Positions 1-64,000 of a stretch of DNA of 64,000 nucleotides are shown here, in pieces. Each line of letters starts with the position of its first letter. Positions within the stretch are counted from its first letter, which is position 1. The notes below the pieces were generated by a model. It was not told where the DNA came from, made no database searches, and saw only the letters and a list, made by a program, of their open reading frames with translations. Position numbers and translations under genes: made by a program. Source of the stretch: Lysobacterales bacterium (lineage in GTDB: Bacteria > Pseudomonadota > Gammaproteobacteria > Xanthomonadales > Marinicellaceae); contig JALUIX010000058.1 of assembly GCA_027057345.1 (NCBI GenBank), positions 10,564-74,563 on the forward strand, read 5' to 3'.

Positions 1-1320
1 GGCAGTGAAAGCCTGATCTGGTTCAATGAGCGCTGGCCCCAGTACCTGGAAAAATATCACCCAACGGCCTTTTTACAGTGGCCCATTAGCACCGGCTGGC
101 AGCTGCAAAAGGGATACGCCTGCCTGAAGCAGCCTATTCACGCCACCCTGGCACGACGATTGGCGCAGGTGGTGGCACAGTGGCAGCGCGTCAAACATCT
201 GATCACCGCTGTGGCCGATGAATACCGCCAGCAACACCTGAAACCCGGCAGCGATATTGACCTGCTCGGGAGCGTGCAACAGGCCTCGCATTATCGACCC
301 GAAAACCTGCAGATTGGTCCCTGTGATCCCAAAAATACCTGTGGCGTGCACAGTCAGCTGGAACCCAGCCGGGCCTTGCTGGCCCTGTTTCCCAATCACC
401 TGTTGCTGGCCGACCAGCTCAACCTGGGCACCATTCGCCTGTGCTACGACGACGTGGGGTGGGAAGACCGCGAAGCCGGCCCAACGCATTTGAGCAATCC
501 GGCCGTGGCCAATTACTATGGCCACCTGGCCTTGAGTCTGAAAGGCTTTTATAACGACAAACTGGTGTTTGCCCGCCGCATCCAGTCGCTGCAAAAGTAC
601 CACTACCTGTTTGGTCGCAACGATGACAAGGTGTTGCAATTGAGCTGCCCTTTGCCCATTCTCGGCGAGCAGATTGTCACCCAACTACCTGAAGGCACGC
701 ATGGCTTGTTGCCCAATCGCCTCACGTTTCTGACCGCGGCCCGCGCCAATGCCGATGCCATTGTGAAGCATAACTGGACCGACGGAGAAGAGTGGCGTGA
801 CCGGCTGGCAGATGATTTACGGGTCAAAGTTCTGGCCAGCAACTCATTGGATGACGTCAGGTTGCTGGTGGAAGAAAAATTCATCGAACACACCAGTGCG
901 GTGCAGAAAACCCTTTATGGCTTGCTGCTGGAACAACAGCAAGCGCGCAGCGAAACTCAACAAGCCTTGCTTGACGCGGCCAGAAAGTATCACCTGTATC
1001 GGCAACTGGTACAGGCCATGGCCAGCGTGTTTATCACCGACAAACTCCTGTTCGACCCCGCTGTGCATGGCATTTTCTATGGTAGCGAACGCCTGCCGGA
1101 TAGAGCCATGCTGGCGGGTTTCTATCGCCAGCAAATTGCCATCCGCGAAGCCAACGCACGCTTTGAACGCTATCAGGAAAAGGCCGTGCAAACCTGGCTG
1201 AAACAGCCGCAGGATGAGGCTGGTGAAAACGAAAGGAAGGCTTTCAGGGCACTGGACCCGGTGTTACTGAAACTGCTGGAGCAGAAAAACCGCGCCAGCA
1301 ACCCTTTAGGGAAGCTCTGA
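1..1320 (+). CDS. hypothetical protein, C-terminal 439 aa (5' end lies left of the window)
   Basis: Frame 1 has no stop from base 1, so the ORF listed from 160 enters from the window edge. No family motif recognised. The final codons GKL+TGA are supplied by MITE copy A. Confidence 0.55.
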   Translation, partial: GSESLIWFNERWPQYLEKYHPTAFLQWPISTGWQLQKGYACLKQPIHATLARRLAQVVAQWQRVKHLITAVADEYRQQHLKPGSDIDLLGSVQQASHYRPENLQIGPCDPKNTCGVHSQLEPSRALLALFPNHLLLADQLNLGTIRLCYDDVGWEDREAGPTHLSNPAVANYYGHLALSLKGFYNDKLVFARRIQSLQKYHYLFGRNDDKVLQLSCPLPILGEQIVTQLPEGTHGLLPNRLTFLTAARANADAIVKHNWTDGEEWRDRLADDLRVKVLASNSLDDVRLLVEEKFIEHTSAVQKTLYGLLLEQQQARSETQQALLDAARKYHLYRQLVQAMASVFITDKLLFDPAVHGIFYGSERLPDRAMLAGFYRQQIAIREANARFERYQEKAVQTWLKQPQDEAGENERKAFRALDPVLLKLLEQKNRASNPLGKL

Positions 1321-1470
1321 TTGAATCGTGACACGGCATCTTGCGGCTTAAAATCGTCCATTTCTGCGTTGCAAACCTTCACAATAGCCCTGCTATTGCG
1401 TGCGGTTTGCACCTTGAACTGAACAATTTTACACTCCAATCTGCTCGCGCCAGATTCAATCAGAGCTTCC
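1310..1470 (+). mobile_element. MITE copy A (subfamily 1, full length, 161 bp)
   Basis: Terminal inverted repeats GGAAGCTCTGATTGAATC ... GATTCAATCAGAGCTTCC. Flanking 4-mers TTAG / TTGG. Near-identical to the copies at 4129, 15023, 16753, 24612, 52426 and 53891. Strand is orientation relative to my arbitrary consensus. Confidence 0.85.
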
Positions 1471-1543
1471 TTGGCTGATGACTCCGGCAAGCCCTGAGAA
1501 CGATTGCCCGACTGAGAAAAACTGTGTAAAGCTCAGGTCTTTT

Positions 1544-2200
1544 CTAAGGAGCCTCGGTAGAAGTTCTGCCCTCGCCAGAAAAATGGCCGTGCTGCAGGAA
1601 GTGCACTACTTCCCGTTGCACTTCGTGGTTTTTCAATAACCCCAGGTGATTGGTGTTGACGGTGATGTGGTGCTGGAGCCAGTCAACCTGTGTTTCTTCG
1701 AGCCCCACCGTGCCGTCATTGGGGCCGGAAAAGCGTTTGACCAACTTACCGATGCCCCACGGCCAAATGCCGGCAATCATACCCGCATCGCGCGCAGGCC
1801 GCTGCGTGGCAGCACCCGTGGTCAAGGGCTCGGTGGCATGACCCAGCAGCCATTTGTGCACTCCCAGCTTTTGCAGCCGCTGTGCCACCTGCGAGCCGCG
1901 TATGGGTGAGCCCAACATCACCAGCCGACCGGGTTTGCGAATGTCCTTGAGCGCCCGCAGGCTCAGTGTGCCACCCATGCTATGCGCCACCAGGTGCACC
2001 ACGTCTTCCGGTCGGGAATTTACAAAAGCGGCCAGTTGCCGAACCACGCTGTCCAGGTCACGGCGCACCGTCGGGTAGCCAAAGACATAAACCCGGTAAC
2101 CGGCCTGTTTCAAGGCCTTGGCCAGTGCCTGCATGGTCCACGGCCGCATCCACAAGCCATGCACCAGCACCACCGCTTCTGATGCCGGTTTTTCAGCCAT
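1544..2200 (-). CDS. alpha/beta-fold hydrolase (lipase/esterase-like)
   Basis: VVLVHGLWM oxyanion region and AHSMGG nucleophile elbow. Start moved to MAEKP (ATG at 2200), which overlaps the aspS stop by 8 nt. Confidence 0.75.
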
Positions 2201-4001
2201 TGGCGTCGCCTTCGTTCTGGTTCGGCTGCTCTTCCTCTTCCGGCAGCACCGCCTGTACATGCACTTCGGCCAGCTGCTGGGCCGGAATCGGTGAGGGCGC
2301 TTCTGTCAGCGGACAGCTGGCGCTGGCGGTTTTGGGAAAAGCAATCACTTCGCGAATGGAATCTACGCCGCACATGAGGGTGGCCAGGCGATCCAGACCA
2401 AAGGCAATGCCGCCGTGTGGCGGTGCACCGTATTCGAGGGCTTCCAGCAAAAAGCCGAATTTCTGCTCGGCTTCCTCAGGCGTAATGCCCAGCAAGTCAA
2501 ACACCGCGCGCTGCATGGCCGGGTTGTGGATACGAATGGAACCGCCGCCCAGTTCCACGCCGTTCATGACCATGTCATAGCCCTTGGACAAGGCCGCTTG
2601 CGGATTGGCACGCAGGCTTTCCACATCCCCGGTCGGTGCGGTGAATGGGTGGTGCAAGGCGTCCCAGCGTTTTTCGTCCTGGTTGTATTCAAACATGGGG
2701 AAATCCACAACCCACAACGGTTTCCACTGGCCTTCCAGCAAGTCCAGGTCTTCGCCCAGCTTGAGGCGCAGGGCGCCCATGTACTGGCTCACCGAATCGG
2801 CATCGCCGGCGCCAAAGAAAATCAGATCGCCATTCTCGGCTCCAGTGGCTTCAAGAATGGCCGTCAGGGCGGCTTCATCCAGAAACTTGACAATGGGGGA
2901 CTGCAAGCCGTCGCGACCCTGAGCCTTGTCATTGACCTTGATCCAGGCCAGGCCGCGGGCACCGTAACGGGCCACAAACGGGGCGTAATCGTCTATCTGT
3001 TTGCGGGTAAAACGCTCGCCACCTTTTGGCACCTTCAAAGCCACTACACGGCCATTGGGATCGGCCGCAGGCATGGCAAACACCTTGAATTCACTGTCCT
3101 TGACCGCATCGGCAATATCCACCAGTTCCAGCGGGTTGCGCAGGTCGGGTTTGTCTGAGCCGTAGCGGCGCATGGCTTCAGCCCAGGTCATGCGCGGGAA
3201 TGGGTTTGGCAAGTCCACATCCAGCACGGTTTTGAAAGTGTGACGGATGAGGTTTTCGGCCATTTCCAGCACGTCTTCCTGATCCACAAAGGCCATCTCG
3301 ATGTCCAGCTGGGTAAATTCCGGCTGGCGGTCGGCGCGCAGGTCTTCGTCGCGAAAACAGCGGGCAATCTGGTAATAGCGGTCCATGCCGGACATCATCA
3401 GCAGCTGCTTGAACAGTTGCGGGGATTGCGGCAAGGCATAGAACTTGCCTGGCTGGACGCGTGCCGGCACCAGAAAATCGCGCGCGCCTTCGGGCGTGGC
3501 CTTGGTGAGTACCGGCGTTTCAATGTCGAGAAAATCGCGCTCATCCAGGTGGTTGCGCAGTGCCCGTGTCAAGCGGGAACGCAGGCGAATGTTGTGCTGC
3601 ATCTGCGGGCGGCGTAAATCCAGGTAACGGTGTTTAAGGCGAATGGCTTCACCGGCTTCTTCGTCCAGCATAAACGGCAAGGGTTTGGACGGGTTGAGCA
3701 CTTCATAGTCGTCCACCACCACTTCGATGGCGCCGGTGCCTAACCGCTCGTTAACCTGCCCCTCGGGCCGGGGCCGGACGGTGCCACGCACACGCAGGCA
3801 GTATTCGTACCGGGCCTTGTCGGCAATGGCAAAGGCTGTTTCATTATCCGGCTCGACCACCACCTGCACAATGCCGCTGTGGTCGCGCAGGTCGATAAAA
3901 ATCACCCCGCCATGATCCCGGCGCTTGTCCACCCAGCCGCATAATTCAACCTGTTGGCCGAGTCTGGTTTCGTCTACCTGTCCGCATAAATCGCTGCGCA
4001 T
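2193..4001 (-). CDS. aspS: aspartate--tRNA ligase
   Basis: OB-fold N-terminus [19 protein letters not shown]; class II motifs [18 protein letters not shown] and GGGSIRIH. Start set at MRSDLCGQV (ATG 4001) rather than the longer ORF. Confidence 0.95.
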
Positions 4002-4128
4002 GAGTCTGGTTCCTGATATTGCGTTGGAAAACCGCACATGATACCGCCAATGGCCCCGTTTTTACAGGCCACAAGGCGGTTTTACGTGGTTTTTCAGCCT
4101 CTGCTGGCGCTGTGGGAGTGGCCTTTGA

Positions 4129-4287
4129 GGAAGCGCTGATTGAATCTGATGCGAGCAGATTGGAGTGTAAAATTGCTCAGTTCAAGGCGCAAACCGCACG
4201 CAATAGCAAGCTATTGTGAAGGTTTGCAACGCAGAAATGGACGATTTTACGCCGCAAGATGCCGTGTCACGATTCGATCAGGCTTCC
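4129..4287 (-). mobile_element. MITE copy B (subfamily 1, 159 bp)
   Basis: Same termini and core as copy A in inverted orientation. Flanks TTGA / TTAA. One-base deletion in the right-hand terminal repeat. Confidence 0.85.
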
Positions 4288-4769
4288 TTAAGAATAGTGA
4301 CGAAATTGCAGGGTTTGTGCGCAGCATCCAGTTGTTCAGCCAGAATCCGGGTCCAGGCCGTGCGGCAGGCGCCAGTGGAGCCCGGCAAGCAGAAAATCAG
4401 GGTGTTGTTGGCCAGCCCGCCCAAGGCCCGCGACTGAATGGTGGAAGTGCCAATTTCTTCGTAGGACAACTGACGGAACAACTCACCAAAACCTTCCACC
4501 TGCTTGTCCAGCAAGGGTTGAACGGCTTCGGGGGTCGAGTCCCGCCCGGAAAAACCAGTGCCGCCGGTGAGCAGCACCACGTCGGTGTTTTCATCGGCAA
4601 TGGCATCACTGACGAGTTTGCGAATCTGGTAAATGTCATCCTTGACAATATCATGGGCCAACACGCGATGGCCGGCGGCCCCGGCGGCTTCGCGCAAATA
4701 GGCGCCGGAGGTGTCGGTTTCCGGTGTGCGGGTGTCGCTGACTGTGAGCACGCGAATATTCAGGCTCAT
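4278..4769 (-). CDS. moaB: molybdenum cofactor biosynthesis protein B (MogA/MoaB family)
   Basis: LTVSDTR and LLTGGTGFSGRD motifs, 163 aa. The last codons (KEA) plus TGA lie inside MITE copy B. Confidence 0.8.
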   Translation of the reverse strand: MSLNIRVLTVSDTRTPETDTSGAYLREAAGAAGHRVLAHDIVKDDIYQIRKLVSDAIADENTDVVLLTGGTGFSGRDSTPEAVQPLLDKQVEGFGELFRQLSYEEIGTSTIQSRALGGLANNTLIFCLPGSTGACRTAWTRILAEQLDAAHKPCNFVTILKEA

Positions 4770-4793
4770 GCGAAAATCTCCAGGCTGGGCCGG

Positions 4794-5081
4794 TCAGTCG
4801 CCGGAAATGTAGTCCGGGCCTTTGCCGGCGGTTTTCTCGTACACGCCCTTGCCCACCTTGCGGTACTGGGTAAAGCCGTGTTTTTCCAGGTGACTCTGGC
4901 TATTCAGGCGCGCGCTGCCAGCGGCCACATTGGCCGCCGTGATGACCTTGCGCAGCGGCGCCTGGCAGCGGGGGCAGGCAATCAATGGCGCATCGGCCAT
5001 TTTCTGCATCACCTCAAAGCCCCGGGCGCACTGGTCGCACCCGGGGTGAGCGGCAAGCACCTGATAACGGTAAATGGGCAT
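4794..5081 (-). CDS. FmdB-family zinc-ribbon protein
   Basis: N-terminus MPIYRYQ with paired CxxC motifs (CDQC ... CPRC), 95 aa. Confidence 0.75.
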   Translation of the reverse strand: MPIYRYQVLAAHPGCDQCARGFEVMQKMADAPLIACPRCQAPLRKVITAANVAAGSARLNSQSHLEKHGFTQYRKVGKGVYEKTAGKGPDYISGD

Positions 5082-5086
5082 AGAGG

Positions 5087-6835
5087 TTAGTGGATTCCGT
5101 GCATTTTCTTCTTCAAGAATGGGGTCAGGGCCAACATAATCAAGCCCGCGGCCACTGGCAGCACGGTAAAAATCAGGAAGAAAGAACTCAAGCCATACTG
5201 GGCCGAAATGGTATCAATCAGGCTACCAGTCACGCCGGCCAGCTTGTTGGCCGCGGCATTTGATAGAAACCAGATGCCAAACATCAGGCCAACCAGTCGC
5301 GATGGCGACAATTTACTCACGTAGGACAGCCCCACCGGTGACAACGACAGTTCCCCCATGGTGTGAAACCAGTAGGCGATGACCAGAAACCAGAGGCTGA
5401 CCGAAGCAGTGGCCGCGCCCTTGGGAATGGTGGATGCGCCATAAGCCAGCACCGCAAAACCAGCCCCGAGCAAAAACAGGCCCAGAGCAAACTTAACCGG
5501 CGCCGAGGGGTTAAACCGGCTTTCCCAGATACGCGAAAATAAGGGCGCAAAGGCGATAATAAAGAACGAATTGAGAATCCCGAACCAGGAGGCAGCCACT
5601 TCCACCTCGCCGGCTATTTTGGCCTTCACCACGGCTTCAATCAGGTTGTCAAACTTGGGAATATCGGCATCTTCGATAATGCGGAACTTGTCTTCATCCA
5701 GCTTCAGCAGGTGCAGTTTGTCACCGGGTTTCAAGTCCGGATTACTGACCCGCACCTTGGTCACCACCTCGGTGTTATCAGCCTCATAGCTCACCTGGTA
5801 GGCCGTGGAGGTCAGCTGGTTGTAGACCATCCACAGGGCTATGATCCAGATCAGGGCAAAAGCCCCGGCCAGAATCAGGTTACTGATCGGAATGTAGCGG
5901 AAGGTGGACTTGAACAGCAGAAACAGCACGTAGGTGATGATCGCGATGGGCCCGAGAGTCAAGGCGGTGTTCACCCACACAAACCAGCTGGCCGCCTCAC
6001 CGGTCAGGACGCGTTGGGTGTAATCCTTGGCGAAGATGGTCATGGACCCGCCCGCCTGCTCAAAGGCCATCCAGAAGAAAATGGTAAAAAAGGCCAGCAC
6101 ACCAATCACTATCAGGCGGTCCCGCACCACGGTGGGGTTTTCTTCTTCCACTTCGGGGTCTTCGGGCTTGTCCACTTCGGCGAGGGCCGAGGGTTTGGCG
6201 CCAATGTCACCAAACATTTTCTGGGCAAAAATAAACTGCATCATACCCAGAAACATGAAAATGCCCGCCAGGCCAAAACCATAATGCCAACCCACGGTTT
6301 CGCCAATGTAGCCACACAGCAAAATGCCCAGAAAAGCACCGGCATTGATACCCATGTAAAAGATGGTGTAAGCGCCGTCCTTGCGATCACTGCCTTTGGA
6401 ATACAGGCCGCCGACGATGGAAGAAATATTGGGCTTGAACAGGCCGTTACCGGAAATCAGCAAGCCCAGCCCGGTGTAAAAGAAAAAGGGCGTGTCCATG
6501 GCCATGGAAGCGTGTCCCAGGGTCATCAACAAGGCGCCGATGATCACCGCCAGACGAAAGCCCAGCAGCTTGTCGGCCAGATAGCCGCCCAGAATCGGCG
6601 TCAGGTAAACCAGCCCGGTGTAGGTGCCATACAGGCTCAGGGCTTCCTCACGCGGCCAGCCCCAGCCATTGGCGGACAGGTCACTGACCAGAAACAGCAC
6701 CAGCAAGGCGCGCATGCCGTAATAACTGAAACGTTCCCACATTTCGGTAAAGAACAGAATAAACAACCCGGCCGGGTGATTCATCACTTCTACCGGCGGA
6801 ATGCCATGGCGGGACATGGTGGCACTTTGATTCAT
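5087..6835 (-). CDS. POT/PTR2-family proton-dependent oligopeptide transporter
   Basis: PTR2 signature FTEMWERFSYYGMRALLVLFL and multiple TM helices. Carries a ~70-aa hydrophilic insertion (YEADNTEVVTKVRV...KAKIAGEVE). Confidence 0.9.
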   Translation of the reverse strand: MNQSATMSRHGIPPVEVMNHPAGLFILFFTEMWERFSYYGMRALLVLFLVSDLSANGWGWPREEALSLYGTYTGLVYLTPILGGYLADKLLGFRLAVIIGALLMTLGHASMAMDTPFFFYTGLGLLISGNGLFKPNISSIVGGLYSKGSDRKDGAYTIFYMGINAGAFLGILLCGYIGETVGWHYGFGLAGIFMFLGMMQFIFAQKMFGDIGAKPSALAEVDKPEDPEVEEENPTVVRDRLIVIGVLAFFTIFFWMAFEQAGGSMTIFAKDYTQRVLTGEAASWFVWVNTALTLGPIAIITYVLFLLFKSTFRYIPISNLILAGAFALIWIIALWMVYNQLTSTAYQVSYEADNTEVVTKVRVSNPDLKPGDKLHLLKLDEDKFRIIEDADIPKFDNLIEAVVKAKIAGEVEVAASWFGILNSFFIIAFAPLFSRIWESRFNPSAPVKFALGLFLLGAGFAVLAYGASTIPKGAATASVSLWFLVIAYWFHTMGELSLSPVGLSYVSKLSPSRLVGLMFGIWFLSNAAANKLAGVTGSLIDTISAQYGLSSFFLIFTVLPVAAGLIMLALTPFLKKKMHGIH

Positions 6836-7090
6836 TGGTTTAACCCTCGCTACTGGTGGCGTTTAACAACAGAAAAAAAGCAAATCTGAATTTTTCTCTC
6901 ACTTAATCAGGGAAGGCACGGACTCGGTTTATGGTCTCAATCCTCACACCTGATCGGAAAAAAGGCGCTCAAGGGCCGGAAAAACTTTGGCCTGACGCGC
7001 AAAGCGTTTTATCATAGCACAAGCCCGAAAACCGCCAGCCATGGCGCCTGGCCCTGATGCCAGACAACTGAACCTTTGCAGGAAACCACC

Positions 7091-9421
7091 ATGCCTTCTT
7101 TTTTCTCTCGCCTGATCCTTGCCGCCAGCCTGCTTTCGCCGCTGGCTCAGGGTGCCAACACCACCTGGCAGGACAAGTTCCGCCAACTGGACGAAGTGCT
7201 GCCCACGCCCAACGAACAACGCACCGCCAGTGGCGCACCGGCGCACGCCTATTGGCAACAACGCGCCGATTACGTCATTGATGTGACACTGGATGAGAAA
7301 AACAAACGCCTCACCGGCTCCGAACTCATCACCTACCACAATAATTCACCCGATGCCCTGCCGTACCTATGGGTGCAACTGGATCAGAACCGCTACGCCC
7401 ATCATTCACGCGGCCTGCTGGCGCAAACCGCGCCGAATTTTGACAAATTTCCCTATTCGAACCTGACGGCCTTGCTGACCCTGGAAAAGCACAACGGCGG
7501 GGTCCACATCACCGCGGTCAAGGACAACCAGGGCCAGCCACTGGCACACACCATCAATGGCACCATGATGCGCATTGACCTGCCCCAGGCGCTGAAACCT
7601 GGGCACAGCACGCAATTCAGTATTGACTGGTGGTACAACGAGCTGGACGCCACCAAAGTGCGGGCGCGCGGCGGCTATGAATGTTTCGAAAAAGACGGCA
7701 ACTGCATTTTTGAAATTTCGCGCTGGTACCCGCGCATGGCCGCATACATGGACGTCACCGGCTGGCAGAACAAACCCTTCCTGGGCAGTGGCGAATTCAC
7801 CCTCGACATGGGCAACTTTGTGGTCAACATCACAGTGCCGGAAGACCACGTGGTGGCTGCTACCGGCGTGTTGCAAAACCACGAGGAGGTACTTGACAGC
7901 ACCCAGCGGCAACGCCTGCAAAAAGCCAGAACCGCCAAAAAACCGGTGTTTGTGGTCACGCCAAAAGAAGCCCGGCGAAATGAAAAGTCCCGCCCCAAAG
8001 GCAACAAAACCTGGCTGTTCAAGGCCGATAATGTGCGTGATTTTGCCTGGGCCTCCTCACGCAAGTTCATCTGGGACGCGCAAGGTTACCAACAAGGCGA
8101 TGGCTCGGTTTTGGCCATGAGCTTTTACCCCAACGAGGCCGAACCCCTGTGGAGCCGCTATTCCACCCCGGCCATCATCCACACCATGAAGGTCTATTCC
8201 AAATACACTTTTGATTATCCCTGGCCGGTGGCGCAATCGGTCAATGGCCCGGTGGGCGGCATGGAATACCCCATGATCTCCTTCAACGCGCCGCGCCCGG
8301 AAGAAGACGGCACCTACTATGGCCAAGCCGGCAAAAACAAACCCTGGAAACACAGCAAATACGGCCTGATTTCCGTGATTATCCACGAAGTGGGTCACAA
8401 CTACTTTCCCATGGCCGTGAATTCCGATGAACGTCAGTGGACCTGGATGGACGAAGGACTGAACACCTTTCTGCAGTTTCTGGCCGAGCAGGAATGGGAA
8501 GAAGACTACCCCAGCCGCCGTGGTGAACCGCGCGATATTGTCGACTACATGGTGTCGGACAATCAGGTGCCCATCATGACCAATTCCGAGTCCCTGTTGC
8601 AGTTTGGCAATAACGCCTACGCCAAACCGGCCACCGCCTTGAACATTCTGCGTGAAACCATTCTCGGCCGGGAACTATTCGATTACGCCTTTCGTGAGTA
8701 CGCCAGGCGCTGGAAATTCAAGCACCCCATGCCGGCGGATTTTTTCCGCACCATGGAAGACGCCTCGGCCGTGGACCTGGACTGGTTCTGGCGTGGCTGG
8801 TTCTATACCACCGATCACGTGGACATTGGCATCAACGGCGTGCACCTGTACCAGATGGACACAGGCAACCCGGAAATCGACAAGGCCAACCGCAAAAAAG
8901 ACAAAGCCGAAGAGCCTGTTTCCATCACCACACAGCGCAACCGAGGCATGCCGCGACTGGTGGACAGCCACCCGGAGCTGAAAGATTTTTATAACGATTT
9001 TGATGAAGAATTCGACGTCTTGCCCACAGACATCGAAGACTACAAGGACAAACTGGACGCCCTGGAACCCGATGAACGCCTGCTGCTGAAAACCCGCCGC
9101 AATTTCTACGTGGTGGATTTTGAAAACCACGGTGGGCTGGTGATGCCCATCATCCTGAAAATCACCTACGACGATGGCAGCAATGAAATCCTGCGCATCC
9201 CGGCAGAAATCTGGCGCAAAAACCCCAGGCGCGTTTCCAAACTGTTGATGACGCCGGAAAACCGCCACATCACGGCGCTGGAAGTGGACCCCTACCTGGA
9301 AACCGCGGATGCCAACCTGAACAACAACCGCTGGCCGGCCAAACTGATCAAGTCCCGTTTCCAGCTCTGGAAAGAAGAAAAACACAAAAACGCCATGCAA
9401 AAAAAGCGCGGCGACAAATAG
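7091..9421 (+). CDS. secreted M1-family (gluzincin) metallopeptidase
   Basis: HEVGHNYF ... WMDEGLN (HEXXH-18-E). N-terminal signal peptide MPSFFSRLILAASLLSPLAQG. Start moved from TTG 7076 to ATG 7091. Confidence 0.85.
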   Translation: MPSFFSRLILAASLLSPLAQGANTTWQDKFRQLDEVLPTPNEQRTASGAPAHAYWQQRADYVIDVTLDEKNKRLTGSELITYHNNSPDALPYLWVQLDQNRYAHHSRGLLAQTAPNFDKFPYSNLTALLTLEKHNGGVHITAVKDNQGQPLAHTINGTMMRIDLPQALKPGHSTQFSIDWWYNELDATKVRARGGYECFEKDGNCIFEISRWYPRMAAYMDVTGWQNKPFLGSGEFTLDMGNFVVNITVPEDHVVAATGVLQNHEEVLDSTQRQRLQKARTAKKPVFVVTPKEARRNEKSRPKGNKTWLFKADNVRDFAWASSRKFIWDAQGYQQGDGSVLAMSFYPNEAEPLWSRYSTPAIIHTMKVYSKYTFDYPWPVAQSVNGPVGGMEYPMISFNAPRPEEDGTYYGQAGKNKPWKHSKYGLISVIIHEVGHNYFPMAVNSDERQWTWMDEGLNTFLQFLAEQEWEEDYPSRRGEPRDIVDYMVSDNQVPIMTNSESLLQFGNNAYAKPATALNILRETILGRELFDYAFREYARRWKFKHPMPADFFRTMEDASAVDLDWFWRGWFYTTDHVDIGINGVHLYQMDTGNPEIDKANRKKDKAEEPVSITTQRNRGMPRLVDSHPELKDFYNDFDEEFDVLPTDIEDYKDKLDALEPDERLLLKTRRNFYVVDFENHGGLVMPIILKITYDDGSNEILRIPAEIWRKNPRRVSKLLMTPENRHITALEVDPYLETADANLNNNRWPAKLIKSRFQLWKEEKHKNAMQKKRGDK

Positions 9422-9462
9422 CCATCACTCCCCTGCTATCATTCCATCATTCAAGGAAACCC

Positions 9463-10146
9463 ATGCCCGAATACCCAAAGCTCAAAGACAAGGTGGTGCT
9501 GGTCACCGGCGCCACCGGCGGCCTGGGTGCCGCGCTGACCCTGCGTCTGACGCACAATGGCTGCACCGTCATCGCCTTGGACAAGAACCCCAAGGTGCTG
9601 AATGAAATGGCCGACCACGTGCAGGCAGAAACCGGCCATGAACCCATCCTCTACCCCATGGACCTGCTGGGTGCCACGCCGGATGACTTTGCTCAGCTGG
9701 CACATGCCATTGCGGACAAGCTGCCGTCACTGGACGCCCTGGTGCACACCGCCGTGGCCTTTTCCGGGCTGACGCCCTTTGAACACTACGAACCCACGCG
9801 CTGGCTGAAGGAAATCCAGACCAACCTGAACTCACCGGCCTTTCTCACCCAGGCCCTGCTGCCAGCGCTGAAAGCCAGCCAGGGCACCGTGGTATTTACC
9901 GGCGAAAACCCGCAACTGCCACACAAAGCCTACTGGGGCGCCTATGGCGCGTCCAAAGCCGCCATTATGGCGCTGGCCGACATGCTGGCTGAAGAGCTGG
10001 ACAGCAGTGGCGTCACGGTGAAAACCGTGATCCCGCCGCCCATGCACACGCGCCATCGCGCCAAGGCCTGGCCCGGCGAAGACCCCGCCACCCTGGCCAG
10101 CCCCTTGCAAGTGGCCGAAACCTACCTGGAGATTCTTGGCGGTTGA
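9463..10146 (+). CDS. SDR-family oxidoreductase
   Basis: VTGATGGLG cofactor motif and YGASKAA catalytic YxxxK. Confidence 0.85.
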   Translation: MPEYPKLKDKVVLVTGATGGLGAALTLRLTHNGCTVIALDKNPKVLNEMADHVQAETGHEPILYPMDLLGATPDDFAQLAHAIADKLPSLDALVHTAVAFSGLTPFEHYEPTRWLKEIQTNLNSPAFLTQALLPALKASQGTVVFTGENPQLPHKAYWGAYGASKAAIMALADMLAEELDSSGVTVKTVIPPPMHTRHRAKAWPGEDPATLASPLQVAETYLEILGG

Positions 10147-10246
10147 TTGTGCCAGGATGACCGGGCGTGAATCCTGCATGGACTCACCAGGTCAGTCACA
10201 AAAAAGTGCTGACCCACACTTTGGCTTGTCCCAACAGGAAGACTGG

Positions 10247-10738
10247 CTAATCGTTCGGATAGTCGTTCCGGGCCAGGGATGAGGCCGGGGCCAGCGTGGT
10301 GGCCGTCGGCTGGCAGCGGGCAGAAACCACCCCTTTTTTCCGCAACCGTTGAATAACGGTGCTGGCTAAATCCGCGTGGTACTTTTCGGCTGTTTCTGCC
10401 TCGGCCTGGATATCGCACACCAGTTGCGACAATTCCGCAGACGTCACGTCTTCAAAACGCGCGCGCCCATCAAGCAGGATTGAGGTATCCAGCGCGCCCA
10501 GATCACCGATCGCGTTCAGCAAGGCCTTGTTGCGGGCTGCCTGCAAGCGACCGGCGGCGATCAGGTCATGGATTGCCTTGTTGTGCTTGAGCCGGGCAAT
10601 GGCCCCATCCTGCGGCCTGAAAGTGTCCCGGGCCAGAGAATAACCAAAATACGTGCCGGCCAAACCCGCCAGCAACAGCATTACCACCGCGCCAAGGGCA
10701 AAAGCAATCCGGTTTTTTCTGTTTATGGGTTTGTTCAT
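10247..10738 (-). CDS. membrane-anchored hypothetical protein (paralog 1)
   Basis: One N-terminal TM helix. Shares HDLIxxGRLxxAR, ELSxLxC(D/E)I and C-terminal C(Q/E)P with the next gene. Start at MNKPINR (ATG 10738) preceded by GAGG. Confidence 0.6.
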   Translation of the reverse strand: MNKPINRKNRIAFALGAVVMLLLAGLAGTYFGYSLARDTFRPQDGAIARLKHNKAIHDLIAAGRLQAARNKALLNAIGDLGALDTSILLDGRARFEDVTSAELSQLVCDIQAEAETAEKYHADLASTVIQRLRKKGVVSARCQPTATTLAPASSLARNDYPND

Positions 10739-10862
10739 GGACACCTCACAATCAACGGTTATCACACATCAATCAGATTATCTTGCCAGGACGGGGTCAA
10801 CCGGGGTTTTTCCGGGATAAATGGCAAAATGCAAGCAATTCTGTTTCCCAAACAGGCCGGTG

Positions 10863-11327
10863 TTATCGCCCCGCAATCTTGGCATCGGCCTGTGCAGGCT
10901 CACACAGCACGACGATTTCATCCAGTTGCAACATCTCATGCACCACTCGGGCATAATCGGCGATGCGCGGTGCGTCAGATTGCCGCCCCTTGTTGATAAT
11001 CTCGCAGCTTAATACGGACAACTCAGTGGGAGAAACAACGGAAATGGCTGACTTGCCCGAAGGCGTCAGGTTGAGGGCAAAACTCACCCCCTGCAAACTC
11101 TGCAGCCCATAATCGAGCGTCTGTTCCCGGGCCTGGGTAAGCTTGCCCTGCTCAATCAGTTCATGCACCTGATTCCAGTGCCGGGCGTCCACAATCCTCT
11201 GATTGACAGGCGCCTTGAACAGATAAGACGACCACACCACCCAGGCACCCAGCAAGAATCCGCCCAAGGCCACAACCACCAGGCTTATTCCGGTTAACCA
11301 TGCGGCTTTCTTCGACATTATTGCCAT
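10863..11327 (-). CDS. membrane-anchored hypothetical protein (paralog 2)
   Basis: Same architecture and conserved blocks as 10247-10738. GGAGG lies 8 nt upstream of ATG 11327. Confidence 0.6.
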   Translation of the reverse strand: MAIMSKKAAWLTGISLVVVALGGFLLGAWVVWSSYLFKAPVNQRIVDARHWNQVHELIEQGKLTQAREQTLDYGLQSLQGVSFALNLTPSGKSAISVVSPTELSVLSCEIINKGRQSDAPRIADYARVVHEMLQLDEIVVLCEPAQADAKIAGR

Positions 11328-11392
11328 TGTTCTGTCCTCCAGTGTGAGTGGTGAGTATGCGCCTGAACCCCTCGTGAGTTCAAAGCGTGGGT

Positions 11393-12391
11393 TCAGGGCG
11401 CGGTGTTTTCGTCTTGTGGCTGCAACAATGTATCAGCCACGTGCCAGAATTGCCACTGGGCCGGATCCTCGGCCAGACGTTGGTTGAGGCTGTCCTGAAA
11501 CCGCTGCAACAAGGCCTGTCGGCTTTGACCGTGGCCCCGGCCAGGCCGTAACCGCAACAATCGTTGTCCACTCGCGTAATCAAACGCCACGGAAAACTCC
11601 ACAAAGTCACGACCATGCCGGGTGATCAAACGCGTGAAGCCGGCTTCCACCGGATAGCGCCAGCGCGAGTGTCCCATCTTCAGCCTGAAATTCTCCCCGG
11701 CTTCATCACTGGCGACTCGACCCGGAGCGTCCGCCATTAGCAGGGGGTGATTTTGGCTTTTTAGTAAACGTCGCGTCCCGGCCGCACGGCTTTCTTCGGG
11801 CTTTAGTGGCAAGGCATGCCCACCTGATAGGCGGTGATACTGTCGCCGTCGCAAACGAATATATAAGGCATTGAGAAGCCCGTATTCGCGCATGGGTAAT
11901 GGGGCTTCGCGATACAGAATCAATGGCGTGTGCCCTTGTTCCCGTAAGTGATGAATGCCCAGAAAACCCGCGCCCCAATGATTGCACAGAGCCAGGAAGC
12001 CTGAAGAATCCAGCCACTCCCCACCCTCTTCCACCTGGGTGATGGCACTGGCCTTGGCCGGTCGAAAACGAATCAGCCAGTAGTCTGCCTGATCCAACAA
12101 TCGCAACATCTTCTGTTTGCAAACAAAATCATCCCGGGCTTCCGTGCTCAGGGGGCCCAGAAAACGCTCTGCATTCCGCAGGCATGTGGGCATATAACGT
12201 CCGTATAACGGCGTTCGTTCCACCACCAACCGAAAAAGCCGGTAAGCCACCGGCCAGGGCAGCACCACGGCGGTGGCCGGAATCAGAAACAGTTCCAACG
12301 CATCGCGCACTTCGCGTTTGACAGCCCGCCAGGATGCCGTCAAACGGCGTCGCCAACGGGGGCTGTCTTGACCGGGTGGGCTCATGGTCAT
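11393..12391 (-). CDS. putative acyltransferase, distant LpxL/HtrB (lipid A acyltransferase) fold
   Basis: Blocks align by eye to LpxL. LPWPVAYRLFRL matches the N-terminal anchor, GFLALCNHWGAGFLG matches GIHFLTLELG, and DPAQWQFWH matches the C-terminal PEQYMWLHRRF. The start shares one base with the plsB stop (TGATG). Confidence 0.4.
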   Translation of the reverse strand: MTMSPPGQDSPRWRRRLTASWRAVKREVRDALELFLIPATAVVLPWPVAYRLFRLVVERTPLYGRYMPTCLRNAERFLGPLSTEARDDFVCKQKMLRLLDQADYWLIRFRPAKASAITQVEEGGEWLDSSGFLALCNHWGAGFLGIHHLREQGHTPLILYREAPLPMREYGLLNALYIRLRRRQYHRLSGGHALPLKPEESRAAGTRRLLKSQNHPLLMADAPGRVASDEAGENFRLKMGHSRWRYPVEAGFTRLITRHGRDFVEFSVAFDYASGQRLLRLRPGRGHGQSRQALLQRFQDSLNQRLAEDPAQWQFWHVADTLLQPQDENTAP

Positions 12392-14964
12392 CAGCGGTCG
12401 GTTTTGTGGTTTGATTTTTTGTCGTTTGTTTTGCGCCCTGAGTGATCGACGGCATCAATCGGTGGTGACGAACTGTTCCCGGACGGGACCTGGTCAGGCT
12501 GTTCCAGGGCGGGTTGACTGTTATCGCCGGTGTTGTCCGCTGAGGCTTTGGGCGGTTGCAGCAGGTACAGCACCGAATGCCGGATGCGCCGGGAAAGAAT
12601 TTTCTTGGCGCCGGTAAAAATGGGGTCCAGGTTGCGGGTAAAGGTGATTTTGCCCGCTTCGTCGGTGCGAATGATGTCCTGTGCCTTGAGGTTTCTGATA
12701 AACAGCTTGAACAGTGACTTGTCGAAAAAGTCCGGTGAATTGAACTCATACAGCAACGACAGTTTTTCCGCCGTCTTGTGGCACAGGTTTTCCAGTTCGG
12801 CGCTGGTGAGCGTGCCGGAACCGTGAATTTTCAGCACAGAGATCACAATAAAAAACCGTTCATAGGTTTGCATCAACCCTTCGGCCAGCACCCGCAGCTT
12901 GCCCGCCTGCAGGGAACCGCCCGGATGACGCTCCAGGGTCCGGCCTGCGGATTTCAACAGGTCCAGCTTGTGTAACAACTTGATGGTCTGACGGCCATAA
13001 CGAACAAACTCGTCAGCGTCCCACTTCAAAAACAGCTCGTCCTTGACGAAAGGATAGATGTCCCGCATCAACCGCAACAGCTCGCGCCGGGAAAACTGCC
13101 GCTGGTTGACAAAACACATGGCGATAAATGAACTGGCCGCAAACAGGTGCAGGATGTTGTTGCGGTAATAGGTCAGCAACACGCCCTGGCCGGGCCTGAC
13201 CCGGATCACATCGCCCAGATCGTGCGCGTGGCGTTCCAGAAAACCCAGTTTGATGCCACGCTCGATCATTTCCGCCGGGGTTTCTTCCGTGATGGTGACC
13301 TTTTCGTCATAGGGCAGTTGCCGCAACAATGCCACATACAGGGCCAGTTGTGCCTGCAAATTGGCCTCATCCGCTGCCCGGTTGGGCGTGGACAACAGCG
13401 CCAGGGCCAGCAGGTTGGTGGCATTGACATGTGCCGACTGGTTGATTCGGGTCATGATGTCGTGACTGACTTCCGAGACCACGTTTTTGAACCAATCCGG
13501 CTTTTCGTTGTGCGCCAGGGTCAGTTTTTTCCAGCCGGGTTTATGCTTGTCCAGGTAGGCATCCAGGTCAATGGATTGGCCGAAATTGACCGTCAACCTG
13601 CCGTATTCGTCCTTCAGCACCTTGCGTGCTTTTAACAAGCCGCCGAGGGTTTCCCGTTGCTTGCCCTTGCCGCCGAGTTCCTGCGAATAGGATGCGCCTT
13701 CCATGAGCTTTTCGTAGTTCAGGTGAATCGGCTGAAACATCAGCGGCTTGCTGCGATCGTTGATGTAACTGCGCACTGTCATGGCCAACATGCCGGCCTT
13801 GGGATGCAGCAGCCGCCCGGTGCGGCTGCGGGTGCCTTCGATAAAATACTCGATGGACACCCCGCGGGCCAGCAAGGCACTGAGGTATTCGGAAAAAATG
13901 GTCGCATACAAGGCGGAGTTGAATGAACGGCGCAGGAAAAACGCCCCGCCACGACGCAATAAACTACCCACCAGTGGCAAGTTCAGGTTAACGCCAGCGG
14001 CAATGTGCGGCGGCACCAGCCCGCGTTTGTACAGGGCGTAGGAAAGAATCAGATAATCAATGTGGCTGCGGTGACAAGGCGTGTAAATGACCTCATAGTC
14101 CGGCGCCTGAGCGCGGAATTCTTCAAAATGATTCAAGCGGATGCCGTCATACACCTTGTTCCAGAACCAGGTAAAAAACAGGTGCAACAGGCGGATCACC
14201 GAGTAGGAATAGTCCGCGGCAATTTCCCGAATAATCTTATTGGCCTCGGCATAGGCTTTTTCTTCACTGATGCCCTTGCGCCGGGCATAGTTTCTGATTT
14301 CTTCCCGCACCACGGGCCGGTTGAGGATGGTGCGGGCCACCGTGCGCCGGTGCGAAAGATCCGGCCCCACCACCGAGGTGCGAAGCCGGTAAAAGTGCAC
14401 CCGCAACACCCGGGAAATCTTGCGTGCCAGTTTTTCTGTGGCCTCTGAATCGGTCAGGGTTTTATCCAGCACGATTGGTTTGCTGAACCGGATCAGGGTG
14501 TGTTTGCCATGCACCAGCAAGGACATGAAGCGACGAAAACGGCTGGTGATGCCCCATTGCTCGGAAAAAAGGATCTTGAAAACGCCGCTTTCCTTTTGCG
14601 GTGCCCGGCCCAGAAACACCGATACCGGCACCAGCTGCACTTTCAGCCCGGGGTTTTCACCGACGCGTTGCAACAGGCCCTTGAGATTTTCCTCGAAAGT
14701 TCGGTACTCCGGCCGCCGGTTCCACAGCCCTTTCAAGCGCCGGTTGGCCATGATCGGCGGCACGCCCTTGAGTTGTTCATCAAAGCGGTCATAGGGCAGG
14801 CCACGCGCGGGCAGCTCTTTTTTGAGGATGGTGCGGGAGATGGACGAGTCTGTGTCCAGCACATAAACCACCGGCAAGGCCGGGTCAATCCCCAGTTCGC
14901 TGAAGTCTTCCGGAGCCTGGCTGGCTTTCACCCGCCAGTAAAACAAACGCGTCAATAAGGACAT
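12391..14964 (-). CDS. plsB: glycerol-3-phosphate 1-O-acyltransferase
   Basis: 857 aa with HRSHIDYLIL (HX4D) and YFIEGTRSRTGR blocks. Low-complexity C-terminal tail. Confidence 0.95.
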   Translation of the reverse strand: MSLLTRLFYWRVKASQAPEDFSELGIDPALPVVYVLDTDSSISRTILKKELPARGLPYDRFDEQLKGVPPIMANRRLKGLWNRRPEYRTFEENLKGLLQRVGENPGLKVQLVPVSVFLGRAPQKESGVFKILFSEQWGITSRFRRFMSLLVHGKHTLIRFSKPIVLDKTLTDSEATEKLARKISRVLRVHFYRLRTSVVGPDLSHRRTVARTILNRPVVREEIRNYARRKGISEEKAYAEANKIIREIAADYSYSVIRLLHLFFTWFWNKVYDGIRLNHFEEFRAQAPDYEVIYTPCHRSHIDYLILSYALYKRGLVPPHIAAGVNLNLPLVGSLLRRGGAFFLRRSFNSALYATIFSEYLSALLARGVSIEYFIEGTRSRTGRLLHPKAGMLAMTVRSYINDRSKPLMFQPIHLNYEKLMEGASYSQELGGKGKQRETLGGLLKARKVLKDEYGRLTVNFGQSIDLDAYLDKHKPGWKKLTLAHNEKPDWFKNVVSEVSHDIMTRINQSAHVNATNLLALALLSTPNRAADEANLQAQLALYVALLRQLPYDEKVTITEETPAEMIERGIKLGFLERHAHDLGDVIRVRPGQGVLLTYYRNNILHLFAASSFIAMCFVNQRQFSRRELLRLMRDIYPFVKDELFLKWDADEFVRYGRQTIKLLHKLDLLKSAGRTLERHPGGSLQAGKLRVLAEGLMQTYERFFIVISVLKIHGSGTLTSAELENLCHKTAEKLSLLYEFNSPDFFDKSLFKLFIRNLKAQDIIRTDEAGKITFTRNLDPIFTGAKKILSRRIRHSVLYLLQPPKASADNTGDNSQPALEQPDQVPSGNSSSPPIDAVDHSGRKTNDKKSNHKTDR

Positions 14965-15022
14965 GGGTTTCCCGTGAATATCCAGGGCCTGGCGGCGGAT
15001 CCAGCCTGGCCATAATCATTAG

Positions 15023-15183
15023 GGAAGCTCTGATTGAATCTGGCGCGAGCAGATTGTAATGAAAAATTGTTCAGTTCAAGGCGCAAATCGCACGCAATAG
15101 CAAGGCTATTGTGAAGGTTTGCAACGCAGAAATGGACGATTTTACGCTGCAAGATGCCGTGTCACGATTCGATCAGAGCTTCC
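15023..15183 (-). mobile_element. MITE copy C (subfamily 1, 161 bp)
   Basis: Perfect 4-bp direct duplication TTAG (15019-15022 and 15184-15187). Lies 58 bp upstream of the plsB ATG. Confidence 0.9.
15053..15079 (-). promoter_or_regulatory. candidate outward-facing sigma70 promoter inside MITE copy C, directed at plsB
   Basis: Minus strand reads TTGAAC-N15-TACAAT, about 90 nt upstream of the plsB ATG. Motif match only. Confidence 0.3.
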
Positions 15184-15191
15184 TTAGAGAC

Positions 15192-15224
15192 AAAAAAGCC
15201 GGAAAGGTTTATGCGCTTTCCGGC
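15192..15224 (-). terminator. rho-independent terminator of the lipoprotein gene
   Basis: Minus strand reads GCCGGAAAG-9 nt loop-CTTTCCGGC followed by TTTTTTG. Confidence 0.75.
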
Positions 15225-15246
15225 CGGTAAAGGTGTTTTTGTTTTC

Positions 15247-16137
15247 TCAGGGTTGTGTGTTTGGCTGGCTTTCCGGCTGTGGTGGCACCGGTGGCTTACC
15301 TGGCATGGGCGCAGGCGCCGGAATCCAGCGGCCATTCTTTTTGACCATTTTCATCTTCTGCTCCAGCGGTTTGCCCAGGAATTTGAAAGCCACCACCATG
15401 TCGGCCATGTCACCGTTTTGCTTGACGTCCTTGATTTTGACGCTGTCCATCATGCCATCCATGTCAATGCCGTAAACCTTCAGGGCCTGTTTGCTGCCAC
15501 CCAGCACCTTGCCTCCTGTGGCCAAGGCATCATCAAAGGAGAGCTTTTCCACGTCATCCAGGGATTTAATGCCCAAATCACGGGCCGTGCCAACAATCAC
15601 CGCCACGGCCTGACGGGCCTTTTCGGGGTTGCCCAGGTCGGCATTTTTGGCCCAGTCCACCACGGCCAGCGCCACGGCTTTGGCACTTTCCTTTTGGTCA
15701 TCAGGAATGGGCGCCTGGCTGATTTTCTGGTTAATCATGTCTTCATTGGCCATCATCAACATCATCGGCAGCATGGCCTGCACCTGTTGCAATTGCGGCT
15801 CCACCATGGCCATGATGCGCTCCTCGGCATCAGGGCTGGTCAGCATTTGCATAGTGGCAGCAAACTGTGCCTTGTCAGCTTCGCTGAATGTGGTTTTTTT
15901 CTTGGCCCATTCGGCCTTGGCCTGTTCGTATTCTTCTGGCGTCATATTGGCCTGCAGCAAGGCTTTCAGGTCGTTGTTTTTCATGGCATTCAGGTTGGCC
16001 ATGAAGGCGCCTTGAGGCGTGCTGGTGTCCATGGCGGCCAGCTTTTTGGCGGATCCGTTCTGGTTTTCGCCGGACTTGTCGCCACAGGCAGCCAGTAACA
16101 GGGCCACCAGGGCCAGGCTTAAAAGTTTCTTTAACAT
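15247..16137 (-). CDS. lipoprotein, unknown function
   Basis: MLKKLLSLALVALLLAAC lipobox. Pro-rich C-terminus. Start at ATG 16137 with GGAG 6 nt upstream. Confidence 0.7.
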   Translation of the reverse strand: MLKKLLSLALVALLLAACGDKSGENQNGSAKKLAAMDTSTPQGAFMANLNAMKNNDLKALLQANMTPEEYEQAKAEWAKKKTTFSEADKAQFAATMQMLTSPDAEERIMAMVEPQLQQVQAMLPMMLMMANEDMINQKISQAPIPDDQKESAKAVALAVVDWAKNADLGNPEKARQAVAVIVGTARDLGIKSLDDVEKLSFDDALATGGKVLGGSKQALKVYGIDMDGMMDSVKIKDVKQNGDMADMVVAFKFLGKPLEQKMKMVKKNGRWIPAPAPMPGKPPVPPQPESQPNTQP

Positions 16138-16362
16138 GTTCTGCTCCATCCGTTTCGGCTCGGTTTTTGGTTGTCTTCAGGTGAATGATTCTGCGGGTGA
16201 ACGACCGCTGCGTAGTGCCCTATGCACAAGCTGACCAGCGACCTCACCAGCACCTGCCGGTGAATGCCCCCCGCCTGCCATTATAAGCCATGCTTACCAG
16301 GCTGCCGTAAAATCTTGTTTCCAGCGCTCTACACAAGGACAATCACCGGATCACCCGCTGGC

Positions 16363-16692
16363 TCAGGCCGGTTCCAGGGTCACAGCAGTGCCTGACACGC
16401 AGACCATTAACATGCTGCCGTTTTGTGATCCGATGGTTTCGTAATCAATGTCGATGCCGACAATAGCGTTGGCGCCCAGTTCGCGCGCCTGTGCCATAAG
16501 TTCTTCGGTGGCCATGTCCCGGGCCTTGCGCAGTTCTTTTTCGTAAGCGGCCGAACGTCCGCCCACCAGGTCGCGGATACCGGCAAAGAAGTCCTTGAAA
16601 ATGTTGGCACCAAGAATGGCTTCAGCAGCCAGTACGCCGTGGTAATGAACGATGCGCTGGCCCTGAATTTGGGGGGTAGTGCTTAAAAGCAT
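16363..16692 (-). CDS. YbjQ/UPF0145-family protein
   Basis: 109 aa; the blocks [20 protein letters not shown] and [11 protein letters not shown] are typical of the family. Confidence 0.8.
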
Positions 16693-16752
16693 GATCTTGT
16701 CCTCATTGATTGTAGGGTATCGTCAAAACACGGAGCTTTTACTATGGGTTAA

Positions 16753-16913
16753 GGAGCCTCTGATCGAATCGTGACATGGCATCTTGCGGCGTCAAATCGT
16801 CCATTTCTGCGTTGCAAACCTTCCCAATAGCCTTGCTATTGCGTGCGGCTTGCGCCTTGAACTGAACAATTTTCCACGACAATCTGCTCGCGCCAGATTC
16901 AATCAGAGGTTCC
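16753..16913 (+). mobile_element. MITE copy D (subfamily 1, 161 bp)
   Basis: Perfect duplication TTAA (16749-16752 and 16914-16917). The right-hand TTA is the hslU stop codon (TAA on the minus strand). Confidence 0.9.
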
Positions 16914-18248
16914 TTAAAGAATGTACCGGGACAGGTCTTCGTCTTCCACCAGCTGGTTCAAAACCTTGTCCACGTAGGCACGATCAATCACGTACTCCTG
17001 CCCGGCGTTGTCTGCGCCTTCAAAGGAAATGGCCTCCAGCAGGCGTTCCATAACGGTGTGCAACCGGCGTGCGCCGATGTTTTCGGTGCGTTCGTTGACC
17101 GACCATGAATATTCGGCAATGCGCTGGATGCCGTCTTCGGTAAAGCGCAACTGGACGCCTTCGGTACCGATCAAGGCCTGGTACTGCTCGGTCAGTGAGG
17201 CTTCCGGCTCGGTCAGAATGCGCTTGAAGTCTTCCGCAGTAAGGGCGCGCAACTCCACCCGGATGGGCAGGCGGCCCTGCAGTTCCGGAATCAGGTCGGA
17301 GGGCTTGGCCAGGTGAAAGGCGCCAGAAGCAATAAACAGCATGTGATCGGTCTTGACCGGGCCGTGACGGGTGCTGACGGTGGAGCCTTCAATCAGTGGC
17401 AACAGATCACGTTGCACGCCTTCACGCGACACGTCTCCGCCACCGGCTTCGGCGCGCTTGCAGACCTTGTCCAGTTCATCAATAAAAACTATGCCACTTT
17501 GCTCGGCCAGTTCAATGGCCTGTTGCTTGATTTCTTCTTCGTTAACCAGCTTGTTGGCTTCTTCCTCGATCAGTTGCGGGCGGGCGGCGGCGATTTTCAG
17601 TTTTTTGCGCTGTTTTTTGGCCCCGGCCAGGTTTTCAAACAGGCCTTGCAGCTGGGTGGTCATTTCTTCCATGCCTGGCGGCGCCATGATTTCCACGCCC
17701 ATGGACAGCGACACATCCAGTTCAATTTCCTTTTCGTCCAGTTCGCCGGCGCGCAGTTTCTGGCGGAATTTTTCCCGCGTGCGGCTGGTGTTTTCGTCCT
17801 CAGCGACCACCTCGCCAGGAAAAACCGGCGCCGGGCGCGGCAGCAATGCATCCAGTATCCGCTCCTCGGCGGCTTTTTCGGCCTGTGCCCGGACCTTGGC
17901 CGTGGCCTTTTCGCGTGTGAGCTTGATGGCACTGTCCACCAGGTCGCGAATGATGGATTCCACGTCTTTGCCAACATAGCCCACTTCGGTGAATTTGGTC
18001 GCTTCCACCTTGATGAACGGGGCTTCTGCCAAACTGGCCAGACGGCGCGCAATTTCGGTTTTGCCCACGCCGGTGGGGCCAATCATGAGGATGTTCTTGG
18101 GGGTGATTTCCCGCCGCAGTTCTTCGGGCAGTTGCATGCGCCGCCAACGGTTACGAAGCGCGATGGCCACGGCGCGTTTGGCATCGGCCTGGCCGATGAT
18201 GTGACGGTCCAGTTCGTGAACAATTTCACGTGGGGTCATGTTGGACAT
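16914..18248 (-). CDS. hslU: ATP-dependent protease ATPase subunit HslU
   Basis: [17 protein letters not shown]; P-loop [15 protein letters not shown]; C-terminal DLSRYIL. Confidence 0.97.
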
Positions 18249-18284
18249 GGGTTTTCCTGTGTTTGGGTGATGAGCCTGCGCGCA

Positions 18285-18842
18285 TCAGTCGATGCGCAGT
18301 TCTTCGATGGTCTGATTGCGGTTGGTATAAATGCAGATGTCCGCAGCGATATTGAGTGCCTCTGTGACAATCTCACGGGCACTGAGTTCCGGGTTCTGCA
18401 TCAGTGCCCGGGCCGCCGCCTGGGCATAGGGACCACCTGAACCAATGGCGATCAGGCCGTGTTCCGGCTCGATCACATCGCCATTGCCGGAAATAATCAG
18501 CGAGGTGTTTTTGTCCGCCACCGCCAGCAGCGCTTCCAGCTTGCCGTAGCGGCGTTCGGTGCGCCAGTCCTTGGCCATTTCCACCGCCGCCCGCACCAGG
18601 TGGCCGGAGTGTTTTTCCAGCTTGGCCTCGAACAGTTCGAACAGGGTAAAGGCATCGGCCGTGGCACCGGCAAACCCGGCCAGCACTTCATTGCGGTACA
18701 ACCGCCGAACCTTGCGCGCGTTGCTTTTCATGACGGTGTGACCCAGGGTCACCTGGCCGTCACCGCCTATCACCACGTGGTTGCCTCGACGGTAACCGAC
18801 AATGGTGGTGCCGCGGTAGTTAAGGGTGTTTGCTTCGCTCAT
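18285..18842 (-). CDS. hslV: ATP-dependent protease subunit HslV
   Basis: [10 protein letters not shown] (N-terminal Thr nucleophile region), GDGQVTLG, and adjacency to hslU. Confidence 0.95.
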
Positions 18843-18886
18843 AGGGATTTCCTTAATGGGGGGAGGTATAGGTATGAGAGTTTTAG

Positions 18887-19045
18887 GGAAGCTCTGATTG
18901 AATCTTAACGAAGCAGGTTATGCCTGAAGTGGTCGAGAACAAGGCGAAGTTTGTAGCCAATAGCAAGCTATTGGCAAGGACTTCAACGCAGTTATCGGAC
19001 ATTTCAGGTGTGAGAAGCAAGTTCATGATTCGATTAGAGCTTTCC
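18887..19045 (-). mobile_element. MITE copy H (subfamily 2, 159 bp)
   Basis: Same terminal repeats (GGAAGCTCTGATTGAATC ... GATTCGATTAGAGCTTTCC) and the same apical CAATAGC..GCTATTG hairpin as subfamily 1. The arms between them differ. Left flank TTAG; right flank not duplicated. Confidence 0.75.
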
Positions 19046-19112
19046 CAGGCAATGGGGGCAGGCGGAGTCTTTTTCAAGCCGAAACCTGGTTTCTGTCTGT
19101 CAGCCTGCCCAC

Positions 19113-20096
19113 TTACCTGTCTGGGCTGTCCGAGCCCGCATCGGGCCGTTTTTTGCGGGCTCGTGGATGGGCCTCGTCATACACCCGCGCCAGGTGCTGA
19201 AAGTCCAGGTGGGTGTAGATCTGGGTGGTGGAAATGTCAGCATGACCCAGCATTTCCTGCACCGCGCGCAAGTCGCGACTGGATTCCAGTACGTGACTGG
19301 CGAATGAATGGCGCATCAAGTGCGGGTACACGCGTTGCCACAGGCCCTGCTGTTTGGCCCAGTAGCGCACCCTGTCCTGAATGCTGCGCGGCCGCAATGG
19401 TGTGCCACGCCGGGTCAGAAACACCGCGTCGGTGGACTGTTTGTCCCAGGTTTTGGCCAGCGGATACCACTGCGCCAAAGTCTGTAGCGCCTGCGAGCCC
19501 ACCGGCACCACGCGTTGCTTGCGCCCCTTGCCGGTGACACGGATAAATCCGCCACTGGTATCCAGATCCTGCCAGCGCGCACCGGCCAGTTCGCTCAAGC
19601 GCAGGCCGGAGGAATAGAAAAGCTCCAACATGGCCTTGTCGCGGATGGCCAGCGGGGTGCTGGCCGGAATGTCGAGCAAACGGGCCATGTCATCGGCATC
19701 CAGCACTTCCGGCAGACGCAACGGCACGCGCGGCGTGCTGAGCAAGGCACAGGGGTTGTGTTGCAGGCGGCCGTTTTCCCGCACAAATTCGAAAAAACGG
19801 GTGAGGCTGGAACGCAACCGGGCCAGCGAACGCGGCGACAGGCCATGCTGGTGACGATCGGCCAGCAGCGCGCTTAGTCGCTCGCCGTCTATTTCGTCAA
19901 TGGCGATGTCTTCAGCCAGGAAATCCGTTAATGCCTGCAGGTCGCGGCCATAAGCCTTGAGGGTGTTGGCCGACAGGCCACGCTGCTCGGTCAGTTCCCG
20001 CAGATAATGCTCAATCCAGTCGGGCAGGTTGTCTTTTGCAGTTCGCCCGGCTGGTGTCGAGCCTGGGTGATTGCCTGGATTCGGGTTTCTGGTCAT
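19113..20096 (-). CDS. xerC: tyrosine recombinase XerC
   Basis: HLMRHSFASH ... LGHADISTTQIYTH catalytic region. Conserved lptM-dapF-DUF484-xerC gene order. Confidence 0.9.
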   Translation of the reverse strand: MTRNPNPGNHPGSTPAGRTAKDNLPDWIEHYLRELTEQRGLSANTLKAYGRDLQALTDFLAEDIAIDEIDGERLSALLADRHQHGLSPRSLARLRSSLTRFFEFVRENGRLQHNPCALLSTPRVPLRLPEVLDADDMARLLDIPASTPLAIRDKAMLELFYSSGLRLSELAGARWQDLDTSGGFIRVTGKGRKQRVVPVGSQALQTLAQWYPLAKTWDKQSTDAVFLTRRGTPLRPRSIQDRVRYWAKQQGLWQRVYPHLMRHSFASHVLESSRDLRAVQEMLGHADISTTQIYTHLDFQHLARVYDEAHPRARKKRPDAGSDSPDR

Positions 20097-20114
20097 GGGC
20101 GCATCTGGCCGCCC

Positions 20115-20909
20115 TCAGGCATCGGCCACGGGAGACTGGGAACCGGCTGCCGAAGCCGTTGATCCGGCCGTGGCTGCGTCCCGTTGCAGCTTGTGGTGTA
20201 ACAGCCTGGCCAGACGTTGCAGAATATCGGTGGACATGCCCGGCACAAAGCGGTGCTGATCGCGGCTGCCAAAAGCCAGCAATCCGCCGCTGCCTTTTTC
20301 TCCCATGGGGATCAACGCCACCGAAGCCACGTCGTTGGCCTGTTCGCCAAACAGGTATTCCAGCTTGTCGGCTTTGAGGCGACCGCACAGGGGTTGCGCC
20401 TGGGCCAGCGCATCGGCAAACAACTGCTGGAATTCTTCTGCATCACTGACAATGATCACGTGCCCCATGCGGGTGTCGGCCGGTAGCAGCGCCGGTGGCA
20501 CGGCCAGGCTAAGAAAATCGCTGGGAAAAGCCGTGCGAACATAATCCACAAACGCATTAAGGCTGGATTGCCCGGCGGGCAGGCTGGAAAACACCAGCGC
20601 CAGCTCGAACACCTTGTCAAGCAGGCTTTCGCTGCTGCGTGCGGCACTGACCATGGCATTTAACTGCTCGGCCAGCTGACGGTTCTTTTCCTGTAATACC
20701 TTGACCTGATAATTAACCAGATTGGTCACGCTGCCCTGATTGTCGACCACCTGCAGTTGCGCCAGCAAATCCGGGTACTGGCTGAAAAAGGCGGGGTGCT
20801 GACGCAAGAAGCGCAAAACATCCATGGCCCGCAGGGGCGCCATGGAGGGTTCCGTGCCGACTTCAGCAGTGGCTCCGGTGTGGTGTGGTTGTTCCGGTTT
20901 CTCGCTCAT
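20115..20909 (-). CDS. DUF484-family protein (YigA-like)
   Basis: VLRFLRQHPAFFSQYPDLLAQL N-terminal block. Lies between dapF and xerC. 4-nt overlap with the dapF stop. Confidence 0.8.
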   Translation of the reverse strand: MSEKPEQPHHTGATAEVGTEPSMAPLRAMDVLRFLRQHPAFFSQYPDLLAQLQVVDNQGSVTNLVNYQVKVLQEKNRQLAEQLNAMVSAARSSESLLDKVFELALVFSSLPAGQSSLNAFVDYVRTAFPSDFLSLAVPPALLPADTRMGHVIIVSDAEEFQQLFADALAQAQPLCGRLKADKLEYLFGEQANDVASVALIPMGEKGSGGLLAFGSRDQHRFVPGMSTDILQRLARLLHHKLQRDAATAGSTASAAGSQSPVADA

Positions 20910-21772
20910 GATTCTCCTTGGCTGTTGTCCGCTGCGGGATAAAAGGCGCGGCCCTGATACACGTGAGCTGCCGGGCCGCGCAATGACAGACCACCGGTGC
21001 CTGGCTGGTAGTTTACCAAAAGCTTGCCACCGGGCATGTCAACGCGAACCGCCTGCGGTCTGTCTGTTGGGTTTTCCGTGCCTTGATCCTCGGCCAGCAG
21101 GCGCTGCACGGTAGCCACCACGGCCGCGGCGGCGCCACTGCCACAGGCCCGGGTTTCTCCCGTGCCGCGTTCATTCACACGAATCCGCAGGTGCTGCGGG
21201 CTGTGCACGTGCACCACTTCCAGATTAACGCCCTGGGGGTAGTGACGGCGCACCGAAGCGGCCAGCTGTGCCAGGTCCAAACTTGTCAGTGCCTGCGCAG
21301 AGTCCACCCACTGCACCCGGTGCGGATTGCCCACCGATACCTCCGCATGGGTTTCGTCCACCAGGCGACAATGCGCGGCCGGCAGGCTGATTTCCACATC
21401 GTCGATGGCGTGCACGTGAATACTGACCGGGCCACCGGGGCCGGTGACCTGAAAGCGGCGACTTACCGCCCAGCCACTTTGCCACAAATACCGCCCCAGG
21501 CAACGCTGGCCATTGCCGCACTGCTCGGCCTCGCTGCCGTCGGCGTTATAAAAGCGGTAAGCCGCCACGTAGCGTTCATCGGCTGAGTCGCTCAACACAA
21601 TCAACTGGTCAAAGCCCACGCCGGTGCGCCGGCAGGCCCAATGGCGGATCAAAGAGGGAGACAAGTCCAGACGCTGCAAACGTGCATCCACCAGCATGAA
21701 ATCATTACCCAGCCCATGCATTTTCTCAAAACGCAGGCTCCGAACCGGTTGATTGGCGCGATTCGCGTTCAT
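20906..21772 (-). CDS. dapF: diaminopimelate epimerase
   Basis: FEKMHGLGNDFMLVD; catalytic Cys contexts EQCGNGQRC and ACGSGA. Confidence 0.95.
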   Translation of the reverse strand: MNANRANQPVRSLRFEKMHGLGNDFMLVDARLQRLDLSPSLIRHWACRRTGVGFDQLIVLSDSADERYVAAYRFYNADGSEAEQCGNGQRCLGRYLWQSGWAVSRRFQVTGPGGPVSIHVHAIDDVEISLPAAHCRLVDETHAEVSVGNPHRVQWVDSAQALTSLDLAQLAASVRRHYPQGVNLEVVHVHSPQHLRIRVNERGTGETRACGSGAAAAVVATVQRLLAEDQGTENPTDRPQAVRVDMPGGKLLVNYQPGTGGLSLRGPAAHVYQGRAFYPAADNSQGES

Positions 21773-21782
21773 GACCAGGCCT

Positions 21783-22007
21783 TCACGGCATCGGGAAATC
21801 TGTCAGGCTTTCCCTGGCGCGGCTGTTGGCTTCGTCCGTGGTTGCAGGAGTCGTGGGTGTTTTTTCCGTAGCGGGCGGCTCGTCTTGGGTCGGTGTGTTT
21901 TCTTCCTTGGGCGGCAAATACAGATCACCCTTGTTGCCACAGGCGGTCAGGCTCATGGCACCCAGCAACAGCCAGGGAAGGATTTTCTGATTGGAAATGC
22001 GTTGCAT
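21783..22007 (-). CDS. lptM: LPS-assembly lipoprotein LptM (YifL)
   Basis: Lipobox LTAC followed by GNKGDLYLP; 74 aa; immediately upstream of dapF. Confidence 0.8.
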   Translation of the reverse strand: MQRISNQKILPWLLLGAMSLTACGNKGDLYLPPKEENTPTQDEPPATEKTPTTPATTDEANSRARESLTDFPMP

Positions 22008-22112
22008 GGGCGGCCTTTTTGTTTGCCATGTGATGCGTCAAATCTTATCATTGGTGGGTGTAAAGTCCAATGCCCCATGGCGGGCCTTTCCCCTTCTTTG
22101 ACTGGAGTGTTC

Positions 22113-22784
22113 ATGAGCTATCCTGCGGTTCGAATCGAAACCGGCGACAATCCCGAAATGGCCATCATCTGGCTGCACGGCCTGGGTGCCGATGGCCACG
22201 ACTTTGAGCCGGTGGTGCCACAGTTTCAGCACCCCGATATTCCCTTGCGTTTTGTCTTCCCGCACGCGCCGGTGCAGCCGGTGACCATTAATGGCGGCAT
22301 GGCCATGCGCAGCTGGTACGACATCAAGGGCCTGGACATCGGTTCACGCGCCGATGAAGCCGGCATCCGGGCCTCGCAACAGATAGTTCACGACCTCATC
22401 GACGAGCAAGTGGCCCAGGGCATTGCACCGGAAAACATTATCCTGGCCGGCTTTTCCCAGGGCGCGGCCATGACCCTGCACACCGGCAGCCGCTACCCGC
22501 AACCGCTGGCCGGGATGGTGGCCTTGTCGGGTTACCTGCCCATGCCGGAAAAGTTGCCTGCTGAAAAACACCCGGCCAATGCCAACACCCCCATTTTCAT
22601 GGCCCATGGCACCCTGGACCCGGTGGTGCCTTATGCCCTGGGTGAAGCCAGCGCCAAAATCCTGCAAGCCAATGGCTACCCGGTGGAATGGCACGCCTAC
22701 CCGATTCAACACGCTGTTTCACCCGAGGAACTGGCGGCGCTGCGCGCCTTTGTTTTTCGCTTGGCACAAAAACAGCCGTCCTGA
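22113..22784 (+). CDS. carboxylesterase/phospholipase (Abhydrolase_2 type)
   Basis: IIWLHGLGADGHDF, GFSQGAA nucleophile elbow and HGTLDPVVP. Start at MSYPAV (ATG 22113, GGAG 6 nt upstream) instead of the long ORF from 21753. Confidence 0.85.
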   Translation: MSYPAVRIETGDNPEMAIIWLHGLGADGHDFEPVVPQFQHPDIPLRFVFPHAPVQPVTINGGMAMRSWYDIKGLDIGSRADEAGIRASQQIVHDLIDEQVAQGIAPENIILAGFSQGAAMTLHTGSRYPQPLAGMVALSGYLPMPEKLPAEKHPANANTPIFMAHGTLDPVVPYALGEASAKILQANGYPVEWHAYPIQHAVSPEELAALRAFVFRLAQKQPS

Positions 22785-22794
22785 TGAAGGCCCG

Positions 22795-23844
22795 GTGAAG
22801 CCAAAAGACCCGCTGCCAGCCACGGTATTTGCCCGCCTCTGCCAACAGCCGGTGGTCAACGGCCAGTCGCTGGCCAGGGCGCTGGGCGTAAGCCGCGCGG
22901 CCATCTGGAAAGCGGTGCGGTTTCTGCGTGACGCCGGCGTGCCCATCGCCGCTGTCAGCGGCAGCGGATATCGGCTCACCCAACGCCTTTCCCCTCTGGA
23001 TGCCGAAACGCTACAGACGCAGCGGCCGCCGGGCATGGGCCTGCGGCTGCTTTTCAGCACAACCTCCACCAATGACGATGCCCGGGCGCTGGATTCCCCC
23101 GGTTTTGTGCTGGCCGAGCACCAGCACCGGGGTCGCGGGCGCATGGGCCGCCAGTGGTTGAGCGTGCCAGGAGGGTCCATAGTGCTGTCAGGCCGCTGGG
23201 ATTTTGCCGGTGGCATTGCCGATCTGGCCGGTTTGAACCTGGCCGTGGCCGCCGCCGTGGTCGACACTGCGGCAGATTTTGGCTGGCATCTGGGCGTCAA
23301 ATGGCCCAATGACTTGGTCTCTCGCGACGAGGCAGGCAGGCTGCAAAAAATTGGCGGGGTGCTGATCGAAATCAGCGGCGAAATGGAAGGCCCATGTCAG
23401 GCCGTGGTGGGCCTGGGCCTGAACTGGCAATTGCCCCCGGAAACCTGCCAGCGCATCGAACAAGCCGTGGCCAACCTGACGGATTTGCCGCGCCGCCACG
23501 ACCAGACAAAGACAAACAGCGGTAGTCAGGCCGTGGATCGTAGTGCCTTTGTGGCCCATTTGTTGAACCGGCTGAACGAATGCGTGCGCGGCTGGTGCGA
23601 TAACGACGCTGTGCGGCGACAGGCCCACCGCCAGCAGGTGCTGGACACCTGGTGGCGGCACGATGCCTTACTGAACCAGCCGGTGGTTGTGCGTTCCACG
23701 CTTGGCCCCAGCGAGGCTGGGCTGCATGGCATTTGCCGGGGCGTGGATGCCAGCGGGGCGCTGATTCTGGAACGCAACGGCCAGCGCGAGACCCTGCACA
23801 GTGGCGAACTGAGCCTGCGTGCTGAACAGCAAAGCCCTGCATAA
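22795..23844 (+). CDS. birA: bifunctional biotin--[acetyl-CoA-carboxylase] ligase / biotin operon repressor
   Basis: N-terminal HTH QSLARALGVSRAAIWKAVRFLRDAG and HQHRGRGRMGRQW. Start assigned to GTG 22795 (AAGG upstream), because all in-frame ATGs lie inside the esterase gene. Confidence 0.85.
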   Translation: MKPKDPLPATVFARLCQQPVVNGQSLARALGVSRAAIWKAVRFLRDAGVPIAAVSGSGYRLTQRLSPLDAETLQTQRPPGMGLRLLFSTTSTNDDARALDSPGFVLAEHQHRGRGRMGRQWLSVPGGSIVLSGRWDFAGGIADLAGLNLAVAAAVVDTAADFGWHLGVKWPNDLVSRDEAGRLQKIGGVLIEISGEMEGPCQAVVGLGLNWQLPPETCQRIEQAVANLTDLPRRHDQTKTNSGSQAVDRSAFVAHLLNRLNECVRGWCDNDAVRRQAHRQQVLDTWWRHDALLNQPVVVRSTLGPSEAGLHGICRGVDASGALILERNGQRETLHSGELSLRAEQQSPA

Positions 23845-23871
23845 ACCGCCATAACCGGGTAAAATCCGCTC

Positions 23872-24564
23872 ATGATTTCCTCCCCGACTCCCATGCGCTG
23901 GCTTTTCTTTGTCATGCTGGCGGCCAACCTGGCCTTTTTTGCCTGGCTGCGTCAGCAACCGATGCCCGAGCCGCTGCGCTTTGCCGCCACCGACCCGAAC
24001 GTTCCCGGTTTGCGCCTGTTGAGTGAAGCCGAGCCGGTCAATCGGTCGCCTGAGTGGCAAAACCCCGCCAGCAACGATAACAACGCGGTCAGCCCGGTGG
24101 TGCCGGTGTGTTTCCGCACCGGACCCTTTGCCAGCCAGGCGGCCATCAACCAGGTACTGGAGCCCTTACAGGATTTCGTCATAAAAACCCGCACCCGCCG
24201 CGAAACGGCCAGTCAGGAGGCCGGTTACTGGGTATTTCTTCCGGCCACGGACACCCGCGCCGAGGCGCTTAAGGCGGCCCGTCGCCTGTCGCAAGCCGGC
24301 GTACGGGATTACTACGTGGTCACCGCCGGGGCGCATGAAAACACCGTTTCCCTGGGGCTGTACCGGGACAAGGACAACGCCATGGCACGTCTGGAAAGCC
24401 TGCTCCAACGCGGTTTTGATGCGCAGTGGGAAGCCCGCCTGGAACAGTGGCCGGAATACTGGCTGGATGTGGCCGTGGCTTCAGATCAGGCCGATAAACT
24501 GCCGCAGTTACTCACCGAGGCCGCCCCGACCGCCCGGGCCTTTGCGGCCAGTTGCGACTGGTAG
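23872..24564 (+). CDS. SPOR-domain membrane protein
   Basis: N-terminal TM helix. C-terminal region reads as two SPOR-like repeats (CFRTGPFASQAAINQV ... YWVFLPATDTRAEALKAARRL ... VSLGLYRDKDNAMARL). Confidence 0.6.
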   Translation: MISSPTPMRWLFFVMLAANLAFFAWLRQQPMPEPLRFAATDPNVPGLRLLSEAEPVNRSPEWQNPASNDNNAVSPVVPVCFRTGPFASQAAINQVLEPLQDFVIKTRTRRETASQEAGYWVFLPATDTRAEALKAARRLSQAGVRDYYVVTAGAHENTVSLGLYRDKDNAMARLESLLQRGFDAQWEARLEQWPEYWLDVAVASDQADKLPQLLTEAAPTARAFAASCDW

Positions 24565-24611
24565 GGATAACCGGCCTTCCTGAGTAGAATCCTAGAAGCG
24601 TTAGGTGTCAG

Positions 24612-24772
24612 GGAACCTCTGATTGAGTCTGGCGCGAGCAGATTGTTGTGAAAAATTGTTCAGTTCAAGGCGCAAACCGCACGTAATAGCCAGGCTATTG
24701 CGAAGGTTTGCAACACAGAAATGGACGATTTTACGCCGCAAGATGCCGTGTCACGATTCAATCAGAGGTTCC
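24612..24772 (-). mobile_element. MITE copy E (subfamily 1, 161 bp)
   Basis: Termini GGAACCTCTGATTGAGTC ... GATTCAATCAGAGGTTCC; the ends carry matching AC/GT variants. Flanks TCAG / TTAC are not a clean duplication. Confidence 0.85.
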
Positions 24773-25817
24773 TTACCGGCCCTGGCCGTCGCAGCGCTTC
24801 CAGCGACCAGCGTGGGTGGATATCAATGGCCCAACCGGTTTTGCGCTCGCCGGCCTGCAAGCGCAAGGCACCGGCCAGAGCGATCATGGCACCGTTATCT
24901 GTGCACCAGTCCAGCGGTGGAAAATACACCTGGCCGCCGTGTTGCTGCGTCATGGCCTGCAAACGCTGGCGCAAGGCGCTGTTGGCGCTGACGCCACCGG
25001 CCACTACCAGGCGCTTCAAACCGCTTTGCTTGATGGCCCGCTGACATTTTCGCACCAACGTGTCCACCACCGCTTCCTGAAACCCGGCCGCAATATCGGC
25101 CTTGAGTTGTTCCCGTTCGGCCTCACTGGTGGCAGCTTGCCGGCTTTTCTCCCAGGTCACGCGGGTAAAGGTCTTGAGACCGGAAAAGCTCATGTCCAGT
25201 CCCGGGCGATTTATCATGGGGCGCGGAAAAGCAAACCGGCCGGAGTCGCCTTTTTTGGCCAGCTCGGCCAGGGCCTTGCCACCCGGATAGGGCAGTCCCA
25301 GCAATTTGGCCGTTTTGTCAAAAGCCTCACCGGCGGCGTCATCCAGCGTGTCACCCAGAATGCGGTAATCACCCAGTTCGCGCACGGCCACCAACAGGCT
25401 GTGGCCACCGGAAACCAGTAGGCTGAGAAACGGGAATGGTGGCGGGTCATCGCCCAGCAAAGGCGCCAGCAAATGGCCTTCCATGTGATGCACTTCCACG
25501 GCTGGAATGTCCAACGCCCAAGCCAGACTCTGGCCCAGGCTGGCCCCCACCAGCAAGGCCCCGGCCAGGCCCGGCCCGGCTGTCCAGGCAATGCCGTCCA
25601 GGTCATTCAGGCTCAAGTCGGCCTGTTTCAAGGTGGCCTGTATCAGTGGCACCGCCTTGCGCACGTGATCGCGCGATGCCAGCTCCGGCACCACACCGCC
25701 ATGGCGGGCGTGCAAGGCAATCTGTGAATGCAGTTGCTCGGCCAAGAGGCCGTTTTCGGTGTCATAAATGGCGATGCCTGTTTCGTCACAGGATGACTCG
25801 ATGCCGAGGACTTTCAT
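24762..25817 (-). CDS. tsaD: tRNA N6-adenosine threonylcarbamoyltransferase TsaD
   Basis: [23 protein letters not shown] and VSGGHS blocks. The last codons (NL) plus TGA lie inside MITE copy E. Confidence 0.95.
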
Positions 25818-27013
25818 GTCGATTTCCCGCTGGATTGGCCAGATTCATGGCGCGCCGGCGCCGATTTCAAGGCTGGATTTTTCTCACCATCGGCCTCCAC
25901 AGAGCGGAGCTGGCAGTGCAGGCGGCTGTTTTTCAGTCGACCGGCCATGGCCGGGCTGATTTCACACCGGCCGTCCTCGCCCAGCAGCAAGACGCTGTCC
26001 AGCCCCAGCTGCTGCGCCACGCGCGGCCACCGCTGCCAACCGGCCACAATCATAGCGGTGGCTGCTGCGTCAGCCAGGGTGCCATCATCTGCGATCACCG
26101 TGGCGGAAACCACATCCGGCACCGGCCAGCCTGTTGCCGGATCGAGGATGTGCGCATAGCGTGTACCGTCATAGCGGGTGTAACGCTGATAATTGCCGGA
26201 GGTAAAAATGGCTTCATGGCCACGGCTTTCGATTACCGCCAGAATGTCTCCGGGCCAGTCGGCGCCCGGGGCGCGAATGGCCACCCGCCACGGCGCCACC
26301 CCTTTCTGGCCATTGACCAGCACATCGCCACCGGCATTGATAATCACGTCCGCAAACCCCGCCTGCTGCAGCATTTTTGCCACCACATCAGTGGCATAAC
26401 CCTTGGCCACCCCGCCAAAATCCAGCCAGATTCGTGGGTTGCTGCTCCACAACTGCACGCCTTCACTTTTCTTGGTCAGGTGCAGATCGGCCATGGATGG
26501 CCGCTGTTGCAGCCACTCATCAATAGCGGTGGCATCAGGTGGCGGTGTGTGCAAGGGGAACTCATCGGCGTGAAACCCCCACAGGTGCACCAGTTCGCCA
26601 ATGGCCGGGTCAAAAGCGCCCTCGCTGGTCTGGCTCAAGGCCTTGACCCGCTGCAAAAAACGCGCTTCTTCGTCACTCAGCGTAATGCGTTGGCCATGAC
26701 GCAAAGCCGCATTGATGGCCTGCAAGCGACCCGGCTTCCAGGCATGCCACTGATGGTGCATGGCGTTCAGTTTTTCTTCCACCTTCAACAAGGCGTTTTC
26801 CAGTGCCGGCTGCTTTTCTTTCGGCGCCCAAACCAGGACATCCAGCACGGTGCCAAACACATAATACGACTGCTTGTGAAGCACCGATGGCGACTGATTG
26901 TTCCCTTCAGCGGCCGGCTGGGAGTCCGCGCAGGCGGTGAGCAGACCCAGCGCCATAACGCAGGCAATCCCCACCCGGATAGTTTCATTATTGATAATCG
27001 TTCTCATTTGCAT
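25814..27013 (-). CDS. apbE: FAD:protein FMN transferase (ApbE family lipoprotein)
   Basis: Lipobox LLTAC; [29 protein letters not shown] and [14 protein letters not shown] overlap with tsaD. Confidence 0.9.
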
Positions 27014-27084
27014 TAGAATCCGGTTTCCGGCCCAAGCAGGCTATCTCTCATCACTCTTTTTCATCACGGAATTTAGAGGTCACC

Positions 27085-28347
27085 ATGATATCACCACTCC
27101 CAAACCGAATATCCCGTTCCCTTGCGTTGACGTGGCTGTTTTGCATCGTTTCCTTTCAGGCCCTGGCGCAAACAGGATCAGGCAGTCCCAAGTCCGAAGA
27201 TGTTCCCGACAGCACGCGCCTGTGGCAGATCGTTCAGCAACAACAGCACACTATTGAGACGTTGCAAAAAGAGCTGAGGGAGCTAAAAAACCGCCTCGAC
27301 AGCACCGCCAAACACGTAGAGGCGCAAGAGGATAATCTGCAACAAATGGCCGAAGCCGTAGAAGACACCGTACCTGCGGCGGCACAAACCAGCCTGGGTG
27401 GTTACGGCGAGCTGCACTATAACAACACTGACAGTGGCAATAAAGTGGATTTTCATCGCTTTGTGCTGTTTATCGGGCATGATTTCTCCGACCAAACACG
27501 TTTCTATTCCGAACTGGAAGTGGAGCACGCTCTGTCCGGTGAAGGAAAGCCCGGAGCAATGGAGCTGGAACAGGCTTTTATCGGGCACCGCTTTAACGAT
27601 TCATTTACCGCTAAGGCCGGTTTAATGTTGATGCCAGTGGGTATACTCAATGAAACCCATGAACCCGATACCTTCTTTGGTGTTGAACGCAACCCGGTGG
27701 AAAAAAACATTCTGCCCACCACGTGGTGGGAAGCCGGGTTGGCCGGTCGCTGGAAAATCTCACAACGCCTCAGCGCGGATATCATGATATCCAGCGGGCT
27801 CAATGTGCCAACCAGTGGCTCCAAGGCATTTCTTATTCGTTCCGGTCGCCAAAGCGTGGCCAAGGCCACGGCCAATGACGGCGCCCTGACGGCCCGAATC
27901 CAGTTTCTACCCGCACCGGGCCTGCAGTTATCGGCCCTTGTCCATCAGCAACAGGACATAACCCAGGGTGAACTGGGTATAGGCGCCACCTTGCTGGAGG
28001 CCGATGCCCAATACCGCAACGGCCCGTTTGGCCTGAAGGCGTTGGTGGCCCGCTGGAACCTGGACGACAAAGTCAAGGCGCTGGCACCTGGCCGGGAACA
28101 ACAAAGCGGCTATTACATCGAGCCTTCATGGCGATTTGGTGATCGGCAAAACATTGGCTTGTTTGCCCGTTATGCAATGTGGGACAACAACGCGGGTGAT
28201 GACCGTGCAGACACGTCGATCAAACAACTCAATATTGGTGCCAACTACTGGCTGCACCCGCAAGTGGTTTTCAAGATGGATTACCAGAACCAGTCTGGCG
28301 CGGCCGATGATGACGGATTCAACCTGGGCGTGGGGTATTCTTTTTGA
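27085..28347 (+). CDS. outer-membrane beta-barrel porin-like protein
   Basis: Signal peptide ending FQALAQ, a short coiled-coil, alternating beta-strand pattern (GGYGELHYNN, NIGANYWLHPQVVFKMDY), and C-terminal GVGYSF ending in Phe. Confidence 0.7.
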   Translation: MISPLPNRISRSLALTWLFCIVSFQALAQTGSGSPKSEDVPDSTRLWQIVQQQQHTIETLQKELRELKNRLDSTAKHVEAQEDNLQQMAEAVEDTVPAAAQTSLGGYGELHYNNTDSGNKVDFHRFVLFIGHDFSDQTRFYSELEVEHALSGEGKPGAMELEQAFIGHRFNDSFTAKAGLMLMPVGILNETHEPDTFFGVERNPVEKNILPTTWWEAGLAGRWKISQRLSADIMISSGLNVPTSGSKAFLIRSGRQSVAKATANDGALTARIQFLPAPGLQLSALVHQQQDITQGELGIGATLLEADAQYRNGPFGLKALVARWNLDDKVKALAPGREQQSGYYIEPSWRFGDRQNIGLFARYAMWDNNAGDDRADTSIKQLNIGANYWLHPQVVFKMDYQNQSGAADDDGFNLGVGYSF

Positions 28348-28949
28348 TGAAAAATGCTTTCTGCCCTGCCCTGCCAATGGCCATGATGCGTCTTGATAGT
28401 CTCAAGGCCCGGTTTTTGATCGGGCTTTTGGGCTGTCTGTTTGTTTTGCTCGTCAGCACCCCGGCTCAGGCAGCCATGCCTGATGAGTTTCTGCACTTTC
28501 TGCAGGAGTCCTTTGGCAGCGACAGGCCCCGGGTACAACGGCTGTGGCTAAACGAGCAACAAAGGAACGAAGCCGGAAAACTGTTACAAAGGCCCGTTCG
28601 AACACGATCGCTACGCTATTGGGGCGATGCCAGCCACAGCGTCTGGCTGCTGAACGAAATCGGCAAGGAGCGCCCCATTACCACCGCCATTGAAATCCGC
28701 AACGGCCGGGTCAAGCGTGTGCGCGTTATCACTTACCGGGAATCTCGCGGTGGTGAAGTGCAAGCGGACTGGTTCCTGAATCAGTTTCGAGGCCTGGAAA
28801 GAGAACACCTGGGCGCCCTGCACAAAACCATTGACAGCATCAGCGGCGCCACCTTGTCTGTCAATGCCCTTAAAAAACAGGTGTCGCTGGCCCTGCTGGC
28901 TGCCGACTGGCTGAAGCAAAAGGCTGCGAAACTGGAAAAACAACCGTGA
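28347..28949 (+). CDS. periplasmic FMN-binding-domain protein (predicted ApbE substrate)
   Basis: Signal peptide ...STPAQA. FMN_bind-like C-terminus with flavinylation motif DSISGATLS (Thr codon 28851-28853). ATG overlaps the porin stop (TGATG). Confidence 0.75.
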   Translation: MKNAFCPALPMAMMRLDSLKARFLIGLLGCLFVLLVSTPAQAAMPDEFLHFLQESFGSDRPRVQRLWLNEQQRNEAGKLLQRPVRTRSLRYWGDASHSVWLLNEIGKERPITTAIEIRNGRVKRVRVITYRESRGGEVQADWFLNQFRGLEREHLGALHKTIDSISGATLSVNALKKQVSLALLAADWLKQKAAKLEKQP

Positions 28950-29740
28950 ACCCGCGCTGGATTCGCAAAACCCACCGTTGGCTGGGCGTTATTGCCGCCT
29001 TTTGGTTAGTCCTGCTGGCAGTAAGCGGCGTGCTGTTGCAGCACGCCGAAGACTGGGGGCTGGACAAAAAGCCGGTCCGCTCCGCCTGGTTATTGTCGTT
29101 GCATGGCCTGACACCCACGACTTGGGCTTATGACCCGGTGTCAGGCTCCGAAAGCGACCCGGTGAAAATACAGCAATTCGGCCAGCGCATCTTCCGGCTA
29201 CCGGTAGGCAACCGGCAGTGGCTTGACCTGCCTGAGCAACCACTGGCGGTGTTTTCTGCCGGAAAGAGCCCGGACAACCAGCACCTGTGGCTGGTTTTCT
29301 CCAGCGAAATCTGGCAACTGAGACCGACCGGTGAATTGATAAATCAATGGGACGCGTTCGATGGCCTGCCAACACCCATTGAGTCCATCAGTCTGGATAA
29401 CAACGCCCTGATACTCGACACGTCGGATGGCTCGTTCGCTTTCGACCTGGTCACAGGATATCTGGCTGAAGCGCCTCTGGCTGCCGACCCCAGCCACAAT
29501 CGCCATGCATCACGGCCACCGGCCCCGAAAAAATTTCCCGGAGCACTCGTCAATAGCCACATCAGCCAGAATCTGCTGAGCTGGCAGAAAGTGATTTTTT
29601 CCTGGCACGCGGGTTTACTGGGCACCTGGTGGCTGAACGACCTGGCCGCCGCCGCACTGGTTTTTCTGTCCATCAGTGGGTTCTGGCTGTTTATGCGCAG
29701 AAACCGGAATTCGCGCAACCCCCGGAAAAACAGGGGGTGA
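28946..29740 (+). CDS. PepSY-associated TM helix (PepSY-like) membrane protein
   Basis: N-terminus RKTHRWLGVIAAFWLVLLAVSGVLLQH and C-terminal TM with SWHAGLLGTWW. GTG start overlaps the upstream stop (GTGA). Confidence 0.7.
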   Translation: MNPRWIRKTHRWLGVIAAFWLVLLAVSGVLLQHAEDWGLDKKPVRSAWLLSLHGLTPTTWAYDPVSGSESDPVKIQQFGQRIFRLPVGNRQWLDLPEQPLAVFSAGKSPDNQHLWLVFSSEIWQLRPTGELINQWDAFDGLPTPIESISLDNNALILDTSDGSFAFDLVTGYLAEAPLAADPSHNRHASRPPAPKKFPGALVNSHISQNLLSWQKVIFSWHAGLLGTWWLNDLAAAALVFLSISGFWLFMRRNRNSRNPRKNRG

Positions 29741-30022
29741 TAAGCCGCTATTGCCCTTAAGCACTGGTTGCAACACGGCAAGCCGCCTTTCCGCAGAGGC
29801 AACCAGGGAAGCTCTGATGACAACAGCTCTATTTATTACCCCTGCCTTTTCAGCCAACTGGTGCGAACTACTGGTTATGCTGTTCAAGCGGCATAAAAAC
29901 ATCAAAGCCATTGGCGAAAACCTGGAGCAATCTTGATCTGTGACAGACTCGGCTGCTTGATTTATTGCCGTTAGCCGCCATAATCTAGCGGTTAACCTTT
30001 ACTTCAGCCTGAGGAGTCCCGC

Positions 30023-30325
30023 ATGAGCTTGAAAGACACTTTTAACCTGAAAATTAAAACTGACATCCACAAGGTTTCCATGCTTTTCTGGATCTTGTTG
30101 ATTTTTATTGTGGCCCGTTCTGCCTGGGTGTTGTTTAACCACGCCTTTGATGTGCCACTGACTGATCCCTACTTCCCATGGGAAAACCTGTTTCTCACCA
30201 TAACGGCCCTGGCCATTGCCGTGCTGGCGCTCAAAGGCTGGTTCGAAACGTTCAAGGTGCTGTACGAAATCAACGACAACCTGGAAGCCATCCGCGAACA
30301 GGAAACAAACAAAACCACCCAATAA
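30023..30325 (+). CDS. small two-TM membrane protein, unknown function
   Basis: 100 aa with two hydrophobic helices. GAGGAG lies 6 nt upstream of the ATG. Followed by a clean terminator. Confidence 0.55.
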   Translation: MSLKDTFNLKIKTDIHKVSMLFWILLIFIVARSAWVLFNHAFDVPLTDPYFPWENLFLTITALAIAVLALKGWFETFKVLYEINDNLEAIREQETNKTTQ

Positions 30326-30349
30326 GCTTTAATGAATCCATCGAAATTC

Positions 30350-30373
30350 AACCCGGCTCAAGCCGGGTTTTTT
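30350..30373 (+). terminator. rho-independent terminator
   Basis: AACCCGGC-TCAA-GCCGGGTT followed by a T run. Confidence 0.8.
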
Positions 30374-30432
30374 ATGGATTCAGGGTAGGAATCGCCAAGC
30401 ACATTCGGTAAGCTCTATCCTGTTTTACTACT

Positions 30433-31095
30433 ATGGCCAAAGGCACCTTTATTGTGAAAACCCTTAAGCACCTGCTCGAAAAAAACCGCCAGTGGGCGGA
30501 CGCCATCCGGCGCCAGCAGCCGGATTTTTTCGAGCAGCTTTCGCGCCAGCAAAACCCGGATTACCTATGGATTGGCTGCTCTGACAGCCGGGTGCCCGCC
30601 AATCAGATTGTGGGCGTGGCTCCGGGGGAAATTTTTGTGCACCGTAACATTGCCAACGCCGTGGTGCACACCGACCTGAATTGCCTGTCCGTGATCCAAT
30701 ACGCGGTGGAGGTGCTGGGCATCAGGCACATCATTGTGTGCGGCCACTATGGCTGTGGCGGCATTCGCGCCGCCATGGAAAACCACCAACACGGCCTGAT
30801 TGACAACTGGTTACTGCACATCAAGGACACTCAGCGCTTTCACGCTGCCGAGCTGGAGCCGCTGGACGCAGAAAAGCGCTTCGGGCGCCTGTGCGAACTG
30901 AACGTCATTGAACAGGTCAAGAACGTGGCCCACAGCACCATCGTGCAAAATGCCTGGAATCGGCAGCGGACGGTGAACGTGCATGGCTGGATCTACGATC
31001 TGGGCAATGGCCTGATTTCCGACCTGGGCTGTGGTGTTTCCAACCAGGAAGAATTGCAAGCACTGGATGCGGACTCAACGGTTAAGCCGGGCTGA
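30433..31095 (+). CDS. can: beta-class carbonic anhydrase
   Basis: GCSDSRVP and VCGHYGCGG zinc-ligand contexts. Confidence 0.92.
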
Positions 31096-31588
31096 GTGCG
31101 GCCTGTTTCTGCAGCTTTTTCAGGGCCATTTTCTTCTTCAGCGGCGACAGGCGATCAAGAAAAACAATGCCTTCGAGGTGATCCAGCTCGTGCTGGATAC
31201 ACACCGCCAGCAGGCCATCGGCCTCCATTTCGAAAGGCTTTCCGTGTTTATCCAGTGCCTTGACCCTGACACGCTCCGCACGCTTGACCTTGGCGTAGAT
31301 GTCCGGCACGGACAGGCAGCCTTCTTCACACACCTGCTCACCTTCCGCTGCTGTGATTTCCGGGTTGATAAAGCACAGGGGCTGGTTTTTTTCTTCCGAC
31401 AGGTCCATGACCACCAGGCGGATGTGGCGATCCACCTGCGTGGCCGCCAGACCGATACCGGACGCGGCATACATGGTTTCCAGCATGTCATCGGCCAGTT
31501 GGCGAATGCTTTCATCCACGGTTTCCACCGCTTTGGCCTTGGTGCGCAAGCGTTTGTCAGGCAAGGTGAGTATGGGCAAAATGGCCAT
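31082..31588 (-). CDS. def: peptide deformylase
   Basis: [16 protein letters not shown] and QHELDHL motifs. 3' end overlaps can convergently by 14 nt. Confidence 0.97.
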
Positions 31589-31775
31589 GAAGTCTCATCA
31601 GGTTTGTCAAAGGGTTAGTTTAGCCGATTTGACTGCGGGAGAGAACACGCCCCTTGATTTCGCGCAAAAACCCGCCTTTTTGAGTTAATCTGAAGGATGT
31701 ATCACAATTTTTTGTTTTACTCGGCACCCAAAATGGCTAAACTAAACTCACTTTAAAATCAAAGGGTTGTTAGCG

Positions 31776-32996
31776 ATGCTTAAAAAACAACATTTAATTG
31801 CAGCGCTGTTTTGGCTGGCCGCTTGGGCGGCATTCGCCGGTGAGGAGCCTGCAAACAGTCAGGGGGTGGAGCTCAACCCGTCGCACCCGGATGTGTATGT
31901 GGTGAAGAAAGGTGATACCTTGTGGGATATTTCGGCCCGGTTTCTCAAGTCCCCCTGGCTGTGGCCGGAAGTCTGGCACGCCAACCCCCAGATTGAAAAC
32001 CCGCACTTAATCTATCCGGGCGACCGCATCAGCCTGGTTTACGTGGATGGCAAGCCGCAACTTCGACTGGAGCGCGGTCATCCCACGGTCAAGCTGGGAC
32101 CACAGGCACGAGCCATTGATCACGACCAGGCCATTACCGCCATTCCTCTGGATGCCATCAAGCCTTTTCTGGAAGACCTACGTATCCTGTCGGATGAAGA
32201 GCTGAAAAACGTGCCTTACGTAGTGGCCATAGGTGAAGATCGCGTCATGGGCGCATCACCCTATGCCATTTACGTACGCAACCTAGACGCACACCCAGGC
32301 GAAACGTTTGCGGTGGCACACCCGACAGTAACTTATTACGAGGTGCCCCTGCACTACCCCTGGGATGAGTCCGATGAACGTGCCGTTAAATCCAAGGAGT
32401 GGCGTTTGAGTAGCCCGCACACTCTTGACAAGGTGTTGGGGCGTTTCTGGAAAAACTACATCAACCGCCCCTATTGGGAAAACGTCAAAATCCTGGGTCA
32501 TGAAGTAGCCGATATCGCCACGGCCAAAGTCACCAATGTGGACAAGGACGTGGCCACCCTGATGATCCATGGCGGCAAACAGGAGGTGCGTGCCGGTGAC
32601 TTGATCCTGCCGCTGAACAACAACCAGTACAATCCGTACTTCTTTCCCAAGCCTGGCAAGGTCAACGATGACAACGTACGCGTTGTGGCGCTGAACAATG
32701 CCCTTTTCCGGGCCGGGAAATGGCAGGTGGTTGCCATCAACCGCGGCAGCACCAGCGGCGTGCAGGTGGGTGATGTGTTTCAGGTCAACCGGCCGGAAAA
32801 AGTGATCCGAGATGAAATCATGCACCCCAAAGGTGACCTCAAAACCCTGTTCAAACCGGCCAAGGCCAAAGTCACCCTGCCGGAAGAGCCCGTGGGCCAC
32901 ATCATGGTGTTCCGCACCACGCCGCACATCAGTTACGCCATCATCACCGAGGGCAAGCGACCGGTCAAACTTTACGACTACGTGCGCACGCCGTGA
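31776..32996 (+). CDS. LysM-domain peptidoglycan-binding protein
   Basis: Signal peptide; YVVKKGDTLWDISARFL ... IYPGDRISL LysM block. Conserved position between def and dprA. Start moved to ATG 31776. Confidence 0.8.
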   Translation: MLKKQHLIAALFWLAAWAAFAGEEPANSQGVELNPSHPDVYVVKKGDTLWDISARFLKSPWLWPEVWHANPQIENPHLIYPGDRISLVYVDGKPQLRLERGHPTVKLGPQARAIDHDQAITAIPLDAIKPFLEDLRILSDEELKNVPYVVAIGEDRVMGASPYAIYVRNLDAHPGETFAVAHPTVTYYEVPLHYPWDESDERAVKSKEWRLSSPHTLDKVLGRFWKNYINRPYWENVKILGHEVADIATAKVTNVDKDVATLMIHGGKQEVRAGDLILPLNNNQYNPYFFPKPGKVNDDNVRVVALNNALFRAGKWQVVAINRGSTSGVQVGDVFQVNRPEKVIRDEIMHPKGDLKTLFKPAKAKVTLPEEPVGHIMVFRTTPHISYAIITEGKRPVKLYDYVRTP

Positions 32997-33022
32997 TCCC
33001 GGCTCTCTCGGCTGACAAATCC

Positions 33023-33054
33023 AAAAGGCTCGCGTTAGCGGGCCTTTTGCTTTT
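33023..33054 (+). terminator. rho-independent terminator after the LysM gene
   Basis: AAAAGGCTCGC-GTTA-GCGGGCCTTTT (one mismatch) followed by GCTTTT. Confidence 0.6.
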
Positions 33055-33081
33055 ATGCGGTCTTTGTCCTATATTGCCAGC

Positions 33082-34221
33082 ATGACAGAAACCGAAGCCT
33101 GGTTATTGCTGATACGCACCCCGGGGCTGGGCCCGGTGCGCATCAACCGCCTCATGGCACAGCTGGAATCACCCCGGGAGGCCTTTGGCCGAGCACGTTT
33201 CCCACCGGAGTGGAAGCTGCCTGTTGCCGCCCAGCAGGCCCTGCGCTCGCCGGACTTATCCGCCATACAGCGTGACCTAGACTGGTTGCAACAACCAGGC
33301 AATCACTTCATCACCCGCGAGGATGCCCTGTTTCCGCCCTTGTTGCGGGAAATCCCCCAGCCACCGGCGGCCCTGTTTGTGCATGGGCAGGCAGAAACCC
33401 TGGTGCAACCGCAGGTGGCCATTATTGGCAGTCGCCACGCCACCGAAGGCGCACTACGCAACACGCGCGATTTTGCCAGCGAACTGGCCCGTGTGGGGCT
33501 GACCGTCACCAGCGGCATGGCCCTGGGCGTGGATGGTGCATCGCACCAGGCAGCACTGGATGCCGGGGGCACCACCATTGCCGTCACCGGCACTGGCCTG
33601 GACATTGTTTATCCAGCCGCTCACCGGCAACTGGCCCACCGGATTGCCCGCCACGGCGCTCTGGTCTCTGAATTTCCCCTGGGTACCCCGGCGGCGGCCA
33701 GCCACTTTCCCCGTCGCAACCGGCTGATTGCCGGGCTGTCTCTGGGAACCCTGGTGTGTGAGGCCGGTCTCAAGAGCGGTTCCCTGATAACGGCCAGGCT
33801 AACCATGGAAATGAACCGACCCGTCATGGCCATTCCCGGTAGCATTCACAATCCGCTCGCGCGAGGCTGTCACCAGTTGATCAAACAGGGCGCGCGGCTG
33901 GTGGAGTCAGCCTCGGAAATGCTGGAAGAAATCCGCCCCATGAGCCAACGCCTGGCCGGTGACCTGAAAAAACGCCTGCAGGCGGCGGAATCCACGCAAA
34001 AAAGCCCGCCAGTGCTTGATTCCCCCGAGCAGCTGGCCTATAGTGCCGCCTCCCCGGAGGGGCAAAAAATTCTGAATCTGATTGGCTTTGACCCAACCCC
34101 CATCGATCAAATAATTTCCAAAAGCGGCTTGACCGCAAACGAAGTTTCCTCCATTCTGTTAATACTGGAGCTGGAAGGCACGGTTGAATCCCTGCCAGGC
34201 GCACAATACACTCGCTTATGA
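33082..34221 (+). CDS. dprA: DNA-processing protein DprA (Smf)
   Basis: EAWLLLIRTPGLGPVRI N-terminus; Rossmann-like core AIIGSRHAT ... SGMALGVDGASH. Start ambiguous: 33055 sits on the terminator T-tract, so 33082 is preferred. Confidence 0.88.
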   Translation: MTETEAWLLLIRTPGLGPVRINRLMAQLESPREAFGRARFPPEWKLPVAAQQALRSPDLSAIQRDLDWLQQPGNHFITREDALFPPLLREIPQPPAALFVHGQAETLVQPQVAIIGSRHATEGALRNTRDFASELARVGLTVTSGMALGVDGASHQAALDAGGTTIAVTGTGLDIVYPAAHRQLAHRIARHGALVSEFPLGTPAAASHFPRRNRLIAGLSLGTLVCEAGLKSGSLITARLTMEMNRPVMAIPGSIHNPLARGCHQLIKQGARLVESASEMLEEIRPMSQRLAGDLKKRLQAAESTQKSPPVLDSPEQLAYSAASPEGQKILNLIGFDPTPIDQIISKSGLTANEVSSILLILELEGTVESLPGAQYTRL

Positions 34222-34697
34222 ACGAAAACATTATCGATTTATTGTTGTACCTGTTCGAGCATTACCTGTACGACAACCCCGAACAGGCCATCGACCGCTC
34301 ACAGGTGCACAACAACCTGCGTGAAGCCGGCTTCTCTTCTCCGGCCATTGACAAGGCCTTTGACTGGCTGGAAAGCCTGTCCAGCCATTACGACACGGTG
34401 CAACTGAACGAGAACATCACCGCCCGTTCACTACGGGTTTTTTCCGACAGCGAGCAGGAAAAGCTGGACCGACAGTGTCAGGATTTCATTTACTACCTGG
34501 AAAACACCGGCATTCTGGACGCGGCGCGACGGGAAATTCTGATTGATAGCGTCATGATGCTGGAGATCGAGGACATTAACACCGAAGACCTGCAGTGGAT
34601 TGCCCTGATCGTCCTGTTTTCACAGCCAGGTCAGGAGCACGCATTTGCCACCCTGGAAAGCCTGCTGTTTGATTCACCAGTCAACTACGAACACTAG
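34218..34697 (+). CDS. smg: Smg (DUF494) protein
   Basis: MNENIIDLLLYLFEHYL; conserved dprA-smg-topA order; ATGA overlap with dprA. Its TAG stop is the left flank of MITE copy I. Confidence 0.9.
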   Translation: MNENIIDLLLYLFEHYLYDNPEQAIDRSQVHNNLREAGFSSPAIDKAFDWLESLSSHYDTVQLNENITARSLRVFSDSEQEKLDRQCQDFIYYLENTGILDAARREILIDSVMMLEIEDINTEDLQWIALIVLFSQPGQEHAFATLESLLFDSPVNYEH

Positions 34698-34764
34698 GGA
34701 AGCCCTGATCGAATCATGAACTCGCCTCTCATACCTGAAATGTCCAGGTTCGATCAGCGCTTCC
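34698..34764 (+). mobile_element. MITE copy I (subfamily 2, internally deleted, 67 bp)
   Basis: GGAAGCCCTGATCGAATCATGAACTCGCCTCTCATACCTGAAATGTCC matches one arm of copy H, then joins directly to the other terminal repeat (GGTTCGATCAGCGCTTCC). Flanks CTAG / CTGG. Confidence 0.7.
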
Positions 34765-34836
34765 CTGGCGCCGGCGCTAACCCATTGGCCCGTCCGCCCA
34801 GGGGCGAAAGCGGGCAGACCAAGAGAACACACCACC

Positions 34837-37266
34837 ATGGCTGAAAACCTGCTGATCGTCGAGTCACCCGCCAAATCAAAAACCATCGAGAAATACCTCG
34901 GCAAGAACCACAAGGTCTTGGCCTCCTATGGCCACGTCCGGGATCTGGTGCCAAAGAACGGCGCCGTGGACCCGGAACACGATTTCGCCATGAAATACCA
35001 GGAAGTGGAGCGCAACAAGCGCCACATCGACGCCATCGTGCGGGAAGCCAAAAAAGCCGATAACATTTACCTGGCCACTGACCTTGATCGCGAAGGGGAA
35101 GCCATTTCCTGGCACGTGGCCGAGATATTGAAAGAAAAAGGCGTGCTGGATGACAGCAAAAACGTCTACAGGGTGGTTTTTAACGAGATTACCCCTTCGG
35201 CCATCAAGGATGCGGTGGCCAACCCCCGTGACCTGTCCCAGAATCTGGTGGATGCCCAGCAGGCACGTCGGGCACTGGATTACCTGGTGGGCTTTAACCT
35301 TTCTCCGCTGCTGTGGAAAAAAGTCCGGCGCGGTCTGTCCGCTGGCCGCGTGCAAAGCCCGGCCTTGCACATGATTGTCAAGCGCGAAGAAGAAATTGAT
35401 GCCTTCGAACCGCAAGAATACTGGAGCGTCACGGCCGAGCTACAAAAACAGGCCGACGCATTTACCGCCCGCCTGGTTCAGTACCAGGGCAAAAAACTCA
35501 AGAAATTCGACCTCAACAACGCCGAGCAGGTCAACCAGGTACTGGCCGAACTGAAACAGCAGGCTGGCAAGGAGCTGGCAGTCAGCGACGTGCAGGAAAA
35601 ACTGCGCCAACGCCGCCCGGCACCGCCGTTCATTACCTCTACCCTGCAACAGGAAGCCGCGCGCAAGCTGGGTTTTTCCACCCGCAAAACCATGCAGATT
35701 GCCCAGCAATTGTATGAAGGCGTCAATGTTCGCGGCCAGCATCAGGGCCTGATCACCTACATGCGTACCGACTCGGTACACCTGGCCCAGGACGCGCTAC
35801 GTGAGATTCGCGAAACCATCGCGAAAAAATTCGGCCCGGAACTGGTGCCGGAAAAACCCAATTTCTACAAGAGCAAGGCCAAAAATGCCCAGGAGGCTCA
35901 CGAAGCCATTCGTCCCGTTCAGGCACGCCTGGCACCGGGGGAAATCCGTTCCGAACTGGACAACGACCAGTATCGCCTTTATCAACTGGTCTGGAAACGC
36001 GCCCTGGCCTCGCAAATGGTTCCGGCCCAGATTGCCACGGTGACGGCCAATTTCAATTTTGGCAACGATCACCAGCTGCGTTCCACCGGTTCCACGGTGG
36101 TCAAAAAAGGCTTTCTGACCGTTTATGAAGAAGGCGTTGACGACCGGAAAAAAGAAGACGAAGAACGCCTGCCGCCCTTGCAAGTCGGTGAAAAAGTTGC
36201 TGTCAGGGACATCACCGGCAAGCAACACTTTACCGAACCCCCACCCCGCTACACCGAAGCCTCGCTGGTCAAGGCCCTGGAAGAGTACGGTATCGGCCGG
36301 CCTTCCACCTATGCCAGTATCATCAGCACGTTGCTGAACCGGGAATACGTGGAGCTGGATCGCAAGCGCTTTGTACCCACCGACATTGGCAAAGTCGTTG
36401 CACGTTTTCTTGATCAGCATTTCGATCCATATGTGGACTACGAATTTACTGCACGCCTGGAAGACGAACTGGATGCCGTGGCACGCGGTGAAAAACCCTG
36501 GAAACCCCTGCTCAAGGAGTTCTGGGAACCGTTCATCAAGCGCATACACGAAAAGGAAGAGAGTGTCTCCAGCGAAGAGGCCCGTTACAAGCGTGAATTG
36601 GGCACCGACCCGGCCACCGGCAAGCCCATCACGGCACGCATTGGCAAATATGGCTCCTTTGTCCAGATCGGCTCGCGTGAAGACGAGGAAAAGCCCCGCT
36701 TTGCCGGCCTGCGCCCGGGCCAGAAGCTCGACACCATCACCCTGGAAGAAGCCCTGGAGCTTTTCAAGTTGCCACGGGACCTCGGCGAAACCCCCGAAGG
36801 CGAGCCCCTGTCGGTGAATATCGGTCGTTTTGGGCCGTATGTGCGCTACGGCAACAAATTTGTTTCCATCAAGGATGACGACCCGTACACCATCACGCGG
36901 GAAAAAGCCTTGCAGCTGGTGGCCGAGAAGAAAATCGCCGATGCCAACAAAATCATCAAGACCTTTGAGGATGGTATCCAGATTCTCAATGGCCGCTGGG
37001 GCCCCTATGTCACCGATGGAGAAAAGAACGCCCGCATTGGCAAGGACGTGGATGCCAAGAGCCTGAGCCATGAAGACTGCGTTGAGCTGCTGGCCAAGGC
37101 GCCGGTAAAAAAGAAACGTGGCACTCGCAAGACCACCAGCAAGAAAACCACCAAAAAGGCCAGCGCCAAGACCGGCAAGAAGACCACCAAAAAAACCGCA
37201 GCCAGCAAAAAGGCCGCAAGCAAAAAAACCAGCAGAAAAAAAAGCACAACCGCCAAAGCCAGCTAA
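34837..37266 (+). CDS. topA: DNA topoisomerase I
   Basis: Toprim LLIVESPAKSKTIEKYLG and catalytic Tyr context ITYMRTDS. The C-terminal region has three GxxGxYV repeats without CxxC zinc ribbons. Lys/Ala/Thr-rich tail. Confidence 0.97.
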   Translation: MAENLLIVESPAKSKTIEKYLGKNHKVLASYGHVRDLVPKNGAVDPEHDFAMKYQEVERNKRHIDAIVREAKKADNIYLATDLDREGEAISWHVAEILKEKGVLDDSKNVYRVVFNEITPSAIKDAVANPRDLSQNLVDAQQARRALDYLVGFNLSPLLWKKVRRGLSAGRVQSPALHMIVKREEEIDAFEPQEYWSVTAELQKQADAFTARLVQYQGKKLKKFDLNNAEQVNQVLAELKQQAGKELAVSDVQEKLRQRRPAPPFITSTLQQEAARKLGFSTRKTMQIAQQLYEGVNVRGQHQGLITYMRTDSVHLAQDALREIRETIAKKFGPELVPEKPNFYKSKAKNAQEAHEAIRPVQARLAPGEIRSELDNDQYRLYQLVWKRALASQMVPAQIATVTANFNFGNDHQLRSTGSTVVKKGFLTVYEEGVDDRKKEDEERLPPLQVGEKVAVRDITGKQHFTEPPPRYTEASLVKALEEYGIGRPSTYASIISTLLNREYVELDRKRFVPTDIGKVVARFLDQHFDPYVDYEFTARLEDELDAVARGEKPWKPLLKEFWEPFIKRIHEKEESVSSEEARYKRELGTDPATGKPITARIGKYGSFVQIGSREDEEKPRFAGLRPGQKLDTITLEEALELFKLPRDLGETPEGEPLSVNIGRFGPYVRYGNKFVSIKDDDPYTITREKALQLVAEKKIADANKIIKTFEDGIQILNGRWGPYVTDGEKNARIGKDVDAKSLSHEDCVELLAKAPVKKKRGTRKTTSKKTTKKASAKTGKKTTKKTAASKKAASKKTSRKKSTTAKAS

Positions 37267-37308
37267 TGGTGCTCATCACCTGGCCTGGCAGAAAGCGGGG
37301 TTGAAACC

Positions 37309-40168
<2,860 letters not shown>

Positions 40169-40179
40169 CTGCCCGGCGG

Positions 40180-41052
40180 TCACTCCTGAAGAAAAGCCTT
40201 TATCTGTTCTGCCACGGCAATGGCCCGGGTCAGGTGCAGGTGGTGGCCCCCGGACAGGCGCGAGACACTGGCTGGCGCCAGTGCGCGCAAGCGCTGGGAA
40301 GCGGTCTGGTAATTCAGCGCTTCGGTGACAGGCTCGGCCAAAAGCACCTGCGTGGGCACCTTGGTCGCTTGCAGTATTTCCTGAATTTGCGCTTCGGCCA
40401 GACGAAACAGGGATGGCAAGCGCAGGCGCTTATCGGTGCGCCAGTGATACTGCGCTTTGTCGTCGTCGGTTTCCCGCTTGGCCAGGCCGCGTTCCACCAG
40501 TGGTCGCAAGCACGCTACTGGCATAGGGGTGGCCTGTTGGCGCGCGGCAATGGCCGCTTCCACCGAGGGGTAAAAGCGCCGGTGTTCAAGCGTATGCGCC
40601 TGCCATTTGCGCACCGCCTTTTGTAACTCGGCCGCTGCCTGCCCGGGTTGCCATGGCGGGATCGGACCAAGGTTTTCGATCATAATCAGCCGCTCGGTGC
40701 GTTCAGTCTCGGCCACGCTGTAGAGCTGCGCGATGGCCGCTCCCAGCGAATGCCCCAGCAGCACGGCTTTGTCCCAACCCAGCTGATCCAGGATTTCCGG
40801 TACCTCCAGCACGTAGTCAAAAAACGCATAAATATGTCCCGGGGCACGGTGATCGGAATGGCCGTGGCCGGGAAAGTCCATGGCCAGCACTTCACAATCG
40901 GTCAACAAGGGCGCCAACGCGCTGAAGCTGGCGGCATTGTCCAGCCAGCCATGCAGAGCCAGCACCTTGCGAGGTGCGCCGGGGTTCCAATGCAAGCCGG
41001 TAACGGTGCCATAACGGCAGGAAAAGCGGCGTTCTTCGGGGCCTTTTCTCAT
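40180..41052 (-). CDS. alpha/beta-fold hydrolase
   Basis: VLALHGWLDNAASF and GHSLGAAIA. Start set at MRKGPEE (ATG 41052), which clears the hemH stop. Confidence 0.8.
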   Translation of the reverse strand: MRKGPEERRFSCRYGTVTGLHWNPGAPRKVLALHGWLDNAASFSALAPLLTDCEVLAMDFPGHGHSDHRAPGHIYAFFDYVLEVPEILDQLGWDKAVLLGHSLGAAIAQLYSVAETERTERLIMIENLGPIPPWQPGQAAAELQKAVRKWQAHTLEHRRFYPSVEAAIAARQQATPMPVACLRPLVERGLAKRETDDDKAQYHWRTDKRLRLPSLFRLAEAQIQEILQATKVPTQVLLAEPVTEALNYQTASQRLRALAPASVSRLSGGHHLHLTRAIAVAEQIKAFLQE

Positions 41053-41065
41053 ACTATTTGGCGTG

Positions 41066-42073
41066 TTATTGCCGGCTGGGGAGGTTCTGGGCCACAAGCT
41101 GCTCATACAGCAGCACCTGCGCTTCGCGGTCATTCAAGGCCGGGATGTAGGAAAAACGCTGCCCACCGGCCTGCAAAAAGGTGTCCCGGTATTGCATGTC
41201 GATTTCCTCCAGCGTTTCCAGCCCGTCGGTGGAAAACCCCGGGCACAGCACATCCACGTGGGACACGCCATCCTTGGCCCAGTCGGTCAAAACCGCATCT
41301 GTTTTTGGTTCCAGCCATTGCCGGGGGCCAAACTGCGATTGCCAGGCCAGTTGCCACTGGTTTTCGGTCAAACCCAACCGCTCGGCCAGTGCTTTGGCCG
41401 TGGCTTGACAGCGATCCGCATACGGGTCGCCAGCGTCGATGTATTCCTGAGGCAAGCCGTGAAAGCTCAGCAGCAGCTTCTGACCGCGACCATGCTGTTG
41501 CCAGTGTTTGTGCACCGAATCCGCCAGTGCCTTGATGTAGAAAGGGTGTGTGGCGTAGTCTTGTACATAGCGAATGGCCGGACGCGGCCGATCTGGATTG
41601 GCGGAAAAGTAGGCGTCTATCTGGTCGCGAATGGGGTCAAAGGTGGTGCGGGAATACTGTGGATACATGGCCATCACCAGCAGTTCATCACCGGTTTTCC
41701 AGTCGGTTTCGGCCAAACGCTGCTGCAATGACGGTTGACCATAAACCATGGCGTGGTCAAACTGGTGATCGGGATGACGCGCCGCCAGCTTTTCGGTCAG
41801 TCGGCGCGTGTACACAGCCAGCGGCGCGCCTTCTGGCAGCCAAATCTGTCGGTACTTTTCCGCCACTTTTCCCGATCTTAGCGGCAAGATAACGGTATTT
41901 AGCAACACGCTCCATAAAAGCCCGGTGTTTTTTATCACCCGTGGGTCACTGAGAAAGCGTTTCAGGTACCGTTTCACCGCGGTTTTTTCCGGCCGTTCGG
42001 GCGATCCAAGGTTCACCAGCCAAACCCGTTGCTGGCCTTTTTTATCTGCTTTTTTATCTTTTGCTTTTAACAC
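41066..42073 (-). CDS. hemH: ferrochelatase
   Basis: VWLVNLGSPERP, AMYPQYSRTT and SFHGLP blocks. The only in-frame ATG (42169) overlaps uppP by 71 nt, so GTG 42073 with upstream AGGA is preferred; the start is uncertain. Confidence 0.85.
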   Translation of the reverse strand: MLKAKDKKADKKGQQRVWLVNLGSPERPEKTAVKRYLKRFLSDPRVIKNTGLLWSVLLNTVILPLRSGKVAEKYRQIWLPEGAPLAVYTRRLTEKLAARHPDHQFDHAMVYGQPSLQQRLAETDWKTGDELLVMAMYPQYSRTTFDPIRDQIDAYFSANPDRPRPAIRYVQDYATHPFYIKALADSVHKHWQQHGRGQKLLLSFHGLPQEYIDAGDPYADRCQATAKALAERLGLTENQWQLAWQSQFGPRQWLEPKTDAVLTDWAKDGVSHVDVLCPGFSTDGLETLEEIDMQYRDTFLQAGGQRFSYIPALNDREAQVLLYEQLVAQNLPSRQ

Positions 42074-42098
42074 GCCATGGTTCCTGTGGGGGTGGGGC

Positions 42099-42899
42099 TC
42101 ATGCGCCGCTGCCCTGCTGCCATAACACGCCCAGGATGGCCAGACCCAGAACAATGCGGTAAATGGCAAACACTGCCAGTGGGGTTTTCTGCAGGAAACG
42201 CAGAAACCAGCCTATGGTGGCCATGGCCGTGACAAAACTCACCCCTGTCACCAGCAGCAACAAGGCATAAGAAAATTCCGCCGGTTGACGAATGACTTTG
42301 AGGCTGCCATAGGCGGTTACCAGCATCAAGGCGGGGATGGCCAAAAGAAAGGAGCCGCGGGCGGCGGTTTGTTTGTCCAGGCCCATCAGCAGACCGCCGG
42401 TGAGCGTGACACCCGAACGCGAGGCACCGGGGATCAAAGCCAGCACCTGCCAGATGCCCATTTTGATCAGGTGCCCGGGTTTCAGCTGTTTTTCCCGCGC
42501 CTGATGCAGCAACTCGGCCACCCACAGCAATAGCCCAAAAGCGATGCTGCTTAAAGCGATGACCCAGGCTGATCGCAACTGCGTTTCAATCAGGTCGTGA
42601 AACAACAGACCAAACACGGCCAGGGGTAGTGTGGCCACAACCAGAGCGGCGGCCAGCGCGCGGTTTTCTCCGCTCAGCATGGCCAGCAGATCCTGTCGGA
42701 AATACCAGATCACAGCCAACAGGGTGCCAAAATGCGCCGCAATGTCCACGACCACGCCCTGATCCGGCCAGCCTGTGAGCCATGACAACAGAATCAGGTG
42801 GGCCGAGGAAGACACGGGCAGAAACTCGGTCACGCCCTGTAATAGGGCCAAAACCAAAGCCTGCAACCAGCTAATGTCCGCCACCACTGGGGAAACCAT
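42099..42899 (-). CDS. uppP: undecaprenyl-diphosphate phosphatase
   Basis: LLQGVTEFLPVSSSAHL and PGASRSG motifs. Confidence 0.95.
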   Translation of the reverse strand: MVSPVVADISWLQALVLALLQGVTEFLPVSSSAHLILLSWLTGWPDQGVVVDIAAHFGTLLAVIWYFRQDLLAMLSGENRALAAALVVATLPLAVFGLLFHDLIETQLRSAWVIALSSIAFGLLLWVAELLHQAREKQLKPGHLIKMGIWQVLALIPGASRSGVTLTGGLLMGLDKQTAARGSFLLAIPALMLVTAYGSLKVIRQPAEFSYALLLLVTGVSFVTAMATIGWFLRFLQKTPLAVFAIYRIVLGLAILGVLWQQGSGA

Positions 42900-42901
42900 G
42901 T

Positions 42902-45001
42902 TCAGTCGCCTTTAGCCGCTGGCTCGTTATCACCAGACTGGCCCGCAGGCCCGGCTGTTTTTTTGCCTTCCGCGTTATCACCCAGGTGTTTGGCGTAACT
43001 TTTCCAATGCCCTTCTTCAAAACGGCTGGTTCGCCACCAGGGTACATCGCGCAGCACCGGCTTCTCCAATGGCTTGTTGAAAATGCTTTGCAGGTGCTTG
43101 AGCGTGGCCTCATCACCCGCCAGCCATTTGTCAGTATTGACCTGTTCAACATTCAGGCCCATGCCGATCAGCTGATTGACGGTGCGCGTCCAGTCCTTCG
43201 CTTCGATAGGTTCTGCACCAAAGGCATGTTGATGCAACCAGATATCAGGGGAGTTCCGTTGCAGCACCACCACCCTGGCCTCGGGAAAAAAGCGCTTGAT
43301 GAGCTTGGCCTGATGGGGGTTAAGAAACATGAAATCCACCACGTCACGATCTTCACCACCCAACCACGGCTTGATGTGATCCCAGTAAACGGTGCGCTCG
43401 TTGGTGATGGTTTCCTTGCCCAAGGCATCCAGATCCGCGGTTTTCTGCAGGGCGTAAAAGATATCAGGCCGCCCCAGGCCTGCCAGCCGGTCATTCAACA
43501 CTTCCAGTCCTTGGGCTTTCAGCCACAGGGCAAATGTCTGGATGTCGGTGGAATCATAGCCGAGCACAAAAGTGGGAATTTTGTGATTACCTTCTCCCTC
43601 AGCCGGCCAGGACTGAATGGTTTTTACTTCTTCTTCGTCCAGCTCGGGGTATTTGGGTACCCGCCGCAAGGGCGGAACCTGGGCGAAGGTTTCCCAGGCC
43701 TGATCAAACTGTTGTTGCCGGTCTTCCAACAGGGCTTTGGATTGCAACAGGGGCGCCTTGGCCTTGTCATTAAATTTGTCAAACGGGATGGTGAGCAAAA
43801 ACAGTTCCGCATCCGCCAGCTTGTCCTGGGCAAACAGGCTCCACAGTTTTAACAGCATGGCCTCGGCATGATTAGGCATCAAGCTCAGGACCTTGTCTGC
43901 GGCCGCTTCGGCGGGCTGAGGTTGACCGCTGGCCAGGTAGGAACGTGCCTGCCCCAGCAAGGCTGTCAGATAACGGGAATCGCCCTCGCTTATCTTCCCG
44001 TACGCTTCCAGGGCTTTATCTGGGCGTCCTTGATATTCGTAGGTTTCCGCCAGGGCCACCTTGGCTTCGGAATCTTCCGGTCGGCTCTCCAATGCCTGCA
44101 GCAGCCAGAACCGGGCGTCCGGCCACTGGCCCATCCTGCTCAGGGCCTGGCCCAGGGTCAGCTTGACTGAAGTGGGGGCGTTTTTCTTCACCACCTCACT
44201 CAGGTATTTGGCAGCCAGTGGGTATTGCTTTTCCACAAACGCGGTGTTGCCTAGAGCAATGAACGATTCGCGCGTTTCGGGGTACTTGCTGACAAAGTCC
44301 TTGATCTCATCCGCCGCGGCCTGCAGGTTTCCTGACCATAACTGCGACAGGGCCTTGTAATAGCGCGCCAGTGCATCGCCCGGTTCCATGGCCAGCACCT
44401 TGTCAAAATAACGCTCGGCGCCGGCCCAGTTGCGTTTTTCATACAAGCCCTTGCCGATCATTAATTTGATCGCCGTGTTATCCGGGTGTTGCTCTTCCAG
44501 TTGGGTCAGGTCTGACAAGGCCTGTTCGACCTGACCTTCTTCGATATTGATATCGTCCAGATGCAAGCGGGCTTCCAGCCCCTCCGGGTTCACATGCAAT
44601 GCCTGTTTCAGGTGTTGTTTGGCCTGCTTGGTGTTACCCAGCTGATTTTCAATAAAACCGGCGCCCACCAGCGCCGCGTACAGGTTGGGGTTTTTTTCGA
44701 TGGCCCGGTTGTATTCTTCCAATGCCTGCTCGAATTGCCCGGCTCTGGCCAGGATAGCCCCTTTAAGTTGATGGTAGGCTGGCGCAAATTCATTGCCTTG
44801 CAGTGCCTTGTTGACCCATTTGAGCGCCTCGTCAAGGCGGTTTTCACCCAGGTATAAGGTGGCCAGGGTATACATCAGGTCGGTGTTTTCCGGTTCATCC
44901 TGCAGCAATTCAAGGTAACCTTTTTCGGCTTCGTCAATGCGGCCTGCCTTGTGCCATTCCATGACCTGGGACAATTTGTTGGGGTTTTCTTCTGTACTCA
45001 T
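42902..45001 (-). CDS. TPR-repeat protein with C-terminal sulfotransferase-like domain
   Basis: About 400 aa of TPR repeats. The C-terminal ~250 aa resembles TPR-sulfotransferases (RVVVLQRNSPDIW), but the PAPS-loop position reads GYDSTDI rather than PRSGTT. Start at MSTEEN (ATG 45001). Confidence 0.55.
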   Translation of the reverse strand: MSTEENPNKLSQVMEWHKAGRIDEAEKGYLELLQDEPENTDLMYTLATLYLGENRLDEALKWVNKALQGNEFAPAYHQLKGAILARAGQFEQALEEYNRAIEKNPNLYAALVGAGFIENQLGNTKQAKQHLKQALHVNPEGLEARLHLDDINIEEGQVEQALSDLTQLEEQHPDNTAIKLMIGKGLYEKRNWAGAERYFDKVLAMEPGDALARYYKALSQLWSGNLQAAADEIKDFVSKYPETRESFIALGNTAFVEKQYPLAAKYLSEVVKKNAPTSVKLTLGQALSRMGQWPDARFWLLQALESRPEDSEAKVALAETYEYQGRPDKALEAYGKISEGDSRYLTALLGQARSYLASGQPQPAEAAADKVLSLMPNHAEAMLLKLWSLFAQDKLADAELFLLTIPFDKFNDKAKAPLLQSKALLEDRQQQFDQAWETFAQVPPLRRVPKYPELDEEEVKTIQSWPAEGEGNHKIPTFVLGYDSTDIQTFALWLKAQGLEVLNDRLAGLGRPDIFYALQKTADLDALGKETITNERTVYWDHIKPWLGGEDRDVVDFMFLNPHQAKLIKRFFPEARVVVLQRNSPDIWLHQHAFGAEPIEAKDWTRTVNQLIGMGLNVEQVNTDKWLAGDEATLKHLQSIFNKPLEKPVLRDVPWWRTSRFEEGHWKSYAKHLGDNAEGKKTAGPAGQSGDNEPAAKGD

Positions 45002-45124
45002 GGTTGTTCTCGTTTGGTGTTTAAACCGGTACCGGACTGCCTCATCCCCAATCACTGGGCCATTAATCACTAGTGGGGTGTTTTGGGATAAGACGCAATC
45101 GTCTACGTGGTTTTCAAGAAGCTA

Positions 45125-46081
45125 TTATCCGTGTTTTTGCAGTTGTCTGCTGATGTATGTTTCCACCCAGCTGTGCCCGCGCCAATCCGTGACAAAGCCG
45201 CAATGACCCCCTTGCGGCATTTTCAACAGGCGAATGTTTTCTTTTCCTTCCATCCGTTTGAAATCCTTTACAGGGATAATGGGGTCATCTTCAGCCGTGA
45301 TTACATGGGTTGGGGCCTGTAACGCATTCAATACAGTCTCGGTTAATTCATAGCCCCGGTAATACTCGGTGGTCTTTTCAAACGGCGTGTGTTGCAGAAC
45401 CAGTTCCTGGGTCAGCGCATCCAGCGAACGGTGTTTTTTCCAGCCTTTCCCTGTAAAAATTTCCGGGTAGTGTTGCTGCTTGCGCTGCAGGGACTTTTTC
45501 CATTTACGCAGAAAATAACGGCGATAAACCGGACTGGCCTCTATGGCCAACATGGCACTGCGGGGATCCACCACCGGAGACACGGCAAACACCTGGGCCA
45601 GTTTAATCCCTTTGTCACTGGCCACGGCGTTGACCCGTATTGCAAAATTTCCACCCAGGGAAAAACCGGCCAGAAATAAATGCCGAGGCTGGTATTTGTC
45701 TTGCAGCGTTCTCACGGCATCAGCCACTTCGTCCAGCCGGCAGGAATGAAACAGTCCCCGGTTCAGGTGGTGCGTGTTGCCGTGATCGCGAAAATTCAAG
45801 CGGGCAATGCTGATTCCCTGGCGATAAAGGGTGTCAGCCAGCAGCTGGATGTAGGTGGACTCTGAACGCCCTTCCCAGCCATGCAACAAAACCACCAGTT
45901 GCTTTGGGACGCAATCCTCTTCTGCCGCGGCATAGCGGCACAAGAGTCTGGCATCAGGCGTTTGCAACACGATGTCCTCGCTTTTTACCTGCACCGGGTT
46001 GCTGTGCCGCAGTCGACGTAAACGCCAGGATGAACTGGCCAGCACGCTTTGTACGTGCGGATTGTCAAGAACACGTTTCAT
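45125..46081 (-). CDS. alpha/beta hydrolase (YheT-like)
   Basis: VVLLHGWEGRSESTY and AGFSLGGN. ATG 46081 overlaps the upstream stop (ATGA). Confidence 0.75.
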   Translation of the reverse strand: MKRVLDNPHVQSVLASSSWRLRRLRHSNPVQVKSEDIVLQTPDARLLCRYAAAEEDCVPKQLVVLLHGWEGRSESTYIQLLADTLYRQGISIARLNFRDHGNTHHLNRGLFHSCRLDEVADAVRTLQDKYQPRHLFLAGFSLGGNFAIRVNAVASDKGIKLAQVFAVSPVVDPRSAMLAIEASPVYRRYFLRKWKKSLQRKQQHYPEIFTGKGWKKHRSLDALTQELVLQHTPFEKTTEYYRGYELTETVLNALQAPTHVITAEDDPIIPVKDFKRMEGKENIRLLKMPQGGHCGFVTDWRGHSWVETYISRQLQKHG

Positions 46082-46857
46082 GCTGGCCAATAGTGGTCTT
46101 TGATCAGTTGCTGCTCAATGGCTTGCTGGGCACGTTGTGCCAGGTGACGGGTTTCAGGCCGTTGGCCATCAATGGTGTTGGTAGTCAATGGCGGTAACCA
46201 GGGCACCGGAACACGACCGGGTGGCATTTTCAGCAAGCGCCAGACGTTATGTAAAAATGTTTCTCCCCCGTGAAAAGGCAAGGCGTGATGGCGTTGTTGG
46301 CGGTGATTCCAGTATTCAATGGCCACCGGCTGAATGGGGCTTTGTGTTTCAACAGCAGCCCGCAACAGCTGGCGATGAAAGCGCCCCAGTGCCGACCCAT
46401 CGGTGGTTTTCCCTTCGGGAAAGACTGCCACGTTGCGCCCTTCTTTCAGCCGTTGTTGCAGGGCCTGCAACACGCGTTGGCGCGAATCGCTCCGTCCACG
46501 CTGATGAAAAACCGTTTCCCCACATTTGACCACCCAACCCAAAAGTGGCCAGCGGGCAATTTCTGCCTTGGCCACAAAACCGGCGGTGACCCTGCTATGA
46601 ATGACCGGGATATCCAGCCAGGACACGTGATTGGCCACCAGAAAAACCGGCGCACTGGCCGGCTGACCCGCATGACTCACCGTTAAGCCAAACACGTTCA
46701 ACAAAGCAGTGGACCAGGCACGCACGACACGATCATAGCCCGCCCTGCTTTGTCTGCGACGCAACACGGCCAGGCTCAGCAACACCACAGGCAGCACGCC
46801 CAGCAACATCAGCAACAGGCCACTGCCGCGGCCTATCAGACGCAGCGTACTTTTCAA
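46078..46857 (-). CDS. lysophospholipid (1-acyl-glycerol-3-phosphate-type) acyltransferase
   Basis: VANHVSWLDIPV (HX4D) and VAVFPEGKTTDG blocks. TTG start overlaps the thioesterase stop (TTGA). Confidence 0.8.
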   Translation of the reverse strand: MKSTLRLIGRGSGLLLMLLGVLPVVLLSLAVLRRRQSRAGYDRVVRAWSTALLNVFGLTVSHAGQPASAPVFLVANHVSWLDIPVIHSRVTAGFVAKAEIARWPLLGWVVKCGETVFHQRGRSDSRQRVLQALQQRLKEGRNVAVFPEGKTTDGSALGRFHRQLLRAAVETQSPIQPVAIEYWNHRQQRHHALPFHGGETFLHNVWRLLKMPPGRVPVPWLPPLTTNTIDGQRPETRHLAQRAQQAIEQQLIKDHYWPA

Positions 46858-47276
46858 TGGTTTTCTGCCTGAATCACACTGACTGTCAAACGAGCCACGG
46901 CCACGCGTTTATCGTCTTGATTACGAATATCGATGTCCCAAACCTGGGTGCGTCTGCCCACATGCACTGGCCGGGCACAGGCATGGACTGTGCCCTCACG
47001 TTGCGCCCGCAGGTGGTTAATGTTGAGTTCCAGCCCCACGGCCTCCTGGTCCTCTTCCAGCATGAGGTAGGCGCCGATGCTGGCCACGGTCTCGGCCAGG
47101 GCAGCACTGGCGCCACCGTGCAACAGGCCAAAAGGCTGACGGGTGCATTCCTTCACCGGCATGCTGGCACACAGGCTGTCAGCATTCAATTGGGTTAGCT
47201 GAATGTTGAGGCATTGCGCCAGTCCCGTGGTGGCAAACTGGTTGAGTTGTTCAAGGCTGATTTCTTTTTTCCACAT
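46854..47276 (-). CDS. PaaI/YbdB-type hotdog-fold thioesterase
   Basis: QPFGLLHGGASAALAETVAS block, 140 aa. Confidence 0.8.
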   Translation of the reverse strand: MWKKEISLEQLNQFATTGLAQCLNIQLTQLNADSLCASMPVKECTRQPFGLLHGGASAALAETVASIGAYLMLEEDQEAVGLELNINHLRAQREGTVHACARPVHVGRRTQVWDIDIRNQDDKRVAVARLTVSVIQAENH

Positions 47277-47331
47277 GCTCGGGTTGCCTGTGCTGTGTCG
47301 CGCTTTGGTTTTCTTGGATCAGAGTAGCTAA

Positions 47332-47351
47332 GGAAGCTTTCGAGAGCTGCC
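47332..47351. repeat. possible 20-bp MITE remnant (two fused terminal-repeat stubs)
   Basis: CTAA-GGAAGCTTTC/GAGAGCTGCC-TTAA. Each 10-mer matches the MITE terminus at 8/10. The right-hand TTA is the stop of the DUF3465 gene. Confidence 0.3.
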
Positions 47352-47816
47352 TTAATGATAAACCCGGTTTTTATGACGTATCCACCCTCCGGCATGACGG
47401 CCTGCGGGATCAGCGTGAGTCCAATGCAACAGCCCGCCCTTGGCGTTGTTTTCAAACTGGCCATACACTTCCAGGGTATCTCCAGCCTGCAGGGGTACCA
47501 CCGGCGCCAGATCAATATTGTGAGCCACCAGTAGCGTGTGGTCGCGACCCGGTACCTGCATCAACCATCGCTGGTGCCGACTGCCCTGATTATCAGTTTT
47601 AAGCACCTTGAGCACGGTTCCCTGTACCCGTACCATGCGACCGTCTTGCCAGCTGGCAGGCGCAGCGATTGCACCGTCATTACTGCCAGGGACAACCCGA
47701 TTAGACCAGGGCCAGCTGTTGCTATTCTGCTTTAGCAGCCAGGTAGCTGCCAGCAGCAGCACCAACAACAGCCATTTTTTCTTTTTTATCAGGCGCTGCA
47801 GAACCCGTCCATTCAT
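47352..47816 (-). CDS. DUF3465-family protein
   Basis: Signal/TM N-terminus. HQRWLMQV...LLVAHNIDLAP...GDTLEVYGQFENNAKGGLLHWTHADP...GGW pattern. Confidence 0.75.
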   Translation of the reverse strand: MNGRVLQRLIKKKKWLLLVLLLAATWLLKQNSNSWPWSNRVVPGSNDGAIAAPASWQDGRMVRVQGTVLKVLKTDNQGSRHQRWLMQVPGRDHTLLVAHNIDLAPVVPLQAGDTLEVYGQFENNAKGGLLHWTHADPAGRHAGGWIRHKNRVYH

Positions 47817-47822
47817 TGGCTG

Positions 47823-48728
47823 TCAATCGCCCAAGGATTGCCAGGCAGCGATGCCTCCGGCCAGGTTATGCACATTGCTAAAGCCTTTCTTGCGAAAGAA
47901 TTCTGCCGCACCCTGGCTGGTATTGCCCATGTTGCAGACGAAAACCAGTGGCGTGTCCTTGGGCATCTGTTCGATTTCGGCAATGCTGTTTTTGTCCAGC
48001 CTGCGCGCGCCCGGAACGGTACCAGCTGCCATTTGCTGTTCGGATCGCACGTCATAAATTTTGAAGTTCTCACCCGCATCCAGTCTTTGTTTCAGCGCCT
48101 GGGCACTGAGTTGATTAACCGGTGCCGGTTCATTCGGGTTGCGAATTACCAGACCTGAGCCCTGGATATCATCCACCCAGTCGATTTCGATGCCATTTGC
48201 CCGTTTGGCGGTACCGATATCCATGTAGATGGGAATGCCATTGGCATCAGCCACTATCTCATAGCCCTTGGGTTGCTCCACACTGAAACGGGTGTTGAAC
48301 TGATCATCAATATTCAGGTACAGCACTTGCTCGCCCAGTTCTTCGAGCCCGGATTCGATGTGTTTTCGGGCCTCATCGGTGATGGTGATTTCAGGTGCCG
48401 TGCGATCCGGTGGTGCCAGCCCAAGCAGTTCATGCAACTCGCCAGTATTGTACATTTCTGTAATAATATCGTTTCCACCCACCAGTTCACTGTCCACATA
48501 AAGCTGCGGGATGGTGGGCCACTGCCCGTACTGCTTGATGCCTTCCCGGATGGACTGATCTTCCAGTACATTGACGGTGGCAAAGTCCTCGCCCAGGACG
48601 TCTCGCAAAATGCGCACGGTGTTGGCAGAAAAACCGCACATGGGCGCTTGCGGTGTGCCTTTCATAAACAGCACCACCGGCTGACTCTTGACCATCTGGT
48701 CAATTTTTTCCATTACTTTATCTGTCAT
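47823..48728 (-). CDS. three-domain fusion: monothiol glutaredoxin (CGFS) / Cys-less IscA-like domain / rhodanese
   Basis: Grx4 block [17 protein letters not shown] ... WPTIPQLYV. The middle block [11 protein letters not shown] ... [21 protein letters not shown] aligns to A-type carriers but has no Cys. The C-terminal rhodanese has FVCNMGNTS. Start at MTDKV (ATG 48728, AAGGAA upstream). Confidence 0.8.
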
Positions 48729-48741
48729 TTTTCTGTTCCTT

Positions 48742-51222
<2,481 letters not shown>

Positions 51223-51256
51223 TCAATTCAGGCGTATATTGCCGGTAAGTAACTGC

Positions 51257-52345
51257 TCAGCCATCTTTGATCAGGTCGTGTTTCACGTGAAACACCCGAC
51301 TTTCCTTGTGCACCGGAAATTGATTGGCAATCACCTCCGGATGCAGACTGCTGGCAAAAACCTGCGTATCTATGGTTTCGAATTGGTTAAATACGTGCTG
51401 CAGGTGTTCCTGATCCAGTTCCGCGTCCAGGTCATCCAGACACACCACCGGCCAGCGCCCGGTGGATTCATAAATCATCCGAACCTGGGTCAGGTACATT
51501 TCGATGGCCAGCATTTTTTTTTGTCCGCGCGATAAAATTTTCCGTGCCTCTCCTGGCCCTGCCATGATTCGCACGTCCATGCGATGCGGCCCCACTGTGA
51601 TGGCACCATAGCGGACATGCTGCTCATCGTGATGTAAAAGCTCACCCAGTAATTCTTTTTCTTTTTTCCACCCACTGCGGTAGTGCAATTGAATATCTGC
51701 TGCCTGCAACAAGCCGCTATTCCAACGTGAACCACACTGTTCAAGCAGTCGCTCAAAAACGTCGCGTCGCTGGCCATCCAAAGCGGTACCGGTCTCGGCC
51801 AGTTGCTCATACCAAAAATGACGGTCAGTTAAACTGCCGTCGCCTTGTTTCAACATGGCGTTGGCCTGTTGCAGCAGGTAGCGGTATTTTTTCCAGATAA
51901 GCAAGTGATCGGGTTTCACGTGAAACGTCAGCCAATCCAGAAAACGCCGTTTAGTTTCCGGCGGGGAATCCACGAAGTGATAAGAGCCACTGTGGATGGC
52001 CACCACAGGCAACAGCAGCGAAATGGGCGTAATGCCTTTGAGGGTCTTTTCCTGGAGGCGTGCCTTGACAACACCCTGCTTGTCTTTAGACACGCCAAGT
52101 CGGTATTGGTTGCCCGCCTGGAGGCTTTCAGCAAAGACCGACAAGGATGTCTGTCCGTGGGTAATCATGTTCTGTATGCCACCGGGGCGAAAGGACTTGC
52201 CGCTGGACAAAAAATAGATGGCTTCAAGGAAAGAGGTTTTTCCAATGCCATTGGGCCCGGTCAGGACATTGAGCCCATCAACAGGTTGCCAATCACACTC
52301 GTGAAGACTGCGAAAATGACGTGTGCGCAAGCGCTTCAGGTGCAT
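51257..52345 (-). CDS. recF: DNA replication/repair protein RecF
   Basis: Walker A GPNGIGKTSFLEAI; LSRGQKKML signature; position between dnaN and gyrB. Confidence 0.95.
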   Translation of the reverse strand: MHLKRLRTRHFRSLHECDWQPVDGLNVLTGPNGIGKTSFLEAIYFLSSGKSFRPGGIQNMITHGQTSLSVFAESLQAGNQYRLGVSKDKQGVVKARLQEKTLKGITPISLLLPVVAIHSGSYHFVDSPPETKRRFLDWLTFHVKPDHLLIWKKYRYLLQQANAMLKQGDGSLTDRHFWYEQLAETGTALDGQRRDVFERLLEQCGSRWNSGLLQAADIQLHYRSGWKKEKELLGELLHHDEQHVRYGAITVGPHRMDVRIMAGPGEARKILSRGQKKMLAIEMYLTQVRMIYESTGRWPVVCLDDLDAELDQEHLQHVFNQFETIDTQVFASSLHPEVIANQFPVHKESRVFHVKHDLIKDG

Positions 52346-52425
52346 GAACCTTCTCAGCGAGTTTCAGAGTAAACGGAGGCCGCCGGATTAGCTCAAAATT
52401 GACTGACTAATCCAGTTCTATCTAA

Positions 52426-52585
52426 GGAGCTTCTGATTGAATCTGATGCGAGCAGATTGTCGTGAAAAATCGTTCAGTTCAAGGCGCAAACCGCACGCAA
52501 TAACCAGCTATTGTGAAGGTTTGCAACGCAGAAATGGACGATTTTACGCCGCAAGATGCCGTGTCACGATTCAATCAGAGGCTCC
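52426..52585 (-). mobile_element. MITE copy F (subfamily 1, 160 bp)
   Basis: Perfect duplication CTAA (52422-52425 and 52586-52589). The right-hand CTA is the dnaN stop codon (TAG on the minus strand). Lies between dnaN and recF. Confidence 0.9.
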
Positions 52586-53692
52586 CTAAAGGCGCAAAGG
52601 CATAATGATCTGGCGACAGCGATTGTTATCCGGGTCTCTCACCACGCAGCTGCTGGTGGCGTCCTTGAAACTGAACAACACATTTTCACTGTCCAGGCTG
52701 TTAATCGCATCCAGCAGGTAATTGACGTTAAACCCGGTACCCAGCTCAGTGATATCGGTTTCCACCGCCAGTTCTTCTTCCGATTCTTCCTGTTCAGGGT
52801 TGTATCCGATCAAAACAAGTTTATTAGGAGAAATTTTAAACTTAACGCCCTTGTATTGTTCATTGGACAGGATCGAAGCACGCTGGAACGCAGACCGGGC
52901 CTGCTCCTTGTTAACCTGCATGGTGAGATCGATGTCCAGGGGAATCACCAGGTTGTAGTCGGGAAAACGACCATCGATGAGCTTGGAGGTGAAGGCGGTT
53001 TGGCCCAGGGTGGCGCTGATATGGTTGCGGCCAATGTTGATCTGGATAAATTCCGGCGCGTCCTTGAGTAGTTTCTGTAACTCCAGCACCCCTTTGCGGG
53101 GAATAATGATCTGGTGTTTGACGCTTTCGCTATGCGAAAAGGGCGCCTCAGCCAGGGCCAGTCGATGACCGTCGGTGGCCACTGTGCGAATGGTGTTTTC
53201 ATCCAGCTCCAGCAGCAGCCCGTTGAGAAAATACCGCACGTCCTGGCTGGCCATGGCAAAAGCGGTTTGCTGTAACAGGCGGATCAGGTCATCAGTCTTT
53301 ACCTGGAAGCTGTCCACGGCCTGAACCCCTTCAATCAAGGGGTATTCATCAGCGGGCAACGAAGCGAGGCTGAATCGGCTTCTGTTGGCGCTGACGGTAA
53401 CCTTGGGGCTGTTTTCAGCCTGGGTGATGGAAATCAGCGAACCATCGGGCAACGCCTTGCAAATATCAAACATTTTACGGGCCGGTATGGTGGTTTCACC
53501 AGGCTGGTGAACTTCCACCGGCAAGCCACTGCGCATTTCCACTTCCAGGTCGCTACCGGTCACGGTCAGGTGGTCGTTTTCGGCTTTAAAGCAAAAGTTT
53601 CCCAGAATGGGCAGTGTCTGTTTCTTTTCGATCACCCCGATGGTTTGTCCCAGGGCGTGGAGTAAGGTTTCTCGCTGTGCTGTTATTTTCAT
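52586..53692 (-). CDS. dnaN: DNA polymerase III beta sliding clamp
   Basis: 368 aa; MKITAQRETLLHAL ... C-terminal IIMPLRL; position after dnaA. Confidence 0.97.
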   Translation of the reverse strand: MKITAQRETLLHALGQTIGVIEKKQTLPILGNFCFKAENDHLTVTGSDLEVEMRSGLPVEVHQPGETTIPARKMFDICKALPDGSLISITQAENSPKVTVSANRSRFSLASLPADEYPLIEGVQAVDSFQVKTDDLIRLLQQTAFAMASQDVRYFLNGLLLELDENTIRTVATDGHRLALAEAPFSHSESVKHQIIIPRKGVLELQKLLKDAPEFIQINIGRNHISATLGQTAFTSKLIDGRFPDYNLVIPLDIDLTMQVNKEQARSAFQRASILSNEQYKGVKFKISPNKLVLIGYNPEQEESEEELAVETDITELGTGFNVNYLLDAINSLDSENVLFSFKDATSSCVVRDPDNNRCRQIIMPLRL

Positions 53693-53733
53693 TATCTTTA
53701 TAAAAACCAGTAGTTATAGGCTTGGAACAAGTC

Positions 53734-53856
53734 CGTGGATAAGCGCTTAAGTGATTGATTTTAAGGCAAAAGAAGCGCCGAGTGCAAAAGGATTAAGCTG
53801 TGGATAAGCTGTGTTTAAGTTTAGCGGCTGTTTTTATCCCCGACTTATCCACAGCT
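53734..53856. promoter_or_regulatory. DnaA-box cluster in the dnaA-dnaN spacer
   Basis: Two perfect TTATCCACA boxes in inverted orientation (53799-53807 as TGTGGATAA; 53845-53853), each inside a perfect 13-bp inverted repeat AGCTGTGGATAAG / CTTATCCACAGCT. Also an 8/9 box (53734-53742) and a 7/9 box (53834-53842). An AT-rich stretch abuts the dnaN ATG. Confidence 0.7.
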
Positions 53857-53890
53857 TGCCCACAGGTATTGAGCCATGTTGTTCATCTAG

Positions 53891-54052
53891 GGAAGCTCTG
53901 GTCGAATCGTGACACGGCGCCTTGCGGCGTAAAAGCGCCCATTTCTGCGTTGCAAACCTTCACAATAGCTTGTGTTATTGCGTGCGGCTTGCGCCTTGAA
54001 CTGAACGATTTTTCACGACAATCTGCTCGCGCCAAATTCAATCAGAGCTTCC
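53891..54052 (+). mobile_element. MITE copy G (subfamily 1, 162 bp)
   Basis: Perfect duplication CTAG (53887-53890 and 54053-54056). Lies 18 bp after the dnaA stop, between dnaA and the DnaA-box cluster. Confidence 0.9.
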
Positions 54053-54070
54053 CTAGTGACAATACAAGGC

Positions 54071-55420
54071 TTATTCCGTGAGCAGATTGATGAGTTTTTG
54101 CCTGTCTTCGGCGAAATCGGGTTCCTCGTTAAACAACTGTTGCATTTTGCGGCAGGCATGCAGCACCGTGGTGTGATCGCGGCCGCCGAAGGCCTCGCCA
54201 ATTTCCGGCAGGCTTTTGTCCGTGAGTTCCTTGGCCAGGTACATGGCCAACTGGCGGGGCCGTGCAATGGAGCGGGTGCGTTTTTTGGAAAGCAGGTCAG
54301 AAAGACGAATGCCGTAGTAATTGGCCGTGGCTTTCTGAATGTTTTCAATGGTGACCTGACGGTGGTGAATGGTGAATAGTTCACGCAGTGTCTGCTTGGT
54401 AAATTCAATGTCGATGGTGGCGCCGGTAAAGCGTGCATTGGCCCAAAGGGTGTTGAGCGCGCCTTCCAGCTCGCGAATATTGGAGCGCAATTTTTTGGCA
54501 ATGTAAAAAGCCACCTGGTCGGAAATGTTGATGCCCTGCTGGCGTGCCTTCTGTAACAGGATGGCCACTCGGGTTTCGAAATCCGGCGGGTCAATGGCCA
54601 CGCTCAGGCCCCAGCCCAGCCGGGATTTAAGGCGGTTCTTCAAGCCATTGACCTCTTTCGGGTAGCGGTCACAGGTGATGATGACCCGTTGCTTGAGTTC
54701 AAGCAGGGAGTTAAAGGTGTGAAAGAACTCTTCCTGGGTGCGCTCCTTGCCGGCAAAAAACTGGATGTCGTCAATCAACAGGGCATCCACGGAACGAAAC
54801 TGCTCCTTCAACTGGTCCATTTCCTGATTTTTAATGGCACGAATGGTGGCGTTTACAAACTGTTCGGAATGCGTGTAGTAAACAATGGCGTTGGGCTGCA
54901 GTTCCAGAATGCGGTTGCCAATGGCGTGCAGCAGGTGGGTTTTGCCCAGCCCGGTGGATCCATACAGCAGCAAGGGATTGTATTCCACCTGGGGTTCTTC
55001 GGCGATCTGCAGGGCTGAATGCTTGGCAATGGTGTTGGACTGACCTTCAACAAAGTTATCAAAGGTAAAGCGTGGGTCGATGTTGGATTGCAAGCGCGCC
55101 TGCGGGCGTTCCGGCAAGGCACTGGGCCGTTTGCGTTTTGGCAGGCTGCCATCGGCACTCAAATGCAGCGTGACCTCACAGGGTTGCTGGCGGATTTCAT
55201 TGCAGGCGGCGCGAATCAGGGGCAGGTAATTATCACGCACCCGCTGTGCCACGATTTCGTTGGGCGCAAAAAGATCCAGCCCGTTGTCTGTTTCCGTGAA
55301 ACGCAGGGGTTTGAGAAAAAGGGCGATATCACTGCTGTCGATTTCCACCTGAAGGCGATTGACGCATTTATCCCAAAGGGTTGGTTGTTCCTTGTTGCTG
55401 GTGTCTGTTTTGGCATTCAT
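54071..55420 (-). CDS. dnaA: chromosomal replication initiator protein DnaA
   Basis: AAA+ Walker A GSTGLGKTHLLHAIGN, LIDDIQFFAGKERTQEEFFHTFN, and C-terminal DNA-binding region RPRQLAMYLAKELT ... DHTTVLHA. Start at MNAKTD (ATG 55420). Confidence 0.98.
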   Translation of the reverse strand: MNAKTDTSNKEQPTLWDKCVNRLQVEIDSSDIALFLKPLRFTETDNGLDLFAPNEIVAQRVRDNYLPLIRAACNEIRQQPCEVTLHLSADGSLPKRKRPSALPERPQARLQSNIDPRFTFDNFVEGQSNTIAKHSALQIAEEPQVEYNPLLLYGSTGLGKTHLLHAIGNRILELQPNAIVYYTHSEQFVNATIRAIKNQEMDQLKEQFRSVDALLIDDIQFFAGKERTQEEFFHTFNSLLELKQRVIITCDRYPKEVNGLKNRLKSRLGWGLSVAIDPPDFETRVAILLQKARQQGINISDQVAFYIAKKLRSNIRELEGALNTLWANARFTGATIDIEFTKQTLRELFTIHHRQVTIENIQKATANYYGIRLSDLLSKKRTRSIARPRQLAMYLAKELTDKSLPEIGEAFGGRDHTTVLHACRKMQQLFNEEPDFAEDRQKLINLLTE

Positions 55421-55763
55421 AGTGTTTTTTCTTGCGGTGTTTGAAGGTCCGTTCCAACACGTGTGACCCATGGAGGCAGATTTTTCGAAGTGGCGGCTAA
55501 ACCAGCTTGTGTCATTCAGGCGAATTTCAGGCGGCAAGGTTCAGGACAGAGAAGAGAAAACCGGCCGGCCAACGCGGCCTCAAAAACCGCTTTGCCCTTG
55601 AAAATACACGCAAAAACGGGTATGCTTCACCACCTTTTGAGGAAGTGCTGTGCCTGCCATCTGGCCCGTTCTGATGTTTCGGGCAAGAAAACCAGCGGCC
55701 CGGCGGTTCCTTTTTTTGTTGTAAGCAGCCCTTACCACAGCGAATTCAGACGGAAAGAATACC

Positions 55764-55904
55764 ATGAAAAGAACTTATCAACCCAGCAAAATCAAGCGCG
55801 CCAGAACTCACGGTTTTCGTGCCCGCATGAAAACCGCCGGCGGCCGTGCCGTGATTAATGCACGCCGTGCCAAAGGCCGTAAAAGACTGACTGTTTCCGG
55901 TTAA
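55764..55904 (+). CDS. rpmH: 50S ribosomal protein L34
   Basis: Not in the ORF track (46 aa). My translation is [52 protein letters not shown] upstream. Confidence 0.95.
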
Positions 55905-55932
55905 ATCCAGCCAGTAACCGAAACCACACAAG

Positions 55933-55974
55933 GCAGCCGGCGGGAACAAACCAACCCGGTGGCTGCTTTGTTTT
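55933..55974 (+). terminator. intrinsic terminator/attenuator between rpmH and rnpA
   Basis: GCAGCCGGCGGG-10 nt loop-CCCGGTGGCTGC (12-bp stem with one mismatch and one G-T pair), followed by TTTGTTTT. Confidence 0.6.
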
Positions 55975-56032
55975 CATCCTGGCCGGGAAAAACCGGTGCC
56001 CTGTTCTTTCGCAACACCGGCCACAACGTTCG

Positions 56033-56467
56033 ATGACCCCCACCGGAAAAAACACGTCACAGCCAAGTCCTGAACCAACGCCTGTAGGCGCGACGTTCCC
56101 CAAGACTGCCCGCTTGCTGGATAAAAAACAGTTTGACCAGGTTTTTTCTCAAGCCCTGAAAGTCTCCGACAGGCATTTCCTGATTCTGATGCACCAGCGA
56201 GCCAAGACTCCCGGCGAAAAAATCGCCGTGCCACGCCTGGGGCTGATTGTCTCCAAAAAAGTGGACAAACGGGCCGTGGGGCGAAATCGGATCAAACGCC
56301 AGGTACGGGAAAGTTTTCGCCAGCAACAGCAGCTGCCTGGGTGTGATTTCGTCGTGATCGGCCGGCCGGCAGCCAGCCAGGCGACCAATACCGAATTGCG
56401 CCAGAGCCTCGATCGCTTGTGGCAACAGGCCGGTCTCAAATTCAACCAACGCAGAAATTCATCATGA
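56033..56467 (+). CDS. rnpA: ribonuclease P protein component
   Basis: Basic RNR-like block KKVDKRAVGRNRIKRQVRESFR. Position rpmH-rnpA-yidC. The exact start is uncertain. Confidence 0.88.
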   Translation: MTPTGKNTSQPSPEPTPVGATFPKTARLLDKKQFDQVFSQALKVSDRHFLILMHQRAKTPGEKIAVPRLGLIVSKKVDKRAVGRNRIKRQVRESFRQQQQLPGCDFVVIGRPAASQATNTELRQSLDRLWQQAGLKFNQRRNSS

Positions 56468-58170
56468 ATAACACCCGCCCTCTTCTTTTTGCCGCCCTGT
56501 TTTTTCTCGGCTTTGCCCTGTACCAGAACTGGCAACAGGATTATGGCAGCCAGCCGACAGCAGGCAGTGACAGCTCACAAGCCGCTGAGAAAACAACCTC
56601 AGCCAGCGAAAGTGTGCCATCAATGGATGAGGCACCGCAGGCCAAAACCGGACAGCAAAAGGAAGAAAAACCGGAAAAGTCCCCACTGTTGGCAGACGGA
56701 GAAAAAACGCCAGAAACTTCTCGTGGCAGGCTGGTGGAAATCAATAACGGCGTATTGAAACTGAAAATTGACACGCAGGGCGCGGGCATCAAATACGCTG
56801 AATTGCTGGACTACCCGGTGGAAAAAGGCGCCGACACCAACGTGGTGTTGATGAATGATGTGAAAGGCGATCGCTATTACGCCCAAAGTGGCCTGGTGTC
56901 CAATGCACCGGCCCCTGATCACCGGCAGGTATTTGAAACCCCCCATGAGAGCGTGGATGCCACCGGCACAGCCGTCGATATTCCTTTTAGCTGGGAAAAA
57001 GACGGGGTCAAAGTCACCAAAACCTATCACGTTGAGCCCAATTCTTACGTGATCTCCGTCAAACAGACGGTGGAAAACCAGAGCGGCCAGCCCTGGACGG
57101 GATACGCATATCAACAATTGCAGCGCAATAACCCCTGGGAAGGCAAGAAAAGCGGCTTTACTGACCCCGGCCGCATGTCGCTGAAAGGCGCGTCTTTTTA
57201 CGACCAGGAAGAAGGCTACACCAAAGTGCCTTTCAAAGACATGAAGGAAAACGCCGAAGAGGGTGAGCCGCCGGTGGAAGCCACCGTCAATAAGGGCTGG
57301 ATTGCCATGGTGCAACACTATTTCCTGTCGTCTATTATCGACGACAAGGAACCATTGAAAGTGCAAACGCGTTACCTGCCGGATTCACCAACCCCTTATC
57401 TGATCCGCTTCCTGACCCCGACCCGCACCGTGCAACCTGGCCAACGCCAGGATTTTGAAGCCACATTGTTTGTGGGGCCAAAACTGCAGAAAGTATTGCC
57501 CACGGTGGCCGAAGGCCTGGAACTGACCGTGGACTACGGGATTTTCACCGTGATTGCCAAGCCGCTGTTTTCGGTCTTGTCCTTCATTTATTCCTTTGTG
57601 CTCAACTGGGGCTGGTCAATCGTCATTCTGACCATTCTGATCAAGCTGGCCTTTTTCAAACTGACCGAATCCCAGTACAAATCCATGGCCCGCATGCGCA
57701 AGCTGCAGCCACGCATTCAAACCCTGAAAGAGCGCCACAAGGGCAATCGTCAGCGTTTCAACGAAGAAATGATGAAGCTGTACCAGAAAGAAAATGTCAA
57801 TCCGCTGGGCGGCTGTCTGCCCATGTTGGTGCAGATCCCGGTCTTTATTGCCCTGTACTGGGTTCTGCTGGAAAGTGTGGAACTGCGTCAGGCGCCGTTT
57901 ATCCTGTGGTTGCAGGATCTGTCCAGCCCCGATCCCTATTATATTCTGCCGGCCATCAATGCCGCGGCCATGTACATGACACAGCGCCTCTCACCCACGC
58001 CCGGCATGGACCCTGTGCAACAGAAAGTGATGAAGTTCATGCCACTGGGCTTCTCCATCATGTTTGCCTTCTTCCAGTCTGGCCTGGTGCTTTACTGGGC
58101 GGTCAACAGCAGCTTGTCGCTGTTGCAGCAATGGGTGATCACCAAGCGCATTGAAAAACAGGCCAACTGA
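56464..58170 (+). CDS. yidC: membrane protein insertase YidC
   Basis: N-terminal TM MNNTRPLLFAALFFLGFALYQNW, a large periplasmic domain, and the conserved C-terminal core GWSIVILTILIKLAFFKL ... NPLGGCLPMLVQIPVFIALY. ATGA overlap with rnpA. Confidence 0.96.
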   Translation: MNNTRPLLFAALFFLGFALYQNWQQDYGSQPTAGSDSSQAAEKTTSASESVPSMDEAPQAKTGQQKEEKPEKSPLLADGEKTPETSRGRLVEINNGVLKLKIDTQGAGIKYAELLDYPVEKGADTNVVLMNDVKGDRYYAQSGLVSNAPAPDHRQVFETPHESVDATGTAVDIPFSWEKDGVKVTKTYHVEPNSYVISVKQTVENQSGQPWTGYAYQQLQRNNPWEGKKSGFTDPGRMSLKGASFYDQEEGYTKVPFKDMKENAEEGEPPVEATVNKGWIAMVQHYFLSSIIDDKEPLKVQTRYLPDSPTPYLIRFLTPTRTVQPGQRQDFEATLFVGPKLQKVLPTVAEGLELTVDYGIFTVIAKPLFSVLSFIYSFVLNWGWSIVILTILIKLAFFKLTESQYKSMARMRKLQPRIQTLKERHKGNRQRFNEEMMKLYQKENVNPLGGCLPMLVQIPVFIALYWVLLESVELRQAPFILWLQDLSSPDPYYILPAINAAAMYMTQRLSPTPGMDPVQQKVMKFMPLGFSIMFAFFQSGLVLYWAVNSSLSLLQQWVITKRIEKQAN

Positions 58171-58207
58171 ATCCACTGAGCCTGAACGCCCGGCGCAATC
58201 ACCCAAT

Positions 58208-59611
58208 ATGAACGACACCACAGACACCATCGCCGCCATCGCCACCGCGCCAGGGGTGGGCGGCGTGGGTATTGTGCGCGTGTCCGGGCCGCAGGCCGCG
58301 CAAATAGCCAGGGCCATTACCGGCACGGTGCCGCCGCCCCGGCAGGCGATCTTCAGGCCGTTTCGCTGGCCAGCAGCCACGCAATCCGAAGACGAAAACA
58401 GGCCATCGCAGCCTGCTGCCGGTGAGAAAATCGACAGCGGCGTGGTGCTTTATTTTCCGAATCCGGCCTCGTTTACCGGCGAGGACGTGGTGGAATTCCA
58501 GGGCCACGGCGGGCCGGTAGTGATGAACCTCCTGTTGCAGGCGGTGCTGGCTGCCGGAGCGCGACTGGCGCAGCCGGGCGAGTTTTCCCAGCGGGCTTTT
58601 CTTAACGGCAAGATTGACTTGGTGCAGGCCGAGGCCATTGCCGATTTGATCAGCAGCAGCAGCGAACAGGCTGCACTGGCCGCACAAAGGGCCTTGTCCG
58701 GGGAATTTTCCGCCCAGATAGAGGGCTTGTTACAGCAATTGATCCGCCTGCGCGTGTGGGTGGAGGCGGCCATCGACTTTGCCGAAGAGGAAATAGACTT
58801 TCTGGCCGATGAACAGCTGCAGGCCACCCTGGAAGACATCAATCAACGCATGCAGAACCTGTTACGCCAGACCACCGCCGGGGCCATGCTTAACCGCGGT
58901 TTTGTGCTGGCGCTGGCCGGCGTGCCCAATGCCGGCAAATCGTCGTTGTTAAACCGTCTTGCCCGCCAGGAAAGCGCCATTGTTTCGGCACAGGCCGGCA
59001 CCACTCGGGACGTGCTCAAGGAAACCATACAGATTCAGGGCATACCGACCACGGTGCTGGACACCGCCGGCTTGCATGACACCGAAAACCCGGTGGAACG
59101 TGAAGGCATTCGCCGTGCCCAGCGCGCCATGCGCGAAGCCGATCTGGTGCTGGTGGTGGTCGATGCCAGCCAGCCGCTGGACACGCAACAGCAGGCACTG
59201 GCGGATCTGCCGACGCACAGCCGCACCCTGTTTGTGATCAACAAGCTGGATCTGAACGCAAACACCGAACCTTTCAGGCAGTGGGCACAGTTGCTTCACT
59301 CCCCATGGGTGGAGATTTCAGCCACCGAAGGCACCGGGCTGGAAGCCCTGCAGGAGGCCATTGTGCAGGCCATCACCGGACACAAACAGCTGGAAACCAC
59401 CTACCTGGCCCGAACCCGTCACGTGCAGCAATTGCAAGAAACCGCCGAGCACCTGCGCATTGCCCGCCAGCAACTGGTGGAAAATCAGGCCGGTGAACTG
59501 GTAGCCGAAGAATTGCGCCTGGCGCAGCAGGCACTGAACGCCATCACCGGCGAATTCAGCAGCGATGATTTGCTGGGTGAGATTTTTTCGTCGTTTTGCA
59601 TCGGCAAGTAA
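58208..59611 (+). CDS. mnmE: tRNA uridine-5-carboxymethylaminomethyl(34) synthesis GTPase MnmE
   Basis: DTIAAIATAPGVGGVGIVRVSG, G1 motif GVPNAGKSSLLN and C-terminal FCIGK. Start at MNDTTD (ATG 58208). Confidence 0.96.
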   Translation: MNDTTDTIAAIATAPGVGGVGIVRVSGPQAAQIARAITGTVPPPRQAIFRPFRWPAATQSEDENRPSQPAAGEKIDSGVVLYFPNPASFTGEDVVEFQGHGGPVVMNLLLQAVLAAGARLAQPGEFSQRAFLNGKIDLVQAEAIADLISSSSEQAALAAQRALSGEFSAQIEGLLQQLIRLRVWVEAAIDFAEEEIDFLADEQLQATLEDINQRMQNLLRQTTAGAMLNRGFVLALAGVPNAGKSSLLNRLARQESAIVSAQAGTTRDVLKETIQIQGIPTTVLDTAGLHDTENPVEREGIRRAQRAMREADLVLVVVDASQPLDTQQQALADLPTHSRTLFVINKLDLNANTEPFRQWAQLLHSPWVEISATEGTGLEALQEAIVQAITGHKQLETTYLARTRHVQQLQETAEHLRIARQQLVENQAGELVAEELRLAQQALNAITGEFSSDDLLGEIFSSFCIGK

Positions 59612-59618
59612 GGCTTAG

Positions 59619-59646
59619 GGAGCCTCTGATTGAATCGTGACACGGC
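59619..59646 (+). mobile_element. MITE solo end (28-bp left-terminus fragment, copy J)
   Basis: GGAGCCTCTGATTGAATCGTGACACGGC is identical to the first 28 nt of copy F (reverse complement). Preceded by TTAG. The rest of the element is missing. Confidence 0.65.
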
Positions 59647-59650
59647 CCGG

Positions 59651-61786
59651 TCAAAACAGGCCATGCCAGGACAACAGCAGCCCACGGCCCGGCGCGTGCA
59701 GGCCAGAGCCGTGTTCGCGATAGCGTTTGTCAAACAGGTTTTGTACGCCCAGGCGCAGGCTGTGATTCGGATTCGGGTGCCAGGTCAGGTAGGCATCAAA
59801 CACCGCAAAACCGCCGGTACCCTGCGGGTCAATCCGCGCATCGCGACGATCACGCGCACTCAAGCGGCGTTGCGCGGCGGCAAAACGCGCCTGCAACGTG
59901 CCGTGCCAACGGGAGGAAATCGGTCGCGAAAAACCTAAGGCACCGTTTAATGGTGGAATTCGATCGGCCGGTTCCACTTGTCCGCCGCTGTCTTCTTCGC
60001 CCCAAACGTAATTGAGCGTGGCCCACAGGCGCTGACCCGCCGGCCCGTACCATTCCAGTTCATTTTCCAGCCCGCGCAGGCGCACACGCGCGACGTTTTG
60101 GCTTTGCACCACCTGCTGGCCTTCGGGCGTGGTCTGGCCGGTAAAAACCGAGGCGATCTTGTTCCGGTAGCGGCTGATAAAGACCGCGCTTTGCCAATGC
60201 CAGTTGCTGCCAGTGTGCTTCCAGCCAAAATCCAGCGAATACAGGGTTTCTGCCTGTAACTCCGGGTTGGCGATATTAAACCGGTTGCCCGGCCGTGGCC
60301 CCAGTTGCCCCAGGTCAAAAATATTGGGCGGTCGAAAACCGCGACCAAGGTTGGCAAACAGGCGCTGGCGGTCGGTAAGGGAAAATAGTCCACCCAGGTG
60401 GCCGCTCCAGTCGCTCAGGCGAATGGCCTTCGGTGCCAGTTGTGGCCGGTTGAGGTCAATGCGATAGCGACTGTGGCGAACCCCGGCGTTCCACTGCCAG
60501 CGGTGCTGCTGCCAGCGGTATTCAGCAAAACCAGCCAGTAACTGCATGCGCGAATCGTCCGGAAAGCGGCTGGCCACGGGGTGTTCACTGTTGCCTTGGC
60601 GGTGCCATTTGTGACTGCCAATGCGGTCGTGCCAGCTGTCCAGCCCGAACACCAGGCGTTTGTTTTTTGCCAGCTGCCGATGCCAGGTGGCTTTGGCACT
60701 GATCATCCGGCTTTGGTTGTTTTCCCGTGTGTCACCGCTGGCCTGCCACTTACGCACCAATCGCTGGTCGGTGATCTTCTGCCAGGCCATTTGATAACGC
60801 GCGCTGTCAAACCACGCCCCGGGCACAGGGTCTTCCACGAACAGGTGCACAAAATCGCGCTGGTTGGGGGAAAACAGGTAATGTTCGGCATCTGGGTGTG
60901 GCTGGCCAAATCCGGCCACCAGCGCATCCACCCGGGGCGTGGCCGGTTGTTTCAGGTGTTGGGTATCCACTCCAATGGTCAGGCCGCTGTTCAGTTGCCG
61001 CAGCCATTTGCCATTGAACGCGTGGGAATCAAACGCCGTAAAGGGCACCAAGTCGCCGCCGCCGATGCGCCGCTGGCCGCTGCTGAGCGTGCTTAGGGCC
61101 ACCGAGGCGGCCTGGGTCGGGGCGGAGAAATCCATGCGCAGGTGAGCCAGGGCCAGTTTTTCCGCGCCATGCCATGCCAGGTAGCTTTCGCCACTGAAAC
61201 GGTCGTGACCGGCCAGTTGAGGCCGGTGAGTGATGACATTGACCACCCCGCCCATGGCGTCTCCGCCGTAGAGCACCGATGACGGGCCGCGCACCACTTC
61301 AATCTGATCGGCCCAGAATGGATCGACCAGGGCCAGGTACTGATTGGGTGCGTCACGAAAAAAAGCCGTGTTGAGGCGAATGCCGTCCACCAGGTGCAGG
61401 TTTTGAGAACCCTTCAGGCCACGGATGATGGGAATCCCCTGCCCCGGCGTGGTTTGTTGCACGTAAACCCCGGCTTCATCCCGCAGCAAATCGGGCAACA
61501 AGGCGTTGGGGCGGGAGAAAAACTCGTCCCGGGTGATAACCGAAACCGCCGCGGCCACATTGCTCACAGGCGCTGCCTGCAAACCGGCAGTGACCTGCAT
61601 GGTGTCCAGCGTGCGGGTATTCTTTGAATCCGGGGATTTCTGTTCGCCGGAGGGTTGAGTCGAGGGATCCGACGGCTCGTCCAGCGGTTTGTGTGCAGGC
61701 GTGGGCGGCTTTTCATCCGCAGTGGCCTGAACCGTCACCGCCATCAGGCACGTCACGGCCAGCATGAAACAAGTGACAGTCTTCAT
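59651..61786 (-). CDS. TonB-dependent outer-membrane receptor
   Basis: Signal peptide MKTVTCFMLAVTCLMAVTVQATA. Plug-domain blocks VSVITRDEF, QGIPIIRGLKGSQNLHLVDGIRLN and IEVVRGPSSVLYG. C-terminal ...SWHGLF ends in Phe. Start at ATG 61786. Confidence 0.9.
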   Translation of the reverse strand: MKTVTCFMLAVTCLMAVTVQATADEKPPTPAHKPLDEPSDPSTQPSGEQKSPDSKNTRTLDTMQVTAGLQAAPVSNVAAAVSVITRDEFFSRPNALLPDLLRDEAGVYVQQTTPGQGIPIIRGLKGSQNLHLVDGIRLNTAFFRDAPNQYLALVDPFWADQIEVVRGPSSVLYGGDAMGGVVNVITHRPQLAGHDRFSGESYLAWHGAEKLALAHLRMDFSAPTQAASVALSTLSSGQRRIGGGDLVPFTAFDSHAFNGKWLRQLNSGLTIGVDTQHLKQPATPRVDALVAGFGQPHPDAEHYLFSPNQRDFVHLFVEDPVPGAWFDSARYQMAWQKITDQRLVRKWQASGDTRENNQSRMISAKATWHRQLAKNKRLVFGLDSWHDRIGSHKWHRQGNSEHPVASRFPDDSRMQLLAGFAEYRWQQHRWQWNAGVRHSRYRIDLNRPQLAPKAIRLSDWSGHLGGLFSLTDRQRLFANLGRGFRPPNIFDLGQLGPRPGNRFNIANPELQAETLYSLDFGWKHTGSNWHWQSAVFISRYRNKIASVFTGQTTPEGQQVVQSQNVARVRLRGLENELEWYGPAGQRLWATLNYVWGEEDSGGQVEPADRIPPLNGALGFSRPISSRWHGTLQARFAAAQRRLSARDRRDARIDPQGTGGFAVFDAYLTWHPNPNHSLRLGVQNLFDKRYREHGSGLHAPGRGLLLSWHGLF

Positions 61787-61916
61787 TGGGCGGTTAGGTT
61801 GGGAAAAACCATGGGCATGCGGTGGTGGATGATGGCCGCCCAATGTAACGGCTTTGGTCGCCGGGGTCAACGCATCCCTGGGTTTCTGGCCAAAACCCGA
61901 CGGCGAAGGCTTTGGG

Positions 61917-64000
61917 TTATTTATTTGCGCTTGGTGGCTGGCCGTATTTGTCGATTTCACGCACCGTCAGCAGGTAGGATTTTTTGATGTTTTCCATCAA
62001 CGCATTGAGCCGCTCCATGTCGCCGGAAAGGGCTTCGGCTTCCATGCGCTTGCAAAAATAGCTCAGCCCCCGGGCGCCGATGTTGGCGGAAGAGGATTTG
62101 AGCGAATGGGCCAGGGTGCGCAGTTCGGCCAGGTTGCGGCTTTGCAGGGCCTTGCGCATGTGGCGCAAGGTGCCCGGTGCGTCTTGTTTGAATAGCGACA
62201 GGAGGCTTTGCACGTCATCGCCCATGAATTCACGAATTTCGTGCAAGGTTTTGGTGCTGAGCCACTTGTCGTTAATGGCCGGGGCGGCCGGTTGGCGTTT
62301 GGCTGCGGCCGGATTACTGTTGGTCACCGGCGTGGCTTGTAATGGGTCCCATTTCTTCAGGGTTTTTTCCAGCACATAACGGTTCAGCGGTTTGGACATG
62401 TAATCGTCCATGCCGGCATTGAGGCATTTTTCACGATCACCCATCATGGCATTGGCGGTCATGGCAATAATGGGCGTGCTGTTGAGCCCTTCGGCCTTTT
62501 CGTATTCGCGTATGCGCTGGGTGCACAAGTAACCATCCATGACCGGCATCTGGCAATCCATTAGCACCATCCGGTAGCGGTTTTGCTTCACTTTTTCCAA
62601 CGCTTCCAAGCCATTTTTGGCCACATCAAAGGTATAACCAATGTATTGAATGAGTTTTTGCGCCACCTTCAGGTTAACGTCGTTGTCTTCCACCAGCAAC
62701 ACGCGCTCATCCAGCTGCGGGATGTCTGCCGGTGTTTCCTTGGGTGGGGAATTTTCTGCTTGGGCGCTGGTGTCAGACAGCGTTTGTTCGGTTTCAGCCA
62801 GGGTCTCGGCAGCGGAGTGTGTCACACCGGTGACCACGCGTTCAGCGGGGTTCGTGGCGGTCGTTTCTGGTTCGGAATCCTCTTCGCCCTCCTCCAGGCT
62901 TAGCCCACCGAAAACCGGTCCTTGGTCTTCGCCTGGTGCCGACTGAGGCTTCTCGGCCAGAGTCGTCAAGGTCGATGAACCGGCTCCTTCTTCAAGCCGC
63001 CGTAGCAACTCTTCCACCGAGCTGTTTGGCCCCAGCAGTTGAATGCGTTCACTCTGCGGTACCCCGGCGATGCGCTGCTGTGCGGTGATGATGCAGGCGG
63101 TGAAATCAGAGGGCGTCTCTTCGTCCATGACCTGGGCGATCAGGGCGCGGGCCTGTTTGGCGGCGGTGTCGAAATCCACAAACACGAGAAAATGGTTGGA
63201 GTTGCCGTTCAGCTGCCGGGCGGCATTCAGGCTTTCCTGAATGTGGCTGAGGCTGTTGGACGGCTTGGCGTGAATGCCCAGTGCCGTGAGCTGCCGTTGC
63301 AACGATTGGGTGGCTGAGAAGCTGGTGTTGAGAATCAGTGCCTGGAAGCCTTTGCTCGTGCTGCTGGCCGCTTCCGTGCGTTGATCTTCCTGGGTGGGTG
63401 TCTGGTGGGCCGGTTTCAGCAATGGCAACTCGACAAAAAACGTGCTGCCCTTGCCGGGTTCCGATTCTACGCCAATGCGACCGTCCATGAGTTCGACAAT
63501 CTTTTTGCTGATGGCCAGGCCGATGCCGGTGCCGCCAAATTTACGTGTGCTGGAACCGTCGGCCTGGGTAAACGGCTGAAACAGCACGGCCTGCTGTTCC
63601 GGGGCAATGCCTATGCCTTCATCCCGCACTTCGATGCGAACCAGCTCCTTGTCGCCCAGGTCCTTGACCTTGCTCACCCCGAGGTGGATGGTGCCGCGGT
63701 CGGAAAACTTGATGGCATTGCTAAGCAGGTTGGTGACCACCTGCCGCACGCGCAAGGGGTCGCCACGCAACAGGGGGCTGACATAAGGCGAGACGTCCAG
63801 CTGGATGCGCAGGTTTTTCTTTTGCGCCGAGGGTTCCAGGGCCTTGACCACGGATTCCAGCACCCGGGGCAGTTTCAGGCCGACGTTTTCTATGCTCAGT
63901 TTGCCGGCTTCGACTTTCGAGTAATCCAGCAGGTCATCAATGAGCTTCTGCATCTGCTTGGCCGAAACAAAAGCCGTTTGCAGGTAGTCTTTCTGGAAGT
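61917..64000 (-). CDS. hybrid sensor histidine kinase / response regulator with HPt domain (N-terminus beyond the window)
   Basis: The reading frame stays open to base 64000. HATPase_c blocks (NLLSNAIKFS, DEGIGI, GGTGIGLAISK); receiver VLLVEDNDVNLKVA ... VLMDCQMPVMDGY; C-terminal HPt LAHSLKSSSANIGA. Confidence 0.9.
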   Translation of the reverse strand, partial: FQKDYLQTAFVSAKQMQKLIDDLLDYSKVEAGKLSIENVGLKLPRVLESVVKALEPSAQKKNLRIQLDVSPYVSPLLRGDPLRVRQVVTNLLSNAIKFSDRGTIHLGVSKVKDLGDKELVRIEVRDEGIGIAPEQQAVLFQPFTQADGSSTRKFGGTGIGLAISKKIVELMDGRIGVESEPGKGSTFFVELPLLKPAHQTPTQEDQRTEAASSTSKGFQALILNTSFSATQSLQRQLTALGIHAKPSNSLSHIQESLNAARQLNGNSNHFLVFVDFDTAAKQARALIAQVMDEETPSDFTACIITAQQRIAGVPQSERIQLLGPNSSVEELLRRLEEGAGSSTLTTLAEKPQSAPGEDQGPVFGGLSLEEGEEDSEPETTATNPAERVVTGVTHSAAETLAETEQTLSDTSAQAENSPPKETPADIPQLDERVLLVEDNDVNLKVAQKLIQYIGYTFDVAKNGLEALEKVKQNRYRMVLMDCQMPVMDGYLCTQRIREYEKAEGLNSTPIIAMTANAMMGDREKCLNAGMDDYMSKPLNRYVLEKTLKKWDPLQATPVTNSNPAAAKRQPAAPAINDKWLSTKTLHEIREFMGDDVQSLLSLFKQDAPGTLRHMRKALQSRNLAELRTLAHSLKSSSANIGARGLSYFCKRMEAEALSGDMERLNALMENIKKSYLLTVREIDKYGQPPSANK

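Follow-up and report, generated by a model that had tools for sequence, protein, structure and literature searches.

Correia elements (NEMIS) of Neisseria are about 100 to 160 bp long, carry terminal repeats, and occur in hundreds of intergenic copies. They are often co-transcribed and form long hairpins. No transposase is known for these elements. Enterobacteria have ERIC/IRU and YPAL elements, which are imperfect palindromes of 127 to 170 bp located in transcribed DNA between genes. An effect of their RNA hairpins on mRNA stability has been discussed, and these elements mostly occupy fixed orthologous positions. The target duplication of both Correia and ERIC elements is TA. To our knowledge, RAYT-mobilized elements make no target duplication. 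The Tourist/mPing MITEs are eukaryotic, and the terminal repeats are all that they have in common with an autonomous PIF/Harbinger element. The PIF/Harbinger DDE transposase is IS5-related. It uses a T/A-rich target (TWA), makes a 3-bp duplication, and needs a second, Myb-like protein.

We analyzed a 64-kb stretch of DNA (the window) that contains ten copies of a short repeat. The repeats are very probably nonautonomous MITEs of an IS5-group insertion sequence (IS). They belong to two sister families, A and B, and include decay products of these. They resemble Tourist/mPing in that they would be short nonautonomous elements sharing just their ends with an autonomous IS5-related DDE element. 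Like IS5 of E. coli and the IS5 group, they have ends that start with GGAA and a 4-bp YTAR duplication (PMC5009759). The cognate IS also resembles the IS5 group, with a length of about 1.2 kb and a single DDE transposase containing the DUF772 and DDE_Tnp_1 domains. Unlike IS5, the window elements measure about 160 bp and lack a transposase, and identity between the cognate transposase and IS5-family transposases on plasmids reaches only about 50%. The window elements differ from Correia elements in having a 4-bp YTAR duplication and an identified matching IS. They have no sequence relationship to ERIC/IRU or YPAL and, unlike those elements, are absent from close relatives.

The terminal repeat is the 18-mer GGAAGCTCTGATTGAATC, which shares its first five bases with the end of IS5 and then departs from it. 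It had 18 matches in the window with up to 3 mismatches, compared with 0.05 expected from shuffles. It bounds both ends of nine elements. The window contained seven family A copies (159 to 162 bp), one family B copy (158 bp), a 67-bp family B derivative, and a 29-nt solo end (Table 1). The 67-bp element consists of both terminal repeats and family B positions 111 to 158 and is thus an internally deleted B copy. Terminal-repeat search, alignment, and profile search upheld all ten coordinates in the original prediction, and a profile search of the window at maximum sensitivity found no copies beyond these ten. Pairwise identity among the seven family A copies was 88 to 94%, with a mean of 91%. 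The copies at 15023 and 16753 differ at 12 of 161 positions, exactly the number counted earlier by hand.

Table 1. Repeat copies in the 64-kb window. The strand is the one that bears the CAAGG(C/T)G motif.
Element	Coordinates	Strand	Length	Left/right flanks	Context and features
Family A MITE	1310..1470	-	161 bp	TTAG (1306-1309)/TTGG (1471-1474)	
Family A MITE	4129..4287	+	159 bp	TTGA/TTAA	1-nt deletion in right terminal repeat; adjoins aspS start region
Family A MITE	15023..15183	+	161 bp	TTAG/TTAG (perfect)	Upstream of plsB
Family A MITE	16753..16913	-	161 bp	TTAA/TTAA (perfect)	
Family B MITE	18887..19044	+	158 bp	TTAG/CCAG	xerC-hslV gap
Family A MITE	24612..24772	+	161 bp	TCAG/TTAC	Between convergent SPOR-domain gene and tsaD
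Family B derivative	34698..34764	-	67 bp	CTAG/CTGG	Just upstream of topA
Family A MITE	52426..52585	+	160 bp	CTAA/CTAA (perfect)	dnaN-recF gap
Family A MITE	53891..54052	-	162 bp	CTAG/CTAG (perfect)	dnaA-dnaN gap; nearest perfect DnaA box 38 bp away
Solo family A end	59619..59647	.	29 nt	TTAG precedes	Terminal repeat and the adjoining 11 nt of the end without CAAGGCG; between convergent mnmE and TonB-receptor genes

The window is origin proximal, as had been proposed. It encodes dnaA, dnaN, recF, gyrB, rnpA, yidC, and mnmE, and DnaA boxes are located in the dnaA-dnaN spacer. A search for tRNA genes found none. The ten copies amount to one per 6.4 kb. This density had been described as unusual. 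It is high, but values of this order are seen in other bacterial repeat families, and it is not exceptional. Correia elements in Neisseria and REP elements in E. coli have similar densities.

The 4-mers flanking the window copies agree with those first reported. They are identical for four copies (15023, 16753, 52426, and 53891) and differ at one base for three (1310, 4129, and 34698). They differ at two bases for the copies at 18887 and 24612. Among 50 elements bounded by terminal repeats, 25 had perfect 4-bp direct repeats, compared with about 0.2 expected, and a further 15 had flanks that differed at one base. Pairs such as CTAA/CTAA and TTAG/TTAG show that these flanks are direct repeats rather than a continuation of the palindrome. 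YTAR tetranucleotides (CTAA, TTAG, CTAG, and TTAA) made up 20 of the 25 perfect duplications. YTAR is the published pattern of IS5 target-site duplication (PMC5009759), so the fit to IS5 suggested in the original prediction is borne out.

Relatives at about 90% and at 75 to 85% DNA identity had no element at any of the six orthologous sites examined. The intergenic lengths in these relatives fit the removal of an element and one 4-mer. The closest comparison was with L109. It is about 90% identical over 21 kb and contains no copy, and its BLAST alignments break off precisely at the MITE borders. At the dnaN/recF site, L109 has a single TTAG. It reads CCTTTAG followed by GTGGAACTGG, and the window reads CCTTTAG, the MITE, and then TTAGATAGAACTGG. 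At the dnaA/dnaN site, L109 has a single 4-mer at the exact length, but the target sequence has changed (GCAG versus CTAG in the window). The spot of the solo end contains unrelated sequence in L109.

Four further sites were compared with L191. At the sites of 15023 and 16753, L191 has one 4-mer at the position with a different sequence. The 15023 site has a single CTGA directly after a terminator-like hairpin, and the 16753 site is empty. The gap at the 18887 site is 96 bp long in L191 (270 bp in the window), and the assignment of this site as empty rests on the gap size and the absence of a MITE profile match. At the 24612 site, the element is absent, and the junction is too diverged to be read. 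The intergenic gaps of L104, L106, and L108 were shorter by a MITE plus 4 bp. The intergenic DNA of L104, whose DnaN is 94% identical, was too diverged for a base-level comparison of empty sites, and the closer L109 was used instead. The elements were thus absent from relatives at all six loci, and the single target copy sought in the original prediction was found at dnaN/recF, but the sequence of the single 4-mer differs at dnaA/dnaN, 15023, and 16753.

By these alignments, the window copies were inserted after their lineage diverged from relatives with about 90% DNA identity. The copies differ from each other by 6 to 12%, and the relatives that lack all of the examined insertions differ by about 10%. 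This divergence among copies, despite insertion after the split, requires either that the copies came from several diverged sources or that they decayed fast.

These results bear on two other classes of element. The repeats could be REP/BIME- or ERIC/Correia-type palindromes, unrelated to a DDE IS and spread by RAYT (IS200/IS605-like) or by another mechanism. They share with such elements long imperfect palindromes, a strictly intergenic location, high density, and the lack of a transposase nearby, and in other genomes two ends are fused into minimal palindromes of 27 nt. The duplications are direct and 4 bp long instead of TA, and both sites compared in L109 retain one 4-mer, which at dnaN/recF is a single TTAG. 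The ends start with GGAAGC and have no GTAG-type REP head, and an IS5-family DDE element has identical 18-bp ends. We consider this origin highly improbable. The repeats could also be a conserved structured RNA gene or cis-regulatory RNA at fixed loci that is not mobile. The strong covariation of the hairpin and its invariant loop would fit such an RNA. Absence from all six orthologous sites, random orientation and genomic context, and the target duplications that flank the copies argue against it. The window had no match in Rfam 15 at the gathering score, and the best permissive match scored 19.5 bits against a gathering score of 40. A fixed RNA gene at identical loci, named in the original prediction as the finding that would overturn it, is thus extremely unlikely.

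The MITE reading is further supported by IS copies with the same ends. The original prediction had called for a search for an IS5-family IS with these 18-bp termini, and such elements were found in other bacteria. The IS at L194 was 1,168 bp long, matched the MITE terminal repeat at 18 of 18 positions at both ends, and was flanked by TTAA/TTAA. Similar copies (L101, L103, L111, L193, and L195) had ends with 0 to 3 mismatches. The flanks were TTAG/TTAG for L103, CTAA/CTAA for L101, and TTAG/TTAG for L111. Most related metagenome IS copies for which both ends were found carried YTAR duplications. The cognate IS is 1.16 to 1.17 kb long and encodes a 317-aa DDE transposase. In tests on the IS copies, this protein scored 284 bits against NCBIfam NF033581 (IS5 family; cutoff, 140) and matched Pfam DUF772 and DDE_Tnp_1 above the gathering score. 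Its closest relatives in a plasmid collection were about 50% identical and came from enterobacterial and other plasmids, and no named IS was among them. A full-text literature search for the terminal-repeat sequence found no paper. A 1,338-bp pair of terminal repeats at L016 was considered as a full IS and rejected. It consists of two family B MITEs that flank a cbpA/dnaJ-like gene.

A tblastn search with the cognate transposase found no homologue in the window, in line with the earlier report of no transposase gene there. Families A and B are also present in another MAG, JALWKC01, in many copies. Among the matches listed, all were intergenic, and their orientation was random relative to the flanking genes. 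No transposase of the cognate clade was present in 22 JALWKC01 loci. None of the IS-bearing assemblies retrieved came from the clade of the window (three contig look-ups gave unrelated assemblies). The original prediction had described the repeats as MITEs mobilized in trans. The ends, the duplications, the empty sites, and the cognate IS support the MITE part of that description. As for mobilization in this genome, we infer that a transposase of the cognate clade is or was present and moved the copies.

The interior of the MITEs is noncoding and folds as one long imperfect hairpin. It had no similarity beyond the terminal repeat to more than 60 IS copies with ends found. Because the interior is unlike the sampled IS ends, simple internal deletion from a sampled IS does not explain the family. 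This mismatch is irrelevant to mobilization, since only the ends are needed. A transposase supplied in trans would bind both ends and insert the element at a YTAR, duplicating the tetranucleotide on either side.

Insertion at YTAR may also account for the position of the copies relative to genes. A stop codon was associated with 18 of 37 elements, and about half of the copies of about 160 bp sit on the stop of a gene. Every YTAR has TAA or TAG on both strands, and insertions within genes would be lost. The copies would therefore build up between genes, about half of them on the stop of a neighbor. The stop at the insertion would be either restored by the duplication or newly supplied by a TGA inside the terminal repeat. 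The hslU stop codon lies within the right duplication (16914-16917) of the copy at 16753, and the dnaN stop codon (TAG, minus strand) lies within the right duplication of the copy at 52426. The open reading frame at 160-1320, upstream of the copy at 1310, runs through the duplication and has as its stop a TGA inside the terminal repeat. A literature search on MITE, IS5, and stop codon in combination found no paper.

The kind of element is already known, apart from one conserved feature of the hairpin. At least five gammaproteobacterial groups contain elements, 99 to 315 bp long, that carry the motif CAAGGCG on a single strand at a distance of 53 to 55 nt from one of their ends. The offset of the motif is fixed at 36 nt inside the terminal repeat. 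In the families of about 160 nt, it forms part of an invariant asymmetric internal loop opposite CAACGCAG, flanked by helices that evolve by compensatory change. Across 15 representatives of five such families, the 54 consensus pairs were 94.8% paired, and compensatory double changes were found at 26 of them. The observed value was matched by none of 500 shuffles, and slid controls were 28 to 44% paired.

The two strands differ. The motif strand folded 15 to 30 kcal/mol better than its complement in four families of about 160 nt (A, B, C, and L076). This asymmetry was absent from family D (L075) and from the longer families. The consensus energy was -69.1 versus -33.8 kcal/mol. The consensus structure contained 85 G.U cells and 18 A.C cells, a count that is biased towards the folded strand; the A.C cells were spread out, with one or two per pair position. 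An arm-against-arm count on the family consensus sequences gave a weak excess of G.U (4 to 7 G.U versus 3 to 4 A.C), and the asymmetry is clear only in the folding energies and the consensus-structure counts.

The MITEs may carry a selected RNA or single-stranded DNA hairpin module that is bound by a protein of the host or of the transposon, although we regard this as doubtful. Such a module would add to the MITE reading and not replace it. It would boost the transposition of the element or act on neighboring transcripts through stability, processing, or termination. The motif on one strand at a fixed offset across the groups, the compensatory changes around a loop that never varies, the better folding of the motif strand, and its excess of G.U cells would all fit selection on such a module. 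In the more than 60 IS copies with ends found, neither end contained CAAGGCG. The left end of the IS has a ribosome-binding site at the same offset (TTAGGTG and CAGGTAC), and the motif could be a relic of it, which would weaken the case for the module. A derivation of CAAGGCG from the IS was considered and rejected, as the sequence at this offset is not conserved among IS copies.

Several results weigh against the module. A function at the RNA level predicted a polarity that follows transcription. The elements were instead oriented at random relative to flanking transcription (7 sense, 8 antisense, 8 convergent, and 9 divergent), a result that speaks against one uniform role in host mRNAs. The longer families and L075 lack the strand asymmetry, the arm-against-arm excess of G.U is weak, and no Rfam family matched. 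Conversion between the arms of the palindrome could keep the pairing without selection. Tentatively, the MITEs might represent an old lineage of short elements, spread over several gammaproteobacterial orders, whose selected single-stranded hairpin module is their own and not leftover IS sequence.

Together, the MITEs and the IS provide a documented example, from an uncultured gammaproteobacterial lineage, of a MITE matched to its type of autonomous IS. Core operons (including dnaA-dnaN-recF and hslVU) tolerate the recent insertion of 160-bp hairpins. The YTAR target would steer insertions onto stop codons, and the repeats alter gene ends, with one open reading frame in the window (at the 1310 copy) now terminating inside an element. 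Short-read assemblies of this clade break at the repeats. As close genomes differ in site occupancy, the repeats are useful strain markers. If the hairpin module is real, the interior of the MITE would function as a single-stranded RNA or DNA structure, serving either as a protein-binding site that promotes the spread of the element or as a portable RNA hairpin that acts on host transcripts. Should the internal loop prove functional, it would offer a testable example of selection within the interior of a bacterial MITE.

The short repeats in the window are bacterial MITEs that come from the ends of IS5-group insertion sequences (IS). This classification was made in the original prediction, and every part of it that could be tested supports it: IS with the same ends were recovered, the elements have 4-bp duplications, and copies are absent from relatives. 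A search with the 18-mer GGAAGCTCTGATTGAATC, allowing up to 3 mismatches, gave 18 matches in the window vs 0.05 expected from shuffles. These resolve to nine elements with a terminal repeat at each end plus a solo end, at the ten positions predicted. Family A contains seven copies of 159 to 162 bp with 88 to 94% pairwise identity. Sister family B contains two copies, one of them internally deleted (see the table). A recount between copies 15023 and 16753 (named by start coordinate) gave exactly the predicted 12 differences in 161 positions. A profile search at maximum sensitivity retrieved no further copies in the window. At one copy per 6.4 kb the elements are dense, as predicted. This is comparable to the Correia, REP, and ERIC families, whose copy densities span that value, and the predicted "unusually" dense is therefore too strong.

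Of the nine pairs of 4-mers that flank the window elements, four match perfectly, three have a one-base mismatch (these seven as predicted), and two have a two-base mismatch. We counted duplications in 50 terminal-repeat-bounded elements from the window and fetched loci. Perfect 4-bp direct repeats flank 25 of the 50 vs about 0.2 expected by chance. YTAR accounts for 20 of these 25, and 15 more elements have a one-base difference. Pairs such as CTAA/CTAA and TTAG/TTAG show direct repetition in the flanks; the palindrome does not extend into them. REP/RAYT elements make no target duplication and were rejected because a 4-bp duplication is present here. Correia and ERIC elements duplicate TA and were rejected because the duplication here is 4 bp. 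No Rfam family matches the elements, and no paper was found to contain the terminal-repeat sequence.

Empty sites were retrieved from relatives. L109 is syntenic with about 90% identity over 21 kb and contains no MITE copy. Its BLAST alignments stop exactly at both borders of two MITEs. At dnaN/recF it reads CCTTTAG followed directly by GTGGAACTGG, vs CCTTTAG, the MITE, and then TTAGATAGAACTGG in the window. The single TTAG doubles as the dnaN stop codon and is the empty site that was predicted. At dnaA/dnaN, L109 has a single 4-mer (GCAG) vs CTAG on both sides of the MITE in the window; the length is exact, but the sequence is diverged. In the relatives L104, L106, and L108, intergenic gaps are shorter by the element plus 4 bp. 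L191, a relative with 75 to 85% identity, contains no copy at the 15023, 16753, 18887, and 24612 sites; a single CTGA occupies each of the first two. Thus, all six insertions examined postdate divergence from the ~90%-identical relatives.

The autonomous element was traced from unpaired terminal-repeat matches in Halothiobacillus and JASBTJ01, some of which have ATGAAACAGACAAGTTTTGCC, an ORF start, about 70 nt on. The translated ORF fragment matched NCBIfam NF033581 (IS5 family transposase) with 284 bits (cut-off, 140) and Pfam DUF772 and DDE_Tnp_1. Full-length homologues of this transposase contain 317 aa. The contigs of such homologues yielded complete IS, of which four are in the table. A metagenome scan with the transposase retrieved 80 loci from the wider clade. 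The metagenome IS with both ends found were 1.15 to 1.29 kb (usually 1.16 to 1.19 kb), started with GGA, and usually had a YTAR duplication on their flanks. YTAR is the published IS5 target-site duplication (PMC5009759). The closest plasmid-borne transposases had only about 50% identity. Using tblastn, we found no transposase of the clade in the window, as predicted, or in any locus examined from JALWKC01, another MAG rich in both families. None of the IS-bearing assemblies retrieved was from the window's clade. We therefore only infer mobilization in trans in the window's genome.

Every copy is intergenic, and orientation with respect to the neighboring genes is random (co-directional sense, 7; antisense, 8; convergent, 8; divergent, 9). 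A long ORF ends in the duplicated YTAR or the terminal-repeat TGA at 18 of 37 ~160-bp elements, because TAA or TAG is present on each strand of any YTAR. Cases in the window include hslU, dnaN, and ORF 160-1320. The terminal repeat supplies stop codons in two of three frames. In the region 1306-1500 of the window, ORF 160-1320 runs through the TTAG duplication into the MITE and stops at the terminal-repeat TGA. With the MITE removed in silico, its C terminus is a few residues longer (…LADDSGKP, then stop), and the insertion therefore changed the protein end.

Nearly all of the 99- to 315-bp elements, in all host groups, contain the heptamer CAAGGCG. It is present on a single strand, 53 to 55 nt in from one end, and gives the element its polarity. 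At the mirror position, the opposite arm contains CAACGCAG in the ~160-nt families A, B, C, and L076 and CAACGCCG instead in family D (L075). In the predicted fold, the two motifs lie opposite one another and form an asymmetric internal loop. For 15 representatives drawn from five families, RNAalifold gave 54 pairs, 26 with compensatory double changes. On the consensus structure, 94.8% of cells are paired; all 500 shuffles fell short of the observed value, and pairing in slid controls was 28 to 44%. The consensus energy was -69.1 vs -33.8 kcal/mol, and the ratio of G.U to A.C cells was 85 to 18. The motif strand folds 15 to 30 kcal/mol better than its complement in the ~160-nt families tested, namely A, B, C, and L076; this advantage is absent in family D. 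Among more than 60 IS copies with ends found, none has CAAGGCG at +55 of either end. IS left ends have the transposase ribosome-binding site at the motif's offset, and the sequence there is not conserved. The compensatory pairs and the pairing above all 500 shuffles argue for an interior that is a selected single-strand module. Random orientation and the long families without strand asymmetry argue against a host-RNA function, and arm-to-arm conversion in a palindrome could maintain pairing without selection. Selection on the module is therefore a tentative and rather doubtful reading.

In the ~160-nt families, most copies have T at terminal-repeat position 13 on the CAAGGCG side and C on the opposite side (alignment A4, columns 13 and 158), so that a G.U pair forms on the motif strand. 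The IS at L195 has the same difference between its two ends.

The distribution scan covered species-representative genomes with a degenerate terminal repeat, and all hosts named here are among the matches listed. Families A and B occur in many copies in MAG JALWKC01 ("Lysobacterales bacterium") and an uncultured "Sedimenticola" MAG. Diverged ~160-bp relatives were retrieved from JACKNK01, JBAUSV01, and a Sedimenticola MAG. Elements with the same repeat and other lengths (99, 176, 236, 263, 270-288, and 306-315 bp) were retrieved from Halothiobacillus, Thiomicrorhabdus, Hydrogenovibrio, Rhodanobacteraceae, and JAAFAL01. Several genomes among the matches listed contain 27-nt palindromes of two fused ends. 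These (GGAAGCTCTGATTGAATCAGAGCTTCC) are perfect or near-perfect, and in each the inner ends of two terminal repeats overlap. Their hosts are unrelated, one being a Clostridia MAG. Deletion down to a minimal product may explain these palindromes, or they may constitute an independent palindromic unit.

Three separate JALWKC01 loci have a family A copy exactly 4 bp from a family B copy. The 322-bp dimer at L036 has TTAG/TTAG on its outer flanks, as if it had moved as a unit or the duplicated target beside a resident copy were preferred. Another JALWKC01 locus, L016, contains a complete cbpA/dnaJ-like gene between two family B copies in inverted orientation. It resembles a composite transposon, but the 4-mers on its outer flanks, CTAG and CTAA, differ from each other. 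Terminal-repeat pairs at MITE-like spacing in Oscillospiraceae and Eubacteriales MAGs do not contain CAAGGCG. Chance matches, binning contamination, or a distant family could account for them.

Coordinates of repeats, insertion sequences, and neighboring features (L numbers are loci from other genomes or metagenomes)
Feature	Sequence	Position	Size	Flanks or ends
Family B copy	window	18887-19044	158 bp	
Family B copy, internally deleted	window	34698-34764	67 bp	
Family A solo end	window	59619-59647		
Complete IS	L103		1168 bp	TTAG/TTAG
Complete IS	L101			CTAA/CTAA
Complete IS	L111			TTAG/TTAG
Complete IS	L194		1168 bp	TTAA/TTAA; both ends 18/18 vs MITE terminal repeat
Palindrome	L018	2866-2892	27 nt	
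Palindrome	L038	2237-2263	27 nt	
Palindrome	L057	3001-3027	27 nt	
Palindrome	L090	104-130	27 nt	
Palindrome	L096	7526-7552	27 nt	
Palindrome	L100	2700-2726	27 nt	
A/B pair, JALWKC01	L036	4507-4828		
A/B pair, JALWKC01	L054	6103-6425		
A/B pair, JALWKC01	L082	4699-5021		
Two inverted family B copies with the gene between them	L016	700-2037		
Pair without CAAGGCG	L071	4490-4650	161 bp	
Pair without CAAGGCG	L046	121-281	161 bp	
Pair without CAAGGCG	L010	1096-1152	57 bp	
dnaA-dnaN spacer	window	53693-54070		
DnaA box, perfect, minus strand	window	53799-53807		
DnaA box, perfect, plus strand	window	53845-53853		
DnaA box, single mismatch	window	53734-53742		
Terminator-like hairpin	window	15184-15230		
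Terminator-like hairpin	L191	12820-12865		

The window comes from an uncultured gammaproteobacterium and is its replication-origin region. The minus strand encodes dnaA, dnaN, recF, and gyrB, and the plus strand encodes rnpA, yidC, and mnmE, in agreement with the predicted origin-proximal placing. The window also encodes aspS, plsB, hslUV, xerC, birA, and topA. MAG GCA_015494035.1 is 99.98% identical to the window over 5.2 kb, and DnaN is only 51 to 55% identical to its nearest named relatives. The dnaA-dnaN spacer contains two perfect DnaA boxes and one with a single mismatch, and these sequences are kept in relatives (alignment A2). MITE 53891-54052 lies 38 bp from the nearest perfect box. 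The spacer may be the origin or the dnaN control region. Directly before the 15023 insertion lies a hairpin that resembles a terminator and has a T run (CCGGAAAG…CTTTCCGGCTTTTTTG, minus-strand reading); it is conserved in L191. The main interest of these elements is that they have a conserved internal module and that the dnaA operon tolerates their recent insertion.

Follow-up and report, generated by a model that had tools for sequence, protein, structure and literature searches.

The concentration of MITEs at gene ends in this 2.45-Mb Lysobacterales MAG follows from a target sequence that contains TA, together with tolerance of insertions at the 3' ends of genes, and not from attraction to stop codons. 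Of the 319 distinct insertion sites in the genome, 80 (25%) fall on a TAA or TAG stop codon, and approximately 6% of the genes, including dnaN, hslU and tsaD, end on a stop that a transposon has copied or supplied. A non-autonomous MITE with YTAR specificity and a gradient of survival or insertion around gene 3' ends, with no additional preference for stops, very probably explains this pattern. The MITE family is new, while its behaviour is of a known kind.

The element is a hairpin of ∼160 nt (157–163 bp) with 18-nt inverted termini, GGAAGCTCTGATTGAATC, and no coding capacity. It is present in many copies: 374 terminus pairs were identified across the genome, of which 353 are full-length, and ∼73 kb (3% of the genome) lies inside the MITE mask. 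Within the window, by which we mean the whole 64,000-nt stretch of DNA analysed here, the terminus occurs 18 times against 0.05 expected. The copy at 15023..15183 folds into a single long hairpin (−85.5 kcal/mol, z = −11), and the copy at 18887..19044 represents a second subfamily, which shares the termini but has other arms. Searches of Rfam for the window and of a plasmid collection for the MITE gave no match. YTAR stands at 462 of the 706 flanks, and on both sides of 173 of the 353 full copies. Flank pairs such as TTAG...TTAG and CTAA...CTAA are direct, not inverted, repeats; the two 4-bp flanks are identical in 159 of 353 copies and 138 of these 159 pairs are YTAR, indicating that a 4-bp direct target-site duplication, with a YTAR consensus, is real. 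A change from CTAG to CCAG is common beside the MITE terminus. Very-short-patch repair was considered as its cause and rejected, as no Vsr gene is present.

The sequence-only reading had placed six gene ends in the window on or inside MITEs (dnaN, hslU, smg, the 5'-partial CDS, moaB and tsaD), and all six were correctly positioned (Table 1). Pfam supports the names of five of these genes and matches nothing in the 5'-partial CDS.

Table 1. MITE copies and the gene ends associated with them in the window.
Feature	Position	Flanks or duplication	Details
MITE	1310..1470	TTAG (1306-1309), TTGG (1471-1474)	
5'-partial CDS	stop 1318-1320		+11 class; reads TTA GGG AAG CTC TGA into MITE 1310..1470, ends LGKL-TGA
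MITE	4129..4287	TTGA, TTAA (4288-4291)	right terminus with 1-nt deletion (GGAAGC-CTGA)
MoaB-like gene	4278-4769, minus		reads AAG GAA GCC TGA; KEA-TGA stop 4278-4280, in MITE 4129..4287
MITE	15023..15183	TTAG/TTAG duplication	no stop codon touched
MITE	16753..16913	TTAA/TTAA duplication	
hslU stop	16914-16916, minus		TTA, first three bases of right TTAA flank of MITE 16753..16913
MITE, second subfamily	18887..19044	TTAG, CCAG	off any stop codon
MITE	24612..24772	TCAG, TTAC (degenerate)	
tsaD	24762-25817, minus		reads GTA AGG AAC CTC TGA; RNL-TGA stop 24762-24764, +11 class, in MITE 24612..24772
MITE deletion derivative, 67-bp	34698..34764	CTAG, CTGG	
smg (DUF494) stop	34695-34697		TAG of left CTAG flank of 34698..34764
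MITE	52426..52585	CTAA/CTAA duplication	between recF and dnaN
dnaN stop	52586-52588, minus		CTA of right CTAA flank of MITE 52426..52585
MITE	53891..54052	CTAG/CTAG duplication	dnaA-dnaN spacer; 14 nt downstream of dnaA stop (54071-54073, minus)
Solitary MITE terminus stub	59619..59650	TTAG (59615-59618)	3 nt past TAA stop of gene ending 59611

Ancestral gene ends were taken from 1710 reciprocal-best orthologs in a same-genus genome without the MITE (G001). Insertion polymorphism is evident from this absence and from a second congener (G002), which has ∼340 termini and retains an empty TTAG site at its dnaN stop, CTT TAG GTGGAACTGGATTAG. Where the stop lies in the duplication, 41 of 62 genes (66%) have the same end as the G001 ortholog, as do 840 of 1359 controls (62%). 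The ortholog's own stop is a pyrimidine-preceded TAA or TAG in 24 of these 41, compared to 28% of controls (odds ratio 3.7, p = 7e-5). In the window, the C-terminus of hslU (...DLSRYIL) is the same in the MITE-free congener, that of smg (...SPVNYEH) is the same in a congener, and that of dnaN (...IMPLRL) is identical across both. Together with the empty dnaN site, this bears out the earlier claim that a duplicated YTAR regenerates the stop and leaves the protein unchanged. A comparison of C-termini with MITE-free orthologs had also been proposed, and it found replaced tails where the stop lies inside a MITE: only 7 of 34 such genes (21%) have the same end as their G001 ortholog, and 1–18 (maximum 34) ancestral residues have given way to LGKL, GSSD or KEALIES tails. 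Identical residues in MITE-free orthologs, the outcome that would have counted against the sequence-only reading, are therefore not what is seen. Thus, the 5'-partial CDS ends ...QKNRASNPLGKL and its MITE-free ortholog ...QKNQATAQPGSEPAS, the MoaB-like gene ends ...TILKEA versus ...TVLKGRQQHQ, and the tail of tsaD differs from its ortholog's ...LNRPEAEG.

In the mechanism that we propose, the MITE inserts at the tetranucleotide YTAR and duplicates it. Each YTAR carries TAA or TAG on both strands, so any TAA or TAG stop preceded by a pyrimidine is a legal target, and the protein is unchanged because the gene retains an intact stop after the duplication. An insertion in the last few codons instead causes the gene to read into the terminus and meet a stop there. 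Entry in the YTA|R frame leads to a stop at +11 and to tails of the LGKL kind; entry in the nYT|AR frame, through only one of the two MITE ends, leads to a stop at +22 and the tail KEALIES; and if the TAR of the flank does not act as a stop, one is met at +15, with the tail GSSD. A gradient of survival or insertion peaks within ∼30 nt either side of gene 3' ends, and insertions deep in genes, or in the slowly closed frame, would largely have been lost.

Genome-wide, a gene stop lies within the duplication at 81 MITE sides, and 46 genes have their stop inside a MITE, at +11 (n = 24), +15 (n = 11), +22 (n = 8), and once each at +1, +4 and +40. Gene calls came from our own hexamer-model gene finder, a non-standard annotator, and the result was the same when only genes with homologs in the congener were used. 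One MITE copy genuinely lies in frame within a protein (contig C157:586-747). For most of the other genes that appeared to span whole MITEs, the overlap was an artefact of taking the longest possible start.

Occupancy was calculated for unique YTAR sites on the MITE-excised genome, under a null in which all YTAR (or matrix-weighted) sites are equally available and from which true pre-selection preferences may differ. It is 1.0% upstream of the last 30 codons, 16.9% in the last 10 codons, 17.7% on the stop itself (up to 19.9% across analyses) and 20.0% at 0–10 nt downstream, followed by 14.7% at 11–20 nt, 12.4% at 21–40 nt, 7.7% at 81–160 nt and 3.6% beyond 160 nt. There was no stop-specific preference: YTAR on stops and YTAR within ∼30 nt either side are occupied at 17.7% and 17.4%, respectively (odds ratio 1.01–1.02, p = 0.93–1.0), and the odds ratio is likewise ∼1.0 in homology-confirmed genes only. 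Since stop sites are filled like their neighbours, the enrichment forms a smooth gradient about the 3' ends of genes and is not stop targeting. The excess of stop-adjacent insertions anticipated by the sequence-only reading therefore exists relative to all intergenic YTAR (odds ratio 2.5–2.65), but vanishes relative to neighbouring YTAR (odds ratio 1.0).

We infer that this 3' gradient is the work of purifying selection and not of local targeting. Active local targeting, through terminating transcription or translation or through DNA structure at 3' ends, is an improbable source of the insertion peak within 30 nt. If it were true, the MITE, with self-capping termini, would be a transposon specialised for cost-free life at gene ends and not simply the remnant of selection. 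Between convergent genes, occupancy is 24% within 20 nt of the end and 2% beyond 120 nt. This convergent-gene gradient could mean local targeting and not selection, or could reflect unannotated features of long spacers. A preference beyond YTAR, in which the transposase or some host factor would actively seek out stop codons or sites of translation or transcription termination, is very unlikely. Such targeting would agree with the 2.5–2.65-fold greater filling of stop sites than of intergenic YTAR overall, and with a gradient that persists between convergent genes, where promoters are unexpected; however, the occupancy of stops (17.7–19.9%) equals that of the last 10 codons and the first 10–13 nt downstream, and inclusion of an extended target matrix gives 1.33 as the odds ratio of the stop term, with a confidence interval that spans 1 (0.92–1.92).

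Selection on insertions, as favoured above, is also what the reading frames point to. Within the last 10 codons, the YTA|R frame has 22 of 78 sites occupied and the nYT|AR frame 5 of 96 (odds ratio 7.2, p = 4e-5), and there is no frame bias elsewhere in coding sequence. Endings in the nYT|AR frame were reached eight times via the GTGA end of the MITE and once via the other. This 7-fold shortage of the poorly closed frame among surviving insertions points to selection acting on insertions. A TGA occurs at +9–11 in 94% of the 706 termini, at +20–22 in 47% (at the GTGA end only) and at +13–15 in just 61%, because position 13 is polymorphic for T and C. Only 13% of termini have all three frames shut by 22 nt, and 44% by 45 nt; some frames stay open through the entire MITE. 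Of the earlier claim that the termini close all three frames, the near-universal TGA at +9–11 stands, but full closure is not a general property.

That element-level selection has shaped terminus and target to self-cap in every entry frame, as an adaptation to a compact genome, is highly doubtful: retention of the +9–11 TGA, the prevalence among survivors of the +11-closing frame and the +22-closing end, and gene stops at 0, +11 or +15 beside the related termini that other genera of this order carry would all suit it, whereas free variation at position 13 costs 39% of termini their +15 stop, the third frame lacks a nearby stop at one end and closure within 22 nt is rare, the frame bias reflects selection on insertions and not on MITE sequence, and all-frame stops are often noted in unrelated bacterial MITEs (PMC2229807, PMC6382973).

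No transposase with the MITE's termini was found in the genome, the two congeners or the plasmid collection, or at solitary termini, and PF01609 (DDE_Tnp_1) had no match in this genome or the two congeners, IS interiors being generally unassembled in the MAG. Solitary termini proved to be truncated, nested or deleted MITEs with no IS interior beside them. Widely spaced terminus pairs, considered as a possible parent IS, turned out to be two MITEs around ordinary genes. No transposase lay in the regions that adjoin related termini from other genera. At contig ends of the MAG there are IS ends of only ∼127 nt; one encodes the C-terminus of an IS5-type transposase, but its termini differ from those of the MITE. 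The 4-bp duplication is the sole basis of the family assignment, which makes IS5 a candidate parent. Use of YTAR has been described for the IS701 family too, which is thus another candidate.

No new mechanism is revealed by this case. Its value lies in quantifying how a TA-containing target motif lets a MITE attain very high density in a compact genome, and in a frame-resolved measure of tolerated C-terminal alterations. For annotation, it means that many of the odd short C-terminal tails in this lineage (LGKL, GSSD, KEALIES) are MITE-derived.

Like IS5, the MITE has a 4-bp YTAR duplication, and the GGAAG at the start of its terminus presumably resembles the IS5 inverted repeat. Unlike IS5, it has no transposase gene, and beyond GGAAG its terminus does not resemble the IS ends at contig ends here. 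The 4-bp duplication of IS5, with consensus 5'-YTAR-3', was measured in E. coli (PMC5009759). Our literature searches found no earlier mention of stop codons being regenerated by duplication of YTAR; 3'-end overlaps and all-frame stops have already been reported for other MITEs. The QMITE1 and QMITE2 elements of Coxiella burnetii share 1–50 bp with functional genes at their 3' ends and alter C-terminal residues with little change in protein length; in every functional gene so affected, the insertion is at this end (PMC5896051). The present MITE shares these overlaps and altered residues, but differs in sequence, termini and target, in a duplication-regenerated stop that is undescribed for QMITEs, and in a far higher copy number per genome size (∼350 copies). 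Neisseria Correia elements (NEMIS), RUP and MITEAba12 are likewise short, with inverted termini that carry stops in all frames, and are mainly intergenic and at times fused to gene 3' ends (PMC2229807, PMC6382973). They differ from the present MITE in their targets and parent IS families, and three-frame closure is incomplete in the present one and unequal between its ends. The target of Correia elements is TA. Rickettsia palindromic elements (RPE) are typically inserted in frame inside genes (PMC10969869); the MITE resembles them as a hairpin repeat that can be read in frame, as in the copy on contig C157, but such internal in-frame copies are a rare exception for it.

The elements in the window are bounded by an 18-nt terminus, GGAAGCTCTGATTGAATC, which occurs 18 times against 0.05 expected and delimits nine elements and one stub. 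Across the assembly (2.45 Mb in 158 contigs, 56.5% G+C) this terminus has 882 matches; 374 pairs face inward, and 353 of these span 150-172 bp. In 173 of these 353 copies the adjoining 4 bp read YTAR on both sides, and the flanks are identical in 159, of which 138 are YTAR. Pairings such as TTAG...TTAG and CTAA...CTAA identify the flanks as direct duplications lying outside the inverted repeat. A single hairpin is predicted for one copy (-85.5 kcal/mol, z = -11). The element is a MITE whose target motif is the one documented for IS5 (PMC5009759).

Re-reading the sequence confirmed the coordinates of all six gene ends described in the sequence-only reading. The stop codons of dnaN, hslU and smg lie within the flanking duplication, while the 5'-partial CDS (TTA GGG AAG CTC TGA) and tsaD (GTA AGG AAC CTC TGA) enter the terminus and stop at +11, counted from the outer end of the element to the last base of the stop. 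The MoaB-like gene enters in another frame (AAG GAA GCC TGA) and stops early because of a 1-nt deletion in its terminus. Pfam domains were confirmed for DnaN, HslU-type AAA, TsaD, DUF494 (Smg) and MoCF_biosynth; the 5'-partial CDS gave no match in the Pfam search.

Genes were called genome-wide with a purpose-written hexamer-model gene finder, which recovered the expected window genes and predicted 2044 genes at 88% coding density. The stop codon of a neighbouring gene lies inside the duplication on 81 element sides (79 elements), and 46 genes end inside an element, at +11 (24), +15 (11), +22 (8) or +1, +4 and +40 (one each). The +15 frame comes into play only if the flanking TAR does not serve as a stop. 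The opposite flank is still YTAR in several such cases (e.g., TCAG against TTAG, CCAA against CTAA), so the duplication stop has evidently been lost, with the element's TGA then acting as backup.

The ancestral state of these ends could be read from a congener, G001, represented by essentially its whole genome (2.22 Mb, genes called), which has no copies of the element and only three weak terminus matches; the second same-genus genome, G002, has about 340 termini. Among 1710 reciprocal-best orthologs (median identity 80%), the last residue aligns with that of the G001 ortholog for 41 of 62 genes with a duplication stop (66%), against 840 of 1359 control genes (62%) and only 7 of 34 genes (21%) with a stop inside the element. 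The element-encoded tails (L-G/R-K-L, GSSD/GSAD and K/R-EALIES) are thus real replacements, supplanting typically 1-18 and at most 34 ancestral residues, and the same pattern holds without exception for the six window genes. Furthermore, a Y-TAA/TAG stop is carried by 24 of 41 G001 orthologs of duplication-stop genes and by 28% of controls (OR 3.7, p = 7e-5), and the dnaN locus of G002 is an empty site, CTT TAG GTGGAACTGGATTAG, with the same TTAG that is duplicated around the element in the window. Together, these comparisons indicate that the stops pre-existed and served as targets.

A preference for stop codons as such, as had been proposed, was not borne out. All 353 copies with one duplication each were excised, genes were re-called and every YTAR site was classified. 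Counted once each, 319 sites were occupied, 80 (25%) of them on stop codons. Ahead of the stop, occupancy was 1.0% at distances above 30 codons and 2.5% at 11-30 codons; it was 16.9% in the last 10 codons, 17.7% on the stop and 20.0% at 0-10 nt downstream, then 14.7% (11-20 nt), 12.4% (21-40 nt), 10.7% (41-80 nt), 7.7% (81-160 nt) and 3.6% (beyond 160 nt). Stop sites exceeded all intergenic YTAR sites (OR 2.5, p = 4e-9) and equalled those at -30 to +20 nt (OR 1.02, p = 0.93). The result was the same for the 1818 genes with a G001 homolog (on-stop occupancy 19.9%, neighbouring bins 20.1%, 23.0% and 15.8%; OR 1.01), and with the extended target preference as a covariate the stop term was 1.33 (CI 0.92-1.92). 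The enrichment thus forms a gradient with its centre at gene 3' ends, a zone in which stop codons make up a large share of the YTAR sites and are hit for that reason. The gradient is also present between convergent genes, so that selection and local targeting both fit and are not separable.

The termini were also thought to close all three reading frames, which is true of a minority. TGA is found at +9-11 in 665 of 706 termini, at +13-15 in 430 (position 13 being T or C, which accounts for its absence from many) and, at the GTGA end only, at +20-22 in 330. A stop in every frame is reached within 22 nt by 92 termini (13%) and within 45 nt by 313 (44%); the corresponding chances in composition-matched random sequence are 1% and 11%. 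Rapid closure matters to the survival of insertions: in the last ten codons, sites entered in the YTA-R frame (closed at +11) are occupied at 22 of 78, against 5 of 96 in the nYT-AR frame (OR 7.2, p = 4e-5), a bias absent elsewhere in coding sequence, and of the nYT-AR endings eight lie at the GTGA end and one at the opposite end (p = 0.04). This supports the capping idea of the sequence-only reading, with capping as a filter on insertions and not as a trait built into the element.

Genome-wide, the insertion-site preference is wider than YTAR and roughly palindromic, with T enriched 3 nt ahead of the site (-3) and A 3-4 nt past it (+6/+7), and CTAG is favoured over availability (C 50% against 29% at Y; G 60% against 34% at R). 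Read towards the element, CCAG is the most frequent flank other than YTAR (48 of 706, three times CTGG with 15), usually with CTAG opposite; these counts indicate that the T-to-C change next to the terminus is directional. No Vsr gene that could be the source of the CTAG-to-CCAG change is present in the genome. MITE-in-MITE insertions recur at one internal TTAA of one arm, between ...TTGTTCAGTTTAA and GGGAAGC....

Positions of individual features (C, contig of this assembly; MITE-in-MITE and other IS-type rows are examples)
Feature	Position	Details
Window	C58:10564-74563
Non-YTAR flank	18887-19048	window position; flanks TTAG and CCAG
Non-YTAR flank	34694-34768	window position; flanks CTAG and CTGG
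MITE-in-MITE	C15:27534
MITE-in-MITE	C20:3649
MITE-in-MITE	C60:5405
MITE-in-MITE	C80:2888
MITE-in-MITE	C90:18666
MITE-in-MITE	C139:15903
27-bp palindrome	C40:5611-5638	two abutting termini
27-bp palindrome	C21:10110-10137	two abutting termini
In-frame MITE	C157:586-747	outside window; residues 168-222 of 290-aa protein
Terminus-bounded segment	C20:833-3649	outside window; 2.8 kb, some N; 815-aa ORF and one MITE
Other IS-type end	C121	5' end
Other IS-type end	C31	5' end
Other IS-type end	C104	5' end
Other IS-type end	C109	3' end

The full MITE in C157 is an RPE-like in-frame insertion, given that the ortholog in the MITE-free congener has 240 aa; a second copy supplies the end of this gene, a KEALIES-type tail with its stop at +22. 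The C20 segment, with two perfect outward-facing termini and an identical CTAA/CTAA duplication, could be a composite, MITE-flanked mobile segment.

No parent IS with these termini was found in this assembly, which generally lacks IS interiors; a PF01609 profile search of this genome and the two congeners and a search of a plasmid collection for the element gave no match. Solitary termini were rejected as parent-IS ends, being truncated, nested or deleted MITEs. Terminal fragments of ~127 nt from four or more further repeated elements, whose interiors are unassembled, lie at about 26 contig ends: an IS481-like one (TGTCGGGTCTCG) adjoining NYTARN flanks, an IS3-like one, one that encodes the C-terminus of an IS5-type transposase (RGIATRYAKNTASFLAAVH) and has termini that differ from those of the MITE, and one that always follows a terminator-like hairpin immediately. 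Elsewhere in the order, other genera have related termini (GGAAGCTCTGAATAAATC and similar), in 27-bp palindromes and 98-514-bp elements, and adjoining ORFs end at 0, +11 or +15. The centre of the MITE (~42-120, the hairpin tip) resembles short repeats at loci L003-L006 in G015, G021, G020 and G034, members of other genera without the MITE termini (75-82% identity), which hints that the core hairpin predates the mobile element or is more widely distributed.

Overall, the sequence-only reading was accurate in its observations and right about the mechanism, while erring on stop-codon preference and over-generalising frame closure. No earlier statement that YTAR duplication regenerates stop codons was found in the literature; it follows directly from the motif. 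The MITE family is new and very abundant, and behaves as known MITEs do. Stops in all frames have been noted for Correia, RUP, CIR and MITEAba12 (PMC2229807, PMC6382973), whereas here this holds only in part. As described for the Coxiella QMITEs (PMC5896051), the elements overlap gene 3' ends and alter C-termini.

Follow-up and report, generated by a model that had tools for sequence, protein, structure and literature searches.

Within the analysed 64,000-nucleotide stretch of DNA (the window), a lipoprotein gene of the ApbE family diverges from three plus-strand genes encoding a porin, a secreted FMN_bind protein, and a PepSY-like membrane protein (Table 1). Re-reading of the sequence recovered all four open reading frames described in an earlier sequence-only reading, together with the 71-bp spacer between apbE and the porin gene (27014-27084), both codon overlaps, and the quoted motifs. 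At TGATG (28345-28349), a single A belongs to the TGA of the porin gene and to the ATG of the FMN_bind gene. At GTGA (28946-28949), the GTG start of the PepSY-like gene overlaps the TGA stop of the FMN_bind gene. On the other flank, the apbE stop overlaps the tsaD start. Pfam searches returned a match for each domain call (ApbE, porin, FMN_bind, and PepSY_TM).

Table 1. Features of the cassette and its divergent neighbour, in window coordinates.
Feature	Position	Strand	Description
apbE	25814-27013	-	Divergent from cassette; FAD:protein FMN transferase, lipoprotein
Fur box	26987-27011	.	Two overlapping 19-mers, ATTATTGATAATCGTTCTC and GCAAATGAGAACGATTATC
Sigma-70-like promoter of porin operon	26991-27019	+	TTGATA, 17 bp, TAGAAT
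Outer-membrane porin gene	27085-28347	+	ORF ends ...GVGYSF
FMN_bind gene	28344/28347-28949	+	200-aa secreted protein; signal peptide ...PAQA, cleaved before A
Flavinylation motif D163-S-I-S-G-A-T169	28833-28853	+	T169, predicted FMN attachment site
PepSY-like gene	28946-29740	+	264 aa; half-size PepSY_TM-like membrane protein
H10 codon	28973-28975	+	HR motif, cytoplasmic end of TM1; predicted haem ligand
H33 codon	29042-29044	+	Periplasmic end of TM1
H221 codon	29606-29608	+	H-x-G motif just before TM2, periplasmic side; predicted haem ligand

The three-gene operon is real and widely conserved. Gene neighbourhoods were compared at 82 loci from Gamma-, Alpha-, and Zetaproteobacteria and Verrucomicrobia, with the GTDB Gammaproteobacteria taking in the classical Beta lineages. 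The order porin, FMN_bind, PepSY-like was found in 76 of them, and contig ends plainly truncate three of the six others. Overlap between the FMN_bind stop and the start codon that follows it was seen in 35 of 75 loci. In a sample of 401 genomes, the same sample being searched twice, all 16 strong FMN_bind hits adjoined a porin hit. The arrangement thus recurs outside this genome, far beyond chance. At least 507 species genomes carry the cassette, including those of cultured Marinicella and Methylotenera. Literature searches found no description of a porin/FMN_bind/PepSY-like cassette.

The apbE product matched the Pfam ApbE model (PF02424) over positions 1-262 of 266 (232.8 bits; 6.8e-69) and carries the lipobox LLTAC. 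Its score against NCBIfam PRK10461 was 152.6 bits, below the equivalog cut-off of 498; judged from these profiles, it is a family member and not an E. coli-type equivalog. The proposed link between ApbE and the cassette holds with a qualification. Here the gene is a divergent neighbour, but it is not a constant one: ApbE adjoins the cassette in only 19 of the 82 loci (divergently, as here, in 14), and this genome has a second ApbE gene.

The 200-aa protein had been read as an FMN_bind protein with an ApbE acceptor motif, and the family searches agreed. It matched FMN_bind (PF04205) at 33.2 bits (cut-off 22), and 620 homologues were retrieved. Aligned family members share the invariant blocks EIGKE, YRESRGG, and D-x-I-[ST]-G-A-T. 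D163, I165, G167, A168, and T169 were all invariant in the alignment (A1), and 80 of the 84 sequences drawn from the loci contain the flavinylation motif. By eye, the N-terminus reads as a signal peptide cleaved between AQA and A. These features make the protein a predicted ApbE substrate that would carry covalent flavin at T169, the final Thr of the motif, which we take to be the attachment site from what is known of NqrC/RnfG flavinylation. NqrC and RnfG likewise contain an FMN_bind domain whose [S/T]GAT acceptor motif is flavinylated by ApbE. However, they are anchored subunits of Na+/H+-pumping complexes, whereas the cassette protein is soluble and leaves the cytoplasm by way of a cleavable signal peptide. 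It scored 20.7 bits against the RnfG family model, far under the cut-off of 205, and the true RnfG of this genome is encoded on C47. Earlier work on ApbE is found in PMC8238504 and PMC12052999.

The first gene of the operon encodes an outer-membrane barrel ending in Phe, as had been proposed. Its product matched Porin_4 (36.4 bits) and, marginally, Porin_O_P (PF07396; 23.2 bits against a cut-off of 20.9). A signal peptide cleaved between ALA and QT is followed by a periplasmic N-terminal helix or coiled coil (approximately residues 43-91). The AlphaFold2 model (mean pLDDT 83.7) has 16 strands, and Foldseek aligned it with OmpC/OmpK36, OprP (2o4v), and DcaP (6eus) at E values of about 1e-13 to 1e-15; no sequence-level match to solved porins was found. 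Identity across classes was 35-65%, unusually high for a porin. Residues invariant in 76 homologues included Y107, R125, E143, E147, E162, H192, and R202, in the loop segment PVGILNETHEP..GVERN. When orientation was taken from strand alternation only, the invariant candidates facing the lumen were mostly Glu and His (E109, H111, D122, H124, E143, E147, E162, H192, and E193) with some Arg. As this is a mixture of Glu, His, and Arg, selectivity for cations or metals is only suggested.

The cassette porin shares the 16-strand barrel fold of DcaP/OprP/OmpC-type trimeric porins and a periplasmic N-terminal helix like that of DcaP, but its gene is locked into a redox operon with a Fur-type promoter site. 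OprP is characterised by an Arg ladder and a Lys cluster. The conserved residues of the cassette porin appear instead to be rich in Glu and His. With its gene standing first behind the Fur-box promoter and a conserved residue pattern apparently unlike that of OprP, the barrel does not have the profile of a generic phosphate porin under independent regulation.

The 264-aa protein matched PepSY_TM (PF03929) at 32.7 bits (cut-off 28.8), over model positions 175-295 only, the second half of the model. In the genome search its own score was 26.7 bits, rising to 30.1 bits when neighbouring matches were added. Pfam returned no PepSY domain (PF03413), and the periplasmic part is instead beta-rich and propeller-like. 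Its AlphaFold2 model (mean pLDDT 89.7) comprises an N-in TM1 (residues 3-32), a beta-propeller-like periplasmic domain (approximately 57-198), a short helix preceding TM2 (228-256), and a basic cytoplasmic tail. Foldseek matched the periplasmic domain to beta-propellers, and the family profile likened it to the propeller blades of two-component regulators (3va6; E 5e-6). This domain is poorly conserved among 82 homologues, while H10 and H221 are invariant and H33 is present in at least 90%. The earlier description of a PepSY-like protein with His motifs is retained with a qualification: the motifs THRWLG, LLQH, and SWHAG hold these three residues, but the protein lacks a PepSY domain and amounts to half, with two TM helices, of a PepSY_TM protein of the FoxB type.

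FoxB, a ferrisiderophore reductase with two haems, has been defined by crystallography (bioRxiv 10.1101/2021.01.28.428567; PMC13038864). The family profile of the 264-aa protein aligned with FoxB (7abw) at E 1.2e-5, pairing its N-terminus with FoxB TM1 and its C-terminus with TM4. In this alignment, H10 falls on FoxB His9 and H221 on His339 of PIHGG. The HR motif with which TM1 of FoxB/FpvG/FsrB/HiuB (PDB 7abw) begins finds a counterpart, and so does the H-G-G motif that precedes their last TM helix. By profile alignment, the 264-aa protein corresponds to one repeat of FoxB. FoxB uses conserved His residues to ligate two b-haems, one at each membrane face, and its four TM helices and two PepSY domains reside in a single chain that needs no flavoprotein. 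The cassette protein differs in having two TM helices rather than the at least four of every characterised relative (PMC13038864), no PepSY domain, an additional conserved His (H33), and a flavoprotein partner. The family counts 1294 cluster representatives at E <= 1e-30 (about 1,300 at 50% identity), of which the best 150 span 235-364 aa, nearly all below 300 aa. We infer that the protein dimerises and binds haem. With one H10 and one H221 per chain, a dimer would be required to complete haem ligation.

The sigma-70-like promoter, TTGATA-17-TAGAAT, matches the consensus at 10 of 12 positions, and nothing else on the plus strand between apbE and the porin gene looks like a promoter. A Fur box overlaps both the first apbE codons and this promoter, at its -35 hexamer and spacer. 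Scanning the entire 2.45-Mb genome with a position weight matrix built solely from other loci ranked the two 19-mers of this box first and second (scores 25.9 and 23.6). On C4, the same motif precedes feoA-feoB by 10 bp. Among relatives sharing 59-89% protein identity, the Fur block is conserved while its flanks diverge. More broadly, 45 of 73 loci have a site with at least 13 of 19 Fur-consensus matches at -40 to -130, against a background of about 8% in random windows and 9% in composition-preserving shuffles; the alphaproteobacterial sites are weaker. Of six further loci, taken as an independent set, four have their best matrix hit just upstream of the porin, and the matrix found no Fur-type box in the other two. 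Fur-type boxes were the only conserved regulatory signal at the loci. The link to iron, previously drawn from what is proposed for related gene pairs, is therefore strengthened by the boxes at the cassette promoter and by their counterpart at feoAB.

FeoB is directly adjacent in 5 of the 82 loci, from several lineages, and is the only transporter recurring beside the cassette. A clear FeoB was present in about 5 of the 16 cassette-bearing genomes of the 401-genome sample, and several genomes lacking it are 100% complete, so FeoB is not an obligate partner. Nor is the cassette this genome's only iron route, as it also encodes 8-10 TonB-dependent receptors.

With a Fur site on the promoter and the ApbE gene next door, the most likely role is periplasmic ferric reduction for uptake. 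We give a probability of roughly 55% to the cassette being an iron-starvation-induced module for this reaction, with electron transfer taking place outside the cytoplasm. In iron-replete cells, Fur would bind over the -35 hexamer and spacer and shut off the operon promoter; iron limitation would release expression of the three coupled genes. A dimer of the 264-aa protein would form a four-helix bundle holding two b-haems, ligated by the paired H10 residues on the cytoplasmic side and the paired H221 residues on the periplasmic side, and pass electrons across the inner membrane. The FMN_bind protein, to whose T169 the lipoprotein ApbE encoded next door would attach FMN covalently, would take up these electrons in the periplasm. 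The 16-strand porin, with invariant Glu, His, and Arg in its wall and constriction loop, may admit the substrate in its oxidised form, which is most likely Fe(III), either inorganic or weakly chelated. The resulting Fe(II) would be imported by an inner-membrane ferrous importer, here feoAB with the same Fur box.

The same components could serve another purpose, although we consider this unlikely. The flavoprotein might substitute for an iron-rich periplasmic carrier by the logic of flavodoxin, hence the iron regulation, or the porin might admit Cu(II), an organic oxidant, or a peroxide-type stressor. PepSY_TM proteins are not confined to iron (CrpH is linked to copper, with Cu(II) proposed; PMC13038864), FeoB and the cassette do not co-occur genome-wide, the membrane partner's periplasmic domain is poorly conserved, and a peroxiredoxin gene is adjacent in 6 loci. 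Yet the sole conserved regulatory signal is of Fur type and shared with feoAB in this genome, FeoB is the only recurring adjacent transporter, and a dedicated, highly conserved porin favours an imported small substrate over a carrier swap. Electrons might also run inward, from periplasmic Fe(II) or another reductant admitted by the porin. The cassette does occur in a Zetaproteobacteria MAG, in MAGs of Thiobacillaceae and Acidiferrobacterales, and also in lineages whose names denote sulfur oxidisers, but it is equally present in heterotrophs and methylotrophs (Marinicella, Methylotenera, and Parvibaculaceae). Repression by iron through Fur is opposite to the need of an Fe(II)-oxidation pathway, and reduction is what the characterised PepSY_TM relatives cited here, FoxB and other ferrisiderophore reductases akin to it, carry out (PMC13038864), making this direction very improbable.

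Other readings concern how the porin relates to its partners. If the genes were coincidental neighbours, a generic anion or phosphate porin would be regulated separately, leaving the FMN_bind and PepSY-like proteins as the sole functional pair. The marginal Porin_O_P score is compatible with this, but the porin beside every strong FMN_bind hit in an unbiased sample, its place directly after the Fur-box promoter, the overlapping stop and start codons, and a paralogous porin on C26 that lacks the family-specific invariant residues leave it scarcely credible; the synteny data effectively refute it. At the other extreme, the coiled coil of a trimeric porin could dock both the flavoprotein and the membrane partner's beta-propeller in a physically coupled trans-envelope device. 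Reduction would then occur at, or be gated by, the porin, yielding TonB-independent redox-driven uptake or an extracellular electron conduit. Strict three-gene synteny with tight coupling, the roughly 50-residue N-terminal helix, as in DcaP, and the high conservation of the porin fit such a device. However, a 16-strand barrel with an L3-type constriction is too small for a protein of about 17 kDa, and in two cassettes of one sampled family (L092 and L093) the porin has no coiled coil while both partners are unchanged. We regard physical coupling as decidedly unlikely. A bolder version, quite unlikely in our estimate, joins the porin, flavoprotein, and half-FoxB dimer into one TonB-independent machine in which reduction at the Glu/His constriction pulls iron across the outer membrane, with the half-size protein representing the ancestral homodimeric form of FoxB.

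Periplasmic ferric reduction, the reading we prefer, agrees with published systems. PepSY-like flavinylation clusters, in which a PepSY_TM protein lies beside an ApbE substrate and often ApbE itself, were proposed to be assimilatory iron reductases (Meheust et al. 2021, eLife, PMC8238504). Electron transfer across the inner membrane was proposed for them, with repression by Fur in some members (PMC8238504; Huang et al. 2024, PMC11334425). The present locus falls within the 2021 definition, a PF03929 or PF16357 gene clustered with FMN_bind or ApbE, as its ApbE, FMN_bind, and PepSY_TM genes all lie within 4 kb. The cassette is an undescribed variant of these systems. Their flavinylated partner is mostly DUF2271 (plus DUF4198) rather than FMN_bind, and their PepSY-like proteins are described as three-TM or NAD-binding; the membrane partner in the cassette is a half unit of two TM helices that carries a beta-propeller-like domain. 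The outer-membrane partner, where named, is a TonB-type protein instead of a dedicated porin, and neither PMC8238504 nor PMC11334425 mentions a porin. New here are the Fur site, the half-FoxB protein with its propeller-like domain, and the 16-strand Glu/His porin.

Cyanobacterial reductive iron uptake follows the same logic: Fe(III) species that diffuse in via porins are reduced, either in the periplasm or at the inner membrane, before FeoB imports the Fe(II). There, however, the proposed reductant is the respiratory oxidase ARTO, and no dedicated porin/flavoprotein/cytochrome operon is known (PMC7676907). Outside cyanobacteria, little is understood of the way Gram-negative bacteria obtain inorganic or weakly complexed iron when siderophores and TonB-dependent receptors play no part. 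If Fur-controlled porin entry and periplasmic reduction hold true, the cassette would provide a defined, genetically tractable iron pathway and a physiological role for a large group of orphan ApbE substrates. It would also indicate that a two-TM half unit suffices to build the two-haem fold of FoxB, and a family of highly conserved porins, so far anonymous, would gain a specific function. Should the connected machine prove real, electron transfer, in place of TonB and the proton-motive force, would supply the energy for outer-membrane import, and marine, sediment, and methylotrophic bacteria would share a widespread non-siderophore route to iron.

Direct reading of the sequence bore out the 71-bp spacer proposed to separate apbE from the porin gene, and both overlapping stop and start codons (TGATG at 28345-28349 and GTGA at 28946-28949) described for the three plus-strand genes were present. 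HMM searches against Pfam agreed with the sequence-only reading for all four domain calls (ApbE, porin, FMN_bind, and PepSY_TM). A scan of NCBIfam returned no specific model for the three operon proteins, and no Rfam family for a riboswitch or sRNA was matched across 25500-30500.

Genes of the apbE and porin, FMN_bind, PepSY-like locus (window coordinates)
Gene product	Position	Strand	Basis
ApbE	25814-27013	-	six-frame ORF listing; Pfam ApbE 232.8 bits
Porin, 420-aa barrel protein, C-terminal Phe	27085-28347	+	ORF listing; Porin_4 36.4 bits, Porin_O_P 23.2 bits (marginal)
FMN_bind protein, 200/201 aa	28347(28344)-28949	+	ORF listing; Pfam FMN_bind 33.2 bits
PepSY-like protein, 264 aa	28946-29740	+	ORF listing; PepSY_TM 32.7 bits, second half of model only

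The flanks of the cassette and apbE consist of the housekeeping genes tsaD, birA, can, and def. Four nucleotides (ATGA, minus strand, 25814-25817) are shared by the stop of apbE and the start of the essential t6A gene tsaD, an overlap also found in three relatives (fetched loci L089, L090, and L091), so that translation of the two genes is coupled. A small protein of ~100 aa (30023-30325) with no Pfam or NCBIfam match is encoded in the interval that separates the cassette from the carbonic anhydrase gene, a position kept in close relatives (L089:7032-7331; L091:6899-7195).

The feature is real and conserved. A protein collection search identified 620 relatives of the FMN_bind protein, and a pattern scan in which each species was represented by a single genome placed such a relative in at least 507 species. 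Carriers include Marinicella, Lysobacterales, Thiohalobacter, Woeseia, Methylococcales, Methylotenera, Methylophilaceae, Thiobacillaceae, Zetaproteobacteria, Parvibaculaceae, Kordiimonas, Robiginitomaculum, Opitutales, and Puniceicoccaceae. To examine synteny, 82 loci were fetched, their ORFs were called, and the four window proteins were used for iterative searches. This gene-neighbourhood comparison confirmed that the three genes co-occur outside the source genome, with the porin, FMN_bind, and PepSY-like genes in order on one strand in 76 of the 82 loci. Among the six exceptions, three were clearly truncated at a contig end, with FMN_bind at the edge of the locus; a further two had no PepSY-like gene, and one (L017) was rearranged. 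Of 75 loci, 35 had the FMN_bind stop overlapping the following start, and in 22 more the two lay within 20 nt of each other. Close relatives at 63-89% identity kept the whole neighbourhood and all overlaps.

An unbiased test used a 401-genome sample of the phylum, searched once with the porin profile and once with the FMN_bind profile. The porin profile matched 19 genomes. Strong FMN_bind matches were present in 16, every one of which had a porin match adjacent on the same contig (16/16), and the complete triad was found in all six loci fetched from this sample.

Clustering of all flanking ORFs in the fetched loci revealed no further constant neighbour. The only recurrent neighbours beyond the triad were ApbE (19 of the 82 loci; 14 divergent upstream, as in the window), a HemJ-like UPF0093 protein (7 loci), and FeoB, which adjoins the cassette in five loci belonging to different lineages. 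Nearby LysR, AI-2E, and peroxiredoxin genes were lineage-specific. The gene for the UPF0093 (HemJ/CopD-like) membrane protein (L031, L032, L040, L054, L068, L074, and L085) immediately precedes the porin in some loci, e.g. L054, and this adjacency may connect the cassette to haem synthesis in particular lineages.

Structure prediction for the PepSY-like membrane partner (AlphaFold2, 82-sequence alignment) gave a confident model with a mean pLDDT of 89.7. Two transmembrane (TM) helices are predicted at residues 3-32 and 228-256, with a beta-rich periplasmic domain modelled between them; the termini are predicted to be cytoplasmic because both are basic. The periplasmic domain is not a PepSY domain. 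It instead resembles beta-propeller blades, as indicated by Foldseek and by a profile match to the BT4673 sensor propeller.

A single-sequence search of the PDB with the PepSY-like protein produced nothing meaningful, and only the family profile reached FoxB, a two-haem ferrisiderophore reductase (7abw; E 1.2e-5). The N-terminal WHRxxG of the family aligned with FoxB residues 5-31 (H9), while the C-terminal LHSGRxFG...TM aligned with residues 333-377 (H339). Weaker matches fell on FoxB TM3 and TM2. In FoxB, four TM helices form a bundle whose two b-haems are held by conserved histidines on either face of the membrane (10.1101/2021.01.28.428567; PMC13038864). The 264-aa protein therefore corresponds to one FoxB repeat, and pairing of two copies in a putative homodimer would restore both bis-His sites. 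Across the family, H10 and H221 were invariant and H33 was present in at least 90% of sequences. A word-index search found only 14 relatives; the family was recovered from neighbourhoods and an exhaustive profile search, the latter yielding 1294 cluster representatives at E <= 1e-30. The best 150 of these 1294 were 235-364 aa long, nearly all below 300 aa. The membrane partner thus belongs to a large, distinct, half-size family, and the cassette gene is the sole PepSY_TM gene of the source genome.

The flavoprotein encoded by the FMN_bind gene carries a signal peptide, and its relatives share an invariant D-x-I-[ST]-G-A-T motif (T169) together with invariant EIGKE and YRESRGGEV blocks. A family profile search of structures found no significant solved relative. 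The cassette-side ApbE is a lipoprotein. A second ApbE in the source genome (309 aa, without an obvious signal peptide) is encoded on another contig (region C121:7684-10736), where its gene overlaps that of a DUF3570 outer-membrane barrel (330 bits) and a TlpA-like redoxin gene is close by. This arrangement of ApbE with a DUF3570 barrel is the other flavinylation-linked outer-membrane cluster of Meheust et al. (PMC8238504). Elsewhere in the genome, an Rnf operon (C47:5932-10150; RnfC/D/G/E-like ORFs, with QITGATIS in RnfG) and a contig-truncated NosR-like FMN_bind protein (C97:1-843) are likely further ApbE clients. Given the second ApbE and these potential clients, the window ApbE is probably, not provably, dedicated to the cassette. 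A SoxZ-like ORF on contig C56 suggests sulfur oxidation in the source organism.

The porin was modelled (mean pLDDT 83.7) with 16 strands preceded by a signal peptide and a long N-terminal helix. Foldseek matched it to OmpC/OmpK36, OprP, and the coiled-coil porin DcaP; a single-sequence PDB search gave nothing meaningful. Identity across classes was 35-65%, unusually high for a porin, with invariant Glu, His, and Arg residues in strands 1-4 and the loop PVGILNETHEP-x-TF-x-GVERN. The source genome also encodes a paralogous coiled-coil porin (444 aa; E 7.5e-28 to the cassette porin profile) without the invariant Glu/His residues. Its gene shares 4 nt with the end of the gene for a 650-aa Ser/Thr-kinase-like protein, both lying in C26:299-3582.

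The constriction of the porin and its strand number of 16 led to rejection of an MtrAB-like arrangement in which the flavoprotein is housed within the barrel. The porin coiled coil was likewise rejected as a strict requirement, since porins lacking it keep both partners. This retention also argues against a physically envelope-spanning complex of the cassette proteins, an arrangement that is possible but improbable. Porins of ~355 aa without the N-terminal coiled coil occur in one sampled family with genomes of ~2 Mb (L092 from G005 and L093 from G237), with strong Fur boxes directly upstream.

For iron control, the stretch of 300 nt preceding the porin start was scored in 73 loci against the classical Fur consensus. 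Matches of at least 13/19 were present in 45 loci, nearly all at -40 to -130; random windows reached this score in ~8% of cases and composition-preserving shuffles in 9%. A weight matrix built from other loci only was then scanned over the 2.45-Mb assembly of the source organism. The two best matches genome-wide were overlapping sites at window 26987-27011, and a match 10 bp upstream of feoA-feoB was among the next independent ones. The Fur box overlaps the porin-directed promoter TTGATA-17-TAGAAT and also covers the first codons of apbE. Its block TTATTGATAATC(A/G)TTCTCATTTGCATTAGAATCCGGTTT is kept in relatives with only 59-63% protein identity, while the surroundings diverge. Four of the six independent loci from the sample had their best matrix match just ahead of the porin gene. 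Ranked third in the source genome is a Fur-type site (C95:20219, in the region C95:19511-20237) upstream of a gene whose 194-aa His/Cys-rich product matches no Pfam family. The first 17 residues of this product (MDDFTPQDAVSRF...) nearly repeat those with which a shadow ORF within tsaD begins (window 24721-25044), and these near-identical starts suggest a repeated element.

The general class, PepSY-like flavinylation, is already published, but the papers searched gave no description of this particular cassette. The text-format supplementary tables of Meheust et al. (PMC8238504) list neither the porin Pfam accessions nor the carrier genera. The cassette is distinguished by its dedicated Glu/His-rich porin, FMN_bind substrate, two-TM half-FoxB with a propeller-like domain, and Fur box.

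The best-supported reading of these sequence data is a Fur-repressed three-step module. Substrate would pass the outer membrane via the porin, a half-FoxB dimer would transfer electrons through the inner membrane, and the final reduction, in the periplasm, would fall to the covalently flavinylated protein. Proposals for both cyanobacterial reductive iron uptake (PMC7676907) and PepSY-like flavinylation clusters (PMC8238504) follow the same logic. For the porin, we infer a putative selectivity only from residue conservation. Genome-wide co-occurrence in the 401-genome sample showed no enrichment of Feo in cassette-bearing genomes, with a clear FeoB in only ~5 of 16. Feo is therefore kept as the likely importer only for the source genome and the five loci with an adjoining FeoB gene. 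The substrate of the module is most likely Fe(III), which would be reduced for assimilation.

Follow-up and report, generated by a model that had tools for sequence, protein, structure and literature searches.

A probable single-part chromosomal replication origin in the dnaA-dnaN spacer of a Xanthomonadales bacterium, with a MITE at its border

The MITE-free part of the dnaA-dnaN spacer, approximately 53683-53864 (182 bp), is very probably the chromosomal replication origin of the bacterium studied here, i.e., a single-part oriC recognized from its sequence. A preliminary description of the locus had proposed that the spacer could be oriC or part of it, and we favor that proposal: the layout is complete and conserved, a GC-skew minimum lies nearby, and the cluster of DnaA boxes on another contig (C26) is DARS-like. 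This kind of oriC is already known, and the present example is an ordinary, well-preserved one.

The window, i.e., the whole stretch of 64,000 nucleotides that was analyzed, corresponds to positions 10564-74563 of contig C58 in the genome under study, G000, a 96% complete draft of 158 contigs and 2.45 Mb with 56.5% G+C. The gene order dnaN, dnaA, rpmH given in the preliminary description was borne out, as were coordinates and strands:

48742-51183, minus strand, gyrB
51257-52345, minus strand, recF
52586-53692, minus strand, dnaN (its ATG reads CAT on the plus strand, at 53690-53692)
54071-55420, minus strand, dnaA
55421-55763, spacer between rpmH and dnaA
55764-55904, plus strand, rpmH, followed by rnpA, yidC and mnmE, all on the plus strand

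The spacer between dnaA and dnaN measures 378 bp, MITE included. We observed that dnaN has no recognizable Shine-Dalgarno sequence and that its ATG adjoins an AT-rich tract, both in G000 and in 14 aligned relatives from its family. An Rfam scan of the locus gave nothing above threshold; besides chance miRNA and lncRNA matches, it returned a sub-threshold match to AsdA, an antisense RNA of dnaA mRNA, at 54884-54964 on the plus strand inside dnaA (31.9 bits, against a cut-off of 52), which probably just mirrors conservation of the dnaA sequence.

A DnaA search of 30 relatives yielded loci from 28 genomes, in 12 families of the same order. These relatives share ancestry, so that counts among them describe conservation and are not statistics. 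An exact-match search of public assemblies with the DnaA protein gave no record. The locus of G030 matched Stenotrophomonas humi at 88% identity over 4.3 kb, that of G029 matched a Dyella locus at 85% over about 0.95 kb, and that of G024 matched a Wenzhouxiangellaceae locus at 79%. Because two of the relatives' loci match Stenotrophomonas and Dyella at 85-88% DNA identity, we assign the order as Xanthomonadales (Lysobacterales). The congeners of G000 are G002 (DnaA 97% identical) and G001 (DnaA 85% identical).

DnaA boxes, IHF site and unwinding element

From dnaN towards dnaA, the elements recognized in the spacer are:

53683-53712, minus strand, AT-rich candidate unwinding element (DUE), overlapping the dnaN start codon and the first dnaN codons
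53708-53719, minus strand, DnaA-trio-like block, CTA TAA CTA CTG on the dnaA-sense strand, i.e., 3'-GAT ATT GAT GAC-5' on the plus strand
53734-53742, minus strand, R1-like box TTATCCACG (8/9), pointing at the DUE
53748-53760, minus strand, IHF consensus site AATCAATCACTTA, an exact match to the consensus WATCAANNNNTTR
53799-53818, minus strand, DUE-facing array, i.e., TTAAACACA (7/9, 53810-53818), 2 bp, and TTATCCACA (9/9, 53799-53807)
53834-53864, plus strand, opposed array, i.e., TTATCCCCG (7/9), TTATCCACA (9/9, 53845-53853) and TTGCCCACA (7/9), in 11-bp steps
53890-54053, MITE of 164 bp (53888-54055 with a TA on each side)

The perfect TTATCCACA boxes at 53799-53807 (minus strand) and 53845-53853 (plus strand) form an inverted pair 46 bp apart, and they are the sole two in the 64-kb window. 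Dinucleotide shuffles of the window gave a mean of 0.17 perfect boxes, and two were reached in 1 of 100 shuffles, which upholds the earlier contention that two perfect boxes so close together are not random. Also exact as first described is the 13-bp inverted repeat around them (AGCTGTGGATAAG at 53796-53808 and CTTATCCACAGCT at 53844-53856), and the weaker boxes reported with them were recovered as one 8/9 match and three 7/9 matches, the latter starting at 53810 (minus strand), 53834 and 53856 (both plus strand). About 130 bp thus hold six boxes with at most two mismatches, as against a window-wide density of about 0.5 per 216 bp, i.e., a cluster far above chance. The rpmH-dnaA spacer (55421-55763) contained no DnaA box with two or fewer mismatches, again in agreement with the preliminary description, and because this upstream spacer is without boxes, an origin in two parts is unlikely.

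Within each array the boxes follow one another in steps of 11 bp (a 9-mer plus a 2-bp spacer), a step that recurs in the relatives. Read in the direction from dnaA to dnaN, the spacer presents the boxes TGTGGGCAA, TGTGGATAA and CGGGGATAA in one orientation at 11-bp steps; then, after a gap of 15 bp, TTAAACACA and TTATCCACA in the opposite orientation, again at an 11-bp step; then, after 38 bp, the IHF consensus AATCAATCACTTA, followed after 5 bp by the box TTATCCACG; and, 14 nt past TTATCCACG, CTA TAA CTA CTG, GTTTTTATAAAGATA and the dnaN ATG.

Only two exact matches to the IHF consensus occur in the window, one of them in the dnaA-dnaN spacer, between the DUE-proximal box and the arrays. Among the related spacers, 13 of 28 contain an exact match, as against 0.9 expected from shuffles, and in most family members it lies 46-47 bp past the perfect box. 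The gene for IHF alpha (ihfA) is present in the genome, above the curated cut-off, and we regard the match as a putative IHF site of the E. coli-like kind.

The candidate DUE at 53683-53712 has the lowest duplex stability of any 30-bp stretch in the window (dG of -30.2, vs a mean of -43.6), and among 50-bp stretches the lowest stability is that of 53683-53732; the AT-rich stretch that the preliminary description had placed next to the dnaN ATG is therefore confirmed. Throughout the 2.45-Mb genome, 53683-53712 falls in the top 0.01% of all 30-bp windows for instability. When every box in the genome with no more than one mismatch was ranked by the instability of the DNA 10-50 nt downstream, the R1-like box TTATCCACG came first of 562, i.e., an easily melted AT-rich element adjoins a box. 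An AT-rich tract lies directly before the dnaN ATG in G000 and in all 14 family relatives that were aligned. The tract is short and is also the translation start region of dnaN, and its instability could be due in part to that role.

The trio-like block begins 14 nt past the R1-like box, with the polarity of the R1/13-mer arrangement of E. coli and of the BUS definition. A BUS consists of a box with no more than two mismatches, a spacer not exceeding 16 bp, and three or more NAN trios in succession, on the strand that gives the box as TGTGGATAA (PMC8287927; Pelliciari et al., 2021). In G000, TTATCCACG departs from the perfect box at one position, and the first CTA follows after 14 nt; six of the seven triplets after TTATCCACG fit NAN, the second (TAA/ATT) does not, and an unbroken run of three or more begins 20 nt from the box. 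A strict test for in-phase runs of CTA or TTA picked out 16 relatives on the expected strand and 5 on the other strand, with 8 expected; its score was 0 in the genus of G000 and 3-4 in seven relatives. Because of this score of 0 in the genus, and of the second triplet being TAA, we call the block trio-like only. Several relatives carry textbook box-GC-(CTA)n-AT unwinding modules; the module of G025 reads TTATCCACT-gcgc-TTA TTA CTA CTA CTG-TTTTAT, and that of G027 reads ggcc-TTA CTA CTA CTA-gttttatt. An alignment of the family (A1) has invariant A91, A94, A97, C98 and T99 in the block, and this 3-nt periodicity of invariant positions argues that the block is constrained.

The layout as a whole is conserved across the order. 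Synteny of rpmH and dnaA-dnaN was kept in all 28 relatives, and every one of the 28 had at least one box with no more than one mismatch in the dnaA-dnaN spacer. An inverted pair of boxes was found in 25 of the 28; in 21 of these 25 genomes the inner distance of the pair was 24, 35, 46 or 57 bp, i.e., congruent with 2 modulo 11, where chance would give about 2. The upstream spacer was without a box of one or no mismatches in 21 of the 25 relatives in which it could be delimited. Within the family, the perfect box lies 115-119 nt from the dnaN ATG in 14 of 17 members, with an intervening sequence that has mostly diverged. Alignment A1 resolves four conserved islands, i.e., the box, the IHF core (invariant CAA....TT), the weak-box region and a block C-TA-nnA-nTA-CT, after which comes AT-rich DNA. 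G000 has the Xanthomonadales-type layout: a box cluster in a long dnaA-dnaN spacer, and a box-poor rpmH-dnaA spacer.

GC skew and the box cluster on contig C26

For the 158-contig draft of G000, the skew is a contig-level measure, and the contig extends 12 kb to the right of the site. The cumulative GC skew of C58 falls over 62 kb to a minimum at about 51.8 kb (window coordinates) and rises over the remaining 14 kb. G003, which belongs to the same family and has a 4.32-Mb contig, showed a V-shaped cumulative minimum at 2,639,807 in the 400 kb around dnaA. This minimum lies inside the 3' end of dnaA (2,639,592-2,640,890, minus strand), about 220 bp from the dnaA-dnaN spacer; in 10-kb bins, the skew was negative in 18 of 20 bins on the left and positive in every bin on the right. 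The GC-skew analysis that the preliminary description had proposed as a check therefore placed a minimum near dnaA-dnaN, i.e., the site lies at the skew switch, at contig level in G000 and also in G003. The skew rules out an origin far from dnaA, as in E. coli, with a resolution that spans both of the spacers flanking dnaA.

A richer region of DnaA boxes and DUE elsewhere on the chromosome had been named in the preliminary description as grounds for looking away from this spacer. The whole genome contains 29 perfect boxes and only two clusters of boxes, i.e., the dnaA-dnaN spacer and contig C26 (locus L081), of which the latter is DARS-like and not origin-like. C26 carries three copies of a module of about 210 bp, at 1-217, 3821-4045 and 4374-4571, which occurs nowhere else in the genome and contains TTATGCACA-ga-TTATCCACA-ggttt-TGTGGATAA, with a gap of 2 bp and then of 5 bp; a Ser/Thr kinase gene follows copy 1, and priA follows copy 3. 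DARS1 of E. coli MG1655, in the bioD-uvrB spacer, reads TTATCCACT-attcc-TGTGGATAA-cca-TGTGTATTA (a gap of 5 bp, then of 3 bp), and PMC6868365 gives a head-to-head pair of boxes 5 bp apart as the hallmark of the DARS core. In layout, though in layout only, the C26 modules conform: boxes I and II are head-to-head 5 bp apart, and box III is in tandem with box II.

The pair TTATCCACA-N5-TGTGGATAA, with one mismatch allowed, was present in 29 of 31 genomes of the order, G000 included, and a reversed control gave 0. It lay directly upstream of priA in 5 of the 12 relatives' loci that were fetched. In G003, the pair is at 3.185 Mb and dnaA at 2.640 Mb, i.e., 545 kb apart. These observations make C26 a candidate DnaA-reactivating site, or a candidate site for control of priA by DnaA, in Xanthomonadales. 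In the literature searched, we found no paper on a link between DARS and priA.

We considered it highly improbable that the origin is in two parts or lies on another or an unassembled contig (e.g., the triple repeat of C26), with the spacer cluster as its accessory half. The C26 modules hold 6 of the 29 perfect boxes and, at 96% completeness, some DNA is missing from the draft, but the modules have the layout of a DARS core and none has an unstable flank among the top-ranked boxes of the 562-box ranking; moreover, the pair stands upstream of priA in five relatives and, in G003, far from dnaA. C26 was rejected as the origin on its DARS-core layout, its want of adjacent unstable DNA and its position upstream of priA.

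It is also quite unlikely, if slightly less so, that the cluster does no more than regulate transcription of dnaN (and recF) through DnaA, the true origin being elsewhere. DnaA is a known transcription regulator, the boxes stand immediately before dnaN, and the AT-rich tract runs into the start region of dnaN. However, the assembled genome offers no other candidate origin, its other cluster being DARS-like, and the skew minimum coincides with the spacer. Strict spacing and phasing, an IHF site and a trio block are features of an origin rather than of an operator. Furthermore, a consensus scan of the dnaN strand of the spacer found no sigma-70-like promoter, which counts against this explanation; it found no terminator there either. 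Control of a dnaN promoter by DnaA, or titration of DnaA, may be an additional role of what we take to be the origin.

Comparison with known origins

According to PMC8453159, which cites da Silva (2002), Yen (2002) and Qian (2005), the DnaA boxes of Xanthomonas oriC lie between dnaA and dnaN. The G000 locus is from the same order and has the same dnaA-dnaN position within the block rpmH-dnaA-dnaN-recF-gyrB, but it belongs to another family and genus (DnaA about 54% identical), its core is shorter, and a MITE stands at its border. Autonomous replication of a dnaA-dnaN intergenic fragment was reportedly obtained by Yen and colleagues, in 2002, for Xanthomonas campestris and X. citri. Within Xanthomonadales, the exact IHF consensus is kept mainly in the family of G000.

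We compared the locus with 80 named gammaproteobacterial loci. An inverted pair of boxes 34-36 or 46 bp apart, in a spacer of 210-370 bp, was seen in Stenotrophomonas, Rhodanobacter, Dyella, Lysobacter, Pseudoxanthomonas and Wenzhouxiangella, and a long spacer with an inverted pair was also present in some unclassified MAGs. In Enterobacterales, Vibrio and Shewanella, almost no gap separated dnaA from dnaN. In Pseudomonas, Halomonas and Marinomonas, the boxes are upstream of dnaA and the dnaA-dnaN gap is box-free and 22-68 bp long (194 bp in one Salinicola locus), whereas G000 has the reverse arrangement; common to G000 and the Pseudomonas-type oriC are the conserved gene block and the use of DnaA boxes. 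The preliminary description had treated the position of the cluster as unexpected by comparison with Pseudomonas. That view did not hold, i.e., both the named loci and the Xanthomonas reports make the position normal for Xanthomonadales.

E. coli oriC lies between mnmG (gidA) and mioC, is under GATC/SeqA control and has three 13-mers; when its R1 box is read as TTATCCACA, the triplets CTA ATA AGA of the right 13-mer follow 13 nt further on. G000 matches E. coli in how the elements are ordered and oriented: unstable AT-rich DNA, about 13-14 nt, a box facing that DNA, an IHF site, an array oriented like the box, and an opposed array. Box steps of 11 bp are likewise common to G000 and E. coli oriC, and the latter has two box arrays in opposite orientations (PMC4285127). 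Unlike E. coli oriC, the G000 locus is beside dnaA, has only six recognizable boxes, and has a DUE that overlaps a start codon. By eye, no GATC was seen in the core sequence.

The origin of Bacillus subtilis is in two parts. The G000 locus resembles the BUS of B. subtilis incC and other origins (PMC8287927, PMC6669920): its one-mismatch box is followed after 14 nt by CTA-type triplets on the correct strand and then by AT-rich DNA, directly upstream of dnaN. It differs in that the trio run in the genus of G000 is interrupted (CTA TAA CTA CTG), an IHF site is present, and no box cluster lies upstream of dnaA.

In E. coli, the function of datA depends on an IHF site within the locus, and datA is not known to have an adjacent unwinding element or trio block. 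The gene for Hda, a DnaA paralogue, was found in G000 at C139:11616-12290, above the curated cut-off; by analogy it implies a predicted regulatory inactivation of DnaA as in E. coli, and its presence makes an E. coli-like DnaA-ATP/ADP cycle plausible in G000. Given such a cycle, and given that E. coli datA is likewise a cluster of boxes (PMC6868365), the spacer cluster might be a datA-like locus for DnaA titration or ATP hydrolysis beside dnaA. We regard this as very unlikely, since the least stable DNA of the window adjoins a correctly oriented box, the Xanthomonas origin is reported from this same position, and the layout is homologous throughout the order.

The MITE beside the core, and a model for initiation

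The preliminary description had placed a MITE in the spacer between the box cluster and dnaA; the element is real and so located, although its length is 164 bp and not 162. It has the terminal inverted repeats GGGAAGCTCTG and CAGAGCTTCCC and forms one long hairpin (-80.7 kcal/mol, z = -7.7). At least 265 near-full-length copies of it are present in the genome, making up about 1.8% of the 2.45 Mb. The copy in the spacer lies 14 nt past the dnaA stop codon, with 25 bp between it and the outermost box, and because of the latter distance the origin core is untouched. A second copy, at 52432-52588, fills most of the dnaN-recF spacer and adjoins the dnaN stop codon, so that the conserved dnaA-dnaN-recF block holds two copies.

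Neither congener had the MITE in its dnaA-dnaN spacer, which measured 212 bp in G002 and 197 bp in G001. The insertion site reads ttgtcac-TA-[MITE]-TA-gatgaac in G000 and ttatcagcagatgaat in G002, and this junction is consistent with duplication of a TA target; the origin cores of the two genomes differ by a few substitutions only. The TA flanks suggest a Tc1/IS630-type origin of the MITE. With about 200 candidates, the MITE family is also abundant in G002, but none turned up in the congener G001 or in two other members of the bacterial family, G003 and G008. Because of this distribution, and because the G002 spacer is empty, it would appear that the MITE has expanded recently within the genus and that the spacer copy is specific to the G000 lineage.

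From the arrangement of elements we infer binding of DnaA and IHF, unwinding and initiation as follows. DnaA would nucleate on the two perfect boxes and then fill the weak boxes that flank them, resulting in two oppositely oriented DnaA oligomers on an 11-bp lattice. At AATCAATCACTTA, which lies between TTATCCACG and the DUE-facing array, IHF would introduce a bend. From the R1-like box, a DnaA oligomer would extend over the trio-like block 14 nt away and open the AT-rich tract overlapping the dnaN start codon, where the helicase would be loaded. The MITE would have inserted recently, in this lineage alone, into a neutral strip that separates the dnaA stop codon from the outermost box, leaving the core intact.

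A more elaborate version, which we put forward as a speculation with little likelihood of being correct, is an unusually minimal one-part oriC of about 175-180 bp throughout the family, in which the DUE doubles as the Shine-Dalgarno-less start of dnaN and so physically couples opening to clamp expression, the MITE hairpin in G000 acting as a terminator or insulator against read-through from dnaA.

Our current understanding of initiation is not changed by these findings. They narrow the likely origin to 182 bp in a 2.4-Mb Xanthomonadales lineage that is uncultured or poorly known, which may be of use for contig orientation, for growth-rate estimates from peak-to-trough ratios and for vector design. 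They also indicate that a highly proliferative MITE can insert 25 bp from a probable origin and spare its core. For the order as a whole, they suggest that Xanthomonadales origins combine an E. coli-like order of elements (DUE, R1-like box and opposed, phased arrays) and an 11-bp lattice with a position between dnaA and dnaN.
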